Sequence record: PZ386960.1
Strand: one strand, 5' to 3'
Length of the DNA stretch: 39,643 nt
DNA from: a phage
Part shown: in pieces, positions 1 to 39,643 of the stretch
How the letters are laid out: each line of letters opens with the position of its first letter
Position numbering within the stretch: the first letter of the stretch is position 1
The notes under the pieces: model-generated
Told to the model about the DNA's origin: nothing
The model's input: only the letters and a program-made list of their open reading frames with translations
Databases searched by the model: none
Position numbers and translations under genes: made by a program

Positions 1-1761
1 ATGGCACAATCCCAAGAAGCTAAGAACGCGCTAATCATTGCGCAACTTAAGGGTGACTTCGTGGCCTTCCTGTTCGTCTTATGGAAGGCTCTGAACTTAC
101 CTAAACCAACCAAGTGTCAGATTGATATGGCACGCACACTCGCTAACGGCGACCACAAGAAGTTTATCCTTCAGGCGTTCCGTGGTATCGGCAAGTCCTT
201 TATCACCTGTGCGTTCGTCGTGTGGGTCTTATGGCGCGACCCTCAACTTAAGGTTCTCATCGTGTCTGCCTCTAAGGAACGTGCGGATGCTAACTCCATC
301 TTCATCAAGAACATCATTGACCTGCTGCCGTTCCTTGCTGAGTTGAAACCTCGACCGGGACAGCGTGACTCCGTGATTAGCTTTGACGTAGGCTTGGCGA
401 AACCCGACCACTCACCTTCTGTGAAGTCTGTAGGTATTACTGGTCAGTTGACTGGTAGCCGTGCTGACATCATTATCGCAGATGACGTTGAGGTTCCCGG
501 TAATAGCTCTACTAGCTCCGCTCGTGAGAAGCTGTGGACATTGGTTACTGAGTTTGCTGCGTTGCTTAAGCCTCTTCCTACTAGCCGTGTTATCTACCTT
601 GGGACACCCCAAACCGAGATGACACTCTACAAGGAACTGGAAGACAACAAAGGGTACTCTACGGTAATCTGGCCTGCACAGTATCCACGCAACGACGCTG
701 AGGCTCTCTACTATGGCGACCGCTTGGCTCCTATGCTGAAGGCTGAGTACGATGAAGGCTTTGAGTTACTACGTGGTCAACCTACTGACCCTGTTCGATT
801 CGATATGGATGACCTCCGTGAACGTGAACTCGAATATGGTAAAGCTGGTTATACGTTACAGTTCATGCTCAACCCTAACCTGTCCGATTCTGAGAAGTAC
901 CCGCTGAGGCTCCGTGATGCCATTGTGTGCGCAGTGGACACTGAACGTGCCCCATTGTCCTACCAGTGGTTGCCGAACCGTCAGAACCGCAATGAGGAAC
1001 TTCCTAACGTGGGTCTGAAGGGTGACGACATTCACAGCTTCCATGTGTGTTCCTCTAAGACCGCTGAGTACCAGCAAAAGATTCTCGTCATTGACCCATC
1101 TGGTCGTGGTAAGGATGAAACGGGTTACGCAGTCCTCTACACCCTGAACGGCTACATCTACTTGATGGAAGTCGGTGGGTTCCGTGGTGGCTACGATGAC
1201 CCTACCCTAGAGAAGCTCGCTAAGAAGGCCAAGCAGTGGAAGGTACAGACGGTCGTACACGAGAGTAACTTCGGTGATGGTATGTTCGGTAAGGTATTCT
1301 CTCCGGTTCTCCTGAAGCACCACAAGTGTGCCTTAGAAGAGATTCGTGCTCGTGGCATGAAGGAGATGCGTATCTGCGATACTATCGAACCGTTGATGGG
1401 TGCACACCGCCTTATCATCCGTGACGAAGTAATCCGTGAGGACTACCAGACCGCTCGTGACCTCGATGGGAAACATGATGTTCGCTACAGTGCGTTCTAT
1501 CAGATGACCCGTATGACTCGTGAGAAGGGCGCTGTGGCACATGATGACCGACTTGATGCTATCGCATTGGGTATCGAGTTCCTTCGTGAAGGGATGCAGG
1601 TGGACTCTAAGGTAGGCGAAGAAGCCATGACCCTTGAGTTCCTTGAACACCACATGGAGAAACCTATCGTCGGTGGTGACATGGCTCGTGAGTTGGTGTC
1701 TGGAGGTGTGGACATCTACTATGAGGACGATGGCGATGGAGAGTGCTTCATTGAGTGGTAA
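1..1761 (+). CDS. gp19: Terminase large subunit (DNA maturase B)
   Basis: 586-aa ORF, same length as T7 gp19 and similar throughout as recalled ([26 protein letters not shown], GIGKS P-loop-like motif). The window 3' end supplies AAGGAG upstream if the sequence is circularised. Confidence 0.95.
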
Positions 1762-1895
1762 TTAGATAAATATGCAGGAAAGGTGCATAGGTAATCACAC
1801 AAGGTGCTCCCAAAGGCCTTGTGGTTACTTTGTGTACATAGTGCTGTAACTGTATGTTTCTATTGGGGTTATAGAGGAGTTCACCTGTGGATAAT

Positions 1896-1918
1896 TAATA
1901 CGACTCACTATTGGGAAG
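1896..1918 (+). promoter_or_regulatory. Phage RNAP promoter (phiOR-like, downstream of gene 19)
   Basis: TAATACGACTCACTATT-GGGAAG; matches the T7 promoter at -17 to -2 with T at -1. Confidence 0.85.
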
Positions 1919-2073
1919 GGCCCCTAAGACAACTTAAAGACACTTAAAGATTGCATATGCAAAGTGCATACTTAGTGACTACTCTTAGAGACCCTTACAG
2001 TGTGGGATGATAGTAATTGTAATTACATCCCTACTAACAGTGTAACCATCAAGTATAACAAGGAGGACGCTCT

Positions 2074-2229
2074 ATGCGCTTACTATCCGTGCTCAAGACA
2101 CTGGCAACGCATCGAGCGACTTACAAATTTCTCGCTGTACTTGCTGCTTCCATTGGTCTCGCATCTAGTGCTGAACACATCGGTGAACTGGAGACTCTGC
2201 TTTGTTCTCTACTCACTTGTGTTTCTTAG
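2074..2229 (+). CDS. gp19.5: Gene 19.5-like small protein (51 aa)
   Basis: AGGAGG 8 nt upstream of ATG; translation MRLLSVLKTLATHRATYKFLAVLAASIGLASSAEHIGELETLLCSLLTCVS resembles T7 gp19.5 as recalled. Different frame from the listed 2000..2248 ORF. Confidence 0.7.
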   Translation: MRLLSVLKTLATHRATYKFLAVLAASIGLASSAEHIGELETLLCSLLTCVS

Positions 2230-2319
2230 ACTGCTCATTGGCGCTTAGTGCGCTCTTAGTGATTATGGTCGATATTCATCTTCCCTATAATCACTGTAAG
2301 AAGTCAACTCTAAGAGTAA

Positions 2320-2740
2320 CCCTTATGTAACCTCTATGGTCTACAGGGTCTCTTAGGGTCTCTCACGCAGTCTCACCTTATGATAGAGCCTGTATGGTTA
2401 ACCTTATGAGTCCTTGATGTACCCTTTAAGAATCCTACAGAAAAATCTGAGTGAGTATCTCATAGTTCATAAACACCGAGTTCCCCCCCTATGGCCTCCT
2501 TCAGTTCCACCCAAAGAGTGCCACCCCTAGGGTAACTTTATGTTTACTTAATGTCAATCCTTATGTGTGACATTGGGATGACTTAGGGTTAACCACTAGA
2601 TATGGTGCTTAGTGTGACCTTATGACCACTATATGTGGTCCTCTCTGTGTCCCTATCTGTAAGTGACCTTATGACCTCTTAGAGTCATCACCTTATGTCA
2701 TCACCTTATGTCAGACCAGCGACCACTATCCTTATGTTAA
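2320..2740. repeat. Array of at least 9 dispersed CCTTATG heptamers flanking and inside the terminal-repeat region
   Basis: CCTTATG seen near 2322, 2375, 2402, 2549, 2628, 2666, 2691, 2704, 2730; analogous to the CCTAAAG repeats around the T7 terminal repeat. Confidence 0.6.
2457..2670. repeat. Direct terminal repeat (single collapsed copy) with genome left end near 2457
   Basis: TCTCATAGTTCATAAACACCGAGTTCCCCCCCTATGGCC at 2457 resembles the T3/T7 left terminus; CTCTCTGTGTCCCTATCTGT at about 2641-2660 resembles the end of the T7 terminal repeat. Boundaries approximate. Confidence 0.5.
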
Positions 2741-2903
2741 CCTTCAGTCGGTGCCTTCAGTTTATCAGTGACCAGTAGGCTTAGTCACAAAGGAGATTCA
2801 CTATCTTACTCTGTTTAGCAGTCTCTGAGTAATGAGAGAGAGACAAGTAGAATTGACTGAGTGCTTATAGTGCCTTAAAGGCGACTAAGAGTCAATCCCT
2901 GAT

Positions 2904-2926
2904 TAATGCGACTCACTAATGGGAAG
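2904..2926 (+). promoter_or_regulatory. Phage RNAP promoter (phiOL-like)
   Basis: TAATGCGACTCACTAAT-GGGAAG. Confidence 0.75.
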
Positions 2927-2999
2927 TGTCTAATTATAATCCCTTCCTTATAGGCTAACTTAAAGACTACTTAAAGATAACTTAAAGTCTAACTAAGGG

Positions 3000-3028
3000 T
3001 TGACTCTAAGAAACAGCTATGTTCTAAT
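3000..3028 (+). promoter_or_regulatory. Host sigma70 early promoter (A1-like)
   Basis: TTGACT, 17-nt spacer, TCTAAT; preceded by ACTTAAAG repeats as upstream of T7 A1. Confidence 0.55.
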
Positions 3029-3135
3029 GGCTACCAGTTGAGAGACACAACGCTAACAACTACCAGACAAGACCTAGAGTTATCTGGTAAGGCTGAAGGG
3101 TCTCAAGTAGTCATCAACCAGACATACGAAAGTGG

Positions 3136-3164
3136 TTGACTCAACGAAAGCAATAACGTAGTAT
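3136..3164 (+). promoter_or_regulatory. Host sigma70 early promoter (A2-like)
   Basis: TTGACT, 17-nt spacer, TAGTAT. Confidence 0.5.
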
Positions 3165-3231
3165 AGCAGTCGTCAACAACTGGTCGCCCTCTGAAACAAC
3201 ATGAGGTGTCACGGTGAGAAACAAAAAGTAG

Positions 3232-3261
3232 TTGACAAGTAGTAGCGATAAGATGTAAGAT
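3232..3261 (+). promoter_or_regulatory. Host sigma70 early promoter (A3-like)
   Basis: TTGACA, 18-nt spacer, TAAGAT. Confidence 0.55.
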
Positions 3262-3446
3262 GTACGACATAACGTTCTCGTGAAGTCCCACACTGAAAGG
3301 GACTCGGTGCTAACAAACCTGCACTTAAAGCTCTTTAACAATTTGGATAATAAGCACTCTTGAGATGACGACAACAGCGATTAACTCAAGGTGACTCGAA
3401 AGAGAAGCCTTTATGATAATCACTGCAACCACATAAGGTAATCATC

Positions 3447-3902
3447 ATGATTCACACTAAAGAGCAAGCTAACGTTTTCTATGTACTGGTAAGCGCATTC
3501 CGTTCTAACCTGCACCACTTGGATAACCTTAGTCGTCATCGTCGCTTAGTTAACAGCTTACGCAATGCACCTCTGGAATACGGTAGCGTTGAGTCTACAG
3601 ACTTAACTGGCTGTTATCATGAGGCTGGCATGGAGTCACCCTCTGAAGAGCAAACCATTCGAGTACGCTGCACGACTAAAGCTCAAGCTATAAGTGTCGC
3701 ACGGTTGGCTTGTAACGACTATGAGCAAGACTGTGTACTGGTCTATAAGTCACAGACTCACAACGCTGCACTAATCTTTGCTGGTGGCTTGGACGGTTGG
3801 AAGACTGAGCGTATCGGGTCGTTCCAGATGGTCGCACCTGAAGTTGAACTGACAGGCAACTACACGGTCGATGAGTTCGGACGTGGCTGGAAGGTAATCT
3901 AA
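3447..3902 (+). CDS. gp0.3: S-adenosylmethionine-cleaving anti-restriction protein (T3-type SAMase / SAM lyase)
   Basis: 151 aa; MIHTKEQANVFYVLVSAFRSNL...GSVESTDLTGCY...CVLVYKSQTH...IDEFGRGW matches T3 0.3 as recalled; not Ocr-like. Confidence 0.9.
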   Translation: MIHTKEQANVFYVLVSAFRSNLHHLDNLSRHRRLVNSLRNAPLEYGSVESTDLTGCYHEAGMESPSEEQTIRVRCTTKAQAISVARLACNDYEQDCVLVYKSQTHNAALIFAGGLDGWKTERIGSFQMVAPEVELTGNYTVDEFGRGWKVI

Positions 3903-4102
3903 TGGTCATGGCACTCTTTGTAATCACTGTGTACGCTCTGATTGGGGCGTACTTCCTAAGAGACTTCCGCAAGGGTCTCAAGGTACACAAGGCTAACTTC
4001 TCGCACTTGAAGTATGGCTTTCTACCACGATTCACAGTCCGTGAACGTAACGGGCGCTTTAAGGCTAACAAGGTTGGTATCTTCTATGTTGCAACACACT
4101 GA
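3902..4102 (+). CDS. Hypothetical small membrane protein (gene 0.4-0.6 region)
   Basis: 66 aa; ATG overlaps the 0.3 stop (TAATG); N-terminal hydrophobic helix LFVITVYALIGAYFL; early-region position. Confidence 0.45.
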   Translation: MVMALFVITVYALIGAYFLRDFRKGLKVHKANFSHLKYGFLPRFTVRERNGRFKANKVGIFYVATH

Positions 4103-4250
4103 TAGTTTAACTAAGAAAGTTCTGTACACACTGGCATATGGTGCTACCAACAAGACTCTAATGCGGGCATTGCACCTGAAGCGGATACCCGCCAGAAAGG
4201 TAGCAAAGGCATGTAAAGAAGCGCGTTTAATCCTCAATTCTCTCTCTTAA
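4086..4250 (+). CDS. Hypothetical small basic protein
   Basis: First ATG (MLQHTDSL...) of the 4014..4250 frame that lies beyond most of the preceding ORF; no clear SD. Confidence 0.3.
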   Translation: MLQHTDSLTKKVLYTLAYGATNKTLMRALHLKRIPARKVAKACKEARLILNSLS

Positions 4251-4263
4251 AGGACACAATCTA

Positions 4264-5367
4264 ATGAACTACACCGACATTCAGGCACGTCTGGCAATCA
4301 TCGAGTCACTCCCGATTAGCGAACTGGACAAGCGCCAGCCTCTTCTGGTTGCACTGGCTGCTGACATCGTGAACGGTGAGACAAGCGATGGCAACGACAC
4401 AGACGGGTCGCAGGGTCTTGAGTATCAGGACTGGTGGCACACTTTGGGTGCACTGATGCGTGATGCAGGTTTCCGCATGCTGGGTAATGGTCACTTCAGT
4501 GCAGCCTACTCGCACGAAATGTTACCGGGTCGAGTCATCAAGGTTGGCTTTAAGAAAGAGGATTCAGGCGCTGCATACACTGCATTCTGTAGGATGCACC
4601 AAGGCCGAGCGGGTATCCCTAACGTCTATCACGTAGCACGTCATGCAGGTTGCTACACAGTGGTGCTCGATAGGCTTCATAGCTGTGACCGCTACGCTAA
4701 CGATGTTCACGCAAAGTATGCAAGTGCTGCGCAGGAGTTCATTGAGTGCACTGGAGGTGATGCCGATTGGTACGCACAGTATGTTAGCAAGGAGTTCATT
4801 GAGACATGCAAGATGATTCGTGAGTTCTTCCACGGTATTGCATCTTTCGACATGCACAGCGGGAACATTATGTTCGATGACAACGATGTCCCGTACATCA
4901 CTGACCCGGTTAGTTTCTCACATGACCGTGAACGTGAGGACGGTTTCCCTCTGGACCCTGATGCACTGATTGCCGAGGTCGAGGCGATAGCTAACGAGCG
5001 CATCATTGAACGTTGCCGCATCCGCAAGGCAAAGTGTGACCCTAACGGAACCTTTCAGGTTAACCGCAAGGCCGCAATGAAACGCCGCAAGCGCAACCGT
5101 AAGTTACGTGCTAAACATGCAGCGGAAGGAATGCAACAGTTTGTCAAAGAGCGTCTTGAGCGTAGAGCTATTGGCCGAAATGAACGCCGTGCTGAGATGT
5201 TCATGGGGTCTGGCTGGCACGACTTCTGGTTACGCAATGGTAACACACTGGTACGCAAGGTTGAACAAGTGAACGGCCTCAAGTGGCAACTAGGGGACCG
5301 CCTCGCAATACAGGCTGGTCGCCCTTTGAACATCGACAAGGTACTTGACGCTCAACTGATGGGCTGA
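4264..5367 (+). CDS. gp0.7: Ser/Thr protein kinase and host transcription shutoff protein
   Basis: 367 aa; ELDKRQ, GNGHFSAAYSH, VIKVGFKKEDSGAAYTAFCRM, GIASFDMHSGNIMF, YITDPVSFS match T7/T3 0.7. Confidence 0.93.
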   Translation: MNYTDIQARLAIIESLPISELDKRQPLLVALAADIVNGETSDGNDTDGSQGLEYQDWWHTLGALMRDAGFRMLGNGHFSAAYSHEMLPGRVIKVGFKKEDSGAAYTAFCRMHQGRAGIPNVYHVARHAGCYTVVLDRLHSCDRYANDVHAKYASAAQEFIECTGGDADWYAQYVSKEFIETCKMIREFFHGIASFDMHSGNIMFDDNDVPYITDPVSFSHDREREDGFPLDPDALIAEVEAIANERIIERCRIRKAKCDPNGTFQVNRKAAMKRRKRNRKLRAKHAAEGMQQFVKERLERRAIGRNERRAEMFMGSGWHDFWLRNGNTLVRKVEQVNGLKWQLGDRLAIQAGRPLNIDKVLDAQLMG

Positions 5368-5371
5368 TAAG

Positions 5372-5412
5372 GTGTATCTTCAAGGTCGGCACTAACTGCT
5401 GGCCTTCATAGA
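5372..5412 (+). promoter_or_regulatory. RNase III-type processing hairpin (R1-like) upstream of gene 1
   Basis: CAAGGTCGGCACTAACTGCTGGCCTTCAT forms an imperfect stem with G-U pairs; related to the conserved element at 8751, 9270 and 16319. Confidence 0.45.
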
Positions 5413-5439
5413 TAAACTTTCTTAACAACGAGGCACACA

Positions 5440-8088
5440 ATGAACGTAATCAACGCACCAAAGAATGACTTCTCTGACATCGCTAACGCAATCCAGCCGT
5501 ACAACATTCTGGCTGACCATTACGGTGCACATCTGGCGGCTACGCAGTTACAGTTAGAACACGAAGCGCACACTGAGGGCGAGAAGCGTTTCCTTAAGGC
5601 AATGGAGCGTCAAATCAAAGCTGGTGAGTTCGGTGATAACGCAGTGGCTAAACCGCTCCTGTCATCCCTCGCACCGAAGTTCATCGAAGCGTGGAACACT
5701 TGGTTCACTGAAGTGGAAGCGAAGCGTGGCAAGCGTCCAGTGGCCTACAATCTGGTACAGAAGGTTGCACCTGAAGCTGCTGCATTCATCACACTGAAGG
5801 TCACACTGGCTTGCTTGACCAAAGAGGAATACACGAACCTTCAATCGGTCGCCACTAAGATTGGTCGCAGTATTGAGGATGAACTGCGTTTTGGTCGCAT
5901 CCGTGACGAAGAAGCGAAGCACTTTAAGAACCATGTACAGGAGGCACTGAACAAGCGCGTTGGTATCGTCTACAAGAAAGCATTCATGCAAGCCGTAGAG
6001 GGCAAGATGCTTGATGCTGGTCAACTGCAAACCAAGTGGACCACATGGACACCTGAAGAATCAATTCACGTTGGTGTGCGCATGTTGGAACTGCTCATTG
6101 GTTCTACTGGTCTCGTTGAGTTACACCGCCCGTTCGCTGGTAACGTTGAGAAGGATGGCGAGTACATCCAGTTAACCGAGCAATATGTTGACCTGCTGTC
6201 TAAACGTGCTGGTGCACTGGCTGCAATCGCTCCGATGTATCAACCTTGCGTGGTCCCTCCGAAGCCGTGGACTTCTCCGGTTGGTGGTGGCTATTGGGCT
6301 GCTGGTCGCAAGCCTCTCTCTCTGGTTCGCACTGGTAGCAAGAAGGGACTGGAACGTTACAACGATGTGTACATGCCTGAAGTTTACAAGGCGGTGAACA
6401 TCGCACAGAATACTCCTTGGAAGATTAACAAGAAGGTTCTGGCAGTGGTCAACGAGATTGTGAACTGGAAGCATTGCCCGGTTGAAGATATACCCGCTCT
6501 GGAACGTGGGGAACTCCCGGTCAAACCTGATGACATCGACACCAACGAGGCATCGCTCAAAGCGTGGAAGAAAGCGGCCTCCGCAATCTACCGCAAAGAG
6601 AAGGCACGAGTGTCACGCCGCATGAGCATGGAGTTCATGTTAGGACAAGCCAACAAGTTCGCGCAGTTCAAGGCTATCTGGTTCCCGATGAACATGGACT
6701 GGCGCGGTCGTGTGTACGCTGTGCCGATGTTTAACCCGCAAGGCAACGACATGACCAAAGGCTTGCTGACGCTCGCTAAAGGTAAACCAATCGGTGTCGA
6801 TGGGTACTACTGGCTGAAGATTCACGGTGCTAACACTGCTGGTGTGGACAAGGTGGACTTTGCAGAACGCATCAAGTTCATTGATGACAACCACGAGAAC
6901 ATCATGAGCGTTGCGGCTGACCCGATTGCTAACACTTGGTGGGCTGAACAAGACTCTCCGTTCTGCTTCCTCGCGTTCTGCTTTGAGTATGCGGGAGTCC
7001 AGCACCACGGGATGAACTACAACTGCTCTCTACCTCTGGCGTTCGATGGCTCTTGCTCCGGTATTCAGCACTTCTCCGCGATGCTCCGCGATGAGGTCGG
7101 TGGTCGTGCTGTTAACCTGCTACCAAGTAAGGAAGTACAGGACATCTACCGCATTGTTGCCGAACGTGTGAACGAGATGCTCCGCGAAGCGGTAATCAAC
7201 GGCACTGATAACGAAGTGGAAACCGTGACCAATAAAGACACCGGAGAAATCACTGAGAAGCTCAAGCTGGGAACGAAAGAGTTAGCTGGTCAGTGGCTGG
7301 CCTACGGTGTGACTCGCAAGGTCACTAAGCGTTCGGTCATGACGTTGGCTTACGGTTCCAAAGAGTACGGCTTCCGTGACCAAGTTCTTGAGGACACCAT
7401 TCAGCCAGCTATCGACGATGGCAAGGGCTTGATGTTCACTCAACCGAACCAAGCGGCTGGCTACATGGCTAAACTGATTTGGGAATCGGTAACGGTCACA
7501 GTTGTCGCAGCGGTTGAAGCGATGAACTGGTTGAAGTCTGCTGCTAAACTTCTGGCTGCTGAAGTCAAGGACAAGAAGACTAAAGAAGTCCTCCGCAAGC
7601 GTTGCGCAGTACATTGGGTTACTCCTGATGGCTTCCCGGTCTGGCAGGAATACAAGAAGCCAGTACAGACCCGCTTGAACCTGATGTTCTTAGGCCAGAT
7701 TCGTCTACAGCCTACCGTGAACACCAACAAGGATAGCGGTATTGATGCTCGTAAACAGGAGTCAGGCATCGCACCTAACTTTGTCCACTCAATGGATGGA
7801 AGCCACCTGAGAATGACTGTAGTGCGCTCCAATGAGGTCTACGGTGTGGAATCCTTCGCACTGATTCACGACTCCTTTGGCACTATCCCGGCTGATGCTG
7901 GCAACCTGTTTAAAGCAGTGCGTGAAACGATGGTCAACACTTACGAAGAGAACGATGTACTTGCAGACTTCTATGAGCAATTTGCTGACCAGTTGCACGA
8001 ATCACAGCTTGACAAGATGCCTGAGATGCCAGCTAAAGGTTCTCTGGACCTGCAAGAAATCCTTAAGTCAGACTTTGCGTTTGCCTAA
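5440..8088 (+). CDS. gp1: Single-subunit DNA-dependent RNA polymerase
   Basis: 882 aa (T7 RNAP 883); near-colinear with T7 RNAP, including the specificity loop QPTVNTNKDSGIDARKQ and the C-terminal FAFA. Confidence 0.98.
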   Translation: MNVINAPKNDFSDIANAIQPYNILADHYGAHLAATQLQLEHEAHTEGEKRFLKAMERQIKAGEFGDNAVAKPLLSSLAPKFIEAWNTWFTEVEAKRGKRPVAYNLVQKVAPEAAAFITLKVTLACLTKEEYTNLQSVATKIGRSIEDELRFGRIRDEEAKHFKNHVQEALNKRVGIVYKKAFMQAVEGKMLDAGQLQTKWTTWTPEESIHVGVRMLELLIGSTGLVELHRPFAGNVEKDGEYIQLTEQYVDLLSKRAGALAAIAPMYQPCVVPPKPWTSPVGGGYWAAGRKPLSLVRTGSKKGLERYNDVYMPEVYKAVNIAQNTPWKINKKVLAVVNEIVNWKHCPVEDIPALERGELPVKPDDIDTNEASLKAWKKAASAIYRKEKARVSRRMSMEFMLGQANKFAQFKAIWFPMNMDWRGRVYAVPMFNPQGNDMTKGLLTLAKGKPIGVDGYYWLKIHGANTAGVDKVDFAERIKFIDDNHENIMSVAADPIANTWWAEQDSPFCFLAFCFEYAGVQHHGMNYNCSLPLAFDGSCSGIQHFSAMLRDEVGGRAVNLLPSKEVQDIYRIVAERVNEMLREAVINGTDNEVETVTNKDTGEITEKLKLGTKELAGQWLAYGVTRKVTKRSVMTLAYGSKEYGFRDQVLEDTIQPAIDDGKGLMFTQPNQAAGYMAKLIWESVTVTVVAAVEAMNWLKSAAKLLAAEVKDKKTKEVLRKRCAVHWVTPDGFPVWQEYKKPVQTRLNLMFLGQIRLQPTVNTNKDSGIDARKQESGIAPNFVHSMDGSHLRMTVVRSNEVYGVESFALIHDSFGTIPADAGNLFKAVRETMVNTYEENDVLADFYEQFADQLHESQLDKMPEMPAKGSLDLQEILKSDFAFA

Positions 8089-8095
8089 CGGAATC

Positions 8096-8118
8096 TAATA
8101 CGACTCACTATTGGGAGC
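8096..8118 (+). promoter_or_regulatory. Phage RNAP promoter (phi1.1A-like)
   Basis: TAATACGACTCACTATT-GGGAGC. Confidence 0.85.
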
Positions 8119-8177
8119 CTTCGGGCTTCCTAAACTTTAAGATACTTTAAGTTCTAACTTTAAGAGGAAACACAATC

Positions 8178-8735
8178 ATGTTTACTTTAATAACTTCAGT
8201 AGGCGCTCTCGTATCAACCATTCTTGCAGCAACATACTATAATCGTTCAAAGGTATTTCTCACTAAGCTAATAAAAGAAGAGAAGAACTCTCATGCACTC
8301 AAAGAGAGACTTGAAGATGGATGGCGAGAGAAGCAGGAACTAGCTGGTCGAATCCGTACCTTAGAGTTCGAACAACAATATGACATGTCGAACCAACGAG
8401 AACTCATTGAGCGTCTACGCACTGAGGCAGTGGAGTACCGCAAGGAACTTAAAGAGGCAAAGAGTATCATCCGTGAGTACACTCACAGTGACATCACGTC
8501 TATCAAGTTTACCGCTCACATACCGGATGCTGGATGGAAGCGCACTGAGTTCAAGCTGGGTATAGGGTCTTGCGGCAAAGAGGTTATATGTTTGCACTGG
8601 AAAGAACAAACCGACCGCTATCTGCTGACACAGACGTGCACTGACGGTGAGCGCAAAGAGTTCACCTATTATAAGAAAGATGTAGCTGGTCGCATTGAGA
8701 TTGCACGTAAGGTTGCAGACAATACGACTCACTAA
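8178..8735 (+). CDS. Hypothetical membrane-anchored coiled-coil protein (inserted between gene 1 and 1.1)
   Basis: 185 aa; GAGGAAAC SD; N-terminal TM segment (LITSVGALVSTILAATYY), charged heptad-rich region (residues about 30-100), Cys-containing C-terminal domain. No T7 counterpart recognised. Confidence 0.6.
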   Translation: MFTLITSVGALVSTILAATYYNRSKVFLTKLIKEEKNSHALKERLEDGWREKQELAGRIRTLEFEQQYDMSNQRELIERLRTEAVEYRKELKEAKSIIREYTHSDITSIKFTAHIPDAGWKRTEFKLGIGSCGKEVICLHWKEQTDRYLLTQTCTDGERKEFTYYKKDVAGRIEIARKVADNTTH

Positions 8736-8742
8736 TGGGAAA
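8720..8742 (+). promoter_or_regulatory. Phage RNAP promoter (phi1.1B-like), overlapping the 3' end of the 185-aa ORF
   Basis: CAATACGACTCACTAAT-GGGAAA. Confidence 0.8.
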
Positions 8743-8750
8743 CACTGAAA

Positions 8751-8793
8751 GTTAAACTCAAGGTCATCACTTCTGGTGGCCTTCATGATTAAC
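8751..8793 (+). promoter_or_regulatory. RNase III processing site (R1.1-like)
   Basis: GTTAAACTCAAGGTCATC...GGTGGCCTTCATGATTAAC; one of three near-identical 43-bp irregular hairpins. Confidence 0.6.
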
Positions 8794-8825
8794 TGTCAAC
8801 GATACTACCAAGAGGAAACAACACT

Positions 8826-8975
8826 ATGCGTACCAACTTCGAACCAACTACCAAGCGCAACAACGTAATCAACGAACACGGCGCTGAATGGCAGGAACGT
8901 AAAGACCGCATGAAGAAACGCCACAAGACACAACGTGGCAACGCTGAGAAACGCAACTGGAAGGAGGCACTCTAA
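8826..8975 (+). CDS. gp1.1: Gene 1.1 small basic protein
   Basis: 49 aa, highly basic (MRTNFEPTTKRNN...KKRHKTQRGNAEKRNWKEAL), position and composition like T7 gp1.1. Confidence 0.7.
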   Translation: MRTNFEPTTKRNNVINEHGAEWQERKDRMKKRHKTQRGNAEKRNWKEAL

Positions 8976-9247
8976 TGGGTCGCTTATATAGTGGTAACTT
9001 AATAGCATACAAAGACGCTATCGAACGCCTCAAAGAAGACCATGATGTAAGCGTGGTCGAAGAGACATTCCGTTATGAGAACTATGCACAACGCCGATGG
9101 GTATCCGGTGAGACTCTCCGCATTGTTCTACGCAATGGCCTCGTACTGACATCCAAGTGTTTCGAACAGTCAGACGAAGATGTCCGGTGCAACGCACAGA
9201 CTGAGTGGCTCCGCAAGGTACACGCAGACCTGAAGCACTGGAAGTAA
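8975..9247 (+). CDS. gp1.2: Inhibitor of host dGTP triphosphohydrolase
   Basis: 90 aa; MGRLYSGNL start and C-terminal DLKHWK like T7 gp1.2 (MGRLYSGNL...QLKDWK); start overlaps the 1.1 stop. Confidence 0.85.
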   Translation: MGRLYSGNLIAYKDAIERLKEDHDVSVVEETFRYENYAQRRWVSGETLRIVLRNGLVLTSKCFEQSDEDVRCNAQTEWLRKVHADLKHWK

Positions 9248-9267
9248 TACGACTCACTATTGCGAAA
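9245..9267 (+). promoter_or_regulatory. Phage RNAP promoter (phi1.3-like, variant +2 C)
   Basis: TAATACGACTCACTATT-GCGAAA. Confidence 0.65.
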
Positions 9268-9269
9268 GA

Positions 9270-9312
9270 GTTAAACTAAAGGTCATCTTCACGGGTGGCC
9301 TTTGTGATTAAC
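9270..9312 (+). promoter_or_regulatory. RNase III processing site (R1.3-like)
   Basis: GTTAAACTAAAGGTCATCTTCACGGGTGGCCTTTGTGATTAAC. Confidence 0.6.
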
Positions 9313-9349
9313 TTTTGTTTACTTAATAACCAACAATAGGAGTTCCATC

Positions 9350-10381
9350 ATGGAAATCACATTCAAGACTAACCCTTTTAAAGCTGTATCCTACGTTGAG
9401 TCTGCCATTAAGAAAGCACTCGACAAAGCTGGCTACCTGATTGCTGACACTAAGCATGATGGTGTACGTGGTAACATCGTGGTTGACAATACGGCTGACT
9501 GCCTGTGGCTATCCCGTGTCTCTAAGACCATCCCCGCGCTTGAGCACCTTAATGGGTTCGACCAACGCTGGGCTAATGTTCTCAAAGATGACCGCTGGAT
9601 TTTCCCTGATGGCTTCATGCTGGATGGTGAATTGATGGTCAAAGGCGTAGACTTCAACACAGGGTCTGGCCTACTGCGTACCAAGTGGCTCAAGAAGACA
9701 AACTGTGAATTTGATATTGGTGGAGTAGAACCCCTCAAGGGGAGTAAAGTAGACTTCTGCTTAGACCCTAAGAAACTTAAGGTTGTACTGTATGCTGCTA
9801 TGCCGTATCACGATATGGTAGAAGGCAAAGAGTACGGCGTTATGTCACTCCTGATGCAAGAGCATGTGCGTTCCCTCATTCCTGTTCTTAGTGAACACTT
9901 CCCGGAAATCACTTGGGAACTATCTGAGGCCAAAGAAGTCTACGACATGGTAGAACTTCAGGAACTCTACGAGAAAGCCCGTGCTGAAGGTCATGAAGGT
10001 CTGGTCGTCAAAGACCCGCTGGAAGTCTACAAGCGTGGCAAGAAGTCTGGCTGGTGGAAGATGAAGCCTGAGAATGAAGCTGATGGTATTATCGTTGGTA
10101 TCAATTGGGGGACTAAAGGTCTCGCTAATGAAGGCAAAGTGATTGGCTTCGAGGTTCTCTTGGAGTCCGGTCGTGTAGTCTCTGCCAACAACATTAGTCA
10201 AGCGTTGATGGATGAGTTTACCGCTGCCGTAAAACATGCTGAGTCTGTGGGTATGGGTATGCCGTACACTGGCTTCGCCTGTCAGGTAGCCTACATGGAG
10301 GAAACTCCAGACGGTTCTCTGCGTCACCCATCGTTCGTTATGTTCCGTGGTGTAGAGTCAGACCCAACGGTCAAGATGTAA
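9350..10381 (+). CDS. gp1.3: ATP-dependent DNA ligase
   Basis: 343 aa; strong similarity to T7 ligase (KTNPFKAVSYVESAIKKALD, active-site K in TKHDGVRG, KSGWWKMKPENEADGII, SLRHPSFVMFRG). Confidence 0.95.
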   Translation: MEITFKTNPFKAVSYVESAIKKALDKAGYLIADTKHDGVRGNIVVDNTADCLWLSRVSKTIPALEHLNGFDQRWANVLKDDRWIFPDGFMLDGELMVKGVDFNTGSGLLRTKWLKKTNCEFDIGGVEPLKGSKVDFCLDPKKLKVVLYAAMPYHDMVEGKEYGVMSLLMQEHVRSLIPVLSEHFPEITWELSEAKEVYDMVELQELYEKARAEGHEGLVVKDPLEVYKRGKKSGWWKMKPENEADGIIVGINWGTKGLANEGKVIGFEVLLESGRVVSANNISQALMDEFTAAVKHAESVGMGMPYTGFACQVAYMEETPDGSLRHPSFVMFRGVESDPTVKM

Positions 10382-10394
10382 ATAAATCAATGGT

Positions 10395-10426
10395 CAGTCC
10401 TTAGCGGGGCTGGCCTTTTCGCGTTT
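10395..10426 (+). terminator. Early (host RNAP) intrinsic terminator, TE-like
   Basis: CAGTCC-TTAGCG-GGGCTG stem-loop followed by GCCTTTTCGCGTTT; tail resembles the T7 TE tail (GGCCTTTCTGCGTTT) and lies just after ligase. Confidence 0.6.
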
Positions 10427-10448
10427 CTATTAGACTCACTATGGAGGA
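10426..10448 (+). promoter_or_regulatory. Degenerate phage promoter-like element whose +1 region is GGAGG
   Basis: TTAGACTCACTAT-GGAGGAAC; core GACTCACTAT conserved, upstream part diverged. Confidence 0.4.
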
Positions 10449-10456
10449 ACAACCTC

Positions 10457-10537
10457 ATGCTATTTCTAATTGCTGCTGCTATCTTTGCCACGTTTGCCTT
10501 CGTTATCATTGACGACAACTGCTGGCCTGATTGCTAA
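10457..10537 (+). CDS. Hypothetical 26-aa hydrophobic peptide
   Basis: GGAGG 9 nt upstream; MLFLIAAAIFATFAFVIIDDNCWPDC; sits where T7 has small 1.4/1.5 genes. Confidence 0.35.
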   Translation: MLFLIAAAIFATFAFVIIDDNCWPDC

Positions 10538-10557
10538 TACGACTCACCTATGGAGGA
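10535..10557 (+). promoter_or_regulatory. Phage RNAP promoter variant (phi1.5/1.6-like)
   Basis: TAATACGACTCACCTAT-GGAGGAA. Confidence 0.55.
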
Positions 10558-10564
10558 AACACTT

Positions 10565-10828
10565 ATGTTACGACTACACTTCAACAAATCAAATGGCATC
10601 TTCTCTGCCCGTGGCGCTGACCGTTCAACCGTTCTGGCCTCTGAGAAACACGCAGTCATTCCTAAAGTGCTTGGCTCGACCATTGAGTTAGCACCTCGTG
10701 TTCACGCTGTAATCACCACTGGCTTATATAAAGAAGCGACCACTGGCTCCCGGCCTTTCATTCCGGTTCTCGTCACCCGTTTCCCTAAAGTCCGTCTGGT
10801 AATTGCGCGTATCAAGGAGGTGTTCTAA
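10565..10828 (+). CDS. gp1.6: Gene 1.6-like protein
   Basis: 87 aa (T7 gp1.6 is 88); GGAGG SD at 10552-10556; positional and length match only. Confidence 0.6.
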   Translation: MLRLHFNKSNGIFSARGADRSTVLASEKHAVIPKVLGSTIELAPRVHAVITTGLYKEATTGSRPFIPVLVTRFPKVRLVIARIKEVF

Positions 10829-11139
10829 TGGTCTGCATGGCATGTTTAGAGAATGATGACCGCTACCCACATACCTGTGAACCTGTAGCTAAACCACAAG
10901 ATATAGAGGGTGTTCGCAAGCCGAGCCACTATATGTTGTTTGATGATATTGAGGCTATCGAAGTGATTGCCCGGTCGATGACCCGTGAACAGTTCAAAGG
11001 TTACTGCTTAGGGAACATCCTGAAGTATCGCCTACGTGCTGGTAAGAAATCTGAACTGGCATTCTTAGAGAAGGACATGGCGAAAGCTGGGTTCTATGGT
11101 GAACTGTACGAGAAACATAAGGACAAGTGCTATGCTTAA
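10828..11139 (+). CDS. gp1.7: Gene 1.7-like protein (short form; T7 gp1.7 is a nucleotide kinase)
   Basis: 103 aa; translationally coupled (TAATG); position matches; half the length of T7 gp1.7, so function uncertain. Confidence 0.55.
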   Translation: MVCMACLENDDRYPHTCEPVAKPQDIEGVRKPSHYMLFDDIEAIEVIARSMTREQFKGYCLGNILKYRLRAGKKSELAFLEKDMAKAGFYGELYEKHKDKCYA

Positions 11140-11219
11140 TGACATCTTATGCTTCCTCTTAATTTGTGCTGGAATGGGCGCTTGCCTGTTCCTCATGTTT
11201 TGGGCTATAGAGGTGGAAT

Positions 11220-11318
11220 ATGGAAAAGCCTAGCGAATGGTGTGAGCGTATGTTTGAAAAGACAGGCAACACCGACTACCTTGAATTATATAATCACTGG
11301 AAGGAGAGAGGACAATGA
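11220..11318 (+). CDS. Gene 1.8-like small protein
   Basis: 32 aa; stop overlaps the gene 2 start (ATGA); positional equivalent of T7 1.8. Confidence 0.4.
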
Positions 11319-11506
11319 GCACTCTGAATAAAGGGTCACTGGTAAACGGTGACAAGAAGTTCTTCGCAACGGTCGAAGGCCAAGGCCAATCGTTCGAAGT
11401 CCCTGTGTTCGCTGCGTCTCTTGAAGAGGCCAATGAGTTAGCTGAGTGGCAATACGTCCCTGCTGGCTTCGCTGTAACACGCATCCGTCCAGACCGTAAG
11501 GTTTAA
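11315..11506 (+). CDS. gp2: Inhibitor of host RNA polymerase
   Basis: 63 aa; [53 protein letters not shown] closely matches T7 Gp2. Confidence 0.92.
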
Positions 11507-11526
11507 TAGGACTCACTAATGGGAGA
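11504..11526 (+). promoter_or_regulatory. Phage RNAP promoter (phi2.5-like)
   Basis: TAATAGGACTCACTAAT-GGGAGAC followed by a 5' stem-loop. Confidence 0.8.
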
Positions 11527-11574
11527 CACTAACGTTTCCCGCTTTTAACTTTCAGAAACTAAAGGAGAATCATT

Positions 11575-12273
11575 ATGGCATTCGCAAAACGTAAAGTATT
11601 CACTTCCGCTCGTGGTGTTGCTGAACCGTACTGCTATCTGGCAAAGCCGGACTTCGGTAGCGGTGACTTCAAGAACGAACGTGGTGTCTACAAAGTATCA
11701 CTGACTGTATCCAACGACGACCCGCGCTGTCAGAAAATGATTGACGAGATTGTCGAAGCCCATGAGACGGACTATGCTGCTCGACTCGAAGAGTACGAAG
11801 CGAACCCGCCGAAAGTTGTCAAGGGTAAGAAACCGCTGAAGCCATATGTTGGCGACATGCCTTTCATGGATAACGAAGATGGAACCACTACGTTCAACTT
11901 CAAGTGCTACGGCTCGTTCACTGACAAGAAGACTGGTGAGAACAAACCAATCGACTTGGCTATCGTGGACTCCAAGGGCAAGCGCATTCGTGGTGAACGT
12001 CCAGCTATCTCTGGTGGCTCTGAACTGAAAATCAAATACACCCTGTTCCCTTACGGTTGGTCTGCTGTAGCAGGTGCTTCCGTTAAGCTGCAACTGGATT
12101 CTGTGATGCTGATTAAGCTGGTCGAGTTCGGTGGTGGTGATGACGATTGGTCAGATGAAATCGAAGAAGATGGCTACGAAGCTGATGAAGCACAGACCCG
12201 CAAGCCGCAGAACGACTCTGGCTGGGATGAAGAACCAGAAGAGGATGATGAAGACGAAGATGGTGACTTCTAA
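11575..12273 (+). CDS. gp2.5: Single-stranded DNA-binding protein
   Basis: 232 aa (same as T7); FTSARGVAEPYCYLAKPD, PRCQKMIDEIV, acidic C-terminal tail ending DEDGDF. Confidence 0.95.
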   Translation: MAFAKRKVFTSARGVAEPYCYLAKPDFGSGDFKNERGVYKVSLTVSNDDPRCQKMIDEIVEAHETDYAARLEEYEANPPKVVKGKKPLKPYVGDMPFMDNEDGTTTFNFKCYGSFTDKKTGENKPIDLAIVDSKGKRIRGERPAISGGSELKIKYTLFPYGWSAVAGASVKLQLDSVMLIKLVEFGGGDDDWSDEIEEDGYEADEAQTRKPQNDSGWDEEPEEDDEDEDGDF

Positions 12274-12726
12274 ATGACACTTAAGGAGAAACTGGAGGCT
12301 TACTCTAAAGTATCTCCTACTGGCTGCTGGGAGTGGCAACGCTCTCGGCTACCTTCTGGCTATGGACTCATATCTATAGGACACCAGAAGCAAGCATACA
12401 CACACCGAGTGTCTTACCAAGAGTTTCATGGAGAAATTCCTGAGGGTCTTGTTGTTAGACATAAATGTGATAACCCTTGTTGTTGTAACCCTGAACATCT
12501 TGAGGTTGGTACTCACAAAGATAACATGCAGGACTGCAAGAAACGAGGACGCATGGTGATGCCGCCAGTACATGTAGGAGAAGCTAATCACAAGACTAAG
12601 CTGACCGAGAGTGACGTCGAGTTCATTCTGAAATCTGATAAGACGCTAAAGGAACTTGCTGAGATGTTCGGAGTTACTCCACAAGCAATACGTTGGAGGA
12701 AGAGTCATGGCAGGTTACGGCGCTAA
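12274..12726 (+). CDS. HNH homing endonuclease-like protein
   Basis: 150 aa; HKCDNPCCCNPEHLEVGTHKDNMQD HNH/zinc motif; ATG overlaps the 2.5 stop; 3' end overlaps the gene 3 start by 20 nt. Confidence 0.8.
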   Translation: MTLKEKLEAYSKVSPTGCWEWQRSRLPSGYGLISIGHQKQAYTHRVSYQEFHGEIPEGLVVRHKCDNPCCCNPEHLEVGTHKDNMQDCKKRGRMVMPPVHVGEANHKTKLTESDVEFILKSDKTLKELAEMFGVTPQAIRWRKSHGRLRR

Positions 12727-13156
12727 AGGAATCAAGAAGGTAGGCATCTACCGAAGTGGGCTTGAAGAGAAGAACATGAAACTCTTAGAGTCAAAGGGTG
12801 TTAAAGCTGAGTACGAAATGTGGAGAGTACCTTATGTGGTTCCCGCAAGTAATCATCATTACACACCAGACATTTTATTACCTAACGGTATCTTTGTGGA
12901 GACTAAAGGCTTATGGGAAAGTGACGACCGCAAGAAACACTTGCTGATTCGTGAACAGTATCCTGAACTGGACATCCGTCTGGTCTTTTCAAGCAGTCGC
13001 ACCAAGATTTACAAGGGGTCGCCGACAAGCTACGCTGAATACTGTGAGAAGCACGGCATCTTATTTGCTGATAAGCTGATTCCAGTAGAGTGGCTTAAGG
13101 AAGCACCCCGGTCTGTACCGTTTGATAAACTAAAGACCAAGAAGGAGAAGAAATAA
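12707..13156 (+). CDS. gp3: Endonuclease I (Holliday junction resolvase)
   Basis: 149 aa from MAGYGAKG; GGAGGA SD; PDxxLPNGIFVETKGLWESDDRKKHLLIREQ matches T7 gp3. The listed ORF is an N-terminally extended version. Confidence 0.92.
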   Translation: MAGYGAKGIKKVGIYRSGLEEKNMKLLESKGVKAEYEMWRVPYVVPASNHHYTPDILLPNGIFVETKGLWESDDRKKHLLIREQYPELDIRLVFSSSRTKIYKGSPTSYAEYCEKHGILFADKLIPVEWLKEAPRSVPFDKLKTKKEKK

Positions 13157-13611
13157 TGCCAAAGGTACAATTCAAACCAAGAACTTCTACAGAAGCAATC
13201 TTTGTACACTGTAGTGCTACCAAAGCAACAATGAACATTGGTGTTCGTGAGATTAGTCAGTGGCACAAGGAACAGGGGTGGTTAGCAATTGGCTATCATT
13301 TTGTTATTCGCCGTGATGGTACAATCGAAGAAGGCCGTCCGGTCGATGTCGTTGGGTCTCACGTTAAGGACTGGAACAGTAAGTCAGTCGGTGTGTGCCT
13401 CGTTGGTGGTATCGACGATAAGGGCAGACACGAAGCTAACTTTACGCCAGCACAGATGCACTCTCTTAAAGAGAAACTGGCAGACCTGAAAGACCTGTAC
13501 CCGGATGCAGAAATCAAAGCACACCACGATGTGGCCCCTAAAGCGTGTCCAAGTTTTAACTTGAGTCGCTGGCTGAAGACTGGTGAATTAGTAACAAGCG
13601 ATTGGGGTTAA
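13156..13611 (+). CDS. gp3.5: Lysozyme / N-acetylmuramoyl-L-alanine amidase (RNAP inhibitor)
   Basis: 151 aa, same length as T7 lysozyme; FVHCSATK, GYHFVIRRDG, AHHDVAPKACPSF. Confidence 0.95.
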   Translation: MPKVQFKPRTSTEAIFVHCSATKATMNIGVREISQWHKEQGWLAIGYHFVIRRDGTIEEGRPVDVVGSHVKDWNSKSVGVCLVGGIDDKGRHEANFTPAQMHSLKEKLADLKDLYPDAEIKAHHDVAPKACPSFNLSRWLKTGELVTSDWG

Positions 13612-13631
13612 TAGAACTCACTATGGGAGGA
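13609..13631 (+). promoter_or_regulatory. Phage RNAP promoter (phi3.8-like)
   Basis: TAATAGAACTCACTAT-GGGAGG followed by the hairpin GGGAGGACCGAAAGGTTTCTCCC. Confidence 0.7.
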
Positions 13632-13681
13632 CCGAAAGGTTTCTCCCTTTGTTCGCTAAAATTGTATAAGGAGTAACCACT

Positions 13682-15485
<1,804 letters not shown>

Positions 15486-15541
15486 GTGCTTGACTCCAGA
15501 ACAGGAGTACACTTATGGTCACTGGAATAAAGATGGTAAAT

Positions 15542-15564
15542 AAATACAACTCACTAATGGGACA
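15542..15564 (+). promoter_or_regulatory. Phage RNAP promoter (phi4.3-like)
   Basis: AAATACAACTCACTAAT-GGGACAG followed by the hairpin GGGACAGACACTCTGTTCCC. Confidence 0.7.
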
Positions 15565-15607
15565 GACACTCTGTTCCCACTTATCAATCCACTTAAGGAG
15601 AATCACA

Positions 15608-15820
15608 ATGTTTAAATTCATCAACACTCTTGGTAAGCTGGTAGTTAAAATGTACTTCCTTGAAGCTAAACGTCTGAACGACAAGGCACGTAAGGATGCA
15701 GAACAGGCTCAACGCTTGGCGAAACAGGCGCGTCTACTGTCTGAAGATGCAAGTGCTGGCGTTACGTCTGCTGCTAAGATTGCAGCGAAAGCAACAGACC
15801 TGAACAAGTTCTTCCTGTGA
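15608..15820 (+). CDS. gp4.3: Gene 4.3-like protein
   Basis: 70 aa (same as T7 gp4.3); AAGGAG SD; MFKFINTLGKLVVKMYFLEAKRLND resembles T7 4.3. Confidence 0.75.
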   Translation: MFKFINTLGKLVVKMYFLEAKRLNDKARKDAEQAQRLAKQARLLSEDASAGVTSAAKIAAKATDLNKFFL

Positions 15821-15999
15821 TGGTTACGATAACCCTTGTGCTCACTCTGATAACTGTGAGCGGACAAACAATAAGTCAAGTCCCTATCACGGCACCGAAG
15901 GCTGAGGCATACGAGATATGTGAACAGCAAGGGCGCTCATGGTCTAAGGACTTGATGAAGAACGGCAGGGTTTTCACTGCCAACTATAACTGTATCTAA
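15820..15999 (+). CDS. Hypothetical small protein with hydrophobic N-terminus
   Basis: 59 aa from the first ATG; coupled to the 4.3 stop (TGATG); no strong SD. Confidence 0.3.
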   Translation: MVTITLVLTLITVSGQTISQVPITAPKAEAYEICEQQGRSWSKDLMKNGRVFTANYNCI

Positions 16000-16013
16000 T
16001 AGGAGTACACAAC

Positions 16014-16316
16014 ATGGCTATTAAATTCCCCGGCAACACAATCCGTCTGTCAGACACCATCGACCAGTATGCCCGTCGAGTGCACATCAACGTCCGCAAC
16101 GGAAAGGTAACTCTGGTCTACCGTTGGAAGGACAGTAAGTCAACCAAGGCGCACACACAGCGTGTGACTCTGGATGACACACAGGCAGGTCGTCTACTGG
16201 CCTCCGTTGCTGTAGCCGCTACTGTGGCTGTAGGTGAGGACAATGTTCGTCAGGTTCTGCTGGGTAAAGCCGTGGAGTCTGAGGGCAACATGCTTGCTGA
16301 CAAGTGTGAAGAGTAA
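16014..16316 (+). CDS. gp4.5: Gene 4.5-like protein
   Basis: 100 aa; AGGAG SD; TIRLSDTIDQYARRVHINVRNGKVTLVYRWKDSKS resembles T7 gp4.5 as recalled. Confidence 0.7.
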   Translation: MAIKFPGNTIRLSDTIDQYARRVHINVRNGKVTLVYRWKDSKSTKAHTQRVTLDDTQAGRLLASVAVAATVAVGEDNVRQVLLGKAVESEGNMLADKCEE

Positions 16317-16318
16317 GA

Positions 16319-16361
16319 GTTAAACTAAAGGTCATCTTAACGGGTGGCCTTCGTGATTAAC
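16319..16361 (+). promoter_or_regulatory. RNase III processing site (R4.7-like)
   Basis: GTTAAACTAAAGGTCATCTTAACGGGTGGCCTTCGTGATTAAC; third copy of the conserved element. Confidence 0.6.
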
Positions 16362-16374
16362 TTTTGTATGAAAT

Positions 16375-16397
16375 CTATTCAACTCACTAATGGGAGA
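16375..16397 (+). promoter_or_regulatory. Phage RNAP promoter (phi4.7-like; diverged upstream half)
   Basis: CTATTCAACTCACTAAT-GGGAGAA. Confidence 0.55.
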
Positions 16398-16405
16398 ACA
16401 ATACT

Positions 16406-16822
16406 ATGCGTAATCGTAATGTAATCGAAGCTGAAATCACTAAACTGGAAGCTGAACTGGCAGATGTTAAAGAGTATGAATGTGCTCGTGACTCTGCTGT
16501 CCACATCCTGAAGAACTTAGGGTGGACACGCAAGTACGGCAAGTGGGTCAAACCAGTAGCCAAGTGTGGTAGAGTTGGTATGCAGACTTTCGACGCAGAC
16601 AAGATGACCCACATTAAGGCTGGGGACTTCTGCACCTCCACCAGCAACGCAGACATTTGGTATGTCCGTAAGGTCGAAGGGACAGACATTTGGTGCTCCC
16701 GTGTGACTCGCATTGATGCAATGGGTACAGTCGCTGGGATTCAGTACCACAAGATGAACCACAAGAACCTGCGTGTGGTTGACCCTAAGAACTTCATGGG
16801 ATACCGCAAATCTACATTTTAA
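16406..16822 (+). CDS. gp4.7: Gene 4.7-like protein
   Basis: 138 aa (T7 gp4.7 is 135); positional match. Confidence 0.65.
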   Translation: MRNRNVIEAEITKLEAELADVKEYECARDSAVHILKNLGWTRKYGKWVKPVAKCGRVGMQTFDADKMTHIKAGDFCTSTSNADIWYVRKVEGTDIWCSRVTRIDAMGTVAGIQYHKMNHKNLRVVDPKNFMGYRKSTF

Positions 16823-16834
16823 GGAGTAAACACA

Positions 16835-18949
16835 ATGTTACTATCCGACATCGAAACAAACGGGTTGCTGCACAACGTTAGTCAATTTCACTGTGCGGTG
16901 ACTTACGACTACACAACTGACCAGTACATCCGTTACCGACCTGATGACTTTGGGGCGTACATTGATGCGCTCGAAGCTGAGGTTGCGCGTGGTGGTCTCA
17001 TTGTGTTCCACAACGGTCACAAGTATGACATCCCGGTAATCGAGTTGCTCGCCAAGAAACTGTTAGGACGTGACGTTAAGTTCCCGAAAGAGAACGTCTT
17101 GGACACCTTAGTGATGTCACGCTTGATTTACTCTAACATCAAAGACACCGATGCTGGTCTGCTACGTTCTGGCAAGCTGCCGGGTAAACGTTTTGGTTCC
17201 CACGCTCTGGAGGCTTGGGGTTATCGCTTAGGCGAAATGAAGGGTGAGTACAAGGACGACTTCAAGGCTTCACTGGCTGAGTCTGGTGAAGAATATGTTG
17301 ATGGGATGGAGTGGTTGCTGTTCAACGAAGACATGATGGAATATAACGTTCAAGACGTTGTAGTAACCAAGGCTCTCTTCGAGAAACTCTGTAGTAACAC
17401 TTTCTACTTCCCTAACGAGACACCCGCTGGAAGCACAGAAGCAGACCGTTTCTGGAATGGTAGCCTTGAGGCTGTCAAACTGGAACACGATGCTGCATGG
17501 TTGTTAGCCAAGATGGAACGTAACGGTTTCCCTATTGACATCAAGTCCTTAGAGAACCTGTACGCAGAACTCGCTGGTAGACGTGGTGAGCTACTCGTAG
17601 AGTTAACCAATACGTTTGGCTCATGGTACTCCGCTAAGGGTGGTACTGAAGCATTCAGGCATCCTCGTACCGGAAAGCCGCTCACCAAGTATCCTCGTGT
17701 GAAGTACCCGAAACAGGGTGGCATCTTTAAGAAGCCTAAGAACAAGAAGCAACGTGAAGGCTTAGAGCCGTGCGAGTTGGACACTCGTGATTATGTAGAG
17801 GGTGCTCCGTATACTCCGGTTGAGCACGTTGTGTTTAACCCCGCTAGTCGTGACCACATCACTCGTGTGCTTACCAAAGCTGGCTGGGTGCCCGTTGAGT
17901 TCACTCCGAGTGGTGCACCAAAGGTAGACGATGAGGTCTTAGAGCACGTTAAGGTAGACGACCCTGATGCACAGCGTTGTATTGAGTTGATTAAAGAATA
18001 CCTTATGATTCAGAAACGTATCGGTCAGGTTGCTGAGGGTGATAACGGCTGGCTCCGAATGATTGGAGAAGACGGTCGTATTCACGGAAGCGTTAACCCG
18101 AACGGTGCGGTAACTGGTCGTGCAACTCATAGTTTCCCTAACGTGGCACAGGTGCCTTCAATCCGTGCTGCATATGGCGAACCTTGCCGTGCTGCTTTCG
18201 GTGCTGAGCACAACATGAAAGATGGTAAGCCAGACCCTTGGATTCAAGTTGGTGTGGATGCGTCCGGCCTTGAGCTACGCTGCTTGGGTCACTTCATGTA
18301 TCGCTATGATGAGGGTGAGTACGTTGAGACCATCCTAACTGGTGACATCCATACGAAGAACCAATTGGCTGCGGGTCTACCAACTCGTGACAACGCTAAG
18401 ACATTTATCTATGGGTTCCTCTATGGTGCTGGCGCTGCAAAGATAGGACAGATTGTTGGTGGTACTGCCGAAGATGGTAAGCGACTCATCAAGAACTTCC
18501 TTGAGCAAACTCCGGCTATCGCTGCACTACGTGAAGCAATCACAGGGACACTCGTCAAGGACTCTAAGTGGGTTGGTGGTGAACAGAAAGTAACTTGGAA
18601 GCGCCGTTGGGTCCGTGGCTTGGATGGTCGTAAAGTCCACGTCCGTAGTCCTCACGCTGCGTTGAACACCTTGTTGCAGTCTGCTGGTGCTCTTATTTGT
18701 AAACTGTGGATTGTCGAGACTGAACGTCTGTTACTGGAAGCTGGCCTGAAGCATGGCTGGGATGGTGACTTTGCGTACATGGCTTGGGTTCACGATGAAA
18801 TTCAGGTCGCTGCAAGGACTCAAGAGATTGCCGATAAGATTGTCGAGTTGGCACAGCAAGCAATGCGTAATGTGGGAGACCACTTTAACTTTAGATGTCA
18901 GTTAGATACCGAAGGTAAGACTGGCGCAAACTGGAAGGATTGTCACTAA
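16835..18949 (+). CDS. gp5: DNA polymerase (family A) with 3'-5' exonuclease
   Basis: 704 aa, same as T7 DNAP; colinear including the thioredoxin-binding insert (HPRTGKPLTKYPRVKYPKQGGIFKKPKNKKQREG) and the C-terminal DEIQV region. Confidence 0.98.
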   Translation: MLLSDIETNGLLHNVSQFHCAVTYDYTTDQYIRYRPDDFGAYIDALEAEVARGGLIVFHNGHKYDIPVIELLAKKLLGRDVKFPKENVLDTLVMSRLIYSNIKDTDAGLLRSGKLPGKRFGSHALEAWGYRLGEMKGEYKDDFKASLAESGEEYVDGMEWLLFNEDMMEYNVQDVVVTKALFEKLCSNTFYFPNETPAGSTEADRFWNGSLEAVKLEHDAAWLLAKMERNGFPIDIKSLENLYAELAGRRGELLVELTNTFGSWYSAKGGTEAFRHPRTGKPLTKYPRVKYPKQGGIFKKPKNKKQREGLEPCELDTRDYVEGAPYTPVEHVVFNPASRDHITRVLTKAGWVPVEFTPSGAPKVDDEVLEHVKVDDPDAQRCIELIKEYLMIQKRIGQVAEGDNGWLRMIGEDGRIHGSVNPNGAVTGRATHSFPNVAQVPSIRAAYGEPCRAAFGAEHNMKDGKPDPWIQVGVDASGLELRCLGHFMYRYDEGEYVETILTGDIHTKNQLAAGLPTRDNAKTFIYGFLYGAGAAKIGQIVGGTAEDGKRLIKNFLEQTPAIAALREAITGTLVKDSKWVGGEQKVTWKRRWVRGLDGRKVHVRSPHAALNTLLQSAGALICKLWIVETERLLLEAGLKHGWDGDFAYMAWVHDEIQVAARTQEIADKIVELAQQAMRNVGDHFNFRCQLDTEGKTGANWKDCH

Positions 18950-19176
18950 TGGCTTGGAGATACAGAATACGGGAGGTGAGGCTCACTACAGGTGAGACCT
19001 TATACTACCCTCAATTTCGACACGAGTGGTTTCCATTCTGGTGCCACTTCAGGGACTACCCCGATGAGCAGAAGGTGTCGTTCACGTTCTACAGTGAAGC
19101 ATTAGAGTTTGTCAACGAATCTAAATCAAACGATGAACCTGAAGTGAAACAGGTCGTCAGAAACCACTACCTATAG
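18949..19176 (+). CDS. Hypothetical protein (gene 5.3 position)
   Basis: 75 aa from the ATG overlapping the gene 5 stop; GGAAGGA upstream; aromatic-rich. Confidence 0.45.
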   Translation: MAWRYRIREVRLTTGETLYYPQFRHEWFPFWCHFRDYPDEQKVSFTFYSEALEFVNESKSNDEPEVKQVVRNHYL

Positions 19177-19188
19177 GAGACACATATC

Positions 19189-19482
19189 ATGGCTATTACT
19201 AAACGCTTTAAAGTATCATTCGAAATGACCGTTAAGGTTGACTCTGAGACTGAAGTTATGATTCAGGAACGTATCTTAGACTTGGCTCGCAGTGTACGTG
19301 ATGGCGAGAAAGTTAGCGCACAGGACAAAGAGTTACTCGTACAGGCTCTTACTCATGGTGCCGATGGTGTTGTTGCCTTTGCTGTTAAGCAGGGCATTCG
19401 TAATGAAATCCGTGAGATGGGCATTGAGCACCACGGTGAAGGCATCAAGTTCGCACCAGCAACTATCCGTGAGGTGAAGTAA
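19189..19482 (+). CDS. gp5.5: Gene 5.5 protein (H-NS-binding in T7)
   Basis: 97 aa; MAITKRFKVSFEMTVK...PATIREV resembles T7 gp5.5. Confidence 0.8.
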   Translation: MAITKRFKVSFEMTVKVDSETEVMIQERILDLARSVRDGEKVSAQDKELLVQALTHGADGVVAFAVKQGIRNEIREMGIEHHGEGIKFAPATIREVK

Positions 19483-19691
19483 TGGGTGAATATCTTCGTG
19501 TACTGGCGGCTATCAAAAGCTGCCCTAAGACCTTTCAGTCGAACTATGTGCGCAACAATGCGTCACTGGTGGCTGAGGCTGCGAGTCGAGGTCACATATC
19601 GTGCCTATCAGTTGATGGGCGTAATGCTGGCTCTTGGGAAGTAACAGGCGCTGGCGTCCGATTCCTGAAGAAGATGGGAGGTTGCGTATGA
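19482..19691 (+). CDS. gp5.7: Gene 5.7 protein
   Basis: 69 aa; LRVLAAIKSCPKTFQSNYVRNNASLVAEAASRGHISCL is near-identical to T7 gp5.7. Confidence 0.9.
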   Translation: MGEYLRVLAAIKSCPKTFQSNYVRNNASLVAEAASRGHISCLSVDGRNAGSWEVTGAGVRFLKKMGGCV

Positions 19692-19873
19692 GTCTGCACA
19701 CAGACAACGTTACAGTGACCCGTGGGGCGTGGAACGACATGCAAGCGTACATTCAATCACTGGAGAAGAAAGCTGAGAAGCTGGATGCTCTGGAGGCTGG
19801 AGGTGTGGACAATTGGTCCGGCTACTGGTTCTCTCTGGAAGAGGCTGGTCTCACAGGGGAGGACGACTTATGA
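19688..19873 (+). CDS. gp5.9: Gene 5.9-like acidic protein (RecBCD inhibitor in T7)
   Basis: 61 aa, acidic; coupled at both ends; position and composition like T7 gp5.9. Confidence 0.6.
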   Translation: MSLHTDNVTVTRGAWNDMQAYIQSLEKKAEKLDALEAGGVDNWSGYWFSLEEAGLTGEDDL

Positions 19874-20784
19874 GCGCAATTACACTGAAGGAGTTCTACG
19901 AGTTACGCCAAGGCAAATCAGATAAGGGTGTCTTGGTCATGGATGGTGACTGGCTGGTATTCCAAGCGATGGCTGCAAGTGAAGTAGAGACTGATTGGGG
20001 TGACGATGTGTGGACATTAGAGTGTGACCACGGGAAAGCGTGGAACATCCTAGTGGATTCCATTAAGTCCTATGCGAGCCGTAAGAAGGCTTGGCGTGAT
20101 GCACCTATCGTGTTGGCCTTCACTGACGCTGTGAACTGGCGTAAGGAACTGGTGGACCCAACCTATAAGGAGAACCGTAAGGCATCCCGTAAGCCTGTAG
20201 GCTACCGTGCGTTCGTCGAGCGTGTTCAAGCCTGTGAGGACTGGACGTCTATCCTTGAGTACCGACTTGAAGGTGATGACGTAATGGGAATCATCGGGTC
20301 TGGTGCTAAACACTTTGGCTTCAAGAAGGCTGTGCTGGTCTCCTGTGATAAGGACTTTAAGACCATCCCTGATTGTGACTTCTTGTGGTGCACTACTGGT
20401 AACATCTTGACTCAAGACCAGACTACTGCTGACTACTGGCACATCTATCAGACCATTAAAGGTGACTTGACGGATGGCTATGGTGGCATTCCGGGCTGGG
20501 GCGAGACTACCGCTGAGTGGTTGGAGAACCCATATGCCTTTGAACAGGTTGAGAAAACTTTCAAGTCTGGTGCCCGTAAGGGACAGACAGTTCTCGAATG
20601 GAAGAAGGTTGACATGGGAGACCGAACCTTGTGGGAAGCGATTGTGACCCTTGGTGCCAAAGCTGGGATGACCGAAGAGGAAATCATTAAGCAAGGCCAG
20701 ATGGCTCGCATCCTTCGATTCGAAGAGTACAACTTTATCGACAAGGAGATTTACCTATGGTCGCCGGAACAGTTGCGTTCGTAA
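19870..20784 (+). CDS. gp6: 5'-3' exonuclease
   Basis: 304 aa from the ATG at 19870; KGVLVMDGDWLVFQAM, KDFKTIPDCDFLWCTTGNILTQ, ARILRFEEYNFIDKEIYLW match T7 gp6. Confidence 0.95.
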   Translation: MSAITLKEFYELRQGKSDKGVLVMDGDWLVFQAMAASEVETDWGDDVWTLECDHGKAWNILVDSIKSYASRKKAWRDAPIVLAFTDAVNWRKELVDPTYKENRKASRKPVGYRAFVERVQACEDWTSILEYRLEGDDVMGIIGSGAKHFGFKKAVLVSCDKDFKTIPDCDFLWCTTGNILTQDQTTADYWHIYQTIKGDLTDGYGGIPGWGETTAEWLENPYAFEQVEKTFKSGARKGQTVLEWKKVDMGDRTLWEAIVTLGAKAGMTEEEIIKQGQMARILRFEEYNFIDKEIYLWSPEQLRS

Positions 20785-20875
20785 TGTTCGCAATCGTCGT
20801 CCTCGCAATGGTGTGGGCTGCATTCATCGCAACACTTTGAGTGTGTAACTCTAGGCATTCTGACCCTCGTGAAAT

Positions 20876-20898
20876 CAATACGACTCACTATGGGAGAG
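20876..20898 (+). promoter_or_regulatory. Phage RNAP promoter (phi6.5-like)
   Basis: CAATACGACTCACTAT-GGGAGAGGG. Confidence 0.75.
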
Positions 20899-20951
20899 GG
20901 GTGCCTATATGATACCTACTTTAAGTTCTAACTTTAAGGAGAGCATTTATT

Positions 20952-21200
20952 ATGTTAACCCCTATCAAGAAATACATGGAGAACCCTCAAGATATTCCTA
21001 ACGTTCCTCGTGCAACTATGGAGTATCTACAGGTTCAATATAACGCTGGATATGCTATTCAGTCTGGTCTTATCAACCGATTGAAACAAGCTGGATGGTC
21101 TGAAAGCTATATCGCCGGGTTCCTTGCTGGACTGAACTATGCGTCTCAAACTCTGGACGACATGGAGGCAATCCGTAAGGAACAGGCTGAGTCCAACTAA
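20952..21200 (+). CDS. gp6.5: Gene 6.5 protein
   Basis: 82 aa (T7 is 84); positional match; preceded by TTCTAACTTTAAGGAG. Confidence 0.7.
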   Translation: MLTPIKKYMENPQDIPNVPRATMEYLQVQYNAGYAIQSGLINRLKQAGWSESYIAGFLAGLNYASQTLDDMEAIRKEQAESN

Positions 21201-21216
21201 ATGGAGGATAGTCTAT

Positions 21217-21498
21217 ATGTGCTGGTCGCCTAAGATTAAGACACCTAAAGTTGACACTGCCAAAGTCCGTGCGGTAGACCCTGCACCACTTACTGAGGAA
21301 CCGAAAGGCATCCTCTTTGGTGGCGATGACGATACCGATAAGGACACCGGAACCTCTTCTGAGGTGCCAACTGGTGGCAAGAAGTCACTCAAGGTGAAAC
21401 TGGATGACTCCGTAGAGAAGTCCAAGAAGGCAGATTCAGATGCTGCCAAGAAGAAATCCAAGTCTGGTATTCGTACCAGTGTCTTTAAGAATAAATAA
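21217..21498 (+). CDS. gp6.7: Virion protein gp6.7
   Basis: 93 aa from MCWSPKIKTPKVDTA (T7 MCFSPKIKTPK); GGAGGA SD. Confidence 0.85.
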   Translation: MCWSPKIKTPKVDTAKVRAVDPAPLTEEPKGILFGGDDDTDKDTGTSSEVPTGGKKSLKVKLDDSVEKSKKADSDAAKKKSKSGIRTSVFKNK

Positions 21499-21512
21499 CT
21501 AGGAGGTGTATC

Positions 21513-21866
21513 ATGGGTTGGGGTAAAAAGATTAAGAAGACAGTGAAGAAGACTGTAAAGAAAATTACCAAGCCAGTCGAGAAGGCTGTAAAGCAGGTTG
21601 GTAAGGCAGGTGAAGACATCGTTAAAGGTGCTGCTAGTATTGTTGGTGGCGCTCTTGGTCAGGGTGGTAAACCTGATGTTCAGGTAATCGAACAGGCTGC
21701 TCCAGTTGCTGCACCGCCTCCGGCTCAAATCATCGAGGCTCCAACTAAGGGAGACGTAGAGACCGAAGACGAAGCACAGACCGAATCTGGCAAGAAGAAA
21801 GCCCGTGCTGGTGGTAAGAAGTCTCTGAGTGTCGCTCGTAGTTCTGGCGGTGGTCTGAATATCTAA
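21513..21866 (+). CDS. gp7.3: Tail/host-range protein gp7.3
   Basis: 117 aa; C-terminal EDEAQTESGKKKARAGGKKSLSVARSSGGGLNI is near-identical to T7 gp7.3. Confidence 0.88.
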   Translation: MGWGKKIKKTVKKTVKKITKPVEKAVKQVGKAGEDIVKGAASIVGGALGQGGKPDVQVIEQAAPVAAPPPAQIIEAPTKGDVETEDEAQTESGKKKARAGGKKSLSVARSSGGGLNI

Positions 21867-21882
21867 GTAAGGAGGTTAGCAC

Positions 21883-23490
21883 ATGGCAAGCTCACAGAAA
21901 CGTGAAGGCTTCGCTGAGAATGGTGCTAAGGCGGTGTATGACGCATTGAAGAACGACCGGAACTCATACGAAACCCGTGCGGAAAACTGTGCGAAGTACA
22001 CCATCCCTTCGTTGTTCCCTAAAGACTCTGACAACGCCTCTACTGACTATACCACTCCGTGGCAAGCAGTTGGTGCTCGTGGTCTGAACAACTTGGCCTC
22101 TAAGCTCATGCTCGCTCTGTTCCCTATGCAGACGTGGATGAAGCTGACCATCTCTGAGTTCGAAGCAAAACAACTCGTAGCGCAACCTGCGGAATTGGCT
22201 AAAGTCGAAGAAGGCTTGTCAATGGTAGAGCGCATCCTAATGAACTACATTGAGTCTAACTCCTACCGAGTGACTCTGTTTGAGACCCTTAAGCAACTGG
22301 TCGTAGCTGGCAATGCCCTGCTGTACATCCCTGAGCCTGAAGGTACTTACAATCCCATGAAGTTATACCGCCTGTCTTCTTATGTTGTCCAACGAGACGC
22401 ATTCGGCACGGTACTACAGATTGTGACCTTGGATAAGACTGCTTATGCAGCGCTGCCAGAAGACGTAAGGAACTCTATGGACTCCGGTACGGAGCACAAA
22501 GGCGATGAAATGATTGACGTGTATACTCACATTTATCTCGATGAGGAATCAGGTGAATACCTGAAGTACGAAGAGATTGATGGGGTCGAAGTTGATGGTA
22601 CAGATGCTTCTTATCCGGTGGACGCTTGTCCTTATATCCCGGTTCGCATGGTACGCATTGATGGGGAATCATATGGTCGTTCATACTGTGAGGAATACTT
22701 GGGTGACTTACGTTCACTTGAGAACCTTCAGGAAGCTATCGTTAAGATGTCAATGATTAGTGCCAAAGTTATCGGCTTGGTTAACCCTGCTGGTATCACA
22801 CAGGTTCGTCGCTTAACGAAAGCCCAAACGGGTGACTTCGTGTCTGGTCGTCCAGAAGACATCTCGTTCCTTCAGCTTGAAAAGGCTGCTGACTTCTCTG
22901 TAGCGAAAGCTGTGAGTGAACAGATTGAAGGCCGTCTGTCCTATGCCTTTATGCTTAACTCCGCTGTGCAACGTACTGGTGAGCGTGTGACTGCCGAAGA
23001 GATTCGTTATGTCGCTAGTGAACTGGAAGATACCCTTGGTGGTGTCTATTCGATTCTCTCACAGGAACTTCAGTTGCCAATGGTTCGTGTTCTGCTGAAG
23101 CAACTTCAAGCGACCAATCAGATTCCTGAGTTACCGAAAGAGGCCGTTGAGCCTACTATCAGTACCGGGATGGAAGCATTGGGTCGTGGTCAAGACCTCG
23201 ATAAGCTGGAACGCTGTATTGCTGCGTGGTCTGCGCTGGCTCCTATGCAGGGAGACCCGGACATCAACATTGCGACCATTAAGTTGCGCATTGCGAACGC
23301 TATCGGTATCGACACTTCTGGTATCCTCAAGACACCTGAAGAGAAACAACAGGAGATGGCTGAGGCTGCTCAAGGTACTGCACTGGAGAACGCTGCTGCA
23401 TCTGCTGGTGCTGGTGCTGGTGCACTTGCTACTGCAAGCCCTGATAACATGCAAGCTGCTGCTGAACAGGCTGGAATGGTTCCAAATTAA
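21883..23490 (+). CDS. gp8: Portal (head-tail connector) protein
   Basis: 535 aa (T7 is 536); colinear similarity. Confidence 0.96.
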   Translation: MASSQKREGFAENGAKAVYDALKNDRNSYETRAENCAKYTIPSLFPKDSDNASTDYTTPWQAVGARGLNNLASKLMLALFPMQTWMKLTISEFEAKQLVAQPAELAKVEEGLSMVERILMNYIESNSYRVTLFETLKQLVVAGNALLYIPEPEGTYNPMKLYRLSSYVVQRDAFGTVLQIVTLDKTAYAALPEDVRNSMDSGTEHKGDEMIDVYTHIYLDEESGEYLKYEEIDGVEVDGTDASYPVDACPYIPVRMVRIDGESYGRSYCEEYLGDLRSLENLQEAIVKMSMISAKVIGLVNPAGITQVRRLTKAQTGDFVSGRPEDISFLQLEKAADFSVAKAVSEQIEGRLSYAFMLNSAVQRTGERVTAEEIRYVASELEDTLGGVYSILSQELQLPMVRVLLKQLQATNQIPELPKEAVEPTISTGMEALGRGQDLDKLERCIAAWSALAPMQGDPDINIATIKLRIANAIGIDTSGILKTPEEKQQEMAEAAQGTALENAAASAGAGAGALATASPDNMQAAAEQAGMVPN

Positions 23491-23510
23491 TACGACTCAC
23501 TAATGGGAGA
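23488..23510 (+). promoter_or_regulatory. Phage RNAP promoter (phi9-like)
   Basis: TAATACGACTCACTAAT-GGGAGAG followed by the hairpin GGGAGAGACAATACGTCCTCCC. Confidence 0.9.
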
Positions 23511-23566
23511 GACAATACGTCCTCCCTTTGAGTTCAACTTTATGAAATCTAAAGGAGATAACAATT

Positions 23567-24469
23567 ATGGCTGGTGAATCTAACGCTGACGTATACGCAT
23601 CTTTTGGTGTGAACTCTGCGGTTGTTGGTGGGTCTACTCCTACTGACCACGAACAGGCTATGCTCGAACTCGATGTTGCTGCCCGTGATGGCGATGATGC
23701 AATCGAGTTAGTTAGCAACGATGACCCGTATGGCAATCCAGACCCTTTCGGTGAGGAAGGCGAAGAGGACCGTACTGAAATCCGTATCAGCACTGATGGT
23801 GAACCTGAAGAGTCAGTTGAGGAAATCGACTACTCCGAAGAGGGTGTTGAAGAGTTTGAACCAGTTGGTGACGTTCCAGATGAACTGAACGAAGCCTCAA
23901 GTCAACTCGAAGAGCACGAAGCTGGTTTCGAAGAGATGGTCAATCAGGCTGCTGAACGTGGTCTGTCAGAAGAAACCATCGTGCGTATCCAACAGGAATA
24001 CGGAGAGGACGGTCTGTCTGAAGAGTCTTACGAAGAGTTAGCCAAAGCTGGTTACTCCAAGTCGTTTGTTGACTCCTACATCCGTGGTCAGGAAGCTCTT
24101 GTCGAACAGTACGTTCAGTCCGTTATGGAGTACGCTGGCGGTGAAGCACAGTTCAAAGCAATCTACAATCATCTCGAAGTGTCCAACCCGGATGCTGCTG
24201 AGTCTCTGATTAGTGCCTTGGAGAACCGTGACCTCGCAACAGTTAAGGCTATCGTCAATCTCGCTGGTGCAAGCCGTGCGAAGACTTTCGGTAAACCTGC
24301 TGCCCGTAGTATCTCTAAACGTGCCGTACCTGCTGCACCTGTACGCACCAAACAGTCTGGCTTCGAGTCACAGGCTGAGATGATTGCTGCAATGTCTGAC
24401 CCTCGCTACCGCCACGACAGTAAGTTCCGTGCCGAAGTTGAGCGCAAGATGATGTACAGTCAGTTCTGA
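23567..24469 (+). CDS. gp9: Capsid assembly (scaffolding) protein
   Basis: 300 aa, very acidic; position and composition match T7 gp9. Confidence 0.92.
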   Translation: MAGESNADVYASFGVNSAVVGGSTPTDHEQAMLELDVAARDGDDAIELVSNDDPYGNPDPFGEEGEEDRTEIRISTDGEPEESVEEIDYSEEGVEEFEPVGDVPDELNEASSQLEEHEAGFEEMVNQAAERGLSEETIVRIQQEYGEDGLSEESYEELAKAGYSKSFVDSYIRGQEALVEQYVQSVMEYAGGEAQFKAIYNHLEVSNPDAAESLISALENRDLATVKAIVNLAGASRAKTFGKPAARSISKRAVPAAPVRTKQSGFESQAEMIAAMSDPRYRHDSKFRAEVERKMMYSQF

Positions 24470-24472
24470 AAT

Positions 24473-24495
24473 TAATACGACTCACTATTGGGAGA
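24473..24495 (+). promoter_or_regulatory. Phage RNAP promoter (phi10-like)
   Basis: TAATACGACTCACTATT-GGGAGAG followed by the hairpin GGGAGAGACTACACGTTCTCCC. Confidence 0.9.
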
Positions 24496-24600
24496 GACTA
24501 CACGTTCTCCCACTTTGAGTGATACACAATGAGAACCAACTCGTTTCAAGTAGTACCTCACATTTAAACTTTCATATAAATCAACAGAAGGAGATTCAAC

Positions 24601-25635
24601 ATGGCTAACATTAATGGTGGACAACAGATGGGTAAAGACCAAGGTAAAGGCATGAGCGCTGGTGATAAGCTGGCTCTATTCCTGAAGGTCTTCGGTGGTG
24701 AAGTTCTGACTGCATTTACCCGTACCTCAGTAACTATGAACAAACACCTTGTGCGTTCTATTCAGTCCGGTAAGTCCGCGCAGTTCCCTGTGCTGGGTCG
24801 TACCAAAGCTGCTTACCTGCAACCGGGTGAGAACCTTGATGACAAACGTAAAGACATGAAGCACACTGAGAAGACCATTAACATTGATGGTTTGCTGACT
24901 GCTGACGTTCTGATTTACGACATCGAAGACGCTATGAACCACTATGATGTGCGTTCTGAGTACACTGCACAGTTGGGCGAGTCTCTGGCTCTGGCTGCTG
25001 ATGGCGCGGTTCTGGCTGAAATGGCTAAGCTGTGTAACCTCCCGGCTAAAAACAACGAGAACATCGCTGGCTTGGGTACTGCAAGTGTTCTGGAAGTTGG
25101 TGAAGCTGCTACGCTTCAAGGCGACCAAGTGAAGCTGGGTCAGGCAATCATCGCACAGTTGACTCTGGCTCGTGCACGTCTGACTAAGAACTATGTTCCG
25201 TCTGCTGACCGTACCTTCTACACGACTCCTGATAACTACTCAGCGATTCTGGCTGCTCTGATGCCTAACGCTGCAAACTATCAGGCACTGATTGACCCGG
25301 CAACTGGTTCTATCCGCAACGTAATGGGCTTCGAAGTAATTGAGGTTCCACATCTGACTGCTGGTGGCGCTGGCGATGACCGTGAAGACGAAACTTCTAA
25401 CCAGAAACACGCATTCCCTGCGACTGCTTCCGGTGACACTAAGGTTGCTCTGGATACCGTTGTCGGCCTGTTCTGCCACCGCTCTGCCGTTGGTACTGTG
25501 AAGCTGAAAGACATGGCGCTGGAACGTGCTCGTCGTGCTAACTATCAGGCTGACCAGATTATCGCTAAGTACGCGATGGGTCACGGTGGTCTGCGCCCTG
25601 AAGCTGTAGGTGCGCTGGTTTTCAAAAAGGCTTAA
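24601..25635 (+). CDS. gp10A: Major capsid protein 10A
   Basis: 344 aa; GGQQMG, KLALFLKVFGGEVLTAF, IAKYAMGHGGLRPEA match T7 gp10A. Confidence 0.97.
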   Translation: MANINGGQQMGKDQGKGMSAGDKLALFLKVFGGEVLTAFTRTSVTMNKHLVRSIQSGKSAQFPVLGRTKAAYLQPGENLDDKRKDMKHTEKTINIDGLLTADVLIYDIEDAMNHYDVRSEYTAQLGESLALAADGAVLAEMAKLCNLPAKNNENIAGLGTASVLEVGEAATLQGDQVKLGQAIIAQLTLARARLTKNYVPSADRTFYTTPDNYSAILAALMPNAANYQALIDPATGSIRNVMGFEVIEVPHLTAGGAGDDREDETSNQKHAFPATASGDTKVALDTVVGLFCHRSAVGTVKLKDMALERARRANYQADQIIAKYAMGHGGLRPEAVGALVFKKA

Positions 25636-25769
25636 CTTCTCGCAAACTCGTAGGGGACACTGAGTCCCTTACTGAAGTTGAGCAAGAGCTAACGCCACAA
25701 CAGAAAGCTGCCCGTACCCGTGCGGCAAACAAGGCTCGAAAGGAAGCTGAGTTAGCTGCTACTGAATGA
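25617..25769 (+). other. gp10B: Programmed -1 frameshift site and C-terminal extension producing minor capsid protein 10B
   Basis: G GTT TTC at 25617-25623, in phase with 10A; the -1 frame stays open for 45 codons to TGA at 25767-25769. Confidence 0.7.
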
Positions 25770-25779
25770 TAACTATATG

Positions 25780-25823
25780 AAACCCCCTTGGGTGCCTTCG
25801 CGGGTGCTTGAGGGGTTTTTTTC
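25780..25823 (+). terminator. Tphi-like terminator
   Basis: AAACCCCCTTGGGTGCCTTCGCGGGTGCTTGAGGGG followed by T7; same architecture and position as T7 Tphi. Confidence 0.85.
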
Positions 25824-25845
25824 TTAATGACTCACTAATGGGAGG
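25823..25845 (+). promoter_or_regulatory. Phage promoter-like element upstream of gene 11 (one base short in the upstream half)
   Basis: CTTAATGACTCACTAAT-GGGAGGA. Confidence 0.55.
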
Positions 25846-25853
25846 AAACCTAT

Positions 25854-26444
25854 ATGCGTTCCTATGAGACTACCCTAGAGACTGGTGAAGAGTTGGCTGC
25901 GGTCAATGACATCTTGGCCTCTATCGGTGAACCACCTGTGTCCACTCTGGAGGGTGATGCTAACGCTGACGTTGCTAACGCTCGCCGAATACTCAATAAG
26001 ATTAACCGTCAGATTCAGTCCAAGGGCTGGACGTTCAACATCGAGGAAGGCCAACAGTTATTGCCAGATGTGTTCAACGGTCTGATTCCCTACATGTCCG
26101 ACTACCTTGCTGTGTTCTCTGAAGGAGGTACTACAGCTTACGTCAACCGTGGCGGCTATGTGTATGACCGAGAGAACAGCACTGATGTCTTCAAAGACCC
26201 AATCACTGTGACTATCATCCGACTGCGAGAGTTCTATGAGATGCCTGAATGCTTCCGCTACTGGATTGTCACCAAGGCCGCTCGTCAGTTCAACAACAGG
26301 TTCTTTGGCGCTCCTGAGATTGACGCAGTGCTGTCTGAAGAGGAACAGGAAGCAAAGATGCAGTGTGCTGAATACGAACTGGACTTCGGTAACTTCAACA
26401 TGCTTGATGGTGATGCCTTCACTGGCGGTCTGCTGTCTCGCTAA
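25854..26444 (+). CDS. gp11: Tail tubular protein A
   Basis: 196 aa (same as T7 gp11); position after Tphi. Confidence 0.93.
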
Positions 26445-26463
26445 TAACTTAAGGAGGTCTCTA

Positions 26464-28845
26464 ATGGCTCTTATTTCACAATCCGTCAAGAACCTGAAAG
26501 GCGGTATCAGTCAACAACCAGACATCTTAAGGTTCCCTGAACAGGGTGCCGAACAAATTAACGGCTGGTCGTCTGAAACTGAAGGTCTCCAGAAGAGGCC
26601 ACCTTTCATCTTTACGAAAACTATTGGTGACGCAGGGTTCCTTGGCACTGCACCTTTAGTTCACCTAATCAACCGTGATAGCGTCGAACAGTATTACGTT
26701 GTGTTCACTGGAAGCAGTGTTAAGGTGTTTGACCTGAATGGGCGCGAGTACGCTGTTCACGGAGACACCTCTTATGCTAACTGTGCGAACCCTCGTGATG
26801 ACTTGAGGATGGTCACTGTGGCAGACTACACGTTCGTAGTGAACCGCTCTAAGGTTGTTCAAGCCAACAAAGACCCTATCTACACTATTCGAGAAGATGG
26901 TGAGTGTCTCATTAACATCCGTGGTGGTCAGTATGGTCGTACCTTTACGATTAGACTGAATGGTATCTCTGCGTCCTATAAGATTGCTGATGGTGCCAAT
27001 GCCCCTGAAGTTGAACAGACTGATGCACAATGGCTCGTTAAGAAGATGGCACAGCTACTTCGAGAAGGAGGTGCAAATACTTGGGGATGGACTGTCAATG
27101 AGGGCGCTGGGTATATCCACGTTGTCTCTCGTGGTGATGAACCTATCTGGAAGGTAGAAGTAGAGGACGGCTATGGAGGTCAGTTGATGTCTGCTGTAAT
27201 GCACACCAGTCAGTCATTCAGTAAGCTACCCGCTGAGGCTCCTAATGGCTACTCTGTGCAAATCGTAGGGGACACCTCGAAGACCTCTGACGCATTCTAT
27301 GTGCAATATGATGCTGCCCGTAAGGTGTGGAAAGAAGTGGCTGGCTGGGGAGTACAGAAGGGACTCAACAATGGCACTATGCCCCATGCTCTGATTCGTC
27401 AGTCAGATGGTTCCTTTAAGATGGAAGCATTACCATGGGATGAACGCAAGTGTGGCGATATGAACACCAACCCCGACCCATCAATCGTAGACCAGAAGAT
27501 TAACGATGTGTTCTTCTTTCGCAACCGATTAGGGTTTCTTGCTGGTGAAAACATTGTGATGTCTCGTACCTCCAAGTATTTCTCACTGTTCCCTGCGTCG
27601 GTTGCCAACCTATCAGATGATGACCCAATTGACGTTGCCGTATCACACAACCGAATCAGTACGCTTAAATATGCTGTACCGTTCTCCGAAGAGTTGCTCC
27701 TATGGTCTGACCAAGCACAGTTCGTACTGTCTGCCTCTGGTATCCTCTCACCGAAGTCAGTTGAGTTGAACCTAACTACTGAGTTTGACGTGTCCGACAA
27801 AGCTCGTCCATACGGTATCGGTCGTGGTGTATACTTTGCGTCTCCACGCGCTTCCTATACGTCCATCAACCGTTACTATGCGGTACAGGATGTTAGCTCC
27901 GTGAAGTCTGCGGAGGACATGAGTGCTCACGTTCCTAGCTACATTCCTAATGGCGTGTTCTCCATTCGAGGCTCTGGCACTGAGAACTTCGTTTCGGTGT
28001 TATCTGCCAACGCCCCAAGCAAAATCTTCATGTACAAATTTCTGTACTTGAATGAGGAAAACGTGCAACAGTCGTGGTCTCATTGGGAACTAGGGAGTAA
28101 CGTAACTGTATTGGCTTGTGATTCTATTGGTTCCACCATGTACCTTCTGTTACGCAACCAGTCTCATACGTGGATGGCACGGGCACACTTCACGAAGAAC
28201 TCCATCGACTACCTTGATGAGCCTTATCGAATCTACATAGACAACAAGCTGGAAATCACCATCCCCGGTGGCTCCTATAATGATGACACCTACGAGACAG
28301 TAATATATCCCGGTCAGTTCTATGGAATGAAGACCTATCGTGGTAAGTATTACATCGTTGCGATGGATGGTAAGGTGACGTGGTTTGATGAACCTCAAGG
28401 TGGCTGGCCTAATGGGGAACCTCGCTTGGCACTCAGCGGGAACCGAGAAGGTGAAAAGGTGTACATTGGACAGGCAATCAACTTCCGATATGTATTCTCT
28501 AAGTTCCTCATCAAGAAGGCAGCGGATGATGGCTCAACGGCTACCGAGGACATTGGTCGCTTGCAGCTTCGCCGCGCATGGGTCAACTATGAGGATTCTG
28601 GTGCGTTCGTTGTGGAAGTCGAGAACACCTCACGTCTTTTCAGCTATGACATGGCAGGTGCTCGATTGGGTTCCAACGCTTTACGCTCTGGTGGACTCAA
28701 CGTCGGTACTGGTCAGTTCCGATTCCCTGTGTCCGGCAATGCCAAGCTGAACGAGGTGCGTATCATCTCTGACCACACTACACCACTTAACGTGATTGGA
28801 TGTGGATGGGAAGGAAACTACCTGCGCCGTTCTTCTGGTATCTAA
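26464..28845 (+). CDS. gp12: Tail tubular protein B
   Basis: 793 aa from MALISQSVKNLKGGISQQPD; AAGGAGG SD; T7 gp12 is 794 aa. The listed ORF is a 5'-extended version. Confidence 0.95.
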   Translation: MALISQSVKNLKGGISQQPDILRFPEQGAEQINGWSSETEGLQKRPPFIFTKTIGDAGFLGTAPLVHLINRDSVEQYYVVFTGSSVKVFDLNGREYAVHGDTSYANCANPRDDLRMVTVADYTFVVNRSKVVQANKDPIYTIREDGECLINIRGGQYGRTFTIRLNGISASYKIADGANAPEVEQTDAQWLVKKMAQLLREGGANTWGWTVNEGAGYIHVVSRGDEPIWKVEVEDGYGGQLMSAVMHTSQSFSKLPAEAPNGYSVQIVGDTSKTSDAFYVQYDAARKVWKEVAGWGVQKGLNNGTMPHALIRQSDGSFKMEALPWDERKCGDMNTNPDPSIVDQKINDVFFFRNRLGFLAGENIVMSRTSKYFSLFPASVANLSDDDPIDVAVSHNRISTLKYAVPFSEELLLWSDQAQFVLSASGILSPKSVELNLTTEFDVSDKARPYGIGRGVYFASPRASYTSINRYYAVQDVSSVKSAEDMSAHVPSYIPNGVFSIRGSGTENFVSVLSANAPSKIFMYKFLYLNEENVQQSWSHWELGSNVTVLACDSIGSTMYLLLRNQSHTWMARAHFTKNSIDYLDEPYRIYIDNKLEITIPGGSYNDDTYETVIYPGQFYGMKTYRGKYYIVAMDGKVTWFDEPQGGWPNGEPRLALSGNREGEKVYIGQAINFRYVFSKFLIKKAADDGSTATEDIGRLQLRRAWVNYEDSGAFVVEVENTSRLFSYDMAGARLGSNALRSGGLNVGTGQFRFPVSGNAKLNEVRIISDHTTPLNVIGCGWEGNYLRRSSGI

Positions 28846-28873
28846 CCGTAAACACCCCGACTCATTTAGTGAA

Positions 28874-28896
28874 CAATACGACTCACTATTGGGAAG
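28874..28896 (+). promoter_or_regulatory. Phage RNAP promoter (phi13-like)
   Basis: CAATACGACTCACTATT-GGGAAGG. Confidence 0.85.
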
Positions 28897-28924
28897 GGGT
28901 TTTATACTATAGGAGAGAAACTCT

Positions 28925-29338
28925 ATGTTAATAATCAGACCTACCAAAGAATCAGACTTCGAGAGATTCACACCATCACCTGAAGACATCGCTGAGGCAA
29001 AAGCCTATGGTATTGAACCTTCATTTCCACCAGCCTCTGAGTGTGTCACCATGTCTCTTCATGGGATGCCTGTGGCAATTGGAGGGAACCGTGGAGACCA
29101 AGTGTGGTTCGTGACGTCTGCCCGTGTGTGGAAACTAAGCATGAAGACACGAAGAGAGTTCCGAAAGCTCATTCTGGAGTATCGTGATACCATGCTCAAA
29201 CAGTATCCGATTATCTGGAACTACGTTTGGGTCGGCAACAAGTCCCACATTAGGTTCTTGAAGTCTATTGGTGCGGTGTTCCATAATGAGTTTACTGGTG
29301 ACAGTAATCAATTCCAACTATTCACTATAGGAGGTTAA
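28925..29338 (+). CDS. gp13: Internal virion protein A
   Basis: 137 aa (T7 is 138); positional match. Confidence 0.85.
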   Translation: MLIIRPTKESDFERFTPSPEDIAEAKAYGIEPSFPPASECVTMSLHGMPVAIGGNRGDQVWFVTSARVWKLSMKTRREFRKLILEYRDTMLKQYPIIWNYVWVGNKSHIRFLKSIGAVFHNEFTGDSNQFQLFTIGG

Positions 29339-29340
29339 CT

Positions 29341-29946
29341 ATGTGCTGGATGGCTGCAATCCCAATCGCCATGCAAGGTGCGTCTATGGTAATGGGCGGT
29401 ATGCAGGGTGAACAGGCAAAGGCCGCACAGATTGACCAAGGTCGTCGTCAAAGCTGGCAGATGATTAAGGAGATGAACTACAATGATGCTAACCTTAAGT
29501 TAGAATCTCGTGACCTCATCGACTCGACTGTCCAAGAGATGACCCAAGCGAATATGAACCGTGTGCGAAACATGGGGACTATCCGTGCGGCAATCGGTGA
29601 AGGGATGCTTGAAGGTAACTCAATGGAACGTGTAGCCCGCGTTACTGAGGGTGACTTCCTTCGAGAGTCTCAAGGTCTCACCGAGAACTACCAACGTGAC
29701 TACAGTGTCATCTTAGGTAAGCGTTTAGCTAACCGTGAGAATACAGTAAGTCAAATCAATGAAATCAACAAGTCTGAACCTCGTCTGAAAGGCAAGCTGG
29801 AACAAATCATTGACCCATTAGGCTTAGGCTTAACGAAGCTGGTCGATGTGGCAACTGCTGGTAGCCCTCTGACTAACAAGCTGGGTAAGAAGGCAGCTTC
29901 CAAGGTTAAGGCTTCGGATGCTAAGTCTACCGGACAAGGCAAGTAA
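29341..29946 (+). CDS. gp14: Internal virion protein B
   Basis: 201 aa; position and size match T7 gp14. Confidence 0.88.
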   Translation: MCWMAAIPIAMQGASMVMGGMQGEQAKAAQIDQGRRQSWQMIKEMNYNDANLKLESRDLIDSTVQEMTQANMNRVRNMGTIRAAIGEGMLEGNSMERVARVTEGDFLRESQGLTENYQRDYSVILGKRLANRENTVSQINEINKSEPRLKGKLEQIIDPLGLGLTKLVDVATAGSPLTNKLGKKAASKVKASDAKSTGQGK

Positions 29947-29963
29947 ACACAGGAGGTAACTGT

Positions 29964-32243
29964 ATGAGTAAGTTAGCACAAGCATTGGGTAACATGGGTG
30001 CTCCTGCTGCAAGCCGACTCCGTGGTACTGGTCGTATGGACGTTAAGGCTGCGACTGTCTATGAAGACCCTAGCTATGCCAATAAGTCCGCACTGATTGG
30101 TACTGTAGGTAAACTTGCTGAGATGGGTGCGGATGCCTATATGAAGTATGACCAGCACCAGAAGGACAAGGCAGACGAACGCTCTAACGAGATTATTCGT
30201 AAGCTGACTCCTGAGCAACGTCGAGAGGCCATTAAGAATGGAACCCTGTTATATCAGGATGACCCATATGCGATGGAAGCACTCAAGATTAAGACTGGTC
30301 GTAACGCTGCATATCTCGTAGATGACGAAGTGGCACAGAAGGTTAAGAATGGTGAGTTCCGTACTCGTCAAGAGTTGGAAGAGTTCCGTCACAGCCGACT
30401 ACAAGAAGCCGCTAAGAACTATGCGGAACAGTTCGGTATCGACGAGACTGATGAGCACTATCAGAAAGGTTTCAACTCCGACATCACTGAACGTAACATC
30501 GCCCTCTATGGTGCTCACGATAACTTCCTGAGTGACCAAGCTAAGAAGGGTGCTGTCATCAACAGTCGCGTAGAGTTGAACTCTGTACTCAACGACCCTG
30601 AGACCCTGCGTTCCCCATATGCTGGTGAGTTCTTTGAGAACTACTTCACGGCTGGCTTGACCACTGGAAGTATCCCTAGTGATGACCAAGCATTCACGAT
30701 GATTAGCCAAGGTCTATCTGACGTGGTTAACCGTGAAGGCGGTGGTCAGTTCCTACAACAGATTGAGAACCGTAAGGTGAAACTCCACGGAAAAGAGACT
30801 ACCTTCAAGGAACTGATGGGTGCCGAACAGTGGAACAATCTGATGGTTAAGGCTCAACATAATGAGTTCCAGTTGAATGCTAAGAAGACCGAGGCGTTCC
30901 AACTTAATGTGAACTCTGCGTTGAACCAAGAGAACGTGAACACTGGCTGGGAACAGTTGCAATCCATCAAGGCTGAACTAGACACACTGCAACCGGGCGA
31001 AGAGATGACACCTGAGCGTCAGGCGTTAATCAATGCACAGACGCAGATGCAGGACAGGATGAAGCGGGAGACCGCTGAGTTAGCCAAGCAGATGGACAAG
31101 CAACAGAAGTCGATGAACAAGATGAACGTCATTGACGCACAATTCCAGAAGCGACTCAATGGTCAGTATGTGTCTACTGCGTATGGCGATATGCCTACCA
31201 ACGAGAACACTGGTGAGTTCACCCATAGTGATATGGTCAACTATGCTAACAAGAAGCTGGCTGACATCGACGCTATGGGTATTCCTGATGCACAGAAGGA
31301 CCGAATGAAGCTGGACTACCTCAAGGCTGACTCCGAGAAGGGTGCTTTCCGTACTGCGGTTGGTGAACTTATTGGGGACGCTGAGAAGGAATGGACGTCC
31401 GCTGTGATTAACGGGAAGATGCCCGAAGATGGTGGAGTGGCACTTAATGCTCTTCGTCGTGTCCGTAATGCTGACCCTGAGTTATTCGCTGCACTCTATC
31501 CTGATAAAGCCGAGATGTTCCTCACGATGGACATGATGGACAACCAAGGGATTGACCCGCAGATTCTATTAGATGCGGATAAGGCCCGACAGTCTCTGAC
31601 CAAGGATATGCAGTACGAGGATGACAAGGCATGGGCTGCTCTCAAGAACAACTCACAGTCTCCTGAACTGTCCCGTATGCCAGCAACACTTGATGCGGGT
31701 GCCCGTAAGATTTACGACTCCGTTAAGTACCGCACAGGTAATGCTGATATGGCAATGCAACAGGTCGATAAGTATCTCAAAGAGAACACAACGACTCTCA
31801 CTGGTGATGATGTTGATGGTGATACCATTGGTGTCTTGACGAGAAACTCTCTGCGTGTGACCGATGACCCGGACTCTTGGAAGCAAGGTAAGGACATCAT
31901 CGACCAAGCTGCTAAGAAACTCGCTGAGACGAACCCTTGGGTGACTAATAAGCAACTCACTGTGTTCGAGCGTGGTGACTCTATCTACCTGATGGACACT
32001 ACCGGACAGGTTAACGTAAGGTATGACAAGCAGTTGCTCTCGAAGATGTATCAAGAGAATCAGGCCAAGTTGGATGCTGAAGCACGAGACAAGGCACTCA
32101 AAGATGCCAACAAGCGGACCCTGCATACACGAGCTATGAACCGTAAGCGTGAACGTGAAGCCAAGAAACCTAAGCGTTCTGGTAGCATGTACGATTCGGT
32201 GAGTGGTAAAGGTATTCTGGACACGCTGACTGGTAAAGACTAA
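29964..32243 (+). CDS. gp15: Internal virion (core) protein C
   Basis: 759 aa (T7 is 747); positional and colinear match. Confidence 0.93.
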   Translation: MSKLAQALGNMGAPAASRLRGTGRMDVKAATVYEDPSYANKSALIGTVGKLAEMGADAYMKYDQHQKDKADERSNEIIRKLTPEQRREAIKNGTLLYQDDPYAMEALKIKTGRNAAYLVDDEVAQKVKNGEFRTRQELEEFRHSRLQEAAKNYAEQFGIDETDEHYQKGFNSDITERNIALYGAHDNFLSDQAKKGAVINSRVELNSVLNDPETLRSPYAGEFFENYFTAGLTTGSIPSDDQAFTMISQGLSDVVNREGGGQFLQQIENRKVKLHGKETTFKELMGAEQWNNLMVKAQHNEFQLNAKKTEAFQLNVNSALNQENVNTGWEQLQSIKAELDTLQPGEEMTPERQALINAQTQMQDRMKRETAELAKQMDKQQKSMNKMNVIDAQFQKRLNGQYVSTAYGDMPTNENTGEFTHSDMVNYANKKLADIDAMGIPDAQKDRMKLDYLKADSEKGAFRTAVGELIGDAEKEWTSAVINGKMPEDGGVALNALRRVRNADPELFAALYPDKAEMFLTMDMMDNQGIDPQILLDADKARQSLTKDMQYEDDKAWAALKNNSQSPELSRMPATLDAGARKIYDSVKYRTGNADMAMQQVDKYLKENTTTLTGDDVDGDTIGVLTRNSLRVTDDPDSWKQGKDIIDQAAKKLAETNPWVTNKQLTVFERGDSIYLMDTTGQVNVRYDKQLLSKMYQENQAKLDAEARDKALKDANKRTLHTRAMNRKREREAKKPKRSGSMYDSVSGKGILDTLTGKD

Positions 32244-32266
32244 CAGACCACGATAGGAGGTTCCAA

Positions 32267-35200
32267 GTGGATAAGTATAACCCGAACGAACCGCATGAAT
32301 ATGATGCGTTATTTCAACAAGCTGCTGACACACATGGAGTCTCCTATGGCCTTCTTCGGAAGGTCGGTTGGGTAGAGTCCCGATTCAAACCCACGGCCCA
32401 ATCTCCAACAGGGCCACGAGGTGTCATGCAGTTCACTAAGGCAACCGGTCAGGCTTATGGCCTACAGTCTGATGAGGACTTCAACGACCCGGCTAAGTCT
32501 ATTGATGCTGGTGCTCGTTACCTTGCAGACCTCGTTAAGAAATACAATGGGGATGAACTCAAAGCTGCCCTAGCGTACAACCAAGGTGAGGGACGTAATG
32601 GTAAACCTCAATTGGAAGCATACGACTCCGGTAACTTTGCTGGCATCGGTGATGAGGGGCGCAACTATCTCCGCTCACTTCTGGATGTCGCTAAGTCTCC
32701 TAAGAGTGGTGACATTGAGGCATTCGGTGGTATCACCCCAAAGGGTAAAGGGATTCCGTTCGATACTGCTATGAGTGGCATCGGGAAGAAAGGAAAGGTA
32801 ACTACAGAACTCCCTGAGTCTCACTCAATGTCCTTTCAAGGTAAAGAACAGGCCGCTCCCAATCAGCCGTTCGGAAAAGACTATTGGGAAGCAAAAGGAA
32901 CTACACTTGACGAAGCCAATGAGCGTTCAACCTTCTTCGGATTCGGTAACGCTGCTGAAGCAGAACTCTCCAACTCAACCTTGGGTGTGGCCTTCCGTGC
33001 TGGTAAGCGTGATAATGGTTTCGATGTTGTTACTGATGTACTTCAACCGACACGGTTTAACAGCCACATTTGGTCGCCTGAAGAACTCGAAAGGATTCGC
33101 AACGAAGTGAAGAACCCTGCGTACATGAACGTAGTGCTTGGGGGTTCCTCTGAGAATCTGGATGAACTCATCAAGTTAGCCAATGAGAACTATGAGTTGG
33201 ACGCTAAGGCCGCTGATGCTGGACTTGGTGCGAAACTGTCTGCTGGGATTATTGGTGCTGGTGTTGACCCTCTGACCTACGTTCCAATCGCTGGGACTGC
33301 GGCTAAGGGATTCAAACTGGTGAACAAGGCGCTGATTGTGGGTGCACAGGCAGGTGCTCTTAACGTTGCCTCTGAAGGTCTGCGTACATCGGTGGCTGGT
33401 GGTGATGCCCACTATGCAGAAGCTGCCCTTGCTGGTATGCTGTTCGCTGGTGGACTGACCGCTATCGCTGACGGTGTTGCCGCAGGACTCCGTAAGTCTG
33501 GCGCTGAACAGATTGAGAACCCGTTTGCTGCTGCACAGATGCGCTTTGAGGCCCGTGAGACTGCCCGTAACACTGGTGGACATGACGCAAGTCGTATGCC
33601 TCCTAGTGAAGACCGAGTGTTCTCACAGCACAACGGCGTTGAGTATTCACCTCTTGAGACCGAACCGGGTGCCGTAGTGTTGCGTGATGGTTCCATTATC
33701 AGTGACACCAACTTAGCTAACCCTATGACAGCCAAAGAGTTCGCCGAGGTGGACCCTGAACGTGCTGCTTGGGGATTGCCTATGCGTGGACTGAGTGAAA
33801 TCGGCTTGAGGACTTTACGTTCTGAACATGCTGAAATCCGTGGTCTAGCTAAGGACTTGGTGCGTTCGCCTACAGGGATGGAGTCTGGCTCACATGGTAA
33901 GTTCGGTGCTACCGCATCTGACATCAAAGAGCGACTGCACAGTACCAACCAGCGAACCTACAATGACCTCTATGATGCAATGAAGGAAGCAATGGCTGAC
34001 CCTGAGTGGTCCGTGGGTATGTTCAAGCGTGGTGCTCAAGGTGCCCGTCAGGAAATCTATCGTCGTGCTGCTATCGCTATTGAGCGTCCAGAACTTCAAG
34101 CAAACTTAACGAAGGCTGAACGTAAGGTTATGGACATCATGAAGGAACACTTCGACCTCAAGCGTGAGATGATGGAGAACCCGGCTATGTTCGGTAACAA
34201 GGCAACTTCCATCTTCCCTAACAGTCGTCACAAAGGGACTTACGTTCCTCATGTGTACTCACGGGAAGCCAAGCAGTTGTACTCACAGGCTCTTGGTGGC
34301 TCTGATGGTTTACAGGAAGCTATCGCCGCAAGCTGGATGACATCTTACCGTTCACGTCCTGAAGTTAAGGCTCGTGTGGATGAGCATCTAGCGGAGACAC
34401 TAGGTATCGACCCGAAGGCTGTAACCGAAGAGATGGTGATGAAACATGCCAGCGACAAGGCTTATGGTATTGCGAAGACAGATGAGTTCAACTCTTCAAG
34501 TGTCATCGACGATAACATTGAGGGTCTCGTAGGGATTGAGAACAACTCGTTCCTTGAAGCCCGTAACCTGTTCGATTCTGACATGCCAGTCACTTTACCG
34601 AATGGACAACAGTTCTCCGTGAATGACCTCCGTGACTTCGATATGAAGCATGTAATGCCAGCCTACGACCGCCGTGTTGATGGTGACATTGCTATCATGG
34701 GTGGTACAGGAAAGACTACTGCTGAACTCAAGGATTCCATTCTGGCTCTCGATAAGAAGTCTGAAGGTAAAGGCACAATGAAAGGTGAAGTTGAAGCACT
34801 CAAGGATACCGTTAAGATTCTCACAGGTCGTGCTCGACGCAATCAGGATACTATGGGTGACACTATGGTTCGCGCTTTGTCCGATATGTCCTTCTTTACG
34901 AAGAACGCATACATGGGCTTGCAGAACCTAACTGAAATCTCTGGTCTCTTGGCGAAGGGTAACACTCGTGCGATGCTGCATGGTATCCCCGCTCTGCGTG
35001 ACTTAGCATTCCGTAACAAGCCAGTCTCCGGTAAGGAACTCAAGGAACTACACTCTATGGTGTTCGGTAAAGAGTTCGATGACTTAATCAGACCGACACG
35101 TCAGGACATCATTCAGCGACTCCGTGAATCTACGGACACACCTGATGTTGCCGCTAAGGTTGTTGGCACGGTTAAGCACACCACTCAAGAGTTGGCTGCT

Positions 35201-36214
35201 CGCTCTCCGTTCACTAAGTTCCTCAATGGTACTTCCAACTACATTCTGGACATGGCCCGTCAAGGTGTCATGGGAGATGTGGTAACTCATGCCATTACTG
35301 GTAAGGGTGCCAACAAGTGGATTAAAGGCGACATGCTGAAATCTGCGAGTATCTCTAAGGAACAGTGGGAAGGCATTCAGAACCTAATCCGTGAGAACGT
35401 CACTCAAGGTGCTGATGGCAAGTACACCTTCAAGGACAAGCGTAAGCTGGCTAATGACCAGCGAGCTATGGACCTGTGGCGACTGGCTGATAAGGTAGCT
35501 GATGAAACCATGCTGAGACCACACAAGGTGTCCTTACAGGATTCCCATGCGTTTGGTGCTGCTGCTAAGTTGGTCCTTCAGTTCAAGTCTTTCGTAATCA
35601 AGTCGATGAACTCTAAGTTTATCCGCTCCGGTAACGAAGCCTTTAAGAACCATAGGGCTATGGACATGGCGCTGACCTACGCAATCTCTGGAGGCATCGC
35701 TGGTTCCTACTACGTGGCACAGGCCCACTTGAAGGCCGCTGGTCTACCTAAAGAGCAACAGAAGGACTACTTGAAGAAAGCCCTTGACCCTAAGATGATT
35801 GCCTATGCTGCTGCGTCCCGAAGTTCACACATTGGGTCGCCTCTGAGTATCGCAAACTTCGCTATGGGTGCTGCTGGTTACGACCAAGGTCTCATGGTCC
35901 GCTCTACGATTCTCCCGAAGGGTGAGGACAAGCGGGAACGGAACAAGTCGGTAACTTCTCGTGACATGAGTGACTCCATTATGGGTGCATTAGGTGAGCA
36001 GATTCCTGCTCTTGGATTCGCCGGGGCAACCTTTGCCGCTGGTCGAAATGCTTATGGTGTCCTTACGGCTCCCAATAAAGTTACCGAGCGTGAGATGATG
36101 ACTGGCCTAATGAATGCTCATCGTGAGATGGTTCCGAATGACCCTATCACTCAACAGATGCTCATTAAATTCTATGAGGCTAATGGTGTTCACCTTAAGT
36201 CTGACAAGAAGTAA
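32267..36214 (+). CDS. gp16: Internal virion protein D with N-terminal lytic transglycosylase domain
   Basis: 1315 aa; GTG start after TAGGAGG; (M)DKYNP...GVSYGLLRKVGWVESRF...GVMQFTKATGQAYGL matches T7 gp16 (MDKYDKN...). Confidence 0.95.
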   Translation: MDKYNPNEPHEYDALFQQAADTHGVSYGLLRKVGWVESRFKPTAQSPTGPRGVMQFTKATGQAYGLQSDEDFNDPAKSIDAGARYLADLVKKYNGDELKAALAYNQGEGRNGKPQLEAYDSGNFAGIGDEGRNYLRSLLDVAKSPKSGDIEAFGGITPKGKGIPFDTAMSGIGKKGKVTTELPESHSMSFQGKEQAAPNQPFGKDYWEAKGTTLDEANERSTFFGFGNAAEAELSNSTLGVAFRAGKRDNGFDVVTDVLQPTRFNSHIWSPEELERIRNEVKNPAYMNVVLGGSSENLDELIKLANENYELDAKAADAGLGAKLSAGIIGAGVDPLTYVPIAGTAAKGFKLVNKALIVGAQAGALNVASEGLRTSVAGGDAHYAEAALAGMLFAGGLTAIADGVAAGLRKSGAEQIENPFAAAQMRFEARETARNTGGHDASRMPPSEDRVFSQHNGVEYSPLETEPGAVVLRDGSIISDTNLANPMTAKEFAEVDPERAAWGLPMRGLSEIGLRTLRSEHAEIRGLAKDLVRSPTGMESGSHGKFGATASDIKERLHSTNQRTYNDLYDAMKEAMADPEWSVGMFKRGAQGARQEIYRRAAIAIERPELQANLTKAERKVMDIMKEHFDLKREMMENPAMFGNKATSIFPNSRHKGTYVPHVYSREAKQLYSQALGGSDGLQEAIAASWMTSYRSRPEVKARVDEHLAETLGIDPKAVTEEMVMKHASDKAYGIAKTDEFNSSSVIDDNIEGLVGIENNSFLEARNLFDSDMPVTLPNGQQFSVNDLRDFDMKHVMPAYDRRVDGDIAIMGGTGKTTAELKDSILALDKKSEGKGTMKGEVEALKDTVKILTGRARRNQDTMGDTMVRALSDMSFFTKNAYMGLQNLTEISGLLAKGNTRAMLHGIPALRDLAFRNKPVSGKELKELHSMVFGKEFDDLIRPTRQDIIQRLRESTDTPDVAAKVVGTVKHTTQELAARSPFTKFLNGTSNYILDMARQGVMGDVVTHAITGKGANKWIKGDMLKSASISKEQWEGIQNLIRENVTQGADGKYTFKDKRKLANDQRAMDLWRLADKVADETMLRPHKVSLQDSHAFGAAAKLVLQFKSFVIKSMNSKFIRSGNEAFKNHRAMDMALTYAISGGIAGSYYVAQAHLKAAGLPKEQQKDYLKKALDPKMIAYAAASRSSHIGSPLSIANFAMGAAGYDQGLMVRSTILPKGEDKRERNKSVTSRDMSDSIMGALGEQIPALGFAGATFAAGRNAYGVLTAPNKVTEREMMTGLMNAHREMVPNDPITQQMLIKFYEANGVHLKSDKK

Positions 36215-36215
36215 T

Positions 36216-36238
36216 CAATACGACTCACTATTGGGAAG
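36216..36238 (+). promoter_or_regulatory. Phage RNAP promoter (phi17-like)
   Basis: CAATACGACTCACTATT-GGGAAGG followed by the hairpin GGGAAGGCTCACACAGCTTCCC. Confidence 0.85.
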
Positions 36239-36283
36239 GCTCACACAGCTTCCCTTTATTATACCCAACTAAGGAGGTACATT

Positions 36284-38056
36284 ATGGCTCTCAAGATTCG
36301 TACCGTAATGACTTATCCGCTAACAGGTGCTGTGGACTTTGCAATCACCTTTGAATACTTAGCGCGTAAGTTCGTGACGGTAACTCTAATTGGTAAAGAC
36401 CGTAAGGAACTTGTTCTCAATCAGGACTATCGGTTCACCACTAAGACACAAATAACTACAACCCGCACATGGACTGCTGCTGACGGATATGACTCTATTG
36501 AGATTCGTAGATACACCTCTGCGACTGACCGTCTGGTTGACTTTGCTGATGGCTCAATCCTTCGTGCGTATGACCTAAACATCGCACAGATTCAAACGCT
36601 TCACGTTGCCGAAGAAGCACGAGACCTCACTGCGGATACCATTGGTGTAAACAATGACGGGCACTTGGATGCTCGTGGTCGCCGTATTGTGAATGTTGCC
36701 AACCCTGTAGAAGACGGGGATGCTGTTAACTTAAGGTCACTCAAGGTGTGGAATGACTCTGCACTTAACTCTGCCAACCGAGCAAAAGAATCCGCAGAAG
36801 AAGCGAAGAGACAATCAGATTGGGCTGGGCGTATGCGAAATGAGGCAGAACAGTTCAAGAACGAGGCTAACACTCACCGAGGCGTTGCTGAGTCTGCTAA
36901 AGACCAAGCCATTGCTGCTCGTGATGTGGCTAACTCCGCTAAAGACCAAGCGTCCAATAGCCGTAGTGAGTCCTTGCGTTTCGCTGAGGAGTCCAACCAG
37001 TACATGGGGTGGGCGAAGAAGTGGGCTGTTAACCCGGTCGATGTAGTCATTCAGGATGGTGAGTTCTCTGCGAAGCACTGGCAGCACTACTCAAAGGTTG
37101 AAGCTGACCGCTCTAAGAATGAAGCTGACCGAGCAACTAACGAGGCCAACAAGTTAGGCAACATTAACGCTCTTGCTGCTGCAATCGAGAAGGTTGATGG
37201 AATACGTGTGTTCTGGAAAGGTGAGCAACATTGGGATGGACGATTGTATATGACCTCAAGTGGTTTTGACTGTGGACAGTATCAACAGTTCTTCGGTGGT
37301 GTACCTAACCGTTACTCTGTCATGGAATGGGGCGACAAGGATGGATGGCATTTGTATTCTGAGAGACAAACTGAAGGAGGTGCTCCAACACTAAGCCTGC
37401 GCGGCCACATGATTGCTGGGGGTGATATTAGATCTTCTGGAAATCAATATACCAACAACATGTTTGTACAAGACCGGGAACAATACTGGCCGGGACGAGG
37501 TGCATTCGCTAATCAGTTCAATGACAAGGATGCTCCATTTGCGAAGACTGGTCAGTTCCACGCCCCCAATGGTTACGGAGAGTACTACCCAATCGTAAAA
37601 GCATTCGTGTCAACTATTGGACACGGCTATGGCACAGTTGCTACGTTTGGTATGTTGACATCTGGCAGTGGTCGTTTTGCTAATGCGTGTATTCACGTAA
37701 TTGGAGACAACGGAACCAACGGTCTCTGGCAGTTTGACCCCAACACTGGAGAGTTCCTGTCACGCGGTGACGTTAAGGTAGGTGATGGCTGTACCATCTA
37801 CCAGAATGGGGATGTTTGGGGGACCGTTTGGGGGAGTCGACCACTCACACAGTGGTTAGGAGACCAGACTGTTAACCACATCGCTATGGGAGGTCGTAAT
37901 GATTCTCCTGTGTGGAATGCCTACGGTATTGGTGATGGAGATGGCAAGGTTATCACTGGTGTAGTTAATGGTAACGCTGATGGCGCCATTGACACAATTC
38001 AGTGGCGTGTTATGCAGTATGTTCGAAACAACGGACAGCGCTTTAATATCTACTAA
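36284..38056 (+). CDS. gp17: Tail fibre protein, mosaic: T7-like N-terminal and shaft region with a replaced distal tip
   Basis: 590 aa; residues 1 to about 350 match T7/T3 gp17 (FEYLARKF, ILRAYDLNIAQIQTLHVAEEARDL, GFDCGQYQQFFGGV.NRYSVMEWGD); the last ~230 aa are unrelated to the T7 tip as recalled. Confidence 0.92.
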   Translation: MALKIRTVMTYPLTGAVDFAITFEYLARKFVTVTLIGKDRKELVLNQDYRFTTKTQITTTRTWTAADGYDSIEIRRYTSATDRLVDFADGSILRAYDLNIAQIQTLHVAEEARDLTADTIGVNNDGHLDARGRRIVNVANPVEDGDAVNLRSLKVWNDSALNSANRAKESAEEAKRQSDWAGRMRNEAEQFKNEANTHRGVAESAKDQAIAARDVANSAKDQASNSRSESLRFAEESNQYMGWAKKWAVNPVDVVIQDGEFSAKHWQHYSKVEADRSKNEADRATNEANKLGNINALAAAIEKVDGIRVFWKGEQHWDGRLYMTSSGFDCGQYQQFFGGVPNRYSVMEWGDKDGWHLYSERQTEGGAPTLSLRGHMIAGGDIRSSGNQYTNNMFVQDREQYWPGRGAFANQFNDKDAPFAKTGQFHAPNGYGEYYPIVKAFVSTIGHGYGTVATFGMLTSGSGRFANACIHVIGDNGTNGLWQFDPNTGEFLSRGDVKVGDGCTIYQNGDVWGTVWGSRPLTQWLGDQTVNHIAMGGRNDSPVWNAYGIGDGDGKVITGVVNGNADGAIDTIQWRVMQYVRNNGQRFNIY

Positions 38057-38074
38057 TATAAAGGAGGAAACACT

Positions 38075-38599
38075 ATGAGGGCTTTACGTCACTATAAGAA
38101 CTTCGTAAAGTATACCCCTCGTAAAACCAAAGAGAATGCTGACCTGCTAGAGCATGGGGTTGGCTTCTCTATGGACGAGAACGGTAACGACTGGTACGAA
38201 CTTCGTGAGACCTTTGAGAAGGACACATGGAAGCTGGTGTACGCTAAGGATGGTACTGTCATTCAATGCGAGAAGGACGTACAGGAATTAGCTGTGCAAG
38301 GCTCTGCTGGTGTCATTGAATTGGAGAACATTCCGAAAGAGTACTCACGAGACAACATGGTACAGTGGTGGTGGGATGGAGAGAAGCTAGACTGGAACCC
38401 TCGTTACTTTGAGAACCAGAAGGCTCGCTTAATTGCACAGGCATCTACGAAGATTGACCAGTATGCTGACTTTATTGAGTTAGGCGAAGAGGGTCTTGAG
38501 GATATTCTCAAGGCATGGCGAAAATATCGACTGGCGGTGTTTAAAGTGGACTTAAGTGTTCTCCCTTTCTACGACTGGCCTGAGAAGCCGGAAGCGTAA
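38075..38599 (+). CDS. Tail fibre assembly chaperone (Tfa family)
   Basis: 174 aa; AAGGAGG SD; C-terminus LKAWRKYRLAVFKVDLSVLPFYDWPEKP parallels lambda Tfa [28 protein letters not shown]; no equivalent gene in T7. Confidence 0.8.
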   Translation: MRALRHYKNFVKYTPRKTKENADLLEHGVGFSMDENGNDWYELRETFEKDTWKLVYAKDGTVIQCEKDVQELAVQGSAGVIELENIPKEYSRDNMVQWWWDGEKLDWNPRYFENQKARLIAQASTKIDQYADFIELGEEGLEDILKAWRKYRLAVFKVDLSVLPFYDWPEKPEA

Positions 38600-38637
38600 A
38601 CTATTAGGCCACGGATGGCTGACACTAGGAGGACATA

Positions 38638-38847
38638 ATGTTGTCATTGGATTTTAACAACGAGGTAGTGAAGGCTGCTCCGATTGTAGGGACAGGGGTT
38701 GCCGATGGCGCTGCCAGACTGTTCTTCGGCCTGTCACTTAACGAATGGTTTTATGTAGCCGCAATTGCCTACACAGTGGCTCAAATTGGTGCCAAGGTAG
38801 TCGATGTGGTTATCAAATGGAAGAAGGAGGGTAGAGATGTCGGATAA
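38638..38847 (+). CDS. gp17.5: Holin (class II)
   Basis: 69 aa; MLSLDFNNE..KAAPIVGTGVAD..ARLFFGLSLNEWFYVAAIAYTV.QIGAKVVD is near-identical to T7 gp17.5. Confidence 0.93.
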   Translation: MLSLDFNNEVVKAAPIVGTGVADGAARLFFGLSLNEWFYVAAIAYTVAQIGAKVVDVVIKWKKEGRDVG

Positions 38848-39103
38848 ATCTTTGATTCAATTCCTTGAGATGTTGGATACTGAGATGGCTCAACGTATGC
38901 TGAAAGACCTTCAGGATGACGAGAAGCGTACGCCTCAACTATACAACGCAATCGGGAAACTGTTAGAACGCCACAAGTTCCAAGTCTCCAAGTTACAGCC
39001 AGACCGTAACATCCTTGGTGGACTTGCTGATGGACTTCAGGAGTATCAGAACCTCGTAGGTGACGATGGTCTCACTGAAGATGAGAAGTACACGCTGAAC
39101 TGA
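38837..39103 (+). CDS. gp18: Terminase small subunit (DNA maturase A)
   Basis: 88 aa from MSDKSLIQFLEMLDTEMAQRML; AAGGAGG SD; matches T7 gp18. Confidence 0.92.
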   Translation: MSDKSLIQFLEMLDTEMAQRMLKDLQDDEKRTPQLYNAIGKLLERHKFQVSKLQPDRNILGGLADGLQEYQNLVGDDGLTEDEKYTLN

Positions 39104-39201
39104 TGGAATAACTCAAGGCCACTACATCTAGTGGTCTTTATGATATTTCAACACAACTCACGGTAACGCTACGTGAAATCTGAGAAATGGGGAGGGTAGT
39201 T

Positions 39202-39643
39202 ATGCTCAAGAATTTAAAGAGCTACGCCATAGTTGTGGCCTTTGCCTTGGGGATAACCCTTGCGTACAACCACGGCTACGACAAAGCTAACACCAAATGG
39301 GAACAGGAGGTACACAATGAGTACGTTAAGAAAGTTGAGGCGACTGCGGATAAACAAGCTGCTATCGACAAAATCTCACAGGAATACCAAGAAGACCTTG
39401 CGGCGATGGAAGGCAGCACTGATAGGGTCATTAATGATTTGCGTAACGATGGTAAGCGGCTGCGTGTCAAACTATCAGCCACCTCACGAGAACTCCAAGC
39501 TAACGGTGGATGCCTCGTTGATGGTAGAGCCGAACTTGACGAAGAGTTTAGTAAGCGTCTTATCGGAGTAACACAAAGAGGGGATGCGTGGATTAGAGCA
39601 CTCCAAGGTACAATCAGGGAAATGCAACATAAGGAGAAACATA
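39202..39643 (+). CDS. gp18.5: i-spanin (Rz-like), 3' end runs off the window
   Basis: GGAGGG SD; N-terminal TM helix; KWEQEVHNEYVKKVEA...QEYQEDLAAMEGSTDRVINDLR matches T7 gp18.5. No stop before the window end; the frame would terminate a few codons into position 1 if circularised. Confidence 0.85.
   Translation, partial: MLKNLKSYAIVVAFALGITLAYNHGYDKANTKWEQEVHNEYVKKVEATADKQAAIDKISQEYQEDLAAMEGSTDRVINDLRNDGKRLRVKLSATSRELQANGGCLVDGRAELDEEFSKRLIGVTQRGDAWIRALQGTIREMQHKEKH
39317..39571 (+). CDS. gp18.7: o-spanin (Rz1-like lipoprotein) embedded in gene 18.5 in the +1 frame
   Basis: 84 aa; AGGAGG 6 nt upstream; MSTLRKLRRLR...WKAALIGSLMICVTMVSGC (lipobox Cys)...SLMVEPNLT resembles T7 gp18.7. Confidence 0.8.
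   Translation: MSTLRKLRRLRINKLLSTKSHRNTKKTLRRWKAALIGSLMICVTMVSGCVSNYQPPHENSKLTVDASLMVEPNLTKSLVSVLSE

Follow-up and report, generated by a model that had tools for sequence, protein, structure and literature searches.

The question raised by this window (the whole stretch of phage DNA analysed, 39,643 nucleotides) is whether the T7-like elements spread along it are promoters read by the phage's own RNA polymerase and, if so, whether their departure from T7 just ahead of the start site sets that polymerase-promoter pair apart. Nucleotide identity of 91-96% to BA14, Kvp1 and CarlSpitteler makes the window a Berlinvirus genome; it is circularly permuted.

The promoter set and its polymerase

An earlier note on this DNA had listed 17 promoters for a phage RNA polymerase. 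All of them exist, on the coding strand and with an invariant ACTCAC at -10 to -5 and G at +1, though the one placed at 10426 is a base off; GACTCAC at -11 to -5 puts its start at 10427. The weight-matrix scan proposed there was run on both strands with a 23-column matrix and found exactly these 17 sites, at 22-39 bits, with no further site above 5 bits. An independent matrix, trained solely on the 16 promoters annotated for BA14 in GenBank, picked out the same sites, with scores of 17-39 bits, and no further one above 8 bits in 79 kb (both strands). Matches to TAATACGACTCACTA with up to three mismatches number 14, all on the + strand, against 0.85 expected, and at least 14 were seen in 0 of 100 shuffles; the three sites outside these matches (10426, 16375 and 25823) each contain the invariant ACTCAC core. 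The downstream gene begins 13-161 nt from +1 at every site except phiOL (526 nt), and orthologous promoters are annotated at the same gene junctions in the GenBank records of BA14, Yepe2 and Kvp1. There is very little doubt that the 17 sites are promoters for the phage-encoded T7-type RNA polymerase of a BA14/Berlin/Kvp1-like Berlinvirus; we infer initiation at each, with the exact +1 placed by register. The features are as follows, a slash standing between -1 and +1.

1896..1918, + strand: phiOR, TAATACGACTCACTATT/GGGAAG, between gene 19 and gene 19.5, ahead of the terminal repeat; 23-mer identical to the annotated BA14 phiOR
2458-2654: terminal-repeat homolog
2904..2926, + strand: phiOL, TAATGCGACTCACTAAT/GGGAAG, about 450 bp in from the left end of the genome; ortholog of the phiOL annotated in BA14 and Yepe2
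5440..8088, + strand: gene 1, T7-type single-subunit RNA polymerase, 882 aa, the predicted reader of the 17 promoters
8096..8118, + strand: phi1.05, directly after gene 1; leader hairpin anchored at +1, -13.3 kcal/mol, z -2.33
8720..8742, + strand: phi1.1, CAATACGACTCACTAAT/GGGAAA, within the 3' end of gene 1.05; identical 23-mer in BA14, Kvp1 and CarlSpitteler
9245..9267, + strand: phi1.3, ending TATT/GCGAAA, upstream of the ligase gene; C at +2 in 7/7 Berlinviruses
10404..10426, + strand: TE-like terminator hairpin, after gene 1.3 and directly upstream of phi1.5; TE annotated at the same position in BA14 and Yepe2
10427..10449, + strand: phi1.5, CTATTAGACTCACTATG/GAGGAA, G at -1; TATG/GA in 7/7 Berlinviruses
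10535..10557, + strand: phi1.6, TAATACGACTCACCTAT/GGAGGA, C at -4; relatives all CTAT or ATAT
11504..11526, + strand: phi2.5; leader hairpin anchored at +1, -10.9 kcal/mol, z -3.0
13609..13631, + strand: phi3.8, TAATAGAACTCACTATG/GGAGGA, G at -1, upstream of gene 4; TATG/GG in 7/7 genomes
15542..15564, + strand: phi4.3; leader hairpin anchored at +1, -10.4 kcal/mol, z -2.6
16375..16397, + strand: phi4.7, CTATTCAACTCACTAAT/GGGAGA, ATG 14 nt past +1; 23-mer identical to the annotated BA14 phi4.7
20876..20898, + strand: phi6.5, CAATACGACTCACTATG/GGAGAG, G at -1 via a T-to-G point substitution
23488..23510, + strand: phi9, consensus class III type; leader hairpin anchored at +1, -12.2 kcal/mol, z -2.6
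24473..24495, + strand: phi10, perfect match to the consensus, ahead of the major capsid gene; hairpin in leader GGGAGAGACUACACGUUCUCCC, -11.0 kcal/mol, z -2.2
25784..25822, + strand: Tphi terminator, 14-bp stem followed by seven T, downstream of gene 10; same element annotated in BA14 and Yepe2
25823..25845, + strand: phi11, CTTAATGACTCACTAAT/GGGAGG, the weakest site (17 bits), adjoining the Tphi T-run; ATG 14 nt past +1
28874..28896, + strand: phi13, CAATACGACTCACTATT/GGGAAG; identical 23-mer in BA14, Kvp1, PP74 and CarlSpitteler
36216..36238, + strand: phi17, CAATACGACTCACTATT/GGGAAG; leader hairpin anchored at +1, -9.3 kcal/mol, z -2.1

The gene 1 polymerase aligns end to end with T7 RNA polymerase (1cez, E=0) and is 76.6% identical to it, as against 97.8% to BA14, 96.6% to Berlin and 94% to PP74. 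In the alignment it keeps the equivalents of T7 R746, N748, R756, Q758, V237, W422, D537, Y639 and D812; all four base-reading residues (R745, N747, R755 and Q757 in the window's numbering; the role of their T7 counterparts is restated in PMC11880802) and the catalytic residues are intact. The asparagine in QPTVNTNKDSGIDARKQ had been equated with T7 N748, mistakenly: that motif aligns to T7 758-774, where the asparagines are N762 and N764, and the true equivalent is N747 in TRLNLMF, which is conserved. The idea that GACT at -11 to -8 is read as in T7 is right all the same, on the strength of the four identical residues and not of the asparagine cited for it. Most diverged from T7 are the N-terminal domain (64% identical) and the intercalating hairpin. 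By homology with T7, the AT-rich recognition loop would bind TAATA at -17 to -13, the specificity loop, through the four residues, would read GACTC at -11 to -7, the intercalating hairpin would open the TAWT segment at -4 to -1, and initiation with GTP would take place at the G 18 nt from the start of the element.

Position -1 and the three sites with G

It had been claimed that -1 is T where T7 has A. T is indeed present at 14 of the 17 sites and A at none, but the other three have G; at -2, nine sites have T and eight have A. Across the 112 promoters of seven Berlinvirus genomes -1 is T in 95, G in 17 and never A, while T7 has A there at 16 of its 17 promoters. T, occasionally G, rather than A at -1 is a genus-wide trait that distinguishes Berlinvirus promoters from those of T7.

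The sites with G (10427, 13609 and 20876) are those that had been described as a subclass with a junction one base shorter; the three do stand apart, but G at -1 in a fixed register describes them equally well, and their start nucleotide is ambiguous. G at -1 is fixed across the genus at phi1.5 and phi3.8. Either phi1.5, phi3.8 and phi6.5 are ordinary promoters that have G at -1 and start in the fixed register, or they are true spacing variants, starting at the first G, 17 rather than 18 nt from the start of the element, and giving T7-homologous GGAGG or GGGAG transcripts -- a reading to which we give somewhat less than an even chance. The T7 orthologs, CACTAAA/GGGAGA at phi3.8 and CACTAAA/GGAGGT at phi1.5, speak for a shift, the stretch from CAC to the same GGGAG or GGAGG being shorter by one base in the Berlinviruses, as does the phi3.8 leader hairpin, whose 3' arm (CUCCC) pairs all three G residues, the register -1 G included, in 7/7 Berlinviruses. 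At phi1.5 the fixed register would give a GA start and the shifted one GG, though GA starts occur in T7 itself, at phi1.1A and phi4c. T7 RNA polymerase sets its start site by distance from the binding element upstream, which also argues against a shift. So does phi6.5: the orthologous site in Berlin, Yepe2, PP74 and CarlSpitteler reads TATT/GGAGAG (Kvp1 shares the window's G), and relative to those four the window has a T-to-G point substitution, a deletion being rejected as the origin of this junction. Since the downstream sequence is the same in Berlin, the relative checked, the ancestral phi6.5 start would be the second G.

Leaders, terminators and low-scoring sites

The T7-like organisation that had been proposed is borne out: there are promoters of classes II and III, and leaders of the phi10 type. 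Transcription would run rightward from class II promoters phi1.05 to phi6.5 and class III promoters phi9 to phi17 and be broken up by the terminators TE (about 10404) and Tphi (25784-25822); phiOL and phiOR lie close to the ends of the genome. Stem-loops at the 5' end of several transcripts were also correctly noticed: hairpins anchored at +1 occur in 7/17 leaders (phi1.05, 2.5, 3.8, 4.3, 9, 10 and 17; -9.3 to -13.3 kcal/mol), with z of -2.1 to -3.0 in six of them and -1.04 at phi3.8. In Berlin and Yepe2, compensatory changes turn A:U into G:C in the phi17 hairpin. These stable hairpins presumably stabilise the mRNA, as at T7 phi10, a function assumed from T7. At phi1.5, 1.6, 4.7 and 11, the initially transcribed GGAGG or GGGAG would serve as ribosome-binding site; +1 to +6 of phi1.5 is also a Shine-Dalgarno sequence, with ATG 13 nt downstream, and the same is true of the transcribed start of phi1.6.

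At 17-27 bits, phi11, phi1.5 and phi1.6 fall well below the remaining sites (30-39 bits) and may be weak promoters. Phi11, moreover, lacks the TAATAC upstream half and is missing from BA14, Berlin and Yepe2, though it is annotated in Kvp1 and present in CarlSpitteler and PP74. That some of the three are non-functional relics or chance matches is nevertheless quite improbable, given that all have the invariant ACTCAC, G at +1 and a start codon 13-14 nt downstream, that phi1.5 and phi1.6 are conserved in 7/7 genomes and phi11 in 4, that the 79 kb of both strands hold no other site above 8 bits, and that these weak class II promoters have counterparts at the same places in T7.

Relatives, and insulation from T7

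The 17 sites are the ordinary Berlinvirus promoter set (BA14, Berlin, Kvp1, PP74), already annotated in GenBank and already tested in vitro for one member, PP74; the Kvp1 paper presented sequence logos for the promoters of both Berlin and Kvp1 (Lingohr et al. 2008, PMC2579914). BA14 (EU734171) and Yersinia phage Yepe2 (EU734170), of the same genus, share the window's consensus, TAATACGACTCACTAWT/GGGAGA, its gene junctions, TE and Tphi, and the G at -1 of phi1.5 and phi3.8. Ten BA14 23-mers are identical to those of the window; some in the two phages differ by a single base (phiOL and phi1.3, for example), both lack phi11, unlike the window, and BA14 phi6.5 has T at -1. Kluyvera phage Kvp1 (FJ194439), with a late region 93% identical, has the window's consensus, the G at -1 of phi6.5 and a phi11 annotated directly after Tphi, but lacks phi4.3 and has G at -1 in its phi4.7. 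T7 (NC_001604) has the same -17 to -5 consensus, as many promoters as the window (17), mostly at the same gene junctions, and the leader hairpins of phi10, phi3.8 and phi17; it differs at -1 and in its polymerase, as described above, and has phi1.1A/B and phi4c but neither phi1.05 nor phi11, the reverse of the window at the latter two.

The specificity loop of the polymerase of Pectobacterium phage PP74 is the same apart from one K-to-R change nearby; its AT-rich recognition loop differs (AAKSGPRPV against EAKRGKRPV), as does the host. The promoter tested for PP74, TAATACGACTCACTATTGGGAA, is an exact match to -17 to +5 of the window's phiOR (1896), and C at -17 is all that separates phi13 and phi17 from it. 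On this promoter PP74 polymerase was active in vitro, outperforming T7 polymerase in that assay, while no quantifiable expression was reported from non-cognate promoters, "even a single nucleotide change" (PMC11475235, 2024).

It had been suggested that the phage's polymerase and promoters are partly orthogonal to T7's. That the pair is functionally insulated -- the Berlinvirus enzyme needing a non-A at -1 and ignoring T7 promoters, and T7 polymerase using Berlinvirus promoters poorly -- seems rather unlikely. The PP74 report favours it, although the paper leaves the single-change promoter unnamed and the assay was a coupled reticulocyte one; so do the strict avoidance of A at -1 in the 112 promoters, though -2 alternates between T and A at seven sets of orthologous sites in these genomes, the near-constant A of T7, and the location of the greatest divergence in the enzyme, in the N-terminal domain and intercalating hairpin. 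A 2026 paper cites cross-transcription work of 1982 as evidence that the BA14 system is functionally distinct from those of T7 and T3. On the other side, the residues reading -11 to -7 are all identical to those of T7, as is the -17 to -5 consensus. On the -1T variant TAATACGACTCACTATTGG, moreover, T7 polymerase is still about 43% as active as on the wild type, with 73.3 RNA/DNA reads where the wild type averages 169 (Komura 2018, file S2), and T7's own class II phi2.5 (ending CACTATT/AGGGAA) already has T at -1 and is reported to give yields similar to those of class III promoters. Partial orthogonality is thus only partly supported, by the reported rejection of non-cognate promoters by PP74 polymerase as against the tolerance of -1T by T7 polymerase, and is already known rather than new. 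Given that same pairing of tolerance with rejection, any insulation of these phages from T7 is probably one-way, resting on the initiation region and not on the specificity loop.

Genome identity and layout

Megablast of both halves of the window against the phage collection placed the genome in the T7 group, genus Berlinvirus, an assignment carried by nucleotide identity and gene order alike; identities of 91-96% over 80-100% of the window were seen with ErnstBeyeler, CarlSpitteler, PhiV-1, BA14, 285P and Kvp1. For the RNA polymerase gene, identity to the CarlSpitteler counterpart is 96%, and in the late region Kvp1 is the closest relative, at 93% identity. The record is a circular permutation whose first base is that of the ATG of gene 19 (large terminase, 1-1761). 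A homolog of the 194-bp direct terminal repeat of BA14 is present in a single copy at 2458-2654, so the repeat appears to have been collapsed in assembly, with the physical genome ends lying there. Three sigma-70-like sites are found on the + strand upstream of gene 0.3 (3136-3164, 3232-3261 and 3391-3420), in the region where BA14 carries annotation for four host-RNAP early promoters; taken over the full region scanned, sigma-70-like matches show no excess over chance. A 174-aa ORF at 38075-38599 follows the tail-fibre gene; in Kvp1 this place is annotated as gene 17.2, for a putative tail-fibre assembly protein.

The phage promoters and their relatives

A search of the window for TAATACGACTCACTA with at most three mismatches gave 14 matches against 0.85 expected, all on the + strand, a number attained by none of 100 shuffles; the ACTCAC core is also present at the other three of the 17 sites listed as T7-like promoters in the earlier note. 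With a 23-column weight matrix covering -17 to +6, the 17 sites score 22-39 bits and nothing else on either strand exceeds 5 bits. As this matrix was trained on the 17 sites themselves, a second, independent one was built from the 16 GenBank-annotated promoters of BA14 alone; it recovers the same 17 sites in the window, at 17-39 bits with no other above 8 bits, and also finds the 17 mapped promoters of T7. The weight-matrix scan proposed in the earlier note thus returns its full list, and all 17 sites exist, though the one placed at 10426 has to be shifted by a base, to 10427. In fixed register, ACTCAC at -10 to -5 and G at +1 are invariant in 17 of 17 sites, while position -2 is T in nine and A in eight. 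All 17 promoters lie on the + strand, with the genes, either intergenic or at the 3' end of a gene, and the distance from +1 to the next start codon is 13-161 nt except for phiOL, where it is 526 nt.

BA14 (EU734171) is annotated with phiOL, phi1.05, phi1.1, phi1.3, phi1.5, phi1.6, phi2.5, an unnamed "phi" that corresponds to phi3.8, phi4.3, phi4.7, phi6.5, phi9, phi10, phi13, phi17 and phiOR, as well as TE and Tphi. Its promoter 23-mers have the same consensus as those of the window and are often identical to them; the Yepe2 and Kvp1 records carry equivalent annotation, and the sequence logos of the 2008 Kvp1 paper show the promoters of Kvp1 and Berlin to be of one type. Sixteen of the 17 sites match the BA14 set in position and sequence, and the remaining one matches the annotated phi11 of Kvp1. 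It adjoins the Tphi terminator as follows:

25784-25815, stem of the Tphi terminator, followed by a seven-T run
25823 (to 25845), + strand, promoter phi11, directly 3' of the seven-T run of Tphi

The two elements abut within 25784-25845, an arrangement shared by Kvp1, CarlSpitteler, PP74 and the present phage. Four of the relatives' genomes were scanned with a degenerate 23-mer allowing up to two mismatches, a few obvious false positives being removed by hand. BA14, Berlin and Yepe2 lack phi11. The weakest sites, phi11, phi1.5 and phi1.6, might have been chance matches or relics, a reading rejected on their orthologous conservation and on the lack of any other site above 8 bits.

A recurring element of about 23 bp, its co-orientation and a cognate polymerase are what characterize promoters of the single-subunit RNAPs of the T7 group (Studiervirinae), and all are found here; the excess of the motif, its orientation, the intact T7-like RNAP and the annotated orthologs show that reading the sites as phage-RNAP promoters was right. 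Initiation by the phage enzyme at the predicted +1 would be backed, by analogy, by the 94%-identical PP74 RNAP, which is active on the consensus sequence. The promoter set, the -1 trait and related features are already known for the genus. In its essentials the earlier observation holds; three points needed correction, namely the register at one site, what the short-junction class is, and the mapping of one polymerase residue.

Short junctions, leaders and ribosome-binding sites

The proposed subclass with a junction one base shorter consists of three sites, all with G at -1: phi1.5 (10427), phi3.8 (13609) and phi6.5 (20876). The sequences TATG/GA at phi1.5 and TATG/GG at phi3.8 (the slash preceding +1) are the same in seven of seven Berlinvirus genomes, and in both promoters the interval from CAC to the homologous GGAGG or GGGAG is a base shorter than in the T7 orthologs. 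In the phi3.8 leader hairpin, each of the three G residues, that at register -1 among them, is predicted to pair with the 3' arm, which speaks for initiation one base further upstream. The phi6.5 ortholog reads TATT/GGAGAG in Berlin, Yepe2, PP74 and CarlSpitteler, and the downstream sequence, checked in Berlin, is identical. A 1-nt deletion is thereby ruled out for phi6.5: the G has arisen by T-to-G substitution at the orthologous site, so that the class of three holds as a set of G(-1) sites and not, at phi6.5, as a shorter junction.

Folding of +1 to +40 of each transcript predicts stable hairpins beginning at +1 for phi1.05, phi2.5, phi3.8, phi4.3, phi9, phi10 and phi17 (-9.3 to -13.3 kcal/mol), in agreement with the 5'-terminal stem-loops already noticed at several promoters. 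Six of the seven have z scores between -2.1 and -3.0, that of phi3.8 being -1.04. Across eight genomes, three pairs of the phi17 hairpin are kept through two-sided changes, such as A4:U19 to G:C in Berlin and Yepe2. No hairpin is formed by the leaders of phi1.5, phi1.6, phi4.7 and phi11; the GGAGG or GGGAG transcribed first stands 13-14 nt ahead of an ATG and is the ribosome-binding site, as the transcript start likewise is at T7 phi1.5, 1.6, 4.3 and 4.7. In the mechanical ORF list gene 1.6 begins at an ATG within the phi1.6 promoter itself (10550; region 10550-10567); the true start is likely 10565, 13 nt past +1, as annotated in BA14.

Three further segments resemble T7 leaders. Downstream of phi1.1, 8755-8790 reads aaactcaaggtcatc…ggtgg, like the leader downstream of T7 phi1.1A, and downstream of phi1.3, 9275-9301 reads aaactaaaggtcatcttcacgggtggcc, like the leader downstream of T7 phi1.3, and folds at -10.8 kcal/mol. 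Those two T7 leaders hold the T7 RNase III sites R1.1 and R1.3. After phiOR, 1919-1955 (gacaacttaaagacacttaaagatt) is close to the repeated ACTTAAAGA motif that follows T7 phiOL (gacaacttaaagagacttaaaagatt), a similarity in sequence that suggests a conserved end-proximal element.

The base at -1 and the RNA polymerase

In the window, -1 is T at 14 of the 17 promoters, G at three and A at none, which bears out the earlier remark that T stands where T7 has A. None of the 17 therefore has the A at -1 of the strict Teseptimavirus consensus TAATACGACTCACTATA/GGGAGA, and the set conforms to the Berlinvirus consensus TAATACGACTCACTAWT/GGGAGA, with T, rarely G and never A at that position. Among 112 promoters of seven Berlinvirus genomes, T is found at 95 and G at 17, with no A or C, so T at -1 is a conserved trait of the genus and no peculiarity of this phage; in these genomes, seven orthologous positions show a switch between T and A at -2. 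In T7, by comparison, A occupies -1 in 16 of 17 promoters, the exception being the A-initiating phi2.5 (CACTATT/AGGGAA).

The polymerase itself, the 882-aa product of gene 1 (5440-8088), can be aligned with T7 RNAP over its full length with one gap of a single residue; identity is 76.6% overall, 64% for the N-terminal domain and 86% for palm and fingers. Conserved residues, in T7 numbering, include D537, D812, Y639, H784, R746, N748, R756, Q758, V237 and W422. The specificity loop is thus of the T7 type for GACT at -11 to -8: R746, N748, R756 and Q758, whose role in base reading is restated in PMC11880802, correspond to R745, N747, R755 and Q757 within YKKPVQTRLNLMFLGQIRLQ. The Asn that had been taken for the N748 equivalent, in QPTVNTNKDSGIDARKQ, is a different one; the alignment puts this stretch at T7 Q758-Q774, its asparagines being N762 and N764, and so rules that mapping out. 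The AT-rich recognition loop is nearly identical in the two enzymes (EAKRGKRPV, against KAKRGKRPT in T7) and differs from that of PP74 (AAKSGPRPV), which reads TAATA as the present enzyme does. The intercalating hairpin has diverged strongly (HRPFAGNVEKDGEYIQ against HRQNAGVVGQDSETIE in T7), with V237 kept; residues 229-244, which form it, and the N-terminal domain are the parts most diverged from T7 RNAP.

Partial orthogonality to T7, as suggested in the earlier note, has to be weighed separately for the two enzymes. For T7 RNAP, the values listed in Komura's file S2 are 73.3 RNA/DNA reads on the -1T variant TAATACGACTCACTATTGG against a wild-type mean of 169 (about 43%), and 138-161 on the variant with A at -2 (TAAAGG); T7 phi2.5, which also has T at -1, reportedly gives yields similar to those of class III promoters. 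From these two -1T cases, T7 RNAP should, by analogy, use the window promoters at a moderately reduced rate. As for the Berlinvirus side, the PP74 RNAP ranked first in activity among 26 polymerases assayed on TAATACGACTCACTATTGGGAA; with the promoters of the other active enzymes it reportedly produced no quantifiable expression, the wording being "even a single nucleotide change" (PMC11475235). The supplement of that paper lists no promoter sequences. The BA14 cross-transcription work of Mertens & Hausmann (1982), as cited in a 2026 paper, points to a functional difference from both T7 and T3. Rejection of T7 promoters by a Berlinvirus RNAP is thus plausible, while T7 RNAP keeps about 43% of its activity on -1T, and orthogonality is plausible in one direction only.

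A more specific mechanism is possible but rather unlikely, namely that -1 is a genuine specificity determinant of Berlinvirus RNAP, with T or G required and A rejected, and that it would be read during melting by the diverged N-terminal domain or intercalating-hairpin region. Such a determinant would lie outside the specificity loop, whose four base-reading residues are identical to those of T7. A 2025 NAR covariation study of T7-like RNAPs reported couplings within the specificity loop and makes no mention of Berlin, BA14 or Kvp1; in PRSeq, randomisation was limited to -12 to -7. If the determinant is real, one-way insulation from T7 promoters would follow from one base of the melted segment.

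The result serves mainly as annotation, giving the transcription map of another Berlinvirus and correcting a misassigned residue, and a wider use could come only from the non-A base that is strictly conserved at -1. The PP74 polymerase and its promoter are already being studied as a pair for mRNA manufacturing. If -1 truly insulates, Berlinvirus would offer synthetic biology a near-T7 polymerase/promoter pair that differs by one base, outside the classical footprint of the specificity loop.

Follow-up and report, generated by a model that had tools for sequence, protein, structure and literature searches.

The window, the whole stretch of 39,643 nt that was analyzed (PZ386960.1), is a single genome unit of a Berlinvirus (Studiervirinae, Autographiviridae, T7 group). 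Its best whole-genome matches were Berlinvirus genomes, with 91–94% nucleotide identity over 85–96% of the first 25 kb of the window, and the taxonomy of the matching records was Berlinvirus. Sequence matches to the first 25 kb of the window and to its junction region included no identical record. Gene content and order were T7-like, with a single-subunit RNA polymerase, a terminase, and gene 19.5 as the last gene. An 882-aa ORF (5440..8088) matched annotated RNA polymerase. The features on both sides of the segment 2230–2760 are collected in Table 1.

Table 1. Features in and around the predicted genome joint, in window coordinates.
Feature	Position	Strand	Remarks
Large terminase subunit gene (gene 19)	1..1761	+	586-aa ORF, collinear with annotated Kvp1 gene 19
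Phage RNA polymerase promoter phiOR, TAATACGACTCACTATTGGGAAG	1896..1918	+	Directed toward the junction; 25-nt repeat 92% identical to 2902-2926
Gene 19.5 (51 aa), last gene before the right end	2074..2229	+	Position and length as 19.5 in Kvp1, BA14 and FE44
Inverted repeat AGTGATTAT / ATAATCACT, perfect 9 bp, 20-nt spacer	2258..2295	.	Conserved; 163-200 bp left of the terminal repeat
Left heptamer group CCTTATG	2321..2408 (copies 2321, 2376, 2402)	+	Right-end side of the genome
Predicted direct terminal repeat, single collapsed copy, 197 bp	2458..2654	+	Alignment to BA14, FE44, Kvp1, T3 and T7
ATCTGTA, counterpart of the T7 concatemer-junction class II pause/termination signal	2655..2661	+	6/7 bases of ATCTGTT
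Right heptamer group CCTTATG	2667..2736 (copies 2667, 2691, 2704, 2730)	+	Left-end side of the genome
Phage RNA polymerase promoter phiOL, TAATGCGACTCACTAATGGGAAG	2904..2926	+	BA14 and T3 have an annotated phiOL at the corresponding site
Host-type early promoter candidates, TTGACT...TAGTAT (3136-3164) and TTGACA...TAAGAT (3232-3261)	3136..3261	+	Consensus scan

The window opens at position 1 with the ATG of the large terminase gene. Its final 1600 bases were joined to its first 500 bases, and the product was aligned to Kvp1. The join gave an unbroken 977-bp alignment with 93.4% identity, running from gene 18.5 into gene 19. We looked for overlap or duplication between the two window ends and found none. 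Because the join is collinear with Kvp1, the start falls on an ATG, and the ends do not overlap, the window represents one genome unit in circularly permuted form, cut open artificially at the start codon of the terminase. Positions 1 and 39643 are ends only because the record was re-started at this gene. A second copy of the 197-bp repeat was searched for elsewhere in the window and was not found. The wrap alignment and the single repeat copy bear out the earlier note, which had described the assembly as circularly permuted with one copy of the terminal repeat.

Between gene 19.5 and the terminal repeat, the DNA is non-coding and has many short repeats. The inverted repeat adjoins gene 19.5 and was present in 11 distinct Berlinvirus sequences. 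Its single-stranded DNA fold had a z score of -3.3. A form with both arms changed (AGTGATAAT and ATTATCACT) was represented by four distinct sequence variants, seen in six loci; the carriers were FE44, ETEP21B, a PYPS50-like contig, and one more. No one-sided arm change was found among the 11 distinct Berlinvirus sequences, and the two-arm change may be a single evolutionary event. T7 (39568–39608) and T3 have an imperfect 19-nt inverted repeat at the equivalent place, which is unrelated in sequence to that of the window.

In the same region, BA14 and FE44 have annotated ORFs of 105 aa (locus L002, 503–820) and 110 aa (locus L003, 503–835), labeled "unknown product" or "hypothetical protein". 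They start inside gene 19.5, run through the left heptamer group, and end in the terminal repeat. In the window, the sole ORF of at least 40 aa starting in that region is 2202..2330, with 42 aa. Since the equivalent region of the window has only this short ORF, the 105-aa and 110-aa ORFs are probably not genes.

The heptamer CCTTATG was found 15 times in the window, counting both strands, whereas shuffled sequences had a mean of 3.6 and a maximum of 10. Nine of the 12 plus-strand copies fall within 2321–2736, a span of 416 bp. In 300 dinucleotide-preserving shuffles, the maximum per 420-bp span was 2, and random placement of 12 sites gave at least nine in 420 bp in 0 of 200,000 trials, indicating that the clustering is not due to chance. 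The nine copies are all on the plus strand: three are left of the repeat, two are inside it (2559 and 2618), and four are right of it, with spacings of 24, 13, and 26 bp in the right group. The earlier note had placed nine CCTTATG heptamers around the region; the count stands, but two of the copies lie inside the repeat and do not flank it. Copies 2376 and 2402, as well as 2618 and 2730, are kept in Kvp1, BA14, and FE44, and the copy at 2321 is kept in Kvp1 and BA14.

The left group is the counterpart of the short-repeat array that lies left of the junction in T7. No CCTAAAG was found in 2230–2800 of the window, whereas the rebuilt joints of T7 and T3 contain 13 and 9 CCTAAAG copies, respectively, both inside and around the repeat. 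The proposal of the earlier note that CCTTATG takes the place of the T7 heptamer CCTAAAG therefore holds, and the CCTTATG heptamers are the Berlinvirus version of the CCTAAAG arrays that bracket the T7 and T3 repeats.

To compare lineages, viral contigs were scanned for the boundary motif TGTGTCCCTATCTGT, and 115 sequences including the window were analyzed. The comparison kept the 36 of these 115 sequences that had a CCTNNNG heptamer at least four times; the other TGTGTCCCTATCTGT matches were left out. T7-like lineages each had their own oriented CCT-NNN-G heptamer (CCTGAGG, CCTTATG, CCTAATG, CCTTAGG, or CCTAAAG). Spacing right of the repeat was mostly 12–13 or 24–26 bp across lineages. In the CCTTATG lineage, the mean number of CCTNNNG was 13.7 on the same strand versus 2.0 on the opposite strand. 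Copy number in the right array varied among relatives: FE44 has a run of repeated units of about 26 bp, and ETEP21B has a 13-bp array with the unit CACCTAGAGTCAC, whose heptamer is CCTAGAG and not CCTTATG.

Immediately right of the repeat, T-ATCTGTA is located at 2654–2661. ATCTGT is invariant in the window, BA14, Kvp1, T3, and T7, and the equivalent bases of the BA14 record (193–200) are annotated as "concatemeric junction". The class II signal of the phage RNA polymerase has seven conserved base pairs, ATCTGTT, with A, C, or T before them, and the T7 concatemer junction is a natural class II pause/termination signal of this polymerase (PMC11617373). In the window, the final base is A instead of T. 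This final A was found in all seven CCTTATG-lineage sequences (six contigs and the window) and in 1 of 29 loci in other lineages. By its counterpart in T7, ATCTGTA is a putative pause site for the Berlinvirus polymerase.

Upstream, the site equivalent to phiOR carries a phiOR annotation in BA14 and a promoter annotation in Kvp1, FE44, and ETEP21B. A scan between phiOR and the junction found no terminator-like site. Both phage promoters are followed by (A)CTTAAAG units spaced 11 bp apart, two after phiOR (1932–1952) and three after phiOL (2956–2996). T7 also has CTTAAAG-like units after phiOL. A sigma-70 scan of 1760–3460 gave 4 matches versus 3.9 in shuffles, and host promoters are annotated in the corresponding left-end part of BA14, Kvp1, and T3. 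As the scan matches were no higher than in shuffles, support for the early promoter candidates comes from homology to the annotated ones.

We know of no function for the heptamer arrays in any T7-like phage, and to our knowledge they have been unexplained since the T7 sequence was published. A literature search on CCTAAAG, or on CCTTATG together with the terminal repeat, turned up only unrelated papers. The arrays may be nonfunctional, having arisen by slippage during replication or by unequal exchange in a non-coding region that is prone to recombination and in which a loose CCT-NNN-G is kept. The central triplet of the heptamer varies by lineage, and copy number and unit vary between close relatives, as in the FE44 and ETEP21B arrays; this fluidity indicates that slippage shapes the arrays. 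We consider a complete lack of function rather unlikely, because the strict same-strand orientation, the four copies individually kept in Kvp1, BA14, and FE44, and the recurrence of the 12–13 and 24–26 bp spacing in lineages with other heptamers suggest selection on an oriented, phased array and argue for some function. What this function may be is more speculative. The heptamers might be binding sites for a co-evolving lineage-specific protein, for instance the small subunit of terminase or some other factor in packaging or replication, or ATCTGTA might reflect a shifted pause specificity of the Berlinvirus polymerase; we give this idea little credence. If it were true, the heptamer-binding protein or the shifted specificity would offer a handle on array function.

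The boundaries of the repeat were then located by alignment. TCTCATAGTTCATAAACACCGAGTTCCCCCCCTATGG begins at 2458 and agrees over its first 10 bases with the physical left end of both T3 (TCTCATAGTT) and T7 (TCTCACAGTG). CTCTCTGTGTCCCTATCTGT sits at 2641–2660; at the inner repeat boundary, T7 reads CTCTCTGTGTCCCT/ATCTGT and T3 reads CTCTATGTGTCCCT/ATCTGT, the slash marking the boundary. The left-end motif TCTCAYAGT and the right-boundary motif CTCTNTGTGTCCCT/ATCTGT are kept across Berlinvirus, T3, and T7; these genera show no conservation in the middle of the repeat. The segment between the two motifs runs from TCTCATAG to GTGTCCCT. Small hairpins within the repeat (e.g., ACCAC-TATAT-GTGGT, 2625–2639) were dismissed, as they were not kept in the alignment with BA14, FE44, and Kvp1.

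The concatemer joints of BA14 (NC_011040), FE44 (NC_022744), and Kvp1 (NC_011534) were rebuilt from the right end including the repeat and the left end after the repeat. Window 2200–2900 was collinear with all three rebuilt joints, and the three phages are orthologous and collinear with the window over the whole stretch between gene 19.5 and the left-end promoters, repeat included. They have the same boundary motifs, CCTTATG heptamers, and ATCTGTA after the repeat. The annotated terminal repeats in their linear records are 194 bp (BA14), 193 bp (FE44), and 194 bp (Kvp1), compared with 197 bp in the window, and the two end copies are identical within each record. BA14 and FE44 repeats, which also run from TCTCATAG to GTGTCCCT, map onto window 2458..2654. 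Identity over the repeat to relatives was 86–93% (86–90% for Kvp1 and FE44). The differences are small: the window has 12 extra bases at about 2363–2374, shared with Kvp1 and lacking in BA14 and FE44; small indels, such as a C7 run in the window versus C5–C6 in these relatives; and a different number of heptamers right of the repeat. The records of the three phages write the repeat at both ends, whereas in the window it is collapsed and internal.

Other related records also begin or end at these positions. Records of JSS1, pO103, FE44, and BA14 start at the equivalent of 2458, and those of Kvp1 and vB_CECAV_058 start at the equivalent of 2459. The records of Kvp1, BA14, FE44, LPST144, PcCB251, LPST153, PYPS50, and BSP161 end at most three bases from the equivalent of 2653–2655. 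In all, about 10 distinct related phages have a record that begins or ends no more than one or two bases from the equivalents of 2458 and 2654 (more accessions when RefSeq duplicates are counted). Kvp1 has fixed ends with short direct repeats, and its termini were verified on phage DNA.

We infer from these alignments that the physical left end of the phage would be at 2458 and the right end at 2654. Since the 197-bp segment occurs once in the window, the virion genome is predicted to be 39,643 + 197 = 39,840 bp, compared with 39,816 bp for BA14 and 39,860 bp for FE44. The placement of these ends rests on homology. An exact search of viral contigs with the first 30 bases of the repeat matched only Kvp1 and BP12A-like contigs, indicating that the phage of the window with its physical ends is absent from the contigs searched.

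These results agree well with the earlier note. It had pointed to a sequence at 2457 that resembles the T3/T7 left terminus, and this likeness was seen in the first 10 bases, with the start shifted to 2458. Its second landmark, a sequence at about 2641 resembling the end of the T7 repeat, was recovered at 2641–2660. It had put the ends near 2457 and 2670; the left one is off by one base, and the right one moves 16 bp leftward to 2654. The estimate of a real genome roughly 200 bp longer fits the missing 197-bp copy predicted from the repeats of relatives. Alignment to the T3 and T7 termini, one of the checks it had proposed, gave both boundary motifs in common among the window, T3, and T7. The observation was confirmed, and the interpretation was essentially right, with small coordinate corrections.

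Segment 2230–2760 is thus very probably the head-to-tail joint of a Berlinvirus genome, whose linear virion DNA would run from 2458 around to 2654 with the 197-bp repeat at both ends, 39,840 bp in total. The joint form is what would be expected in replicating concatemers, or in any assembly in which the two terminal copies have been merged.

For the phage of the window, a mechanism can be carried over by analogy from T7 and T3. The virion DNA would start with 5'-TCTCATAG at 2458 and end with ...GTGTCCCT-3' at 2654, and concatemers would form as genomes join via the repeat, leaving a single repeat at each joint. The phage RNA polymerase, moving rightward from late promoters such as phiOR, would pause at the ATCTGT after the repeat. 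Terminase (gp18/gp19) and the prohead would be engaged at the paused joint, and the joint would be cut at both repeat boundaries, 2458 and 2654. DNA synthesis would duplicate the repeat, so that each neighboring genome gets a copy and carries the repeat at both ends. Cutting of the T7 and T3 joints with duplication of the repeat was reportedly described by Chung, Nardone and Hinkle in 1990 and by Fujisawa and Morita in 1997; the mechanism also draws on the work of Dunn and Studier in 1983. A passage of PMC3276506, which cites Zhang and Studier 2004, states that the phage RNA polymerase at the T7 junction interacts with gp18 and gp19, starting maturation and packaging.

T7 and T3 have the same order of elements as the window: phiOR, 19.5, inverted repeat, heptamers, repeat, ATCTGT, heptamers, phiOL, and host promoters. 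T7 shares with the window the left end TCTCAYAGT, the right boundary CTCTCTGTGTCCCT/ATCTGT, and heptamers about 13 bp apart right of the repeat. It differs in having CCTAAAG instead of CCTTATG, ATCTGTT instead of ATCTGTA, a repeat of 160 bp instead of 197 bp with a middle that is not alignable, and an unrelated inverted repeat left of the junction. In T3, the first 12 bases of the repeat are identical to those of the window (TCTCATAGTTCA), both have a poly-C run with ATAG/TATGG after it, and the right boundary is TGTGTCCCT/ATCTGT. T3 also differs in CCTAAAG and ATCTGTT, and its repeat is 231 bp, 34 bp longer than that of the window. The locus shows the ordinary anatomy known from the T7 group and adds a further case to an architecture that is already well described. 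Only the lineage-specific heptamer, the one-base variant of the pause motif, and the inverted repeat changed on both arms are mildly interesting.

The junction could be right with repeat boundaries that differ from 2458 and 2654, for example, with a repeat reaching into the right array at about 2670–2730, in line with the 2670 of the earlier note and with the ETEP21B annotation. T7-group phages do differ in repeat length (T7, 160 bp; T3, 231 bp), and ETEP21B annotates a 145-bp repeat, corresponding to about window 2588 onward into the array right of the canonical repeat. However, the internal position at which the ETEP21B repeat starts is not conserved, its end falls within the 13-bp tandem array, and the right end of this phage still holds the full canonical block from TCTCATAG to CCCT. 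About 10 distinct related phages, one of them verified on DNA, place their ends at TCTCATAG and CCCT/ATCTGT, and T3 and T7 end at the same motifs. A displaced repeat is therefore very improbable. That the genome is truly circular, or headful-packaged with permuted ends, so that the likeness to T7 termini is merely inherited sequence, would fit a window that is a closed unit without duplicated ends, but is scarcely credible, because every characterized member of the group, the Berlinvirus Kvp1 among them, has short direct repeats at fixed ends, the pause signal is kept across three genera together with the two boundary motifs, and the window starts exactly on a start codon, which points to a deliberate re-start and not to a biological end.

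The annotated 145-bp "terminal repeat" of ETEP21B (Escherichia phage, OR979722.1; locus L004, 904–1048, and locus L133, 1–145) is probably an assembly overlap and not a physical repeat. It was dismissed as a guide to the ends on account of its internal start, its end in a tandem array, and the intact canonical repeat of this phage.

The result is of use mainly for annotation. With the joint at 2458..2654 as the preferred reading, the record would best be re-oriented to start at 2458 and to carry a second copy of 2458..2654 at its end, giving 39,840 bp. ORFs called across 2230–2900 should not be trusted. Correct ends matter for engineering and rebooting T7-like phages and for comparing packaging signals.

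Two further observations concern the repeat. In Kvp1 (NC_011534.1; locus L005, 1–194, and locus L001, 759–952), the annotated repeat (CTCATAG...GTGTCCC) lacks one base at each end relative to the form in BA14, FE44, T3, and T7 (TCTCATAG...GTGTCCCT), and the flanking bases at its right end permit the longer form. Near the left end of the repeat, the window has a C7 homopolymer (2484–2490); the relatives have C5 (BA14, FE44, and T7), C6 (Kvp1), or C8 (T3 and ETEP21B), and this run may be especially prone to length variation or to sequencing error.

Follow-up and report, generated by a model that had tools for sequence, protein, structure and literature searches.

In T7, the product of gene 0.3 is Ocr, a stoichiometric DNA mimic and not an enzyme, which inhibits both Type I restriction-modification (R-M) and BREX. 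T3 encodes at this position an S-adenosylmethionine (SAM) lyase ('SAMase'), for which structures are available (7OCK, 8BB1), and a further SAM lyase, Svi3-3, comes from an environmental phage (PMC7877911). In Svi3-3, residues G56, Y58, E69, Q104 and E105 position SAM for intramolecular cleavage (PMC7877911); the T3 counterparts examined by mutagenesis are E68 and Q94 (E68Q/Q94A mutants), together with the neighboring D95 (bioRxiv 10.1101/2023.02.27.530186). The T3 enzyme has a second activity: it binds MetK, the SAM synthetase of the host, with its N-terminal tail and β4-β5 loop, and T4, N9, Q103, T104 and H105 are strictly conserved for this binding in the T3-like subfamily (bioRxiv 10.1101/2023.02.27.530186).

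We analyzed a phage DNA of 39,643 nucleotides (PZ386960.1), hereafter the window, which represents a complete, circularly permuted phage genome of ~39.6 kb and begins at the gene 19 ATG. Its gene 0.3 (Table 1) is an intact ORF, with coordinates that agree exactly with those of an earlier note made from the sequence alone, in which the product had been described as a T3-type SAM-cleaving enzyme and not an Ocr. This description held. The protein matched the Pfam family PF23780 (S-AdoMet_lyase) at 135.6 bits (E 1.3e-39; the curated gathering cut-off is 28 bits) over profile positions 1-132 of 133, and its only match among all PDB chains was the T3 SAM lyase (7OCK_L/8BB1; E 1.8e-61). Alignment to T3 0.3, which the earlier note had proposed as a check, gave 67% identity over the full length (residues 1-150 to 1-151, with one single-residue gap). 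In contrast, tblastn detected no similarity between the 0.3 protein and T7 gene 0.3, and the strong acidity of Ocr (pI 4.05, with 34 D+E and 6 K+R in 117 aa) is not found in the window protein (pI 6.05, 18 D+E, 15 K+R). On all sequence criteria examined, the 0.3 protein therefore belongs with the T3-type SAM lyases. A single-sequence AlphaFold2 model of the 151-aa protein was unusable (mean pLDDT 34.7), and we infer a nine-stranded β-barrel fold from the 67% identity to the solved T3 chain.

The likeness to T3 gp0.3 extends to the length of the protein, which is within one residue, and to its position as first gene behind the predicted host promoters. It also has limits, because the C-terminal third is only ~52% identical, two MetK-contact residues differ (see below) and the backbone belongs to another genus. 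With Svi3-3 the window protein would share the reaction chemistry and does share three or four conserved substrate-binding residues, but the sequence similarity is barely detectable. With Ocr it shares no sequence similarity, only the genomic slot and a predicted early role against restriction and BREX.

The five substrate-positioning residues (G55, Y57, E68, Q94 and D95 in T3 numbering) were all identical in the 0.3 protein, and the five strictly conserved MetK-binding residues were likewise all kept. Further MetK contacts were preserved (M1, I2, K5 and A8), and the only MetK-contact positions that had changed were F3H and T106N. Identity to the T3 and BA14 alleles was 48-52% in the C-terminal third (residues 106-151). 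The in-frame internal start of T3, Met28, is a Leu (CTT) in the window, so that the window gene is not expected to give the second, shorter product of the T3 annotation. Within its allele clade, gene 0.3 is under purifying selection (dN/dS 0.08-0.10). Conceivably, the fold could have been kept while the function shifted, the protein now only binding MetK, having lost MetK binding, or cleaving another SAM-derived molecule such as the SAM-AMP defense signal. The divergence of residues 106-151 and the two substitutions at the MetK interface would fit such a shift, and relatives of phage SAM lyases reportedly degrade SAM-AMP. However, no residue shown to be catalytically important and no strictly conserved MetK-binding residue has been lost, and purifying selection acts on the allele clade, which makes a shifted function very unlikely.

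Anti-restriction through SAM depletion, also put forward in the earlier note, is the best functional prediction for gene 0.3 and is supported as such by the family match and the conserved residues. As judged from these residues, the enzyme would hold SAM in a reactive conformation and so promote its self-cleavage to 5'-methylthioadenosine and homoserine lactone, and its N-terminal tail and β4-β5 loop would bind MetK, inhibiting SAM synthesis. Experiments in T3 suggest that the resulting SAM depletion would disable SAM-dependent defenses, among them Type I R-M and BREX. The mechanism demonstrated for T3, which begins with early expression by host RNA polymerase, is thus the best supported for the window gene. 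On both strands, the genome contains 5 EcoKI, 8 EcoBI and 7 EcoAI target sites, as well as 30 BREX-type GGTAAG sites.

By alignment to position 1 of BA14, the physical left end of the genome lies at ~2458. From this end, phiOL is followed by three sigma-70-like sites, gene 0.3, gene 0.6A, gene 0.7 and gene 1 (Table 1), gene 0.3 being the first protein-coding gene. A sigma-70 scan 5' of gene 0.3 returned 5 sites versus 3.2 +/- 1.7 in shuffles, a count not above expectation, and the host promoters were therefore assigned only by synteny, those annotated in T7, T3 and BA14 likewise lying 5' of 0.3. The A1-like candidate fails the scan rule, by which the second base of the -10 hexamer must be an A. 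By this synteny, host RNA polymerase would transcribe gene 0.3 from A-type early promoters, and 0.3 would be the first gene on the genome end that enters the cell first. Folding of positions 3340-3450 for an RNase III-type hairpin 5' of 0.3 gave -21.5 kcal/mol, which was not significant (z -1.68, 12 of 200 shuffles as good). The T3 record annotates R0.3 at the place corresponding to this region. At its 3' end, the 0.3 stop overlaps the 0.6A ATG (TAATG at 3900-3904), which suggests translational coupling of the two genes.

Table 1. Features of the early region, the phage RNA polymerase gene and the phage promoters, in window coordinates.
Feature	Position (nt)	Strand	Details
Phage-RNAP promoter phiOL	2904..2926	+	TAATGCGACTCACTAATGGGAAG; syntenic with annotated BA14 phiOL
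Candidate host sigma-70 early promoter, A1-like	3000..3028	+	TTGACT-17-TCTAAT; found by eye, weaker evidence
Candidate host early promoter, A2-like	3136..3164	+	TTGACT-17-TAGTAT; consensus scan 9/12
Candidate host early promoter, A3-like	3232..3261	+	TTGACA-18-TAAGAT; consensus scan 10/12
Shine-Dalgarno-like AAGGT	3435..3439	+	7 nt 5' of the gene 0.3 ATG; direct sequence reading
Gene 0.3, predicted S-adenosylmethionine lyase ('SAMase')	3447..3902	+	151 aa; ATG 3447, TAA 3900-3902
Within-Berlinvirus allele-swap interval	3512..3972	.	left breakpoint sharp at 3512 (codon 22/23), right diffuse, 3910-3972
Gene 0.6A homologue	3902..4102	+	66 aa; 95-98% aa identity to BA14 and PhiV-1 0.6A; phrog_2385
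Gene 0.7 Ser/Thr protein kinase homologue	4264..5367	+	aa identity: PhiV-1 95%, BA14 74%, T3 and T7 gp0.7 51-53%
Gene 1, single-subunit RNA polymerase	5440..8088	+	882 aa; Pfam PF00940, PF14700
RNAP AT-rich recognition loop AKRGKRP	5719-5739	+	T7 state at R96 and K98; K and R in T3
RNAP specificity loop	7651-7746	+	YKKPVQTRLNLMFLGQIRLQPTVNTNKDSGID; aa 738-769; differs from the T7 loop at 4/32 positions
RNAP Asn747	7678-7680	+	equivalent to T7 N748; Asp in T3
Phage promoter phi1.05	8096..8118	+	one of 15
Other phage promoters (starts)	1896, 8720, 9245, 11504, 13609, 15542, 16375, 20876, 23488, 24473, 25823, 28874, 36216	+	besides phiOL and phi1.05

The nearest records to the window were all Berlinviruses (ErnstBeyeler, CarlSpitteler, PhiV-1, BA14, Kvp1 and PYPS50), with 91-95% nucleotide identity over 80-100% of each half. 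Its core proteins were 95-100% identical to those of BA14 and PhiV-1 and 40-83% identical to those of both T7 and T3, with no T3-like or T7-like region standing out. By these relationships, the window is a Berlinvirus phage; genome-wide relatedness did not place it in Teseptimavirus, the T7 lineage, the RNA polymerase (RNAP) being 76.6% identical to that of T7 versus 97-99% to those of Berlinviruses. The closest 0.3 proteins show strain-level differences only: that of PhiV-1 (MT542512) is 99% identical and lies in the same context, in an early region of mostly 90-100% nucleotide identity, and that of ErnstBeyeler (Bas67, MZ501064) is 97% identical, likewise in the same context, and annotated 'SAM hydrolase / restriction inhibitor'. 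The PhiV-1, ErnstBeyeler and window genomes are otherwise mosaics of one another (gp5.5, gp7.3, gp12 and tail fiber). Gene 3 was considered as a T7-derived patch, with 80% amino acid identity to T7 vs 73-76% to BA14 and PhiV-1, but this was rejected, its best nucleotide matches being other Berlinviruses (~92% in the Yersinia Berlin group, ~90% in PcCB251 and PP74); by these matches it is a within-genus allele. An HNH endonuclease adjoins gene 3 and is placed like T7 gp2.8.

The RNAP and promoters of the window had been described in the earlier note as T7-like, which proved correct for the recognition code and not for the polymerase as a whole. The 15 plus-strand phage promoters have the consensus TAATACGACTCACTAWTGGGAGA, which is that of T7 from -17 to -3, with T and not A at -1. 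As expected of T7-type promoters, which have C-G-A at -12 to -10, most of them carry ACGACTCACTA, and 6 match the T7 consensus with 3 mismatches or fewer (shuffles gave 0); a search of the window for the T3 promoter consensus with up to 3 mismatches found no match. Their positions are syntenic with most annotated BA14 promoters, although no counterpart of BA14 phi1.5 and phi1.6 was found in the window and the window promoter before gene 11 is without a BA14 counterpart. The T7 state of the recognition residues in the RNAP (R96, K98 and the equivalent of N748, Table 1) agrees with these 15 T7-like promoters. Over its whole length, however, the RNAP was 97.8-98.6% identical to those of BA14 and PhiV-1 and 75.2% identical to that of T3, close to the value for T7, when the T7 and T3 enzymes are 82.2% identical to each other. 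In a neighbor-joining tree of RNAPs, Berlinvirus branched outside the group formed by T7, T3 and Przondovirus. As judged from this tree and these identities, the window RNAP is T7-type in its recognition code only, not by descent. Asn at T7 position 748 is also found in Kayfunavirus IMM-002 and in an Unyawovirus RNAP, Kayfunavirus GW1 having Asp, and Asn is plausibly the ancestral state at this position.

The earlier note had further proposed recombination among Studiervirinae lineages. In this reading, a T3-lineage (Teetrevirus) 0.3 would have recombined into a T7-lineage (Teseptimavirus-like) genome to give a hybrid. In its favor, textbooks associate the SAM lyase with T3 and Ocr with T7, and the window has the T7 state in its promoters and RNAP recognition residues; moreover, Teetrevirus and Berlinvirus have been reported to exchange tail fibers (PMC11680406). 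Nevertheless, the backbone is neither that of T7 nor that of T3: the RNAP is 77% and 75% identical to theirs, vs 82% between the two, and the core genes are 95-100% Berlinvirus. Nor is the SAM lyase closer to T3 than the backbone is, with 67% amino acid identity (~62% in nucleotides over the gene body) compared to 75% for the RNAP and 74% for the DNA polymerase. Nucleotide identity between the window and T3 ranged from 44 to 75% within the 0.3 gene body and from 64 to 72% along the upstream leader, and a gene-by-gene comparison, in which every gene was 40-83% identical to both T7 and T3, revealed no T3-derived patch. Gene 0.3 is markedly closer to Teetrevirus than its flanks and backbone, as expected of an inter-genus recombinant, in BA14 and CarlSpitteler (89% aa and 73-88% nt to T3), but not in the window. 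The combination of SAM lyase and T7-like promoters is also found across the genus, BA14 being annotated with gp0.3 and the same promoter set, and the SAM lyase is widespread outside Teetrevirus. The hybrid reading is thus not supported: the genomes of the nearest relatives belong throughout to a single lineage, Berlinvirus, and we regard a hybrid origin as extremely improbable.

By tblastn, the SAM lyase was found in 503 phage records, essentially all of them T7-sized genomes. In no fewer than five genera (Berlinvirus, Teetrevirus, Kayfunavirus, Przondovirus and Unyawovirus) it proved to be the first of the early genes, and it also occupies this position in Pectobacterium Studiervirinae (PMC7693777). 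For the window, amino acid identities of the SAM lyase and of the RNAP were respectively 94% and 97% to the Berlinvirus PcCB251, 75% and 90% to the Berlinvirus pEa_SNUABM_57, 67% and 75% to T3 (Teetrevirus), 57-59% and 64-65% to Kayfunavirus, and 42-43% and 62-69% to Przondovirus, the best match of the window allele outside Berlinvirus being 67%. This divergence tracks the backbone and looks like the pattern of vertical descent of a fast-evolving gene. In the RNAP tree, carriers of the SAM lyase lie to either side of the T7 branch, and the simplest reading is therefore that it is ancestral and was replaced by Ocr in the T7 lineage. The SAM lyase and the T7-like promoters are probably two retained ancestral traits in Studiervirinae, and Ocr (in Teseptimavirus) and Asp748 (in Teetrevirus) look like derived states.

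Two 0.3 alleles are present among Berlinviruses, which we call window-type and BA14-type. The window-type allele is carried by PhiV-1, ErnstBeyeler and PcCB251 (99%, 97% and 94% amino acid identity), and by PYPS50, SPLA4 and several Salmonella phages (at least 90% nucleotide identity). The BA14-type allele is carried by BA14, CarlSpitteler (Bas68), 285P, Kvp1, FE44 and others; Yersinia phage Berlin, the type species of the genus, has no 0.3. The BA14-type protein is 68% identical to that of the window and 89% identical to those of T3 and phiYeO3-12, and nucleotide identity in the gene body is ~64% between window and BA14-type and ~80% between BA14-type and T3. Compared with CarlSpitteler, which has an identical upstream leader and identical first 22 codons, and in which the flanks of 0.3 are 95-100% identical, the window showed 0 mismatches in 3401-3511, 139 in 3513-3902 and few after 3972. 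Sliding identity was 100% at 3417-3506, 47-78% in the gene body and 88-100% from ~3957. BA14 shares the first 22 residues at 97% nucleotide identity, with a more divergent leader (73-77%), and BA14-type phages and the window have almost the same 0.6A and RNAP on the flank (95-99% aa). Given these changes in identity, the event is best described as a cassette swap at the 0.3 locus within the genus, and by the same comparisons the T3-like allele is carried by BA14 and CarlSpitteler, not by the window. The genomes that hold the two diverged alleles, exchanged from codon 23 to the stop, are otherwise ~91-95% identical in nucleotides.

As to the direction of this swap, the window-type allele is likely the genus-resident one, because its deep within-genus diversity scales with the backbone (pEa_SNUABM_57) and because the BA14-type protein is closer to that of T3 (89%) than the RNAPs are (75%), though the SAM lyase otherwise evolves ~2-2.5x faster; against the other pairs, this 89/75 ratio is anomalous. 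The likeness of the BA14-type allele to T3 was also considered as the mark of a recent transfer, which the synonymous divergence ruled out: between BA14 and T3, pS is 0.64 in 0.3 (dS 1.4) and 0.66-0.71 in RNAP and backbone, near saturation. Since this divergence shows no recent transfer, the polarity of the swap is something that we infer. With the reverse polarity, the vertically inherited Berlinvirus allele would be the BA14-type one, strongly constrained, and a crossover at codon 22 and close to the stop would have brought in the window-type allele from unsampled Studiervirinae. This would agree with the even ~80% nucleotide identity of the BA14-type gene to T3 across the ORF, including the first 66 nt common to the window, with a synonymous divergence close to backbone saturation, and with megablast matches that include 30 records at 60-80% (BA14-type-like) vs 13 at 90% or more (window-type). 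However, a divergent Berlinvirus, pEa_SNUABM_57, has the window-type allele, the similarity of BA14-type and T3 proteins exceeds that of their RNAPs in a gene that elsewhere evolves faster, and no donor lineage was seen, the top non-Berlinvirus match being that at 67%. We therefore consider the reverse polarity unlikely. The window-type 0.3 would most likely be resident in the genus, inherited vertically with an RNAP and promoters that keep the T7-like recognition code.

Defense systems that are triggered by Ocr exist. By analogy, the maintenance of the two alleles (68% aa identity, dS ~1.3), with the altered C-terminal third and MetK contacts of the window allele, might reflect diversifying or balancing selection. 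It would be exerted by host factors, for example MetK variants or an unknown immune sensor, able to sense one particular SAM lyase or to resist it, an explanation which we hold to be improbable. If true, the two alleles would differ in the hosts or defenses that they overcome.

Altogether, these results point to a Berlinvirus gene 0.3 that encodes a T3-family SAM lyase, expressed early, acting against host defenses by SAM depletion and inherited vertically and not through a T3 x T7 hybrid, a view to which we assign a probability of roughly 0.88. The gene itself is already known: a 99% identical protein is in GenBank (PhiV-1), and the BA14 record shows gp0.3 together with T7-like promoters; a literature search on the BA14 SAMase, limited to one library of papers, gave no result. 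Only mildly new are the mapped within-genus allele swap, which with its breakpoint at codon 22/23 offers a tidy, if incremental, example of cassette exchange at an anti-defense locus, and the point that the textbook T3/T7 dichotomy is misleading here. The equation of the SAM lyase with T3 and of Ocr with T7 is an artefact of two model phages. Across Studiervirinae, the gene that commonly comes first among the early genes is a SAM lyase, and lineages that branch off outside T7 and T3 have the T7-style promoter code; their presence together is therefore uninformative on hybrid origin. For the phage itself, the prediction is that in enterobacterial hosts it resists those Type I R-M and BREX systems that depend on SAM, which would bear on host range and on the choice of phages for therapy.

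The window holds a complete Berlinvirus genome (~39.6 kb) in circularly permuted form, with position 1 falling exactly on the ATG of gene 19, the large terminase gene. Position 1 of the related phage BA14 aligns at window ~2458, marking the physical left end, and the window apparently contains just a single copy of the terminal repeat. In this genome, GATC (Dam) sites are very strongly avoided, with only one site in 39.6 kb (vs six in T7 and ten in T3). Over positions -17 to -3, the Berlinvirus phage promoters agree fully with the T7 consensus; at -2 they carry A or T, and at -1 a T in place of the A of T7. The annotated promoters of BA14 follow this same pattern.

Judging from protein alignments, further genes of the window are mosaic among its near relatives, namely 0.7, gp5.5, gp7.3 and gp12, with gene-to-gene differences in identity to BA14 and PhiV-1 (see table). 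For the tail fibre protein gp17, alignment with BA14 and PhiV-1 covers only the N-terminal ~56% (58% amino acid identity), while Kvp1 (Kluyvera) and SPLA4 (Salmonella) match at 92-93% nucleotide identity across the entire second half of the window genome, which suggests that the receptor-binding module was exchanged.

Endonuclease I (gene 3) adjoins an HNH homing endonuclease gene, which occupies the position equivalent to gp2.8 in T7. The enzyme is closer to that of T7 (80% amino acid identity) than to those of BA14 and PhiV-1 (73-76%), as a T7-derived patch would be. This origin was rejected, because the top nucleotide matches of the HNH/endonuclease I region (window 12274-13156) are the Pectobacterium Berlinviruses PcCB251 and PP74 (~90%); on nucleotide comparison, window endonuclease I is thus an intra-genus Berlinvirus allele.

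Features of the window.
Feature	Window position	Remark
Gene 19 (large terminase)	1-1761	
0.3 (SAM lyase)	3447-3902	
Codon 28 of 0.3	3528-3530	Leu (CTT); Ile in PhiV-1
Kinase 0.7	4264-5367	PhiV-1 95%, BA14 74% (aa)
HNH homing endonuclease	12274-12726	PF13392; between genes 2.5 and 3
Endonuclease I (gene 3)	12707-13156	
gp5.5	19189-19482	BA14 99%, PhiV-1 56% (aa)
gp7.3	21513-21866	66-70% to BA14 and PhiV-1 alike
Phage promoter (example)	24473-24495	T at -1
gp12	26470-28845	81% to BA14 and PhiV-1 alike
gp17 (tail fibre)	36284-38056	

T3-type SAM lyases, the family of window 0.3 and of its counterpart in the comparison phage record L002 (901-1359), are labelled 'SAM-dependent methyltransferase' in RefSeq re-annotations and in PHROG 2226. 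This label is a propagated misannotation, as the enzyme destroys SAM. In T3, 0.3 has an annotated in-frame internal start at Met28 that yields a shorter product; because this Met is replaced in the window allele, the second product is probably not made. The gene itself is absent from Yersinia phage Berlin, type species of the genus (record L005, 1-2480), which carries a 76-aa ORF upstream of the kinase gene. The lack of 0.3 in this phage indicates that the filling of the anti-restriction slot varies within Berlinvirus.

Follow-up and report, generated by a model that had tools for sequence, protein, structure and literature searches.

The region downstream of the DNA ligase gene in the phage sequence PZ386960.1 (39,643 nucleotides, analysed over its whole length and referred to here as the window) is in our estimation, with a probability of about 0.88, the orthologue of the T7 module TE - phi1.5 - gene 1.5 - phi1.6 - gene 1.6, which here is more compact, lacks gene 1.4 and would form the end of the early host-RNAP unit in Berlinvirus. 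The layout of TE, phi1.5 and phi1.6 is the textbook T7 arrangement and is already known and annotated in close relatives. An earlier note on this DNA had described a TE-like hairpin with its tail, two promoter-like elements and two ATG codons past the ligase gene; all of these are present, within 3 nt of the positions given there. Its reading of them as a TE-like host terminator followed by two variant promoters of the phage RNAP is supported by orthology, namely by the BA14 annotation and the T7 record. The value of the present analysis lies mainly in annotation, with exact positions for TE, phi1.5, phi1.6 and gene 1.5, a 26-aa gene that is easily overlooked.

The window shares 93-97% identity with Berlinvirus phages (Studiervirinae, T7-like). 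The best identity over 24 kb is about 93% to T7-like Berlinvirus phages (PhiV-1 about 93%); over the 1.9 kb around the module, identity reaches 97.5% with Escherichia phage PhiV-1 and about 95% with 285P and BA14. Since window position 2600 aligns to PhiV-1 position 119, the window represents a circularly permuted complete genome. The 191-nt module was recovered in 88 phage records at 81-98% identity, its hosts all being of the Berlinvirus type. Gene 1 (5440-8088) encodes a single-subunit RNAP sharing 77% identity with T7 RNAP, and the specificity-loop residues R746, N748, R756 and Q758 of the T7 enzyme are unchanged in it; a cognate polymerase with matching specificity determinants is encoded in the same genome. 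Gene 1.3 (9350-10381, + strand), an open reading frame of 343 aa for an ATP-dependent DNA ligase whose homologous coding sequences are annotated as DNA ligase or gp1.3 in BA14, Kvp1, ETEP21B and 285P, is the last early (class I) gene and ends with a TAA stop at 10379-10381.

All occurrences of GACTCAC in the genome were listed, and a weight matrix was derived from 11 canonical promoters of this genome (consensus TAATACGACTCACTAWTGGGAR). Scanning with this matrix returned 18 promoter-like sites, every one on the + strand. phi1.6 scored 21.1 bits and phi1.5 11.5 bits, the best non-promoter site on either strand reached 4.6 bits, and the top scores in 20 shuffled genomes ranged from 0.6 to 11.1 bits. 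phi1.6 is clearly non-random, and phi1.5 is marginal on score alone; comparative evidence was needed for the latter because its score is only marginally above the shuffles. Both sites match the 23-bp phage consensus (-17 to +6) on the coding strand and point in the same direction as all genes. Conservation was assessed in 14 distinct Berlinvirus sequences, comprising the window and 13 others from sequence records and IMG/VR contigs. A search pattern encoding DDNxWPDC was used to retrieve the IMG/VR relatives, so that invariance of this motif inside the set is given by construction; the comparisons with T3, BA14, Kvp1, PhiV-1 and ETEP21B are independent of this pattern.

The TE hairpin (10392-10415, + strand) was predicted by folding to have a 10-bp G+C-rich stem, GGUCAGUCCU/GGGGCUGGCC, and the loop UAGC, and is followed by the U-rich tail TTTTCGCGTTT (UUUUCGCGUUU; 10416-10426, + strand), hairpin and tail together spanning 10392-10426. 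The earlier note had located the hairpin here but let it start at 10395, and its start is at 10392. It begins 11 nt past the ligase stop, at a position that matches BA14, Kvp1, T3 and T7, and its homologues are annotated as TE in BA14, T3 and T7. The T7 TE carries the tail TTTCTGCGTTT after GGGCC. The window hairpin folds with a minimum free energy of -16.6 kcal/mol (z = -3.3 against shuffles), and the hairpins of BA14, Kvp1, T3 and T7, each folded alone, reach -14 to -17.5 kcal/mol despite unlike stem sequences. Single-sequence folding was used because RNAalifold on nine terminators returned only 5 pairs, the T3 and T7 stems having been placed out of register by MAFFT. Between the stems of BA14 and the window a compensatory change was observed, GGUCAGAC/GUCUGGCC against GGUCAGUCC/GGGCUGGCC, in which U:G of the window type becomes A:U of the BA14 type. 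Among the 14 Berlinvirus sequences, all 13 columns of the spacer ahead of the hairpin and 3 of the 4 loop columns vary, and the tail varies at 2 of its 11 columns. Position -17 of phi1.5 directly adjoins this U-tail. No host sigma-70 promoter was detected on either strand between 10380 and 10580, and a search of 9000-12000 against Rfam gave no match at E <= 1. Taken with its position, the fold suggests that TE is here a homologue of T7 TE and an intrinsic terminator, at which host RNAP would stop as it does in T7.

T7-type promoters consist of a binding domain (-17 to -5) and an initiation domain (-4 to +3/+4), class II promoters being the weaker ones (PMC11617373). phi1.5 (10427-10449, + strand) reads CTATTAGACTCACTATG/GAGGAA, the slash preceding position +1, and is predicted to be a weak class II-type promoter of the phage RNAP on the basis of the matrix, its conservation and the BA14 annotation. 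GACTCAC is kept at -11 to -5, as in every other promoter, which places +1 on the second G of GGAGG (10444); BA14 is annotated likewise, and a one-base shift of register takes the matrix score down from 11.5 bits to -44.6 bits. The transcript is predicted to begin GAGGAAC, with a G at -1 and GAGG at +1 to +4, and would begin GGAGG if the enzyme starts at -1 (10443); the predicted leader is 13 nt long. The Shine-Dalgarno sequence GGAGG of gene 1.5 (10443-10447, + strand) extends over -1 to +4, is separated from the ATG at 10457 by 9 nt and is invariant in the relatives. phi1.5 departs from the consensus at -16, -13, -12, -1, +2 and +4, of which -13 and -12 vary among the relatives. None of the 17 columns from -11 to +6 is variable in the 14 sequences, and 3 of the 7 leader columns are. 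The invariant stretch GACTCACTAT at -11 to -2 lies upstream of the Shine-Dalgarno sequence and has no ribosome-binding role; its invariance speaks for selection on phi1.5 as a promoter in spite of the low score, even if the activity of phi1.5 may be very weak. We also considered a hairpin in the phi1.5 leader that would sequester the Shine-Dalgarno sequence (GAGG...CCUC; 4 bp predicted, z = 0.41), which was judged incidental since CCUC is changed to CCCC or CCAC in relatives without compensation.

Gene 1.5 (10457-10537, + strand) encodes the 26-aa hydrophobic peptide MLFLIAAAIFATFAFVIIDDNCWPDC and is annotated as gp1.5 in BA14, Kvp1, 285P and PhiV-1. The peptide matches phrog_10145 over residues 1-26 of 26 (E = 2.8e-17), and T3 gp1.5 matches the same family with E = 2.8e-16. 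The reading frame and its length are preserved in 14 relatives. Over codons 1-18, 21 of 54 columns vary among the 14 Berlinvirus sequences, and the substitutions in residues 2-18 exchange one hydrophobic residue for another, barring one Ser and one Thr. The C-terminal DDNIWPDC is common to the window peptide and to T3 gp1.5, which was fetched independently of the search pattern. These data are good evidence that gene 1.5 is a real micro-protein gene, as judged from its sequence and that of its relatives. Homology to T7 gp1.5 was not detected, the window peptide matching phrog_10145 only, against phrog_12128 for the T7 protein; the two proteins sit at the same place in the gene order and have in common no more than a general design, with a hydrophobic N-terminus and an acidic C-terminus, DDx(W/M)PD. 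T7 Gp1.5 was recently reported to impair growth when expressed, an effect that stringent-like RNAP backgrounds relieve (PMC13483052). Because the two proteins belong to different PHROGs, this toxicity is not transferable to the window peptide.

The TAA stop of gene 1.5 coincides with positions -17 to -15 of phi1.6 (10535-10557, + strand; TAATACGACTCACCTAT/GGAGGA), a class II-type promoter of the phage RNAP that is annotated in BA14 and ETEP21B and has its predicted +1 at 10552. Its positions +1 to +5 are at the same time the Shine-Dalgarno sequence GGAGG of gene 1.6 (10552-10556, + strand), which is followed after 8 nt by the ATG at 10565, and the predicted leader measures 13 nt. Both -17 to -5 (0/13 columns variable) and +1 to +6 (0/6) are invariant in the 14 Berlinvirus sequences; position -4 is C, A or deleted among the relatives, and the leader is variable at 4/7 columns. 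Gene 1.6 (10565-10828, + strand) encodes 87 aa of the BC10 family (Pfam PF06726, E = 3.9e-19; phrog_1777, E = 2.9e-38), and its start at 10565 agrees with the gp1.6 starts in BA14, Kvp1, T7 and T3. An earlier candidate start in frame, the ATG at 10550, falls at -2 to +1 of phi1.6, and the 92-aa version of gene 1.6 that begins there in some automated records is probably wrong. In T7, gene 1.6 is nonessential and its function is unknown (PMC2680503).

The low score of phi1.5 raises the question whether the promoter-like matches are genuine. Chance similarity in an intergenic spacer would fit the near equality of the phi1.5 score with the best score of the shuffled genomes. The 21.1 bits of phi1.6 speak against it, and so do the location of both sites on the coding strand at positions orthologous to T7 phi1.5 and phi1.6 and the invariance of their cores across relatives; conservation and orthology effectively refute this reading, and we give it practically no weight. 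A more specific concern is that phi1.5 is decayed and inactive, with its 3' half kept only as the ribosome-binding site of gene 1.5, which would then be expressed from upstream read-through alone. phi1.5 has indeed the lowest matrix score of the promoter-like sites (11.5 bits, compared with 15.6-39.7 for the rest and 11.1 for the best shuffle). Compared with the consensus TAATAC, its upstream half CTATTA is changed at -17, -16, -13 and -12, the C at -17 being found also in canonical promoters, and it varies among relatives (TTA, TTC, TAC, TAT); the initiation domain moreover has two unfavourable bases, G at -1 and A at +2 (PMC11617373). Decay would nevertheless leave the invariance of GACTCACTAT (-11 to -2) in 14 sequences, between adjacent spacers that vary, without a reason, and a similar upstream half, CTATTC, occurs in T7 phi4.7, a recorded promoter. 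When T7 was evolved under altered RNAP specificity, changes arose in only five promoters; phi1.5 was one of them, and its change went to fixation in each of the four lines (PMC6171733), indicating that this promoter is relevant to fitness. We therefore consider a decayed phi1.5 unlikely and retain the interpretation of phi1.5 as a weak but selected promoter.

A further explanation, put forward in the earlier note, concerns the origin of the two promoter-SD-ATG units, which were taken to be a local tandem duplication that has since diverged. The units lie next to each other with 77% identity across 35 aligned positions, each encodes a protein that starts with Met-Leu, the non-consensus TATGGAGGAA is common to both units, and in one relative (L016) phi1.6 has CAC-TATGGAGG, exactly as phi1.5 does. 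The pairwise identity is no higher than that to promoters that are not adjacent or are heterologous: phi1.5 and T7 phi4.7 are 76% identical, phi4.7 and phi11 of the window 77%, and phi1.6 and T7 phi1.6 82%. Outside the units the resemblance is no better than chance, both over 40 nt on the upstream side (p = 0.25) and over 60 nt on the downstream side (p = 0.44); gp1.5 (phrog_10145) and gp1.6 (phrog_1777/BC10) are unrelated. Each unit has its own T7 orthologue, so that any duplication would be older than the split between Teseptimavirus and Berlinvirus, and the resemblance is indistinguishable from convergence under shared promoter and Shine-Dalgarno constraints. The similarity ends at the promoter-SD-ATG cassette, and a duplication, which need not be assumed, is not supported by the sequences compared; we regard it as still less probable than the decay of phi1.5.

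Each predicted transcript opens at a GGAGG, and a conserved start codon follows 8-9 nt later. The spacing of 8-9 nt between GGAGG and ATG reported in the earlier note is correct, being 9 nt for the 26-aa ORF and 8 nt for gene 1.6. Its proposal that the initiating GGAGG of each transcript doubles as the Shine-Dalgarno sequence holds as worded for phi1.6, where GGAGG occupies +1 to +5; it does so only in part for phi1.5, where the register set by GACTCAC puts +1 on the second G and leaves GAGG at the 5' end. The use of GGAGG as a Shine-Dalgarno sequence in this position is a long-recorded property of the T7 group. The literature searched contained no explicit statement on translation from 5'-terminal Shine-Dalgarno sequences and nothing direct on promoter/RBS overlap in T7; with no direct published statement found, the overlap is argued from the coordinates of the T7 reference record.

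Reasoning from T7, E. coli RNAP coming from the early promoters would halt at TE, and the phage RNAP would pass TE and also start weakly at phi1.5 and phi1.6. The resulting mRNAs with 13-nt leaders would pair with 16S rRNA through their 5'-terminal (G)GAGG, and ribosomes would use the same GGAGG on the longer transcripts that read through from phi1.05, phi1.1 and phi1.3. What allows such an overlap is that the promoter's initiation half (-4 to +6, consensus GGGAGA) tolerates change and is already SD-like; its cost would be a weaker, class II-type promoter. One may go further and imagine that T7-like promoters have repeatedly been born and lost by mutation of the roughly 17 bp in front of a Shine-Dalgarno sequence that was already there, with phi1.5, phi1.6, phi4.7 and phi11 as products. 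This would be workable since the preferred start of the polymerase, GGGAGA, is itself a Shine-Dalgarno sequence. We offer this as a speculation that we doubt, though less strongly than the duplication or the decay of phi1.5. If it were true, mRNAs with a Shine-Dalgarno sequence at the 5' end might be translated unlike read-through ones, and the origin of a transcript would set the yield.

The T7 TE, the class II promoters phi1.5 and phi1.6 and genes 1.5 and 1.6 were reportedly first described by Dunn and Studier in 1983. The T7 reference record NC_001604 lists TE at 7588, the phi1.5 +1 at 7778 with gene 1.5 at 7791, and the phi1.6 +1 at 7895 with gene 1.6 at 7906. T7 resembles the window in the order of the elements after the ligase gene, in the homologous hairpin with a tail of the GGCC-TTTCTGCGTTT type, in the BC10 homologue encoded by gene 1.6, in having GGAG(G) at +1 of both promoters, and in the TAA of gene 1.5, which likewise provides -17 to -15 of phi1.6. 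Its promoters read TAATACGACTCACTAAA/GGAGGTACACACC-ATG (phi1.5) and TAATACGACTCACTAAA/GGAGACACTAT-ATG (phi1.6). Unlike the window, T7 has gene 1.4 between TE and phi1.5, and its ligase stop and gene 1.6 ATG are 351 nt apart, as compared with 183 nt in the window. The promoters of T7 carry TAAA at -4 to -1, where those of the window have TATG and CTAT; window phi1.5 differs from its T7 counterpart by the G at -1 and by a divergent upstream half.

The closest correspondence was found within Berlinvirus. BA14 (EU734171) annotates TE, phi1.5, gp1.5 (81 nt), phi1.6 and gp1.6 after gp1.3. Its phi1.5 23-mer (CTATTAGACTCACTATGGAGGAA) and its phi1.6 are identical to those of the window, the 13-nt leaders are the same and gp1.5 also has 26 aa, five of which, all in its hydrophobic part, are different. 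In ETEP21B a terminator and two promoters are annotated at matching places, and in Kvp1 a terminator, phi1.5 and gp1.5, phi1.6 having been left unannotated by its authors. T3 (NC_003298) has TE directly after the ligase gene, as the window does, and its phi1.5, CATTAACCCTCACTAAC/AGGAGACACACACC-ATG, has AGGAG at +1 and a 14-nt leader in front of a gp1.5 of the same PHROG. It differs in that this promoter is of T3 specificity (ATTAACCCTCAC), and in that phi1.6 is missing and gene 1.6 is preceded by a plain TAAGGAGAC ribosome-binding site.

The same design recurs elsewhere in these genomes, at T7 phi4.3 and phi4.7, at Kvp1 phi11 and at the window sites 16375-16397 and 25823-25845. In these short-leader promoters the initially transcribed GGAG or GGGAG(G/A) is the sole Shine-Dalgarno sequence and the ATG lies 11-14 nt from +1; phi1.5 and phi1.6 of the window likewise have GGAG(G) near +1 and a conserved ORF that starts 11-14 nt from it. 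In T7, GGAG is found at +1 of phi1.5, phi1.6, phi4.3 and phi4.7, and their leaders measure 11-13 nt (11 for phi4.3, 12 for phi4.7), whereas phi4.7 and phi11 of the window keep the consensus GGGAG and not GGAGG. Ahead of gene 11 the window has a promoter and BA14 only CAACAGGAGGAAACC, a difference that would correspond to one gain or loss if promoters arise from Shine-Dalgarno sequences. Taken together, a class II promoter, a stop codon and a ribosome-binding site that share bases represent a T7 design that is conserved across Teseptimavirus, Teetrevirus and Berlinvirus.

The ORF finder placed the start of gene 1.6 in the window at ATG 10550 (92 aa), and the PhiV-1 and ETEP21B records begin the gene at the same codon. 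This ATG overlaps positions -2 to +1 of phi1.6, the phage RNAP promoter at 10535-10557 (+), and lacks a Shine-Dalgarno (SD) sequence. Since homology to gp1.6 of T7, T3, BA14 and Kvp1 starts at ATG 10565 (87 aa), the 92-aa call is probably an annotation error. The leader of phi1.5, the weak promoter upstream of gene 1.5, reads GAGGAACAACCUC-AUG (10444-10459) and could form a 4-bp hairpin in which the SD pairs with CCUC just 5' of the AUG. This pairing is probably incidental, because two relatives have CCCC or CCAC instead of CCUC and show no compensatory change.

A third short-leader promoter, i.e. one whose initial transcribed bases double as SD, is the phi4.7 homologue (16375-16408), in which CTATTCAACTCACTAAT is followed from +1 by GGGAGA, acaatact and the ATG, giving a leader of 14 nt. 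The unusual upstream half CTATTC of T7 phi4.7 is common to this homologue and to phi1.5 of the window. The phi6.5 homologue (20876-20898; CAATACGACTCACTATG followed at +1 by GGAGAG) shares with phi1.5 the CACTATG-G junction, with G at -1; equivalently, GGGAGA lies one base nearer than usual. BA14 has phi6.5 annotated as 24 nt, and after it comes an ORF of 30 aa whose product is unknown.

The window holds the genome in circularly permuted form (relevant positions 1-2600 and 39643). The physical end is inferred near 2480, between a phiOR-like (1896) and a phiOL-like promoter (2904), because window position 2600 aligns with PhiV-1 position 119. Directly 3' of gene 2.5 lies a 150-aa ORF (12274-12726) with a Cys- and His-rich sequence, HKCDNPCCCNPEHLE, which looks like an HNH homing endonuclease. 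Gene 2.8 occupies this position in T7, whereas in BA14 gene 3 adjoins 2.5 directly and gp2.8 is found elsewhere.

At 25781-25857, the hairpin and T-run of the late terminator Tphi are followed by a promoter-like site and the start of gene 11. This site (25823-25845; 15.6 bits against the matrix of 11 canonical promoters) comes directly after the T-run and reads CTTAATGACTCACTAAT and, from +1, GGGAGG. The latter is the SD of gene 11 (ATG 25855), again with a leader of 14 nt. Kvp1 carries the same site upstream of gene 11, annotated as phi11, whereas BA14 has no promoter before gene 11, just CGCTACAACAGGAGGAAACCATT-ATG. The SD of gene 11 is fixed while the promoter is present (window, Kvp1) or absent (BA14), which is a presence/absence polymorphism.

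Follow-up and report, generated by a model that had tools for sequence, protein, structure and literature searches.

The stretch of phage DNA analysed here (sequence record PZ386960.1; 39,643 nucleotides, referred to in full as the window) comes from a T7-like phage of the genus Berlinvirus (Studiervirinae), of the PhiV-1/ErnstBeyeler-like, Escherichia/Salmonella type. Its closest relatives overall are the Escherichia phages ErnstBeyeler, CarlSpitteler, and PhiV-1, with approximately 91-94% identity. Between gene 2.5, encoding a T7-type SSB, and gene 3, encoding endonuclease I (a Holliday junction resolvase), the window contains an ORF on the plus strand that starts with ATG and encodes a protein of 150 AA (Table 1). 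A sequence-only reading of this DNA had proposed an HNH homing endonuclease gene at this location, and the Pfam matches of both flanking proteins confirmed the identity of the neighbours between which it was placed. Since both neighbouring genes were complete across their profiles, the HNH gene is free-standing and does not lie in an intron of an interrupted gene.

The same reading had described the ORF as overlapping both neighbours, which proved correct for gene 3 and incorrect for gene 2.5: in the string TAAATG, the SSB stop codon and the HNH start codon (12274-12276) merely adjoin, with zero bases in common. At the other end, the start of gene 3, which is conserved and encodes MAGYGAK, also supplies in its +2 frame the C-terminus of the HNH protein (HGRLRR) and the HNH stop codon. 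The HNH cassette appears to carry the ribosome-binding site of gene 3 and borrows its own stop codon from that gene. The program-made ORF list gave gene 3 an earlier start, a TTG at 12656 (12656-13156), but the true start is the ATG at 12707, because Pfam positions 1-149 begin there, the GGAGGA site precedes it, and relatives are annotated in this way.

The nearest promoter-like site upstream of the SSB and HNH genes begins at 11510 and the next at 15548; none was found from 11527 to 15547, and the HNH gene is therefore most likely co-transcribed with SSB. A total of 13 promoter-like sites, defined as matches to GACTCACTAATGGGAGA with at most 3 mismatches (0.11 expected by chance), were found in the window, all on the plus strand (1902, 2910, 8102, 8726, 9251, 11510, 15548, 16381, 23494, 24479, 25829, 28880, and 36222), and these are likely phage RNA polymerase promoters. 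There was no promoter-like site in the window at the position of T7 phi3.8.

Table 1. Features at and around the SSB/gene 3 junction, with positions in the window.
Feature	Position	Strand	Basis
Promoter-like site for phage RNA polymerase, phi2.5 equivalent	11510..11526	+	consensus matches; T7 annotation
Gene 2.5, T7-type SSB	11575..12273, stop TAA 12271-12273	+	PF21265, E=2e-87, 168/169 profile positions
HNH endonuclease CDS, gene 2.8-type, free-standing	12274..12726, stop TAA 12724-12726	+	ORF list, Pfam, PHROG, homologue alignment
Insert proper, 433 nt missing from HNH-minus PhiV-1, ErnstBeyeler, and Berlin	12274..12706	+	genome comparison
Co-conversion-like patch, ~727 nt, HNH gene and 5' two-thirds of gene 3	12274..13000	+	96.4-96.6% identity to PP74/PcCB251
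TGGAGG copy 1, left end of the L056 deletion	12293..12298	+	sequence comparison
HNH_3 catalytic domain (residues 42-86)	12397..12531	+	Pfam and homologue alignment
Invariant residues of the HNH_3 domain	H63 (12460-12462), C65, C70, N72, H75, N84 (12523-12525)	+	alignment
C-terminal HTH-like putative DNA-binding region (residues 104-144)	12583..12705	+	weak HTH matches; profile colinear with I-HmuI
TGGAGG copy 2, right end of the L056 deletion	12694..12699	+	sequence comparison
GGAGGA, predicted Shine-Dalgarno for gene 3, inside the HNH ORF 3' end	12695..12700, 6 nt before ATG 12707	+	sequence
HNH/gene 3 overlap, 20 nt	12707..12726	+	sequence; same arrangement in T7 gene 2.8
Gene 3, endonuclease I (Holliday junction resolvase)	ATG 12707 to 13156	+	PF05367, 149/149 positions, E=3e-83

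The clear HNH motif that had been quoted for the ORF, HKCDNPCCCNPEHLEVGTHKDNMQD, was present as residues 63-87 of the protein, and the match to Pfam HNH_3 (PF13392) reached 64.9 bits (E=5e-18) relative to a curated cut-off of 24.8 bits, with residues 42-86 covering profile positions 2-46 of 46. PHROG families of HNH and endonuclease proteins also matched (best E=5e-35), matches in PADLOC were to "homing endonuclease" models only, and a search of NCBIfam with the protein gave no match. Alignment of 28 homologues revealed ten invariant positions (C18, G29, Y30, R45, H63, C65, C70, N72, H75, and N84), all of which were kept in the window protein, along with a conserved C-terminal motif, KLT..V..I....LA..YGV....I. 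By analogy, H63, N72, and N84 would be the catalytic residues, and C18, C65, C70, and H75 would bind zinc. The dN/dS of the gene was 0.13-0.16 in comparisons with the homologues of the Pectobacterium phages PP74 and PcCB251 and with a 78%-identical relative, a value that places the gene under purifying selection. Because dN/dS was this low and all ten invariant positions were present, the ORF is real and not a chance occurrence. Taken together with the colinearity to the homing endonuclease I-HmuI described below, these data argue for an intact, selected two-domain HNH nuclease in which an N-terminal HNH_3 domain with a Cys/His zinc site is joined to a C-terminal HTH-like region.

Homologues of the protein were found in 1,679 phage records, and the window allele was carried by only 3 of 140 phage records. 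A look-up of the exact window protein in public assemblies found it not on record, and no paralogues were found within the window. The GC content of the gene was 45.7% compared to 48.7% for the genome, which put it in the 13th percentile and not among the outliers. A single-sequence AlphaFold2 model of the protein was discarded as unusable (pLDDT 42, pTM 0.22).

Occupancy of the SSB/gene 3 junction varied between relatives, as the sequence-only reading had anticipated. In PhiV-1, ErnstBeyeler, and Berlin, gene 2.5 runs straight to gene 3 with no HNH gene. We surveyed 80 IMG/VR loci anchored on endonuclease I, 73 of which also contained SSB, and six of these 73 were occupied by HNH genes whose proteins were 97, 57, 41, 38, 36, and 35% identical to that of the window. 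All six started at the SSB stop codon or 1 nt into it, and their ends lay 20-70 nt into gene 3. The junction was home to at least four HNH lineages that were 35-57% identical to the window's and mutually no closer. The relatedness of the flanks followed a different pattern: SSB genes 97.7-99.5% identical to that of the window bordered three other states of the site, namely an HNH protein only 35% identical (L012), a T7-2.8-type HNH gene (L055), and no HNH gene at all (L056), so that HNH proteins of 35-41% identity were found beside nearly identical SSBs, while a 78%-identical HNH protein at the same junction adjoined an SSB merely 44% identical. The history of the HNH gene is incongruent with that of its flanks, which points to its horizontal spread into this junction.

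The gene 3 N-terminal allele MAGYGAKGI was present in five of the six occupied loci and also in many empty ones, and the loci were not phylogenetically independent; for these reasons a link between this allele and occupancy was set aside as evidence for a target site. The window-type gene 3 5' allele was also found without an HNH gene, in Berlin and Yep-phi. In these two phages (Berlin, L004 2209-2227; Yep-phi, L009 2482-2500), SSB and gene 3 are separated by a 19-nt spacer, TATATGATAGGGAGGTCAC; in PhiV-1-type phages there is no spacer and the two genes overlap in TAATG. The notion that the Berlin-type spacer is a scar of a T7-type gene 2.8 was unsupported, the resemblance being confined to the ribosome-binding site. 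In other Studiervirinae loci, HNH homologues with 35-41% identity to the window protein or to T7 gp2.8 were located directly after gene 3 or farther downstream (L021, L030, L032, L047, and L057 at approximately 2950-3375; L040 and L045 at approximately 5240-5433), so that the family also occupies intergenic sites nearby.

Genome comparisons placed a sharp discontinuity at the left edge of the HNH gene. Relative to PhiV-1, the window was 96% identical until 12273, where the alignment broke, then divergent to approximately 13325, and 99-100% identical thereafter. Relative to PP74 and PcCB251, identity was 74-79% in the last 100 nt of SSB and 95-98% from 12274 to approximately 13000, compared to a genome-wide average of approximately 86%, and only 0.06% (PP74) and 0.6% (PcCB251) of equal-sized segments genome-wide were as similar as this tract. 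Together with the ~300 nt at the start of gene 3, the HNH gene travels between genomes that have otherwise diverged. On the left side, the window changes over to PP74-like sequence inside the final 7 nt of SSB (GGTGACTTCTAA in the window and GGTGATTTCTAA in PP74), a switch too sharp for a PP74-like donor, and the true donor therefore appears to be unsampled. From these alignments, the HNH gene seems to have been exchanged here as one unit with the 5' part of the resolvase gene (gene 3). The patch beside the HNH gene is consistent with co-conversion, and nuclease genes are known to occur at the borders of phage recombination tracts (PMC10448857). Nevertheless, approximately 19 low-identity patches relative to PhiV-1 were scattered across the genome, so that the recombination boundary at the HNH gene could be the product of ordinary recombination, and in such a patchwork any one breakpoint is weaker evidence that a nuclease drove the exchange.

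Among the other low-identity patches relative to PhiV-1 were those at 26501-29100, 21001-21900, 18901-19600, and 1401-2000. The segment 36201-38700, which contains ORFs at 36284-38056 (590 AA) and 38075-38599 (174 AA), had a mean identity to PhiV-1 of 0.17 with unaligned bases counted; it lies at the position of the tail-fibre gene in relatives and is probably a swap of a host-range module. The window is circularly permuted with respect to the canonical T7-type map: positions 1-1798 matched PhiV-1 36998-38794 (gene 19, large terminase) and positions 1893-2489 matched the right end of PhiV-1, while position 2483 corresponded to PhiV-1 position 2, which places the genome-end junction near 2483-2489.

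One of the empty junctions preserved a record of loss. In the metagenomic contig L056 (IMGVR_UViG_3300006879_000146), positions 2469-2500 correspond to window 12274-12298 fused to 12700-12706, and the junction reads ATGACACTTAAGGAGAAACTGGAGGAAGAGTC followed directly by ATGGCAGG, which is the window gene minus exactly 401 nt. The ends of the deletion coincide with the two copies of TGGAGG listed in Table 1, and this hexamer is present in the HNH ORF only twice. The leftover ORF has 19 codons, and the ribosome-binding site of gene 3 is retained. A search for the scar found the L056 type in this one viral contig only, and none was found in phage records at high identity. Comparison of the two sequences indicates that a window-type HNH gene was lost by microhomology deletion in at least one lineage. 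Given this scar and the presence of the gene in other backbones, the gene type has both entered and left different backbones.

The proposal that the ORF represents a mobile homing insertion was thus supported by three kinds of data: the incongruence between the HNH gene and its flanks, the several divergent lineages at one junction, and the L056 scar. The HNH domain match was strong, and the gene was sporadic rather than conserved in all close relatives. The gene shows clear signs of movement between phages, but is an ordinary gene for this phage group. Based on these data, we consider it highly probable that the ORF is functional and belongs, in the same class as T7 gene 2.8 and at the same site, to the free-standing genes for homing endonucleases of the HNH (His-Me finger) type.

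A mechanism can be outlined for such a gene from the established biology of homing endonucleases and from I-HmuI. The HNH gene would share a transcript with SSB, initiated at the phi2.5-type promoter, and the position of its start codon directly at the SSB stop suggests weak translation, coupled to the termination of SSB. The target of the enzyme would be a long site in genomes without the HNH gene, located at or close to the conserved end of SSB and start of gene 3. In a mixed infection, the enzyme would nick or cut the HNH-minus genome at the gene 2.5/gene 3 junction or in the 5' end of gene 3, and T7-type recombination would then repair the break off the HNH-plus genome, copying the gene together with nearby markers. 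Harm to the phage that carries the gene would be limited by two features of the cassette, namely the low, coupled translation and the GGAGGA supplied to gene 3.

An explanation compatible with a homing origin is that the gene persists chiefly through an advantage it gives the phage, either by attenuating a DNA-break-sensing host defence, as reported for GAPS4, or by damaging competing phages. Strong purifying selection (dN/dS 0.13-0.16) would be expected from such a benefit, and in a recent preprint (bioRxiv 10.1101/2025.09.07.674715) T7 lacking genes 2.8, 3.8, and 7.7 was outcompeted only when GAPS4 was present, while a catalytically dead gp3.8 still blocked GAPS4. Phage benefit is therefore a live and non-exclusive alternative, although gp3.8 alone, and not gp2.8, was assayed singly in that work. 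A strongly beneficial gene is also a poor fit to one that is missing in most close relatives and deleted in L056, and searches of Pfam, PHROG, NCBIfam, and PADLOC gave no homology to known anti-defence proteins beyond nuclease families. We regard benefit to the phage as the main reason for retention as a possibility, though not a likely one.

It seems improbable that the gene goes back to an ancestor in which the 2.5/3 junction was already occupied and has since been lost repeatedly, with its patchy distribution due to deletions and ordinary recombination and with no present homing. The clean deletion of the window gene type in L056 would fit this history, as would the frequent mosaic recombination throughout the genome and the presence in T7, a member of another genus, of a homologue with the same site and geometry. 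However, vertical descent with loss does not yield HNH lineages 35-57% identical to the window's beside SSBs 97.7-99.5% identical, a 78%-identical HNH beside a 44%-identical SSB, or a tract of HNH and gene 3 5' sequence among the top 0.06-0.6% of the most similar segments shared with PP74 and PcCB251; moreover, the catalytic residues are still intact. Homing endonuclease genes commonly degenerate once fixed, but decay of the ORF into an inactive relic of this kind is very unlikely in view of its full length, the ten invariant positions kept, the dN/dS of 0.13-0.16, and the colinearity with I-HmuI. Finally, proteins of the general HNH domain family also include packaging-associated enzymes of the HK97 type that assist terminase, a caveat raised in PMC10448857. 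This function is effectively refuted for the window gene, and we give it almost no weight, since the gene is placed among the DNA-metabolism (class II) genes, approximately 10 kb from the terminase sequence (window 1-1798), and the closest relatives, which are viable, package their DNA with no HNH gene.

The homing endonuclease reading makes the window gene a textbook free-standing element at a known site, and as such it is already known in kind. It should be annotated as a gene 2.8-type HNH homing endonuclease and matters little beyond that, although genes of this type help explain local mosaicism in T7-like phages and may bias the inheritance of markers when therapeutic or engineered phages co-infect. 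The occupancy of the junction by multiple lineages and the presence of a deletion scar are neat, yet both are what a homing cycle would be expected to produce. Experimental homing data in Studiervirinae are, to our knowledge, scarce, and the junction offers a compact natural system for the homing cycle in this group, since a single site shows alleles without an insert, a deletion scar, and several HNH lineages in competition. More tentatively, and with rather less than even confidence, we suggest that the SSB/gene 3 junction may be a shared landing pad for at least five competing, divergent HNH lineages, at which the whole homing cycle (invasion, co-conversion of the gene 3 5' end, and loss through a 6-nt microhomology) is recorded at one site, and that purifying selection might also reflect a benefit to the phage beyond selfish spread, such as blunting GAPS4-like DNA-break-sensing defences or excluding competitors.

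Among comparable elements, the Mob and Seg genes of T4-like phages are intergenic between conserved essential genes and sporadic among relatives; they carry flanking markers along by co-conversion, and in mixed infections they lead to marker exclusion (PMC2988022 and PMC2790892). The window gene is likewise intergenic between conserved essential genes and sporadic among relatives, but it belongs to another phage group; Seg proteins have a GIY-YIG fold and Mob proteins combine HNH with a zinc-finger DNA-binding domain, and homing by Mob and Seg has been demonstrated experimentally, whereas the window protein is known here from sequence. A more distant counterpart is I-HmuI (PDB; 1U3E), the intron-encoded HNH nicking homing endonuclease of the Bacillus phage SPO1. 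The profile built from the 28 homologues matched this structure with E=7.5e-6, with profile positions 28-152 aligned to chain residues 31-162 and colinear all the way from the N-terminal DNA-contact/HNH region to the end of the match in the C-terminal HTH domain, while a phmmer search of the PDB with the single window protein gave only sub-threshold HTH matches. The profile match suggests a shared two-domain, site-specific nicking or cutting mechanism, although the likeness is remote and profile-only, I-HmuI is without the Cys-rich CDNPCCCNPEH zinc motif, and the window gene is free-standing and not encoded in a group I intron.

Close sequence matches were those in the Pectobacterium phages PP74 (APD19630) and PcCB251 (QQG33589), whose HNH proteins are of equal length, 96-97% identical in amino acids, placed at the same junction with the same gene 3 overlap, and carry existing annotations as HNH homing endonuclease or HNH motif protein. 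These phages have a different backbone, with the adjacent SSB 3' end just 74-79% identical to that of the window. They also carry more genes of this family: PP74 has a second HNH-family gene after terminase, and PcCB251 has further HNH-family ORFs after DNA polymerase and after terminase, some of these extra ORFs being annotated merely as hypothetical protein, whereas the window has one HNH gene only. The same holds in comparison with T7, which carries HNH genes 2.8, 3.8, and 7.7. These three T7 genes have been treated as homing endonucleases (bioRxiv 10.1101/2025.09.07.674715), and no experimental cleavage or homing data for T7 gp2.8 were found in the searchable literature.

The sequence-only reading had missed that the window gene belongs to the class of T7 gene 2.8 at the same site, a known kind of element. 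In T7, gene 2.5 ends at 9856, gene 2.8 (NP_041971, annotated "endonuclease") occupies 9857-10276, and gene 3 starts at 10257, so that both genes start straight after the SSB stop codon, overlap gene 3 by 20 nt, and end in HGRLRR. The two proteins could be aligned end to end with 41% identity (E=2e-33) and share the layout of HNH_3 and HTH-like regions, the window protein being 11 residues longer due to an insertion after the HNH motif. Among the T7 HNH proteins, gp2.8 gave the highest score (100 bits), followed by gp7.7 (79 bits) and gp3.8 (25 bits), with no match to gp5.3. T7-2.8-type genes proper were found in other Berlinvirus-like genomes (L055 and L011). On these alignments, the window gene represents a lineage within the family different from that of T7 gene 2.8, which is nevertheless its positional counterpart and its best counterpart in sequence.

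Follow-up and report, generated by a model that had tools for sequence, protein, structure and literature searches.

The -1 frameshift between T7 genes 10A and 10B was reportedly described by Condron, Atkins and Gesteland in 1991. The T7 facts used here for comparison were taken from a 2016 review and from Slootweg 2006. In the phage, about 10% of the translations are cited to shift, in comparison to <1% for the T7 heptamer without its native 3' context, and therefore a stimulator located 3' is needed (PMC1635266). The gene 10 shift of T7 is reportedly influenced by a CCCC within the terminator Tphi, >200 nt 3' (PMC5009743).

Similarly, the orthologous capsid genes of T3 and phiYeO3-12 contain a -1 shift in their last codons, which results in an extended minor capsid protein, and a stable hairpin is located about 5 nt downstream of the slip (PMC5009743). 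There, the slip occurs on Lys codons (C CCA AAG) and the T3-type extension, 86-93 codons in length, encodes a Big_2 Ig-like domain (Pfam 1.9e-15). A further -1 shift in an enterobacterial host is that of E. coli dnaX on A AAA AAG, whose cassette includes an SD-like element about 10 nt 5' and a stem-loop 5-6 nt 3' of the heptamer.

For the Kluyvera phage Kvp1, which belongs to the genus Berlinvirus, 10B has been observed on protein level. Here, a virion band of 43.6 kDa was described and MS peptides covered residues 327-372 including the junction, with reported m/z of 2244.123, 2372.219 and 2692.310 (Lingohr et al., 2008; PMC2579914). Our recalculated masses of 2244.124 (LVGDTESLTEVEQELTPQQK), 2372.219 and 2692.308, the latter being YAMGHGGLRPEACGALVFQQGLTSR with carbamidomethyl-Cys and oxidised Met, agree with the reported ones. 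A junction ...VF|QQG... fits these masses and places the shift after Phe, as expected for a slip on UUC. The authors described no typical slippery site and proposed a 'pseudoknot' 144 bp downstream, beside the annotated terminator, and not a hairpin close to the slip (PMC2579914).

The DNA studied here (the window, i.e., the whole stretch of 39,643 nucleotides of record PZ386960.1) is that of a T7-like phage of the genus Berlinvirus, and all features described below are located on the + strand. Gene 10A (24601-25635 in the ORF list, with the stop TAA at 25633-25635) encodes the major capsid protein of 344 aa and 36.7 kDa. This protein matches the Pfam family Gp10A-like PF21703 (2.2e-106) and, over residues 1-342, the T7 capsid chains 2xvr/3j7w of the PDB ('major capsid protein 10A'; E = 4.3e-169). 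The gene order 9-10-11, together with a phage promoter and a terminator, matches that of annotated relatives. Judged by this homology, the capsid gene is the orthologue of T7 gp10.

At the end of 10A, the slippery heptamer G GUU UUC (GGTTTTC, 25617-25623) is present in phase, the zero-frame codons being GTT (25618-25620) and TTC (25621-25623). It is common to T7, Kvp1, BP12A, FE44, JSS1 and others, and in T7 it covers the same Val and Phe codons and likewise ends 9 nt ahead of the 10A stop. In the window, the heptamer is followed by the 9 nt AAA AAG GCT and then by the stop. The first-pass annotation had correctly recognized this heptamer in phase near the 10A stop, but its distance of 12 nt is the one counted from the start of TTC. 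Three-frame translations revealed that the -1 frame is shut by TGA at 25599-25601 and open thereafter up to TGA at 25767-25769; a script delimited 25602-25632 as the sole stretch in which 10A can be joined to the extension by a -1 shift. The open frame up to 25767 had been claimed before, with 45 codons. However, 48 sense codons follow the slip (QKGLTSRKLVGDTESLTEVEQELTPQQKAARTRAANKARKEAELAATE; 25623-25769 including the TGA), and 45 is the net gain in residues. Accordingly, the anticipated minor capsid protein about 45 residues longer than 10A is retained as a prediction, with 389 aa (41.6 kDa) for 10B vs 344 aa for 10A. It would consist of 10A residues 1-341 followed by a C-terminal tail with a variable linker and the conserved basic motif KAARTRAANKARKEAELAA.

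With respect to the pattern X XXY YYZ, G GUU UUC is non-canonical, since re-pairing in the P-site involves a mismatch at the middle position. Neither the perfect heptamer A AAA AAG nor CCCAAAG was found at the 10A end of the window; instead, C AAA AAG (25623-25629) overlaps the first heptamer. As read from the sequence, this second site is in phase, contains the A_AAG tetramer and is a possible candidate for a minor or alternative shift site; T7 reads AAA GUG at this place.

Taken alone, neither the heptamer nor the open frame exceeds chance. GGTTTTC occurs twice in the window (4.8 expected), as does CAAAAAG, and both counts are under the shuffled expectation, so motif counts are uninformative and heptamer enrichment was rejected as evidence. 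The length of the open frame was likewise rejected, since a -1 frame open for at least 45 codons has p ~0.09 on base composition and 12 of the 38 long-ORF ends within the window carry longer -1 extensions. It is homology and conservation that make the site non-random.

At its C-terminus, the predicted product carries the motif LTPxQKAARTRAANKARKEAELAA of the T7 10B tail, and BLASTP against the T7 10B tail yielded E = 1e-11 with 73% identity over 26 aa. In both phages the extension ends with ...LTPxQxAARTRAANKARKEAELAA just 5' of Tphi, whereas its length after the slip differs (48 codons in the window vs 56 in T7) and the linker sequences are unrelated. From GLTSRK on, the amino acids are identical to those of the Kvp1 extension; the Kvp1 10A protein has 347 aa vs 344 in the window. 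For the tail core LTPQQKAARTRAANKA (25689-25736), pairwise codon differences among 12 nucleotide haplotypes from several genera comprise 426 synonymous vs 68 non-synonymous changes in the -1 frame, in comparison to 25 vs 437 and 3 vs 428 in the other two frames. Within this core, 14/16 third positions are variable, but only 5/16 first and 3/16 second positions. Thus, purifying selection acts on the tail solely in the -1 frame. A Pfam search with the 48-aa tail yielded no match, and in the PDB search the capsid structures align only to about residue 342 and leave the tail uncovered. One relative (L014) has a nonsense codon inside the extension, and laboratory T7 can, by textbook accounts, do without 10B, which together suggests that the tail is not essential.

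A Tphi-like intrinsic terminator was detected by a terminator scan at 25784-25822, with a 14-bp stem (25784-25815) and a run of seven T. The stem starts 14 nt past the TGA of 10B, confirming that the extension ends just before the Tphi hairpin as originally noted, and a terminator is annotated at the equivalent place in the records of Kvp1, BA14, FE44 and ETEP21B. As in T7, a C run is found in its 5' arm, which begins within this run (25783-25787); the CCCCC lies 159 nt downstream of the shift site, in comparison to 179 nt for T7 (own count). The orthologous gp10, the same heptamer on the same codons, the tail homology and the selection in the -1 frame all uphold the 10A/10B arrangement of T7 that the first-pass annotation had proposed. 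Based on these likenesses, the site in the window is the expected Berlinvirus copy of the textbook T7-type 10A/10B frameshift, already known and ordinary. Points beyond that annotation are the overlapping second slip site, the prior documentation and a conserved hairpin that starts 6 nt past the heptamer.

The comparison of related loci extends this picture. An in-phase A/U slip tetramer is present in the last 10A codons of all 40 distinct loci with a recognisable -1 extension (40/40), in comparison to 4/23 loci without an extension, 19/23 of which lack the tetramer (Fisher p = 1.4e-12, uncorrected for phylogeny). Within the Leu-Val-Phe codons, GTT TTC is found where an extension exists and mostly GTC or GTG TTC where it does not. 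In other lineages with this tail, the site is G GUA AAG or G CCA AAG. The sequences compared further indicate that extension modules are swapped among lineages, namely the basic tail, the Ig-like domain and a domain without Pfam match. The window locus is not of the T3 type, as it contains neither C CCA AAG nor a Big_2 domain and, according to its heptamer, would slip on Phe and encode a short basic tail.

Downstream of the heptamer, a two-part hairpin of 54 nt (25630-25683) is predicted, starting 6 nt 3' of it. The lower stem of 10 bp (25630-25639/25674-25683) contains the 10A UAA and is followed by a 5' internal loop of 10 nt (25640-25649), an upper stem of 9 bp (25650-25658/25664-25672) with the loop ACUGA (25659-25663), and a bulged U at 25673. 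Its MFE of -25.3 kcal/mol represents 77% of the ensemble (z = -4.27), with 0/200 shuffles equally stable, and the structure is supported by the RNAalifold consensus. In the alignment, 99.5% of the cells are paired and four compensatory pairs are present, which was matched by 0/500 shuffles. The sequence is also constrained at third codon positions, with a diversity of 0.028 in the hairpin vs 0.19 in 10A, where no 54-nt segment reaches such a low value. Only 2/18 third positions vary in the hairpin, in comparison to 50% in 10A and 17/28 in the remaining extension. Variants within Berlinvirus are confined to the spacer or loops, or preserve the pairs, and a gapped-pattern scan of IMG/VR added two new sequences with changes in spacer or loop only. 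Kvp1 has an identical 54-nt hairpin sequence. Helsettvirus shows the same architecture despite a diverged encoded peptide, with compensatory double changes at four pairs; as these come from one diverged lineage, they represent few independent events.

A covariance model of the hairpin, searched against 68 sources, matched solely in Berlinvirus and Helsettvirus and detected neither T7, whose local hairpin differs in sequence, nor the other tail-bearing lineages. Homology of the hairpin across further genera is therefore unsupported. Rfam contained no family for it and returned only a sub-threshold chance match to SpF22 sRNA. Independent, non-homologous stable hairpins begin 3-8 nt past the slip site of T7 (z = -2.4), L031 (-4.1), L030 (-2.7), T3-like phages (-2.7) and L025 (-4.0); the KP32-like lineage carries G GUU UUC without a stable local hairpin (z = -0.4). 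From its position, conservation and covariation, the hairpin at 25630-25683 is probably a local frameshift stimulator. Pairing of the GGGG in its upper stem with the CCCC of the terminator was also considered; it would be feasible at -15 kcal/mol, but was rejected since the GGGG is absent in the tail-keeping lineages L030, L031, L064 and L079.

Taken together, we favor, with a probability of roughly 85%, a -1 slip on G GUU UUC that makes the minor capsid protein 10B and is probably stimulated by the local hairpin. A minority of the ribosomes translating gene 10 would slip back one nucleotide at 25617-25623, with tRNA-Phe re-pairing from UUC to UUU and tRNA-Val re-pairing imperfectly from GUU to GGU. 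Here, the hairpin would probably pause the ribosome over the slippery codons, with a possible further contribution of the distal terminator region like that reported for T7. Having slipped, the ribosomes would miss the stop of 10A at 25633 and translate another 48 codons up to the TGA at 25767, and the resulting 10B would join 10A in the capsid as a minor component. For the window phage, we infer both how efficient the shift is and what the tail does; in contrast to dnaX, far less than 50% shifting is expected.

Two alternatives accept the recoding and differ in its details. A shift mainly or substantially on C AAA AAG, in which tRNA-Lys would move from AAG to AAA, like at lysyl sites of the dnaX or T3 type, and yield ...VFKKG... 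instead of ...VFQKG..., appears unlikely. In its favor, no tetramer shifts more readily in E. coli than A_AAG, which is far ahead of U_UUC (PMC4066793). The second site is in phase within the stretch that permits joining, the BP12A record annotates AAAAAGG as its slip site, lineages with the same tail use the lysine codons mentioned above, and BA14, which has UUA in place of UUC, is the only one among the relatives examined with a perfect A AAA AAG. In addition, an SD-like AGGUG (25608-25612) is located exactly 10 nt upstream of C AAA AAG, which equals the dnaX spacing. However, this element is unconserved (UGUGGUG in Kvp1), and so is the A-run, which reads AAC AAG in Kvp1 and 285P and AAA ACG, ACA GCG or AAC GAG in others of the genus, while G GUU UUC is conserved. 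Kvp1 makes 10B without C AAA AAG and with its junction after Phe. The P-site re-pairing from AAA to CAA would be imperfect, and the hairpin is spaced for U_UUC, leaving 0 nt after AAG, in comparison to the usual 5-9 nt. By its heptamer, its stem-loop spacing and the unconserved SD-like element, the locus is thus not a dnaX-type cassette. The two shifts would differ in the calculated MH+ of the junction peptide by 0.036 Da (2101.101 for YAMGHGGLRPEAVGALVFQK after a UUC shift vs 2101.137 for ...VFKK... after an AAG shift). About equally improbable is that the slip on G GUU UUC is real but stimulated by the distal terminator, the hairpin being kept for RNase III-type processing or mRNA stability. 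T7 RNase III sites are likewise two-stem hairpins with an internal loop, and the predicted hairpin resembles such a processing signal in its size and in its asymmetric internal loop. This would also fit to the CCCCC retained in the terminator arm of the window, to the KP32-like lineage with its slip on G GUU UUC and no stable local hairpin, and to T7, where the experimentally implicated stimulator is distal and not a local hairpin (PMC5009743). On the contrary, the hairpin begins 6 nt past the slip site, the independent hairpins listed above occupy a similar place, cleavage within the 10B coding region would abolish 10B, and the GGGG:CCCC pairing is unconserved among lineages with the same tail.

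The remaining alternatives dispense with ribosomal frameshifting altogether. That the -1 frame is a relic or chance ORF and 10B is unmade or irrelevant would be in line with the chance levels of heptamer and ORF length, with the many GenBank relatives that annotate 10A alone, with the stop in L014 and with the dispensability of T7 10B. The strong synonymous/non-synonymous asymmetry in the -1 frame among 12 haplotypes of several genera, the full association of slip sites with extensions and the protein evidence from Kvp1, which has the same extension amino acids, speak against it; in addition, the region is 99.7% identical to that of phage ErnstBeyeler without a disabling change. We therefore regard the absence of functional recoding as very improbable. 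Even less credible is access to the extension through a separately initiated small ORF or through slippage of the RNA polymerase on the runs T4 or A5. Such short homopolymers do occur, and separate ORFs are annotated in 285P ('10b') and ETEP21B ('minor capsid protein'). Nevertheless, the runs comprise only 4 and 5 nt, well under the lengths known for productive transcriptional slippage, and the junction peptide of Kvp1 represents a fusion to 10A. The -1 ORF of the window contains no ATG, GTG, TTG, CTG or ATH codon, in agreement with the ORF list, and an independently initiated small ORF was rejected for this reason.

A more far-reaching reading, which we put forward tentatively and consider somewhat doubtful, combines a so far undescribed local stimulator (the 54-nt hairpin of Berlinvirus and Helsettvirus) with a tandem U_UUC/A_AAG site and an SD-like element at dnaX spacing in the sub-lineage of the window phage. 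If the tandem site were true, two 10B isoforms (Gln342 or Lys342) would arise, and the share of 10B might exceed that of Kvp1 or T7. If the hairpin were the stimulator, selection would preserve structure over peptide, which would provide a tractable contrast to the unexplained long-range terminator effect of T7.

The current understanding of the 10A/10B system is unchanged by the site in the window. For annotation, a joined 10B CDS, as already present in the GenBank records of Kvp1 and FE44, is warranted in the window phage, whose closest relatives JSS1 and ErnstBeyeler are among the many Berlinvirus records with only 10A or a spurious separate small ORF. The comparative set represents a natural experiment on recoding, in which slip sites are found where the -1 extension exists. 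Finally, a classic frameshift with a still unexplained 3' signal in T7 gains, in the conserved local hairpin, a stimulator candidate that can be tested.

Gene 10A (24601-25635, + strand) encodes 344 amino acids and ends with TAA at 25633, and the slippery heptamer GGTTTTC lies at 25617-25623 on the same strand, where GTT and TTC are codons of the zero frame. Three-frame translations revealed that a TGA at 25599-25601 closes the -1 frame of this strand, which then stays open until TGA at 25767-25769. Therefore, any shift must fall in 25602-25632. The first-pass annotation had placed the heptamer in phase 12 nt before the 10A stop and had the -1 frame open for 45 codons to TGA at 25767. Here, the phase and the stop position hold, but the gap is 9 nt and 48 codons are read after a slip on UUC, 45 being the net gain in residues. 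The predicted 10B comprises 389 aa (41.6 kDa) in comparison to 344 aa (36.7 kDa) computed for 10A, in agreement with the proposed difference of about 45 residues. As also proposed, the -1 frame ends just before the Tphi-like terminator, which a terminator scan placed as a hairpin at 25784-25815 (+ strand) followed by seven T. Thus, the observation itself is confirmed.

Taken alone, however, the heptamer and the open frame are not beyond chance. GGTTTTC occurs twice in 39.6 kb versus 4.8 times expected, an open -1 frame of 45 codons has p ~ 0.09, and longer -1 extensions are found at 12 of the 38 long-ORF ends within the window. The case for a putative frameshift rests on comparative evidence, for which 71 related IMG/VR loci and eleven GenBank regions with annotation were used.

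By megablast, the gene 10 region matched 677 phage records, the best being Berlinvirus phages (Autographiviridae, Studiervirinae) of Salmonella and Escherichia, with identities of 98.1% for JSS1, 93% for BP12A and 91.6% for Kvp1. The 291 nt surrounding the frameshift site are 99.7% identical to phage ErnstBeyeler, and the first 25 kb of the window share 91–94% identity with ErnstBeyeler, PhiV-1 and others. Judged by the gene 10 and first-25-kb identities, the window is a new isolate-level genome within a well-known group.

For the Kluyvera phage Kvp1, a 43.6 kDa band was seen in virions, peptides of m/z 2244.123, 2372.219 and 2692.310 covered residues 327-372, and a -1 shift "at TTTTCA" was concluded (Lingohr et al., PMC2579914). 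Masses calculated from the Kvp1 sequence are 2244.124 for LVGDTESLTEVEQELTPQQK, 2372.219 once an N-terminal K is added to that peptide, and 2692.308 for YAMGHGGLRPEACGALVFQQGLTSR carrying oxidised Met and carbamidomethyl-Cys. The latter spans the Kvp1 10A/10B junction and agrees with a slip after Phe, the alternative junctions that were computed being ~14 Da off. From GLTSRK onwards, the encoded extension of the window is that of Kvp1. Furthermore, a joined 10B CDS is present in the records of Kvp1 and FE44, and slippage notes in those of BP12A and BA14. Therefore, the 10B frameshift is already known for the genus Berlinvirus.

The window extension, QKGLTSRKLVGDTESLTEVEQELTPQQKAARTRAANKARKEAELAATE, aligns to the T7 10B tail (E = 1e-11), and its core LTPxQKAARTRAANKA is encoded in the -1 frame in T7, Berlinvirus, Helsettvirus and several further lineages. 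Among 12 distinct nucleotide versions of this core, variation is seen at 14 of the 16 third codon positions, compared to 5/16 first and 3/16 second positions. Pairwise codon differences in the -1 frame are 426 synonymous versus 68 non-synonymous, whereas the other two frames give 25 versus 437 and 3 versus 428. No ATG, GTG, TTG, CTG or ATH codon was found across the -1 ORF of the window, so that the extension is reachable only from 10A. Together with the Kvp1 peptides, the T7 tail alignment and the codon selection support the interpretation as a T7-type 10A/10B frameshift.

Studiervirinae differ in the module that follows gene 10A in the -1 frame (L012, L025, L028, L067, L074; L022, L023, L043 and other loci), this being a short basic tail, an Ig-like Big_2 domain (1e-15 to 1e-20 in Pfam), or a third module of 85–100 codons (…TRRTNTLYFKG…) without a Pfam match. 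The T3 extension has been described as Ig-like, that of T7 not (PMC5009743). In locus L014 (IMGVR_UViG_2700988866, 2226-2297), a GAG-to-TAG change corresponding to window position 25680 cuts the extension to 16 codons and also breaks one lower-stem pair of the hairpin described below. This looks like a natural 10B-tail knockout, which would fit a dispensable tail. In the Yersinia phage PYPS50 type (L021, ~2375-2540), an extra small ORF of ~53 aa (MWILTMGLRVTNAV...), equipped with an AAGGAGG ribosome-binding site of its own, separates the Tphi terminator from the 10B stop. The window does not carry this ORF; the insert is also present in BLAST matches H56-H60, which explains two-piece matches with ~170 extra bases.

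An in-phase A- or U-rich slip tetramer is present in the last 10A codons of all 40 distinct loci whose -1 extension is recognisable (the short tail in 22, a domain of 84–100 codons in 18) and is missing in 19 of 23 distinct loci without one (Fisher p = 1.4e-12, loci counted regardless of shared ancestry). Leu-Val-Phe is spelled CTG GTT TTC in loci with the extension and mostly GTC or GTG TTC in those without. Lineages with the same tail use G GUU UUC, A GUU UUC, G GUA AAG or G CCA AAG, as would be expected under selection for the product. In Escherichia phage ETEP21B (L006, ~1524-1547), GGTTTTTCAAACGG has one T more and two A fewer than the window, and a C stands where the window has its last A; as a result, the heptamer reads G GUU UUU and the C-terminus of 10A is VFQTA. 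In the records of ETEP21B and 285P (L008, 1512-1676), the extension is annotated as a separate small CDS and not as the product of a frameshift, probably in error.

Directly after the heptamer comes AAA AAG, so that a second candidate site in phase, C AAA AAG (25623-25629), overlaps G GUU UUC. In E. coli, A_AAG ranks first among tetramers for shifting, far above U_UUC (PMC4066793), the annotators of BP12A picked the A-rich site in their GenBank record, and BA14 carries a perfect A AAA AAG. An SD-like AGGUG (25608-25612) is located exactly 10 nt 5' of C AAA AAG and 4 nt 5' of G GUU UUC. A gap of 10 nt is the dnaX spacing. This element is not conserved, Kvp1-type sequences having UGUGGUG. Within Berlinvirus, the A-run varies (AAC AAG, AAA ACG, ACA GCG, AAC GAG) while G GUU UUC is kept, and Kvp1 lacks the A-run, yet makes 10B. 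On these grounds, UUC is regarded as the main slip site, with AAG possibly serving as a minor one; the predicted 10B products of both slips differ in one residue, Gln or Lys at position 342.

For T7 gene 10, G_GU is listed as a non-canonical X_XX in a 2016 review, which also notes an unexplained long-range effect of the terminator CCCC, >200 nt 3' of the shift site (PMC5009743). In a foreign 3' context, the T7 heptamer alone dropped from ~10% shifting to under 1%; therefore, a 3' stimulator is needed (PMC1635266). In the window, the terminator arm retains CCCCC at a distance of 159 nt from the shift site. The terminator, the local hairpin described below, or both may stimulate the shift here. 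A simple GGGG:CCCC pairing is not kept throughout the lineages that bear the tail. Two T7-RNA-polymerase-type promoter-like 23-mers were observed, TAATACGACTCACTATTGGGAGA (24473-24495) upstream of gene 10 and the diverged TTAATGACTCACTAATGGGAGGA (25824-25846) directly after the terminator, where the Kvp1 record has a "phi11" promoter.

A single structure dominates the predicted folding of the 65 nt after the heptamer (77% of the ensemble, -25.3 kcal/mol; z = -4.27, 0/200 shuffles as stable). The predicted hairpin (+ strand) begins 6 nt 3' of the heptamer, with a 10-bp lower stem (25630-25639 with 25674-25683) containing the 10A stop codon, a 10-nt internal loop on the 5' side between the stems, and a 9-bp upper stem (25650-25658 with 25664-25672) closed by the loop ACUGA. 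In 11 Berlinvirus sequences, third-codon-position diversity is 0.028 in the hairpin (2/18 sites variable) versus 0.19 in 10A (50% vary) and 0.22 in the rest of the extension (17/28), and no 54-nt window of 10A was as low. Changes within Berlinvirus fall in the spacer or loops or preserve pairs (A-U to G-U, G-C to G-U, G-U to G-C), the two pair-breaking exceptions being a terminal pair in BA14 and the G-to-T of L014 that also makes a stop codon. The architecture recurs in Helsettvirus (fPS-19, L020), where both partners of four pairs have changed and the peptide encoded there is a different one (LMSRNLGADSTLAPDVE versus LTSRKLVGDTESLTEVEQE). Across 10 sequences, paired cells make up 99.5%, with 0/500 shuffles reaching the observed values and slid controls at <=53% paired, for a structure derived from the same sequences and with compensatory changes all from one lineage. 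A covariance model matches Berlinvirus and Helsettvirus only, and an Rfam search returned no family. Other lineages have their own stable hairpins 3–8 nt after their slip sites (z: T7 -2.4, L031 -4.1, L030 -2.7, T3-like -2.7, L025 -4.0), except the KP32-like lineage, where no stable hairpin follows the slip site (z = -0.4).

The window site is an orthologous copy of a recoding event known from textbooks and demonstrated before in Berlinvirus. The modestly new points would be the candidate tandem slip site and the predicted, conserved local hairpin.

Follow-up and report, generated by a model that had tools for sequence, protein, structure and literature searches.

A gene 17/17.2 module in a Kvp1-like phage pairs a chimeric T7-type tail fibre with a putative Mu gpU-type assembly protein

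In phage T7, the fibre protein gp17 carries its own pyramid and tip domains, there is no chaperone gene, and the holin directly follows gene 17; the structure of its C-terminal part is PDB entry 4A0T. The phage analyzed here (PZ386960.1; the window is the whole stretch of 39,643 nucleotides) has a 174-aa open reading frame between the fibre gene and the holin, raising the question of what the additional protein does and where it, and the end of the fibre in front of it, came from. The locus is very probably a two-gene host-recognition module, in which a chimeric fibre (gene 17) is accompanied by a tail fibre assembly protein (Tfa) of the Mu gpU type (gene 17.2), both belonging to an old cassette inherited in common with phage Kvp1. 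The features of the locus are as follows.

36216..36240, plus strand: phage-RNA-polymerase promoter phi17 (CAATACGACTCACTATTGGGAAG), read from the sequence, driving genes 17 and 17.2
36284..38056, plus strand: gene 17, open reading frame for the tail fibre gp17 (590 aa)
36284..36748, plus strand: gp17 residues 1-155, T7-type tail-attachment domain (Pfam Phage_T7_tail PF03906, E 1e-50)
36749..37153, plus strand: gp17 residues 156-290, shaft, probably coiled-coil
37154..37357, plus strand: gp17 residues 291-358, conserved T7-type segment (GFDCGQYQQFFGG...RYSVMEWGD), the last T7-homologous stretch
37391..37843, plus strand: gp17 residues ~370-520, presumed receptor-binding region, a tip body of the Mu/P1/P2/lambdoid fibre type
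37856..38053, plus strand: gp17 residues ~525-590, terminal domain, ending RNxGQRFNIY and similar to the end of Mu S'
38061..38067, plus strand: Shine-Dalgarno AAGGAGG of gene 17.2, with a 7-nt spacer to the ATG at 38075
38075..38599, plus strand: gene 17.2, putative Tfa of the Mu gpU type, 174 aa (Pfam Caudo_TAP, PHROG 136, 5YVQ_B, Kvp1 gp17.2)
38606..38637, plus strand: conserved gene 17/17.5 intergenic element (GGCCACGGATGGCTGACACTAGGAGGACA) and holin ribosome-binding site, marking the 3' edge of the cassette
38638..38847: holin, the next gene after the 174-aa open reading frame

Gene 17.2 begins after a gap of 18 nt from the gene 17 stop codon, on the same strand. Promoter phi17 lies approximately 44 nt upstream of gene 17 and is the counterpart of the annotated 'Kvp1 promoter phi17'. 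A promoter scan across 36100-38900 found no sigma-70-like promoter, and terminator-like hairpins in the same region occurred on the minus strand only, at chance level; the two scans gave no sign of an independent transcription unit for gene 17.2. As phi17 is the sole promoter detected in the region, genes 17 and 17.2 are likely co-transcribed.

The preliminary description had recognized the 174-aa open reading frame as a Tfa gene, one that T7 does not have, and profile searches agreed. The match to Pfam Caudo_TAP (PF02413) scored 43.6 bits against a gathering cut-off of 22.1 (E 4e-11) and covers gp17.2 residues 45-173 and positions 4-131 of the 131-position profile; the protein also matches PHROG 136 ('tail fiber assembly protein', E 1e-38). 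A phmmer search aligned residues 5-173 with residues 2-175 of 5YVQ_B, the 175-aa Mu gpU, over the full length (E 4e-13), and gp17.2 aligns with Mu U, Mu U' and Tongde U across both halves. With the Tfa proteins of Fels-2 and SJ46 only the C-terminal half is common (27% identity), the N-terminal part being 9% identical. On this homology, gene 17.2 is predicted to encode a tail fibre assembly protein of the Mu gpU type. In Mu Tfa as published, the N-terminal domain binds the fibre and the conserved C-terminal helices trimerise. An AlphaFold2 model of gp17.2, with confidence too poor to serve as evidence (pLDDT 40, from a 4-sequence alignment), places strands at 11-107 and helices at 109-131 and 138-156, a secondary structure that fits the published description; the homologue search for the alignments gave 3 matches for Tfa and 2 for the fibre tip, too small a set for sound alignments.

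The fibre itself is chimeric, with a T7-type N-terminal domain, a shaft, a short T7-type segment and a Mu/P1/P2-type tip. That gp17 keeps a T7-type attachment and shaft region and departs from T7 distally had been proposed, and the alignments bear this out. The first 155 residues, covered by PF03906, match the T7 gp17 structures 7BOZ and 8E4G (phmmer) and are 73% identical to T7 and 98% identical to Kvp1 and ErnstBeyeler. In the shaft, identity is 98% to Kvp1, 79% to ErnstBeyeler, 74% to SPLA4 and only 21% to T7, and nucleotide homology ends at 36681 for PhiV-1 and at 37189 for ErnstBeyeler. Segment 291-358 is 70% identical to T7 at the amino acid level and contains a nucleotide island (37175-37357) of 76.5% identity; ErnstBeyeler, Bas103 and Yanou have another type in its place. 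BLASTP aligned residues 1-380 with T7 residues 1-359 at 53% identity and nothing further, and the phmmer match to the T7 gp17 structures spans 1-394. After residue 361, identity to T7 is 9-17%, and T7-type C-terminal pyramid and tip domains were not found in gp17 by either search, both of which stop at 380-394. The sole T7 match past this point is a DGNIxGxxWGG linker (hhalign probability 71%), which, with the N-terminal domain and segment 291-358, makes up what gp17 has in common with T7 gp17 (NP_042005). An AlphaFold2 model of tip residues 361-590, built from a 3-sequence alignment, had a pLDDT of 31.7, too low for the model to be used. The limit of T7 homology, at codon 358 by nucleotide and about codon 380 by protein comparison, lies close to the codon 350 junction named in the preliminary description, but the idea of a single junction did not hold, as junctions in gp17 are nested at about codons 133-155, 300, 358-380 and 505-525.

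Beyond the T7 limit, gp17 resembles fibres of other lineages. Residues 404-578 match the Sv segment of the Muvirus vB_YpM_Tongde (BLASTP, 37% over 175 aa, E 9e-28), with weaker matches to PCSE1 (E 1e-18), S of the P1-like SJ46 (E 8e-15) and a gpH-like protein of Fels-2 (E 3e-14). Myoviruses of the Mu-like, P1-like and P2-like groups have variable fibre ends that are 29-37% identical to gp17 residues 404-586, and in Mu, Tongde, Fels-2, SJ46 and PCSE1 a Tfa gene directly follows the fibre end. The tip body is also carried on P2 gpH-type (PF12571) and lambdoid Stf-type (PF08400) N-termini, in cassettes with a Caudo_TAP chaperone just downstream, and a library of 1.8 billion proteins holds 147 clusters of it on T7-, P2 gpH-, Stf- and T4 gp34/37-type fibres. 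The P2 gpH/gpG, P1 S/U and lambda Stf/Tfa cassettes are the classical case of tail-fibre gene exchange between unrelated phages; they are distant from the one described here, at about 29-31% in the tip. The gene order of Mu S'/U' and S/U (8JU3, 5YVQ) and Tongde Sv/U, fibre end and then Tfa, is the order seen here, at no more than 27-37% identity. In Mu, a cassette and a second, inverted one occupy the invertible G segment next to an invertase, and Tongde, Fels-2 and SJ46 likewise have an invertase and an inverted cassette; here neither an invertase nor a second inverted tip-Tfa cassette is present, and the holin directly follows at 38638. The Mu fibre is also mounted on a myovirus baseplate, while gp17 belongs to a T7-type tail. 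The end of gp17 matches 8JU3 (Mu S') (residues 426-480, E 3e-6, phmmer), with 45% identity over 53 aa in the terminal domain, and a profile comparison found no match between the terminal 90 residues and Mu S, the G(+) form crystallised with gpU. The kinship of the terminal domain is with S' and the Mu-like Sv segments, not with S.

The edges of the cassette fall at 37358 and at 38600-38605, the latter just past the Tfa stop codon; homology to PhiV-1, ErnstBeyeler and T7, which have no Tfa, resumes at 38605/38606, 6-7 nt after that stop. Within these edges, the strictly Tfa-linked unit is only the last ~80 fibre residues, not the whole tip. These residues are swapped at the conserved DGNIxGxxWGG linker, which is also in T7. 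The terminal domain is 61-98% identical in 9/9 compared Tfa-carrying fibres and 12-18% identical in T7, ErnstBeyeler and PhiV-1, and it co-occurs with this Tfa type in all 15 of 15 phage records (12 phages).

Comparison with Kvp1 gave a pN/pS of 0.03 for gp17.2 (19 synonymous and 2 non-synonymous changes) and of 0.03-0.23 along gp17, whose most diverged part is the tip body (pN 0.09-0.12). Both open reading frames are real genes under purifying selection. One could suppose that the 174-aa frame is a decaying or functionless remnant beside a fibre that folds on its own, as T7-type fibres fold without a separate chaperone, and the Tfa C-terminus in the ESh2 record (marked UNVERIFIED) is altered in a way that suggests a frameshift. 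With an intact frame, a strong ribosome-binding site, the low pN/pS and the constant company of the terminal fibre domain, we consider this hardly credible; on the last two grounds we reject a chance open reading frame as well as a remnant.

Twelve sequenced phages carry the cassette, and they belong to three genera of the Studiervirinae, namely Berlinvirus, Teetrevirus and Teseptimavirus. The gene order (gene 16, phi17, gene 17, gene 17.2, holin, gene 18) is kept relative to Kvp1 and is the same in SPLA4, LL2, ESh10, 10164-302, Seera, Yanou and PGX1; in Bas103, gene 16, the fibre and Tfa are followed by the end of the record. Kvp1 aligns collinearly in one piece from 33300 to 39151 (89.9%). 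The phage is a Kvp1-like Berlinvirus, a relative of T7, with a cassette inherited vertically in common with Kvp1 and SPLA4. The cassette also appears to be old and ameliorated, because its GC content (0.477) is near that of the genome (0.487), identity to Kvp1 across the late region is 92.8%, and the nearest Tfa from outside the T7-like phages is only 31% identical, compared with at least 79.9% within them.

The preliminary description had suggested horizontal acquisition of a tip-plus-chaperone cassette from another fibre lineage. The lineage stands, as the tip matches fibres of Mu-, P1- and P2-like phages and of the Stf type and Tfa matches Mu gpU, but a recent event does not. Direct capture by this phage from a prophage of its host or from a myovirus might be expected where the nearest non-podoviral relatives are temperate Mu-, P1- and P2-like phages sharing enterobacterial hosts. 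It is already contradicted by Kvp1 and SPLA4, where the cassette occupies an identical position between identical edges, and the 90.7% nucleotide identity to Kvp1 is close to that of the surrounding late region. Protein identity to the myoviral relatives reaches no more than 27-37%, no nucleotide-level match to the cassette (and no donor prophage) was found in 5,426 complete E. coli genomes, and GC content gives no foreign-DNA signal. We regard recent capture as extremely improbable. Under vertical inheritance, the cassette may have entered the T7 subfamily once, long ago, as we infer from the tightness of the Tfa clade, and would then have passed among Berlinvirus, Teetrevirus and Teseptimavirus through recombination at conserved linkers.

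The arrangement itself is already known. Kvp1 (FJ194439 / NC_011534) has both genes, 17 and 17.2, at the corresponding place and between identical edges; amino acid identity is 93.4% (gp17) and 98.9% (gp17.2), and the nucleotide figure given above was measured over 2316 bases. Divergence is greatest in the tip body (residues 361-510), at only 80-86% identity, and Kvp1 gene 18.2, further downstream, is absent here. The pair has been annotated since 2008, with 17.2 as a 'putative phage tail fiber assembly protein'. In the Kvp1 paper (Lingohr et al. 2008, PMC2579914), 17-17.2 is among the regions dissimilar from phage Berlin, which lacks several such genes; it is named there only as a dissimilar region, without discussion of a chaperone. 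Our literature search found nothing joining Kvp1 with tail fiber assembly. In 2025 the arrangement was described for the T7-like Escherichia phage EmilieLinder (Bas103), in which the fibre Gp59 is followed by a separate Mu-like Tfa, Gp60 (PMC11990801, S7 Fig). EmilieLinder is of a different genus, Teseptimavirus, and requires the O16 O-antigen; its Tfa is 82.7% identical to gp17.2 and identity over the last ~80 fibre residues is 61%, whereas the middle of its fibre (291-510) is of the ErnstBeyeler type, with 8-24% identity to gp17. What is added here is the exact position of the cassette edges, the tie between Tfa and the last ~80 fibre residues, and the greater conservation of Tfa than of the tip body.

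Through this module, a T7-family phage would be able to use a receptor-binding tip of the kind found in Mu, P2 and P1 fibres. By homology, the T7-type N-terminal domain would dock gp17 on the tail. If gp17.2 works in the way published for the Mu protein, the nascent fibre would be bound at its terminal domain by the variable N-terminal domain of gp17.2, and the conserved C-terminal helices of gp17.2 would trimerise. This would set the register and let the trimeric tip begin to fold at its C-terminus. The module would replace exactly the T7-type tip domain, which needs no such helper. The choice of surface glycan would then lie with the tip body, the probable target being a sugar of the LPS core or of the O-antigen.

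A different role, in which gp17.2 stays on the virion fibre tip as part of the receptor-binding surface, an adhesin cap like gp38 of T2 and S16, draws on the crystallisation of the Mu fibre with its Tfa as one complex (PDB 5YVQ), on the prediction of the EmilieLinder fibre as a 3:3 hexamer with its Tfa (PMC11990801), and on the published fibre-binding function of the Tfa N-domain. A host determinant should, however, vary with the host, and Tfa is 80-99% identical across phages isolated on Kluyvera, Salmonella, Escherichia, Shigella, Serratia, Leclercia and Cedecea, while tip-body identity among these phages spans 3-86%. The gel analysis of Kvp1 virions also names no such band, although small proteins were not specifically sought (PMC2579914). 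We consider a cap unlikely. Across phages from seven host genera, Tfa has changed far less than the tip body, which argues for an assembly factor and against a specificity determinant. The module also shows two genes that need joint transfer when such fibres are engineered for new hosts, a point of practical use though not a new one.

More tentatively, and with the balance of our judgment somewhat against it, the last ~70-80 fibre residues and gene 17.2 might form a portable 'folding nucleus' that can be grafted onto any T7-like fibre body at DGNIxGxxWGG, replacing the chaperone-independent T7 tip domain. If so, receptor specificity would lie in the upstream body, the Tfa-linked end would be a generic assembly device, and a design rule for retargeting T7-family phages would follow, extending the known modularity of fibres without a new principle. 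In ErnstBeyeler, which lacks a Tfa, the fibre body carries a T7-type end, and in Bas103 and Yanou the ErnstBeyeler body type comes with a Mu S'-type end and a Tfa; natural grafting of this kind seems to have happened.

Downstream of the tail fibre gene (gene 17) lies a second open reading frame on the same strand, and the gene order of this region is given below. The coordinates in the preliminary description were exact for both the fibre and the 174-aa reading frame, and its statement that T7 lacks such a gene is borne out, as nothing lies between gene 17 and the holin in T7.

Gene order at the tail fibre locus
36284..38056, plus strand: gene 17, tail fibre (gp17), 590 aa
38075..38599, plus strand: gene 17.2, tail fibre assembly protein (Tfa), 174 aa
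start at 38638: T7-family holin (Pfam Phage_holin_2_2, E 3e-31), followed by the small terminase subunit

A promoter of the phage-polymerase T7-family type, CAATACGACTCACTATTGGGAAG, is located ~45 nt 5' of gene 17 and is the counterpart of the annotated phi17 of Kluyvera phage Kvp1, while the 174-aa reading frame has its own AAGGAGG with a 7-nt spacer to the ATG. Scans found no sigma-70-like promoter between gene 17 and its neighbours and no plus-strand terminator between these genes. Both reading frames are real genes, as both have low pN/pS against their Kvp1 orthologues and are under purifying selection: Tfa differs by 19 synonymous and 2 non-synonymous substitutions (pN/pS 0.03), and values along gp17 lie between 0.03 and 0.23.

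The 174-aa protein was proposed to be of the Tfa family, and the evidence agrees: it scores 43.6 bits against Pfam Caudo_TAP (PF02413; cut-off 22.1), matches PHROG 136 (E 1e-38) and aligns end to end with gpU of Mu, the Tfa crystallised in 5YVQ (window protein 5-173 against 2-175, E 4e-13). The domain composition of gp17 begins with the T7 tail-fibre N-terminal domain at residues 1-155 (PF03906, E 1e-50), which matches the solved T7 gp17 N-terminus. Identity to T7 gp17 is patchy: 73% over 1-150 and 70% over 291-360, but 21% in the intervening shaft (151-290) and 9-17% after 361. As had been supposed, the distal fibre is not T7-like: by BLASTP, residues 1-380 align with T7 1-359 at 53% identity and nothing further, and phmmer extends the match to residue 394.

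Relatives of the tip were found in other fibre lineages. Residues 404-578 match the Sv segment of Muvirus vB_YpM_Tongde, which a Hin-type invertase adjoins (37% identity, E 9e-28), with weaker significant matches to a tail protein of PCSE1, the S fibre of P1-like SJ46 and a gpH-like protein of P2-like Fels-2; in all four, a Tfa gene directly follows the fibre. The last ~55 residues match the Mu G(-) fibre S', solved as 8JU3 (E 3e-6, 45% identity), and no match of this end to the G(+) fibre S was found. By sequence comparison, the closest relatives of the tip are Mu-like. When 1.84 billion representative proteins were searched exhaustively with HMMER, the tip matched 147 clusters and resolved into two independently occurring parts, a body at about 403-530 and, at about 520-590, a terminal domain. 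N-termini of T7 type, P2 gpH type (PF12571), lambdoid Stf type (PF08400) and T4 gp34/37-like type bear the body. Given these homologues and N-terminal types, the earlier attribution to a siphovirus or myovirus fibre lineage was right. One 643-aa protein (P0007) carries a tip-body-like region (231-372) and Caudo_TAP (512-635) in a single chain, and represents a fusion of fibre and chaperone or else an artefact of gene calling over the fibre/Tfa boundary.

Comparison with T7 and two relatives without Tfa delimits the cassette of tip and Tfa.

Nucleotide homology to the window around the cassette
PhiV-1 (Berlinvirus, without Tfa): stops at 36681, resumes at 38606
ErnstBeyeler (without Tfa): stops at 37189, resumes at 38606
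T7: stops at 36727, with an island at 37175-37357, resumes at 38605

Homology to all three phages resumes at 38605 or 38606, which places a sharp 3' edge at 38600-38605, within a few bases of the Tfa stop codon. The conserved element GGCCACGGATGGCTGACACTAGGAGGACA is still present before the holin; lying at 38606-38637, before the holin ribosome-binding site, this short stretch is common to T7, T3-like and Berlin-like phages and includes an inverted repeat, CCA CGGA TGG. Relative to T7, the 5' edge falls at codon 358, close to the single junction once placed near codon 350, but the alignment contains several nested junctions.

In a multiple alignment, the last ~80 fibre residues (ending RNxGQRFNIY) are common to all nine compared Tfa-carrying T7-likes at 61-98% identity. 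The fibre middles of EmilieLinder (Bas103) and Yanou are of the ErnstBeyeler type, as judged from alignment blocks. In what looks like a natural domain swap, the ErnstBeyeler fibre has a T7-type tip domain at its end and no Tfa, whereas the other two end in a Mu S'-type domain with Tfa. The shared end despite these differing middles indicates that the unit strictly linked to Tfa is the terminal domain rather than the entire 230-aa tip. The switch point is the motif DGNIxGxxWGGxLxxWL (window 37790-37860, gp17 ~503-527; T7 gp17 438-460), kept in T7 and all compared T7-like fibres and partly in Mu-, P1- and P2-like fibres. As it coincides with the point of terminal-domain exchange, this motif is likely a recombination linker.

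Among 50,697 phage records searched, Tfa and the terminal domain show strict co-occurrence, with an identical 15 records carrying both. These represent 12 phages (Kvp1, SPLA4, ESh2, ESh6, ESh10, LL2, Seera, 10164-302, 10164RH, Yanou, PGX1 and EmilieLinder) from seven enterobacterial host genera; 11 fall under Berlinvirus, Teetrevirus or Teseptimavirus, with the genus of EmilieLinder taken from its paper (PMC11990801), and the PGX1 record has no taxonomy. The Tfa clade is tight (at least 79.9% identity; next best a Mu-like Tfa at 31%), the cassette has a GC content of 0.477, unremarkable beside the genome's 0.487, and no nucleotide match to the cassette occurs in 5,426 E. coli genomes. Together with identities to Kvp1 of 90.7% for the cassette and 92.8% for the late region, these results indicate that the cassette is old in the subfamily and was inherited by the window phage, not freshly captured. 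From the identity gaps, we infer a single acquisition.

The gene 17/17.2 finding is correct and already known: the annotation of Kvp1, dating from 2008, calls the orthologous pair a tail fibre and a putative tail fibre assembly protein, and the GenBank annotations of LL2, SPLA4, Yanou and 10164-302 agree. The Kvp1 paper gives 17-17.2 as a region unlike phage Berlin (PMC2579914).

In published work, Tfa-type proteins have a variable, fibre-binding N-terminal beta domain and a conserved, trimerising C-terminal helical domain. By analogy with Mu, the N-terminal half of gp17.2 would bind the fibre terminal domain, its C-terminal helices would trimerise, and the trimeric tip would begin to fold at the C-terminal end. 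A putative surface glycan would then be bound by the tip body. LPS is generally the receptor of T7-likes, and EmilieLinder requires the O16 antigen. Across hosts, Tfa is far more conserved (80-99% identity) than the tip body (3-86%), which is evidence for Tfa as an assembly factor and not a specificity determinant, though a retained role for Tfa at the tip is a less likely alternative. AlphaFold2 models of tip and Tfa, built from alignments with few homologues, were of low confidence (pLDDT 32 and 40).

The tip body at 37364-37813 (gp17 residues 361-510) is farther from Kvp1 than its flanks at synonymous and non-synonymous sites alike (pS 0.39-0.62, pN 0.09-0.12, pN/pS about 0.2; flanks 0.03-0.09). 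This suggests that the receptor-binding part has had its own allele history or is under relaxed or diversifying selection. In the UNVERIFIED record of Shigella phage ESh2 (L016, 3772-4377), the Tfa reading frame has 201 aa and an unrelated C-terminus (…TLTRRTRAVFRF), which suggests a frameshift, or a mistake in sequencing, close to the 3' end.

The window (1-39643) appears to be a T7-family genome that is complete and circularly permuted, running from the ATG that opens gene 19 (large terminase, 1..1761) into gene 18.5. No match above about 95% was present in the phage collection; early and middle regions have 91-94% nucleotide identity to ErnstBeyeler, PhiV-1 and SPLA4, placing it in Berlinvirus. 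Unlike Kvp1, the window lacks gene 18.2 (conserved hypothetical, 336 nt, between 18 and 18.5; 5871-6200 in the Kvp1 locus L001), and PhiV-1 is collinear with it at this site (39152-39166).
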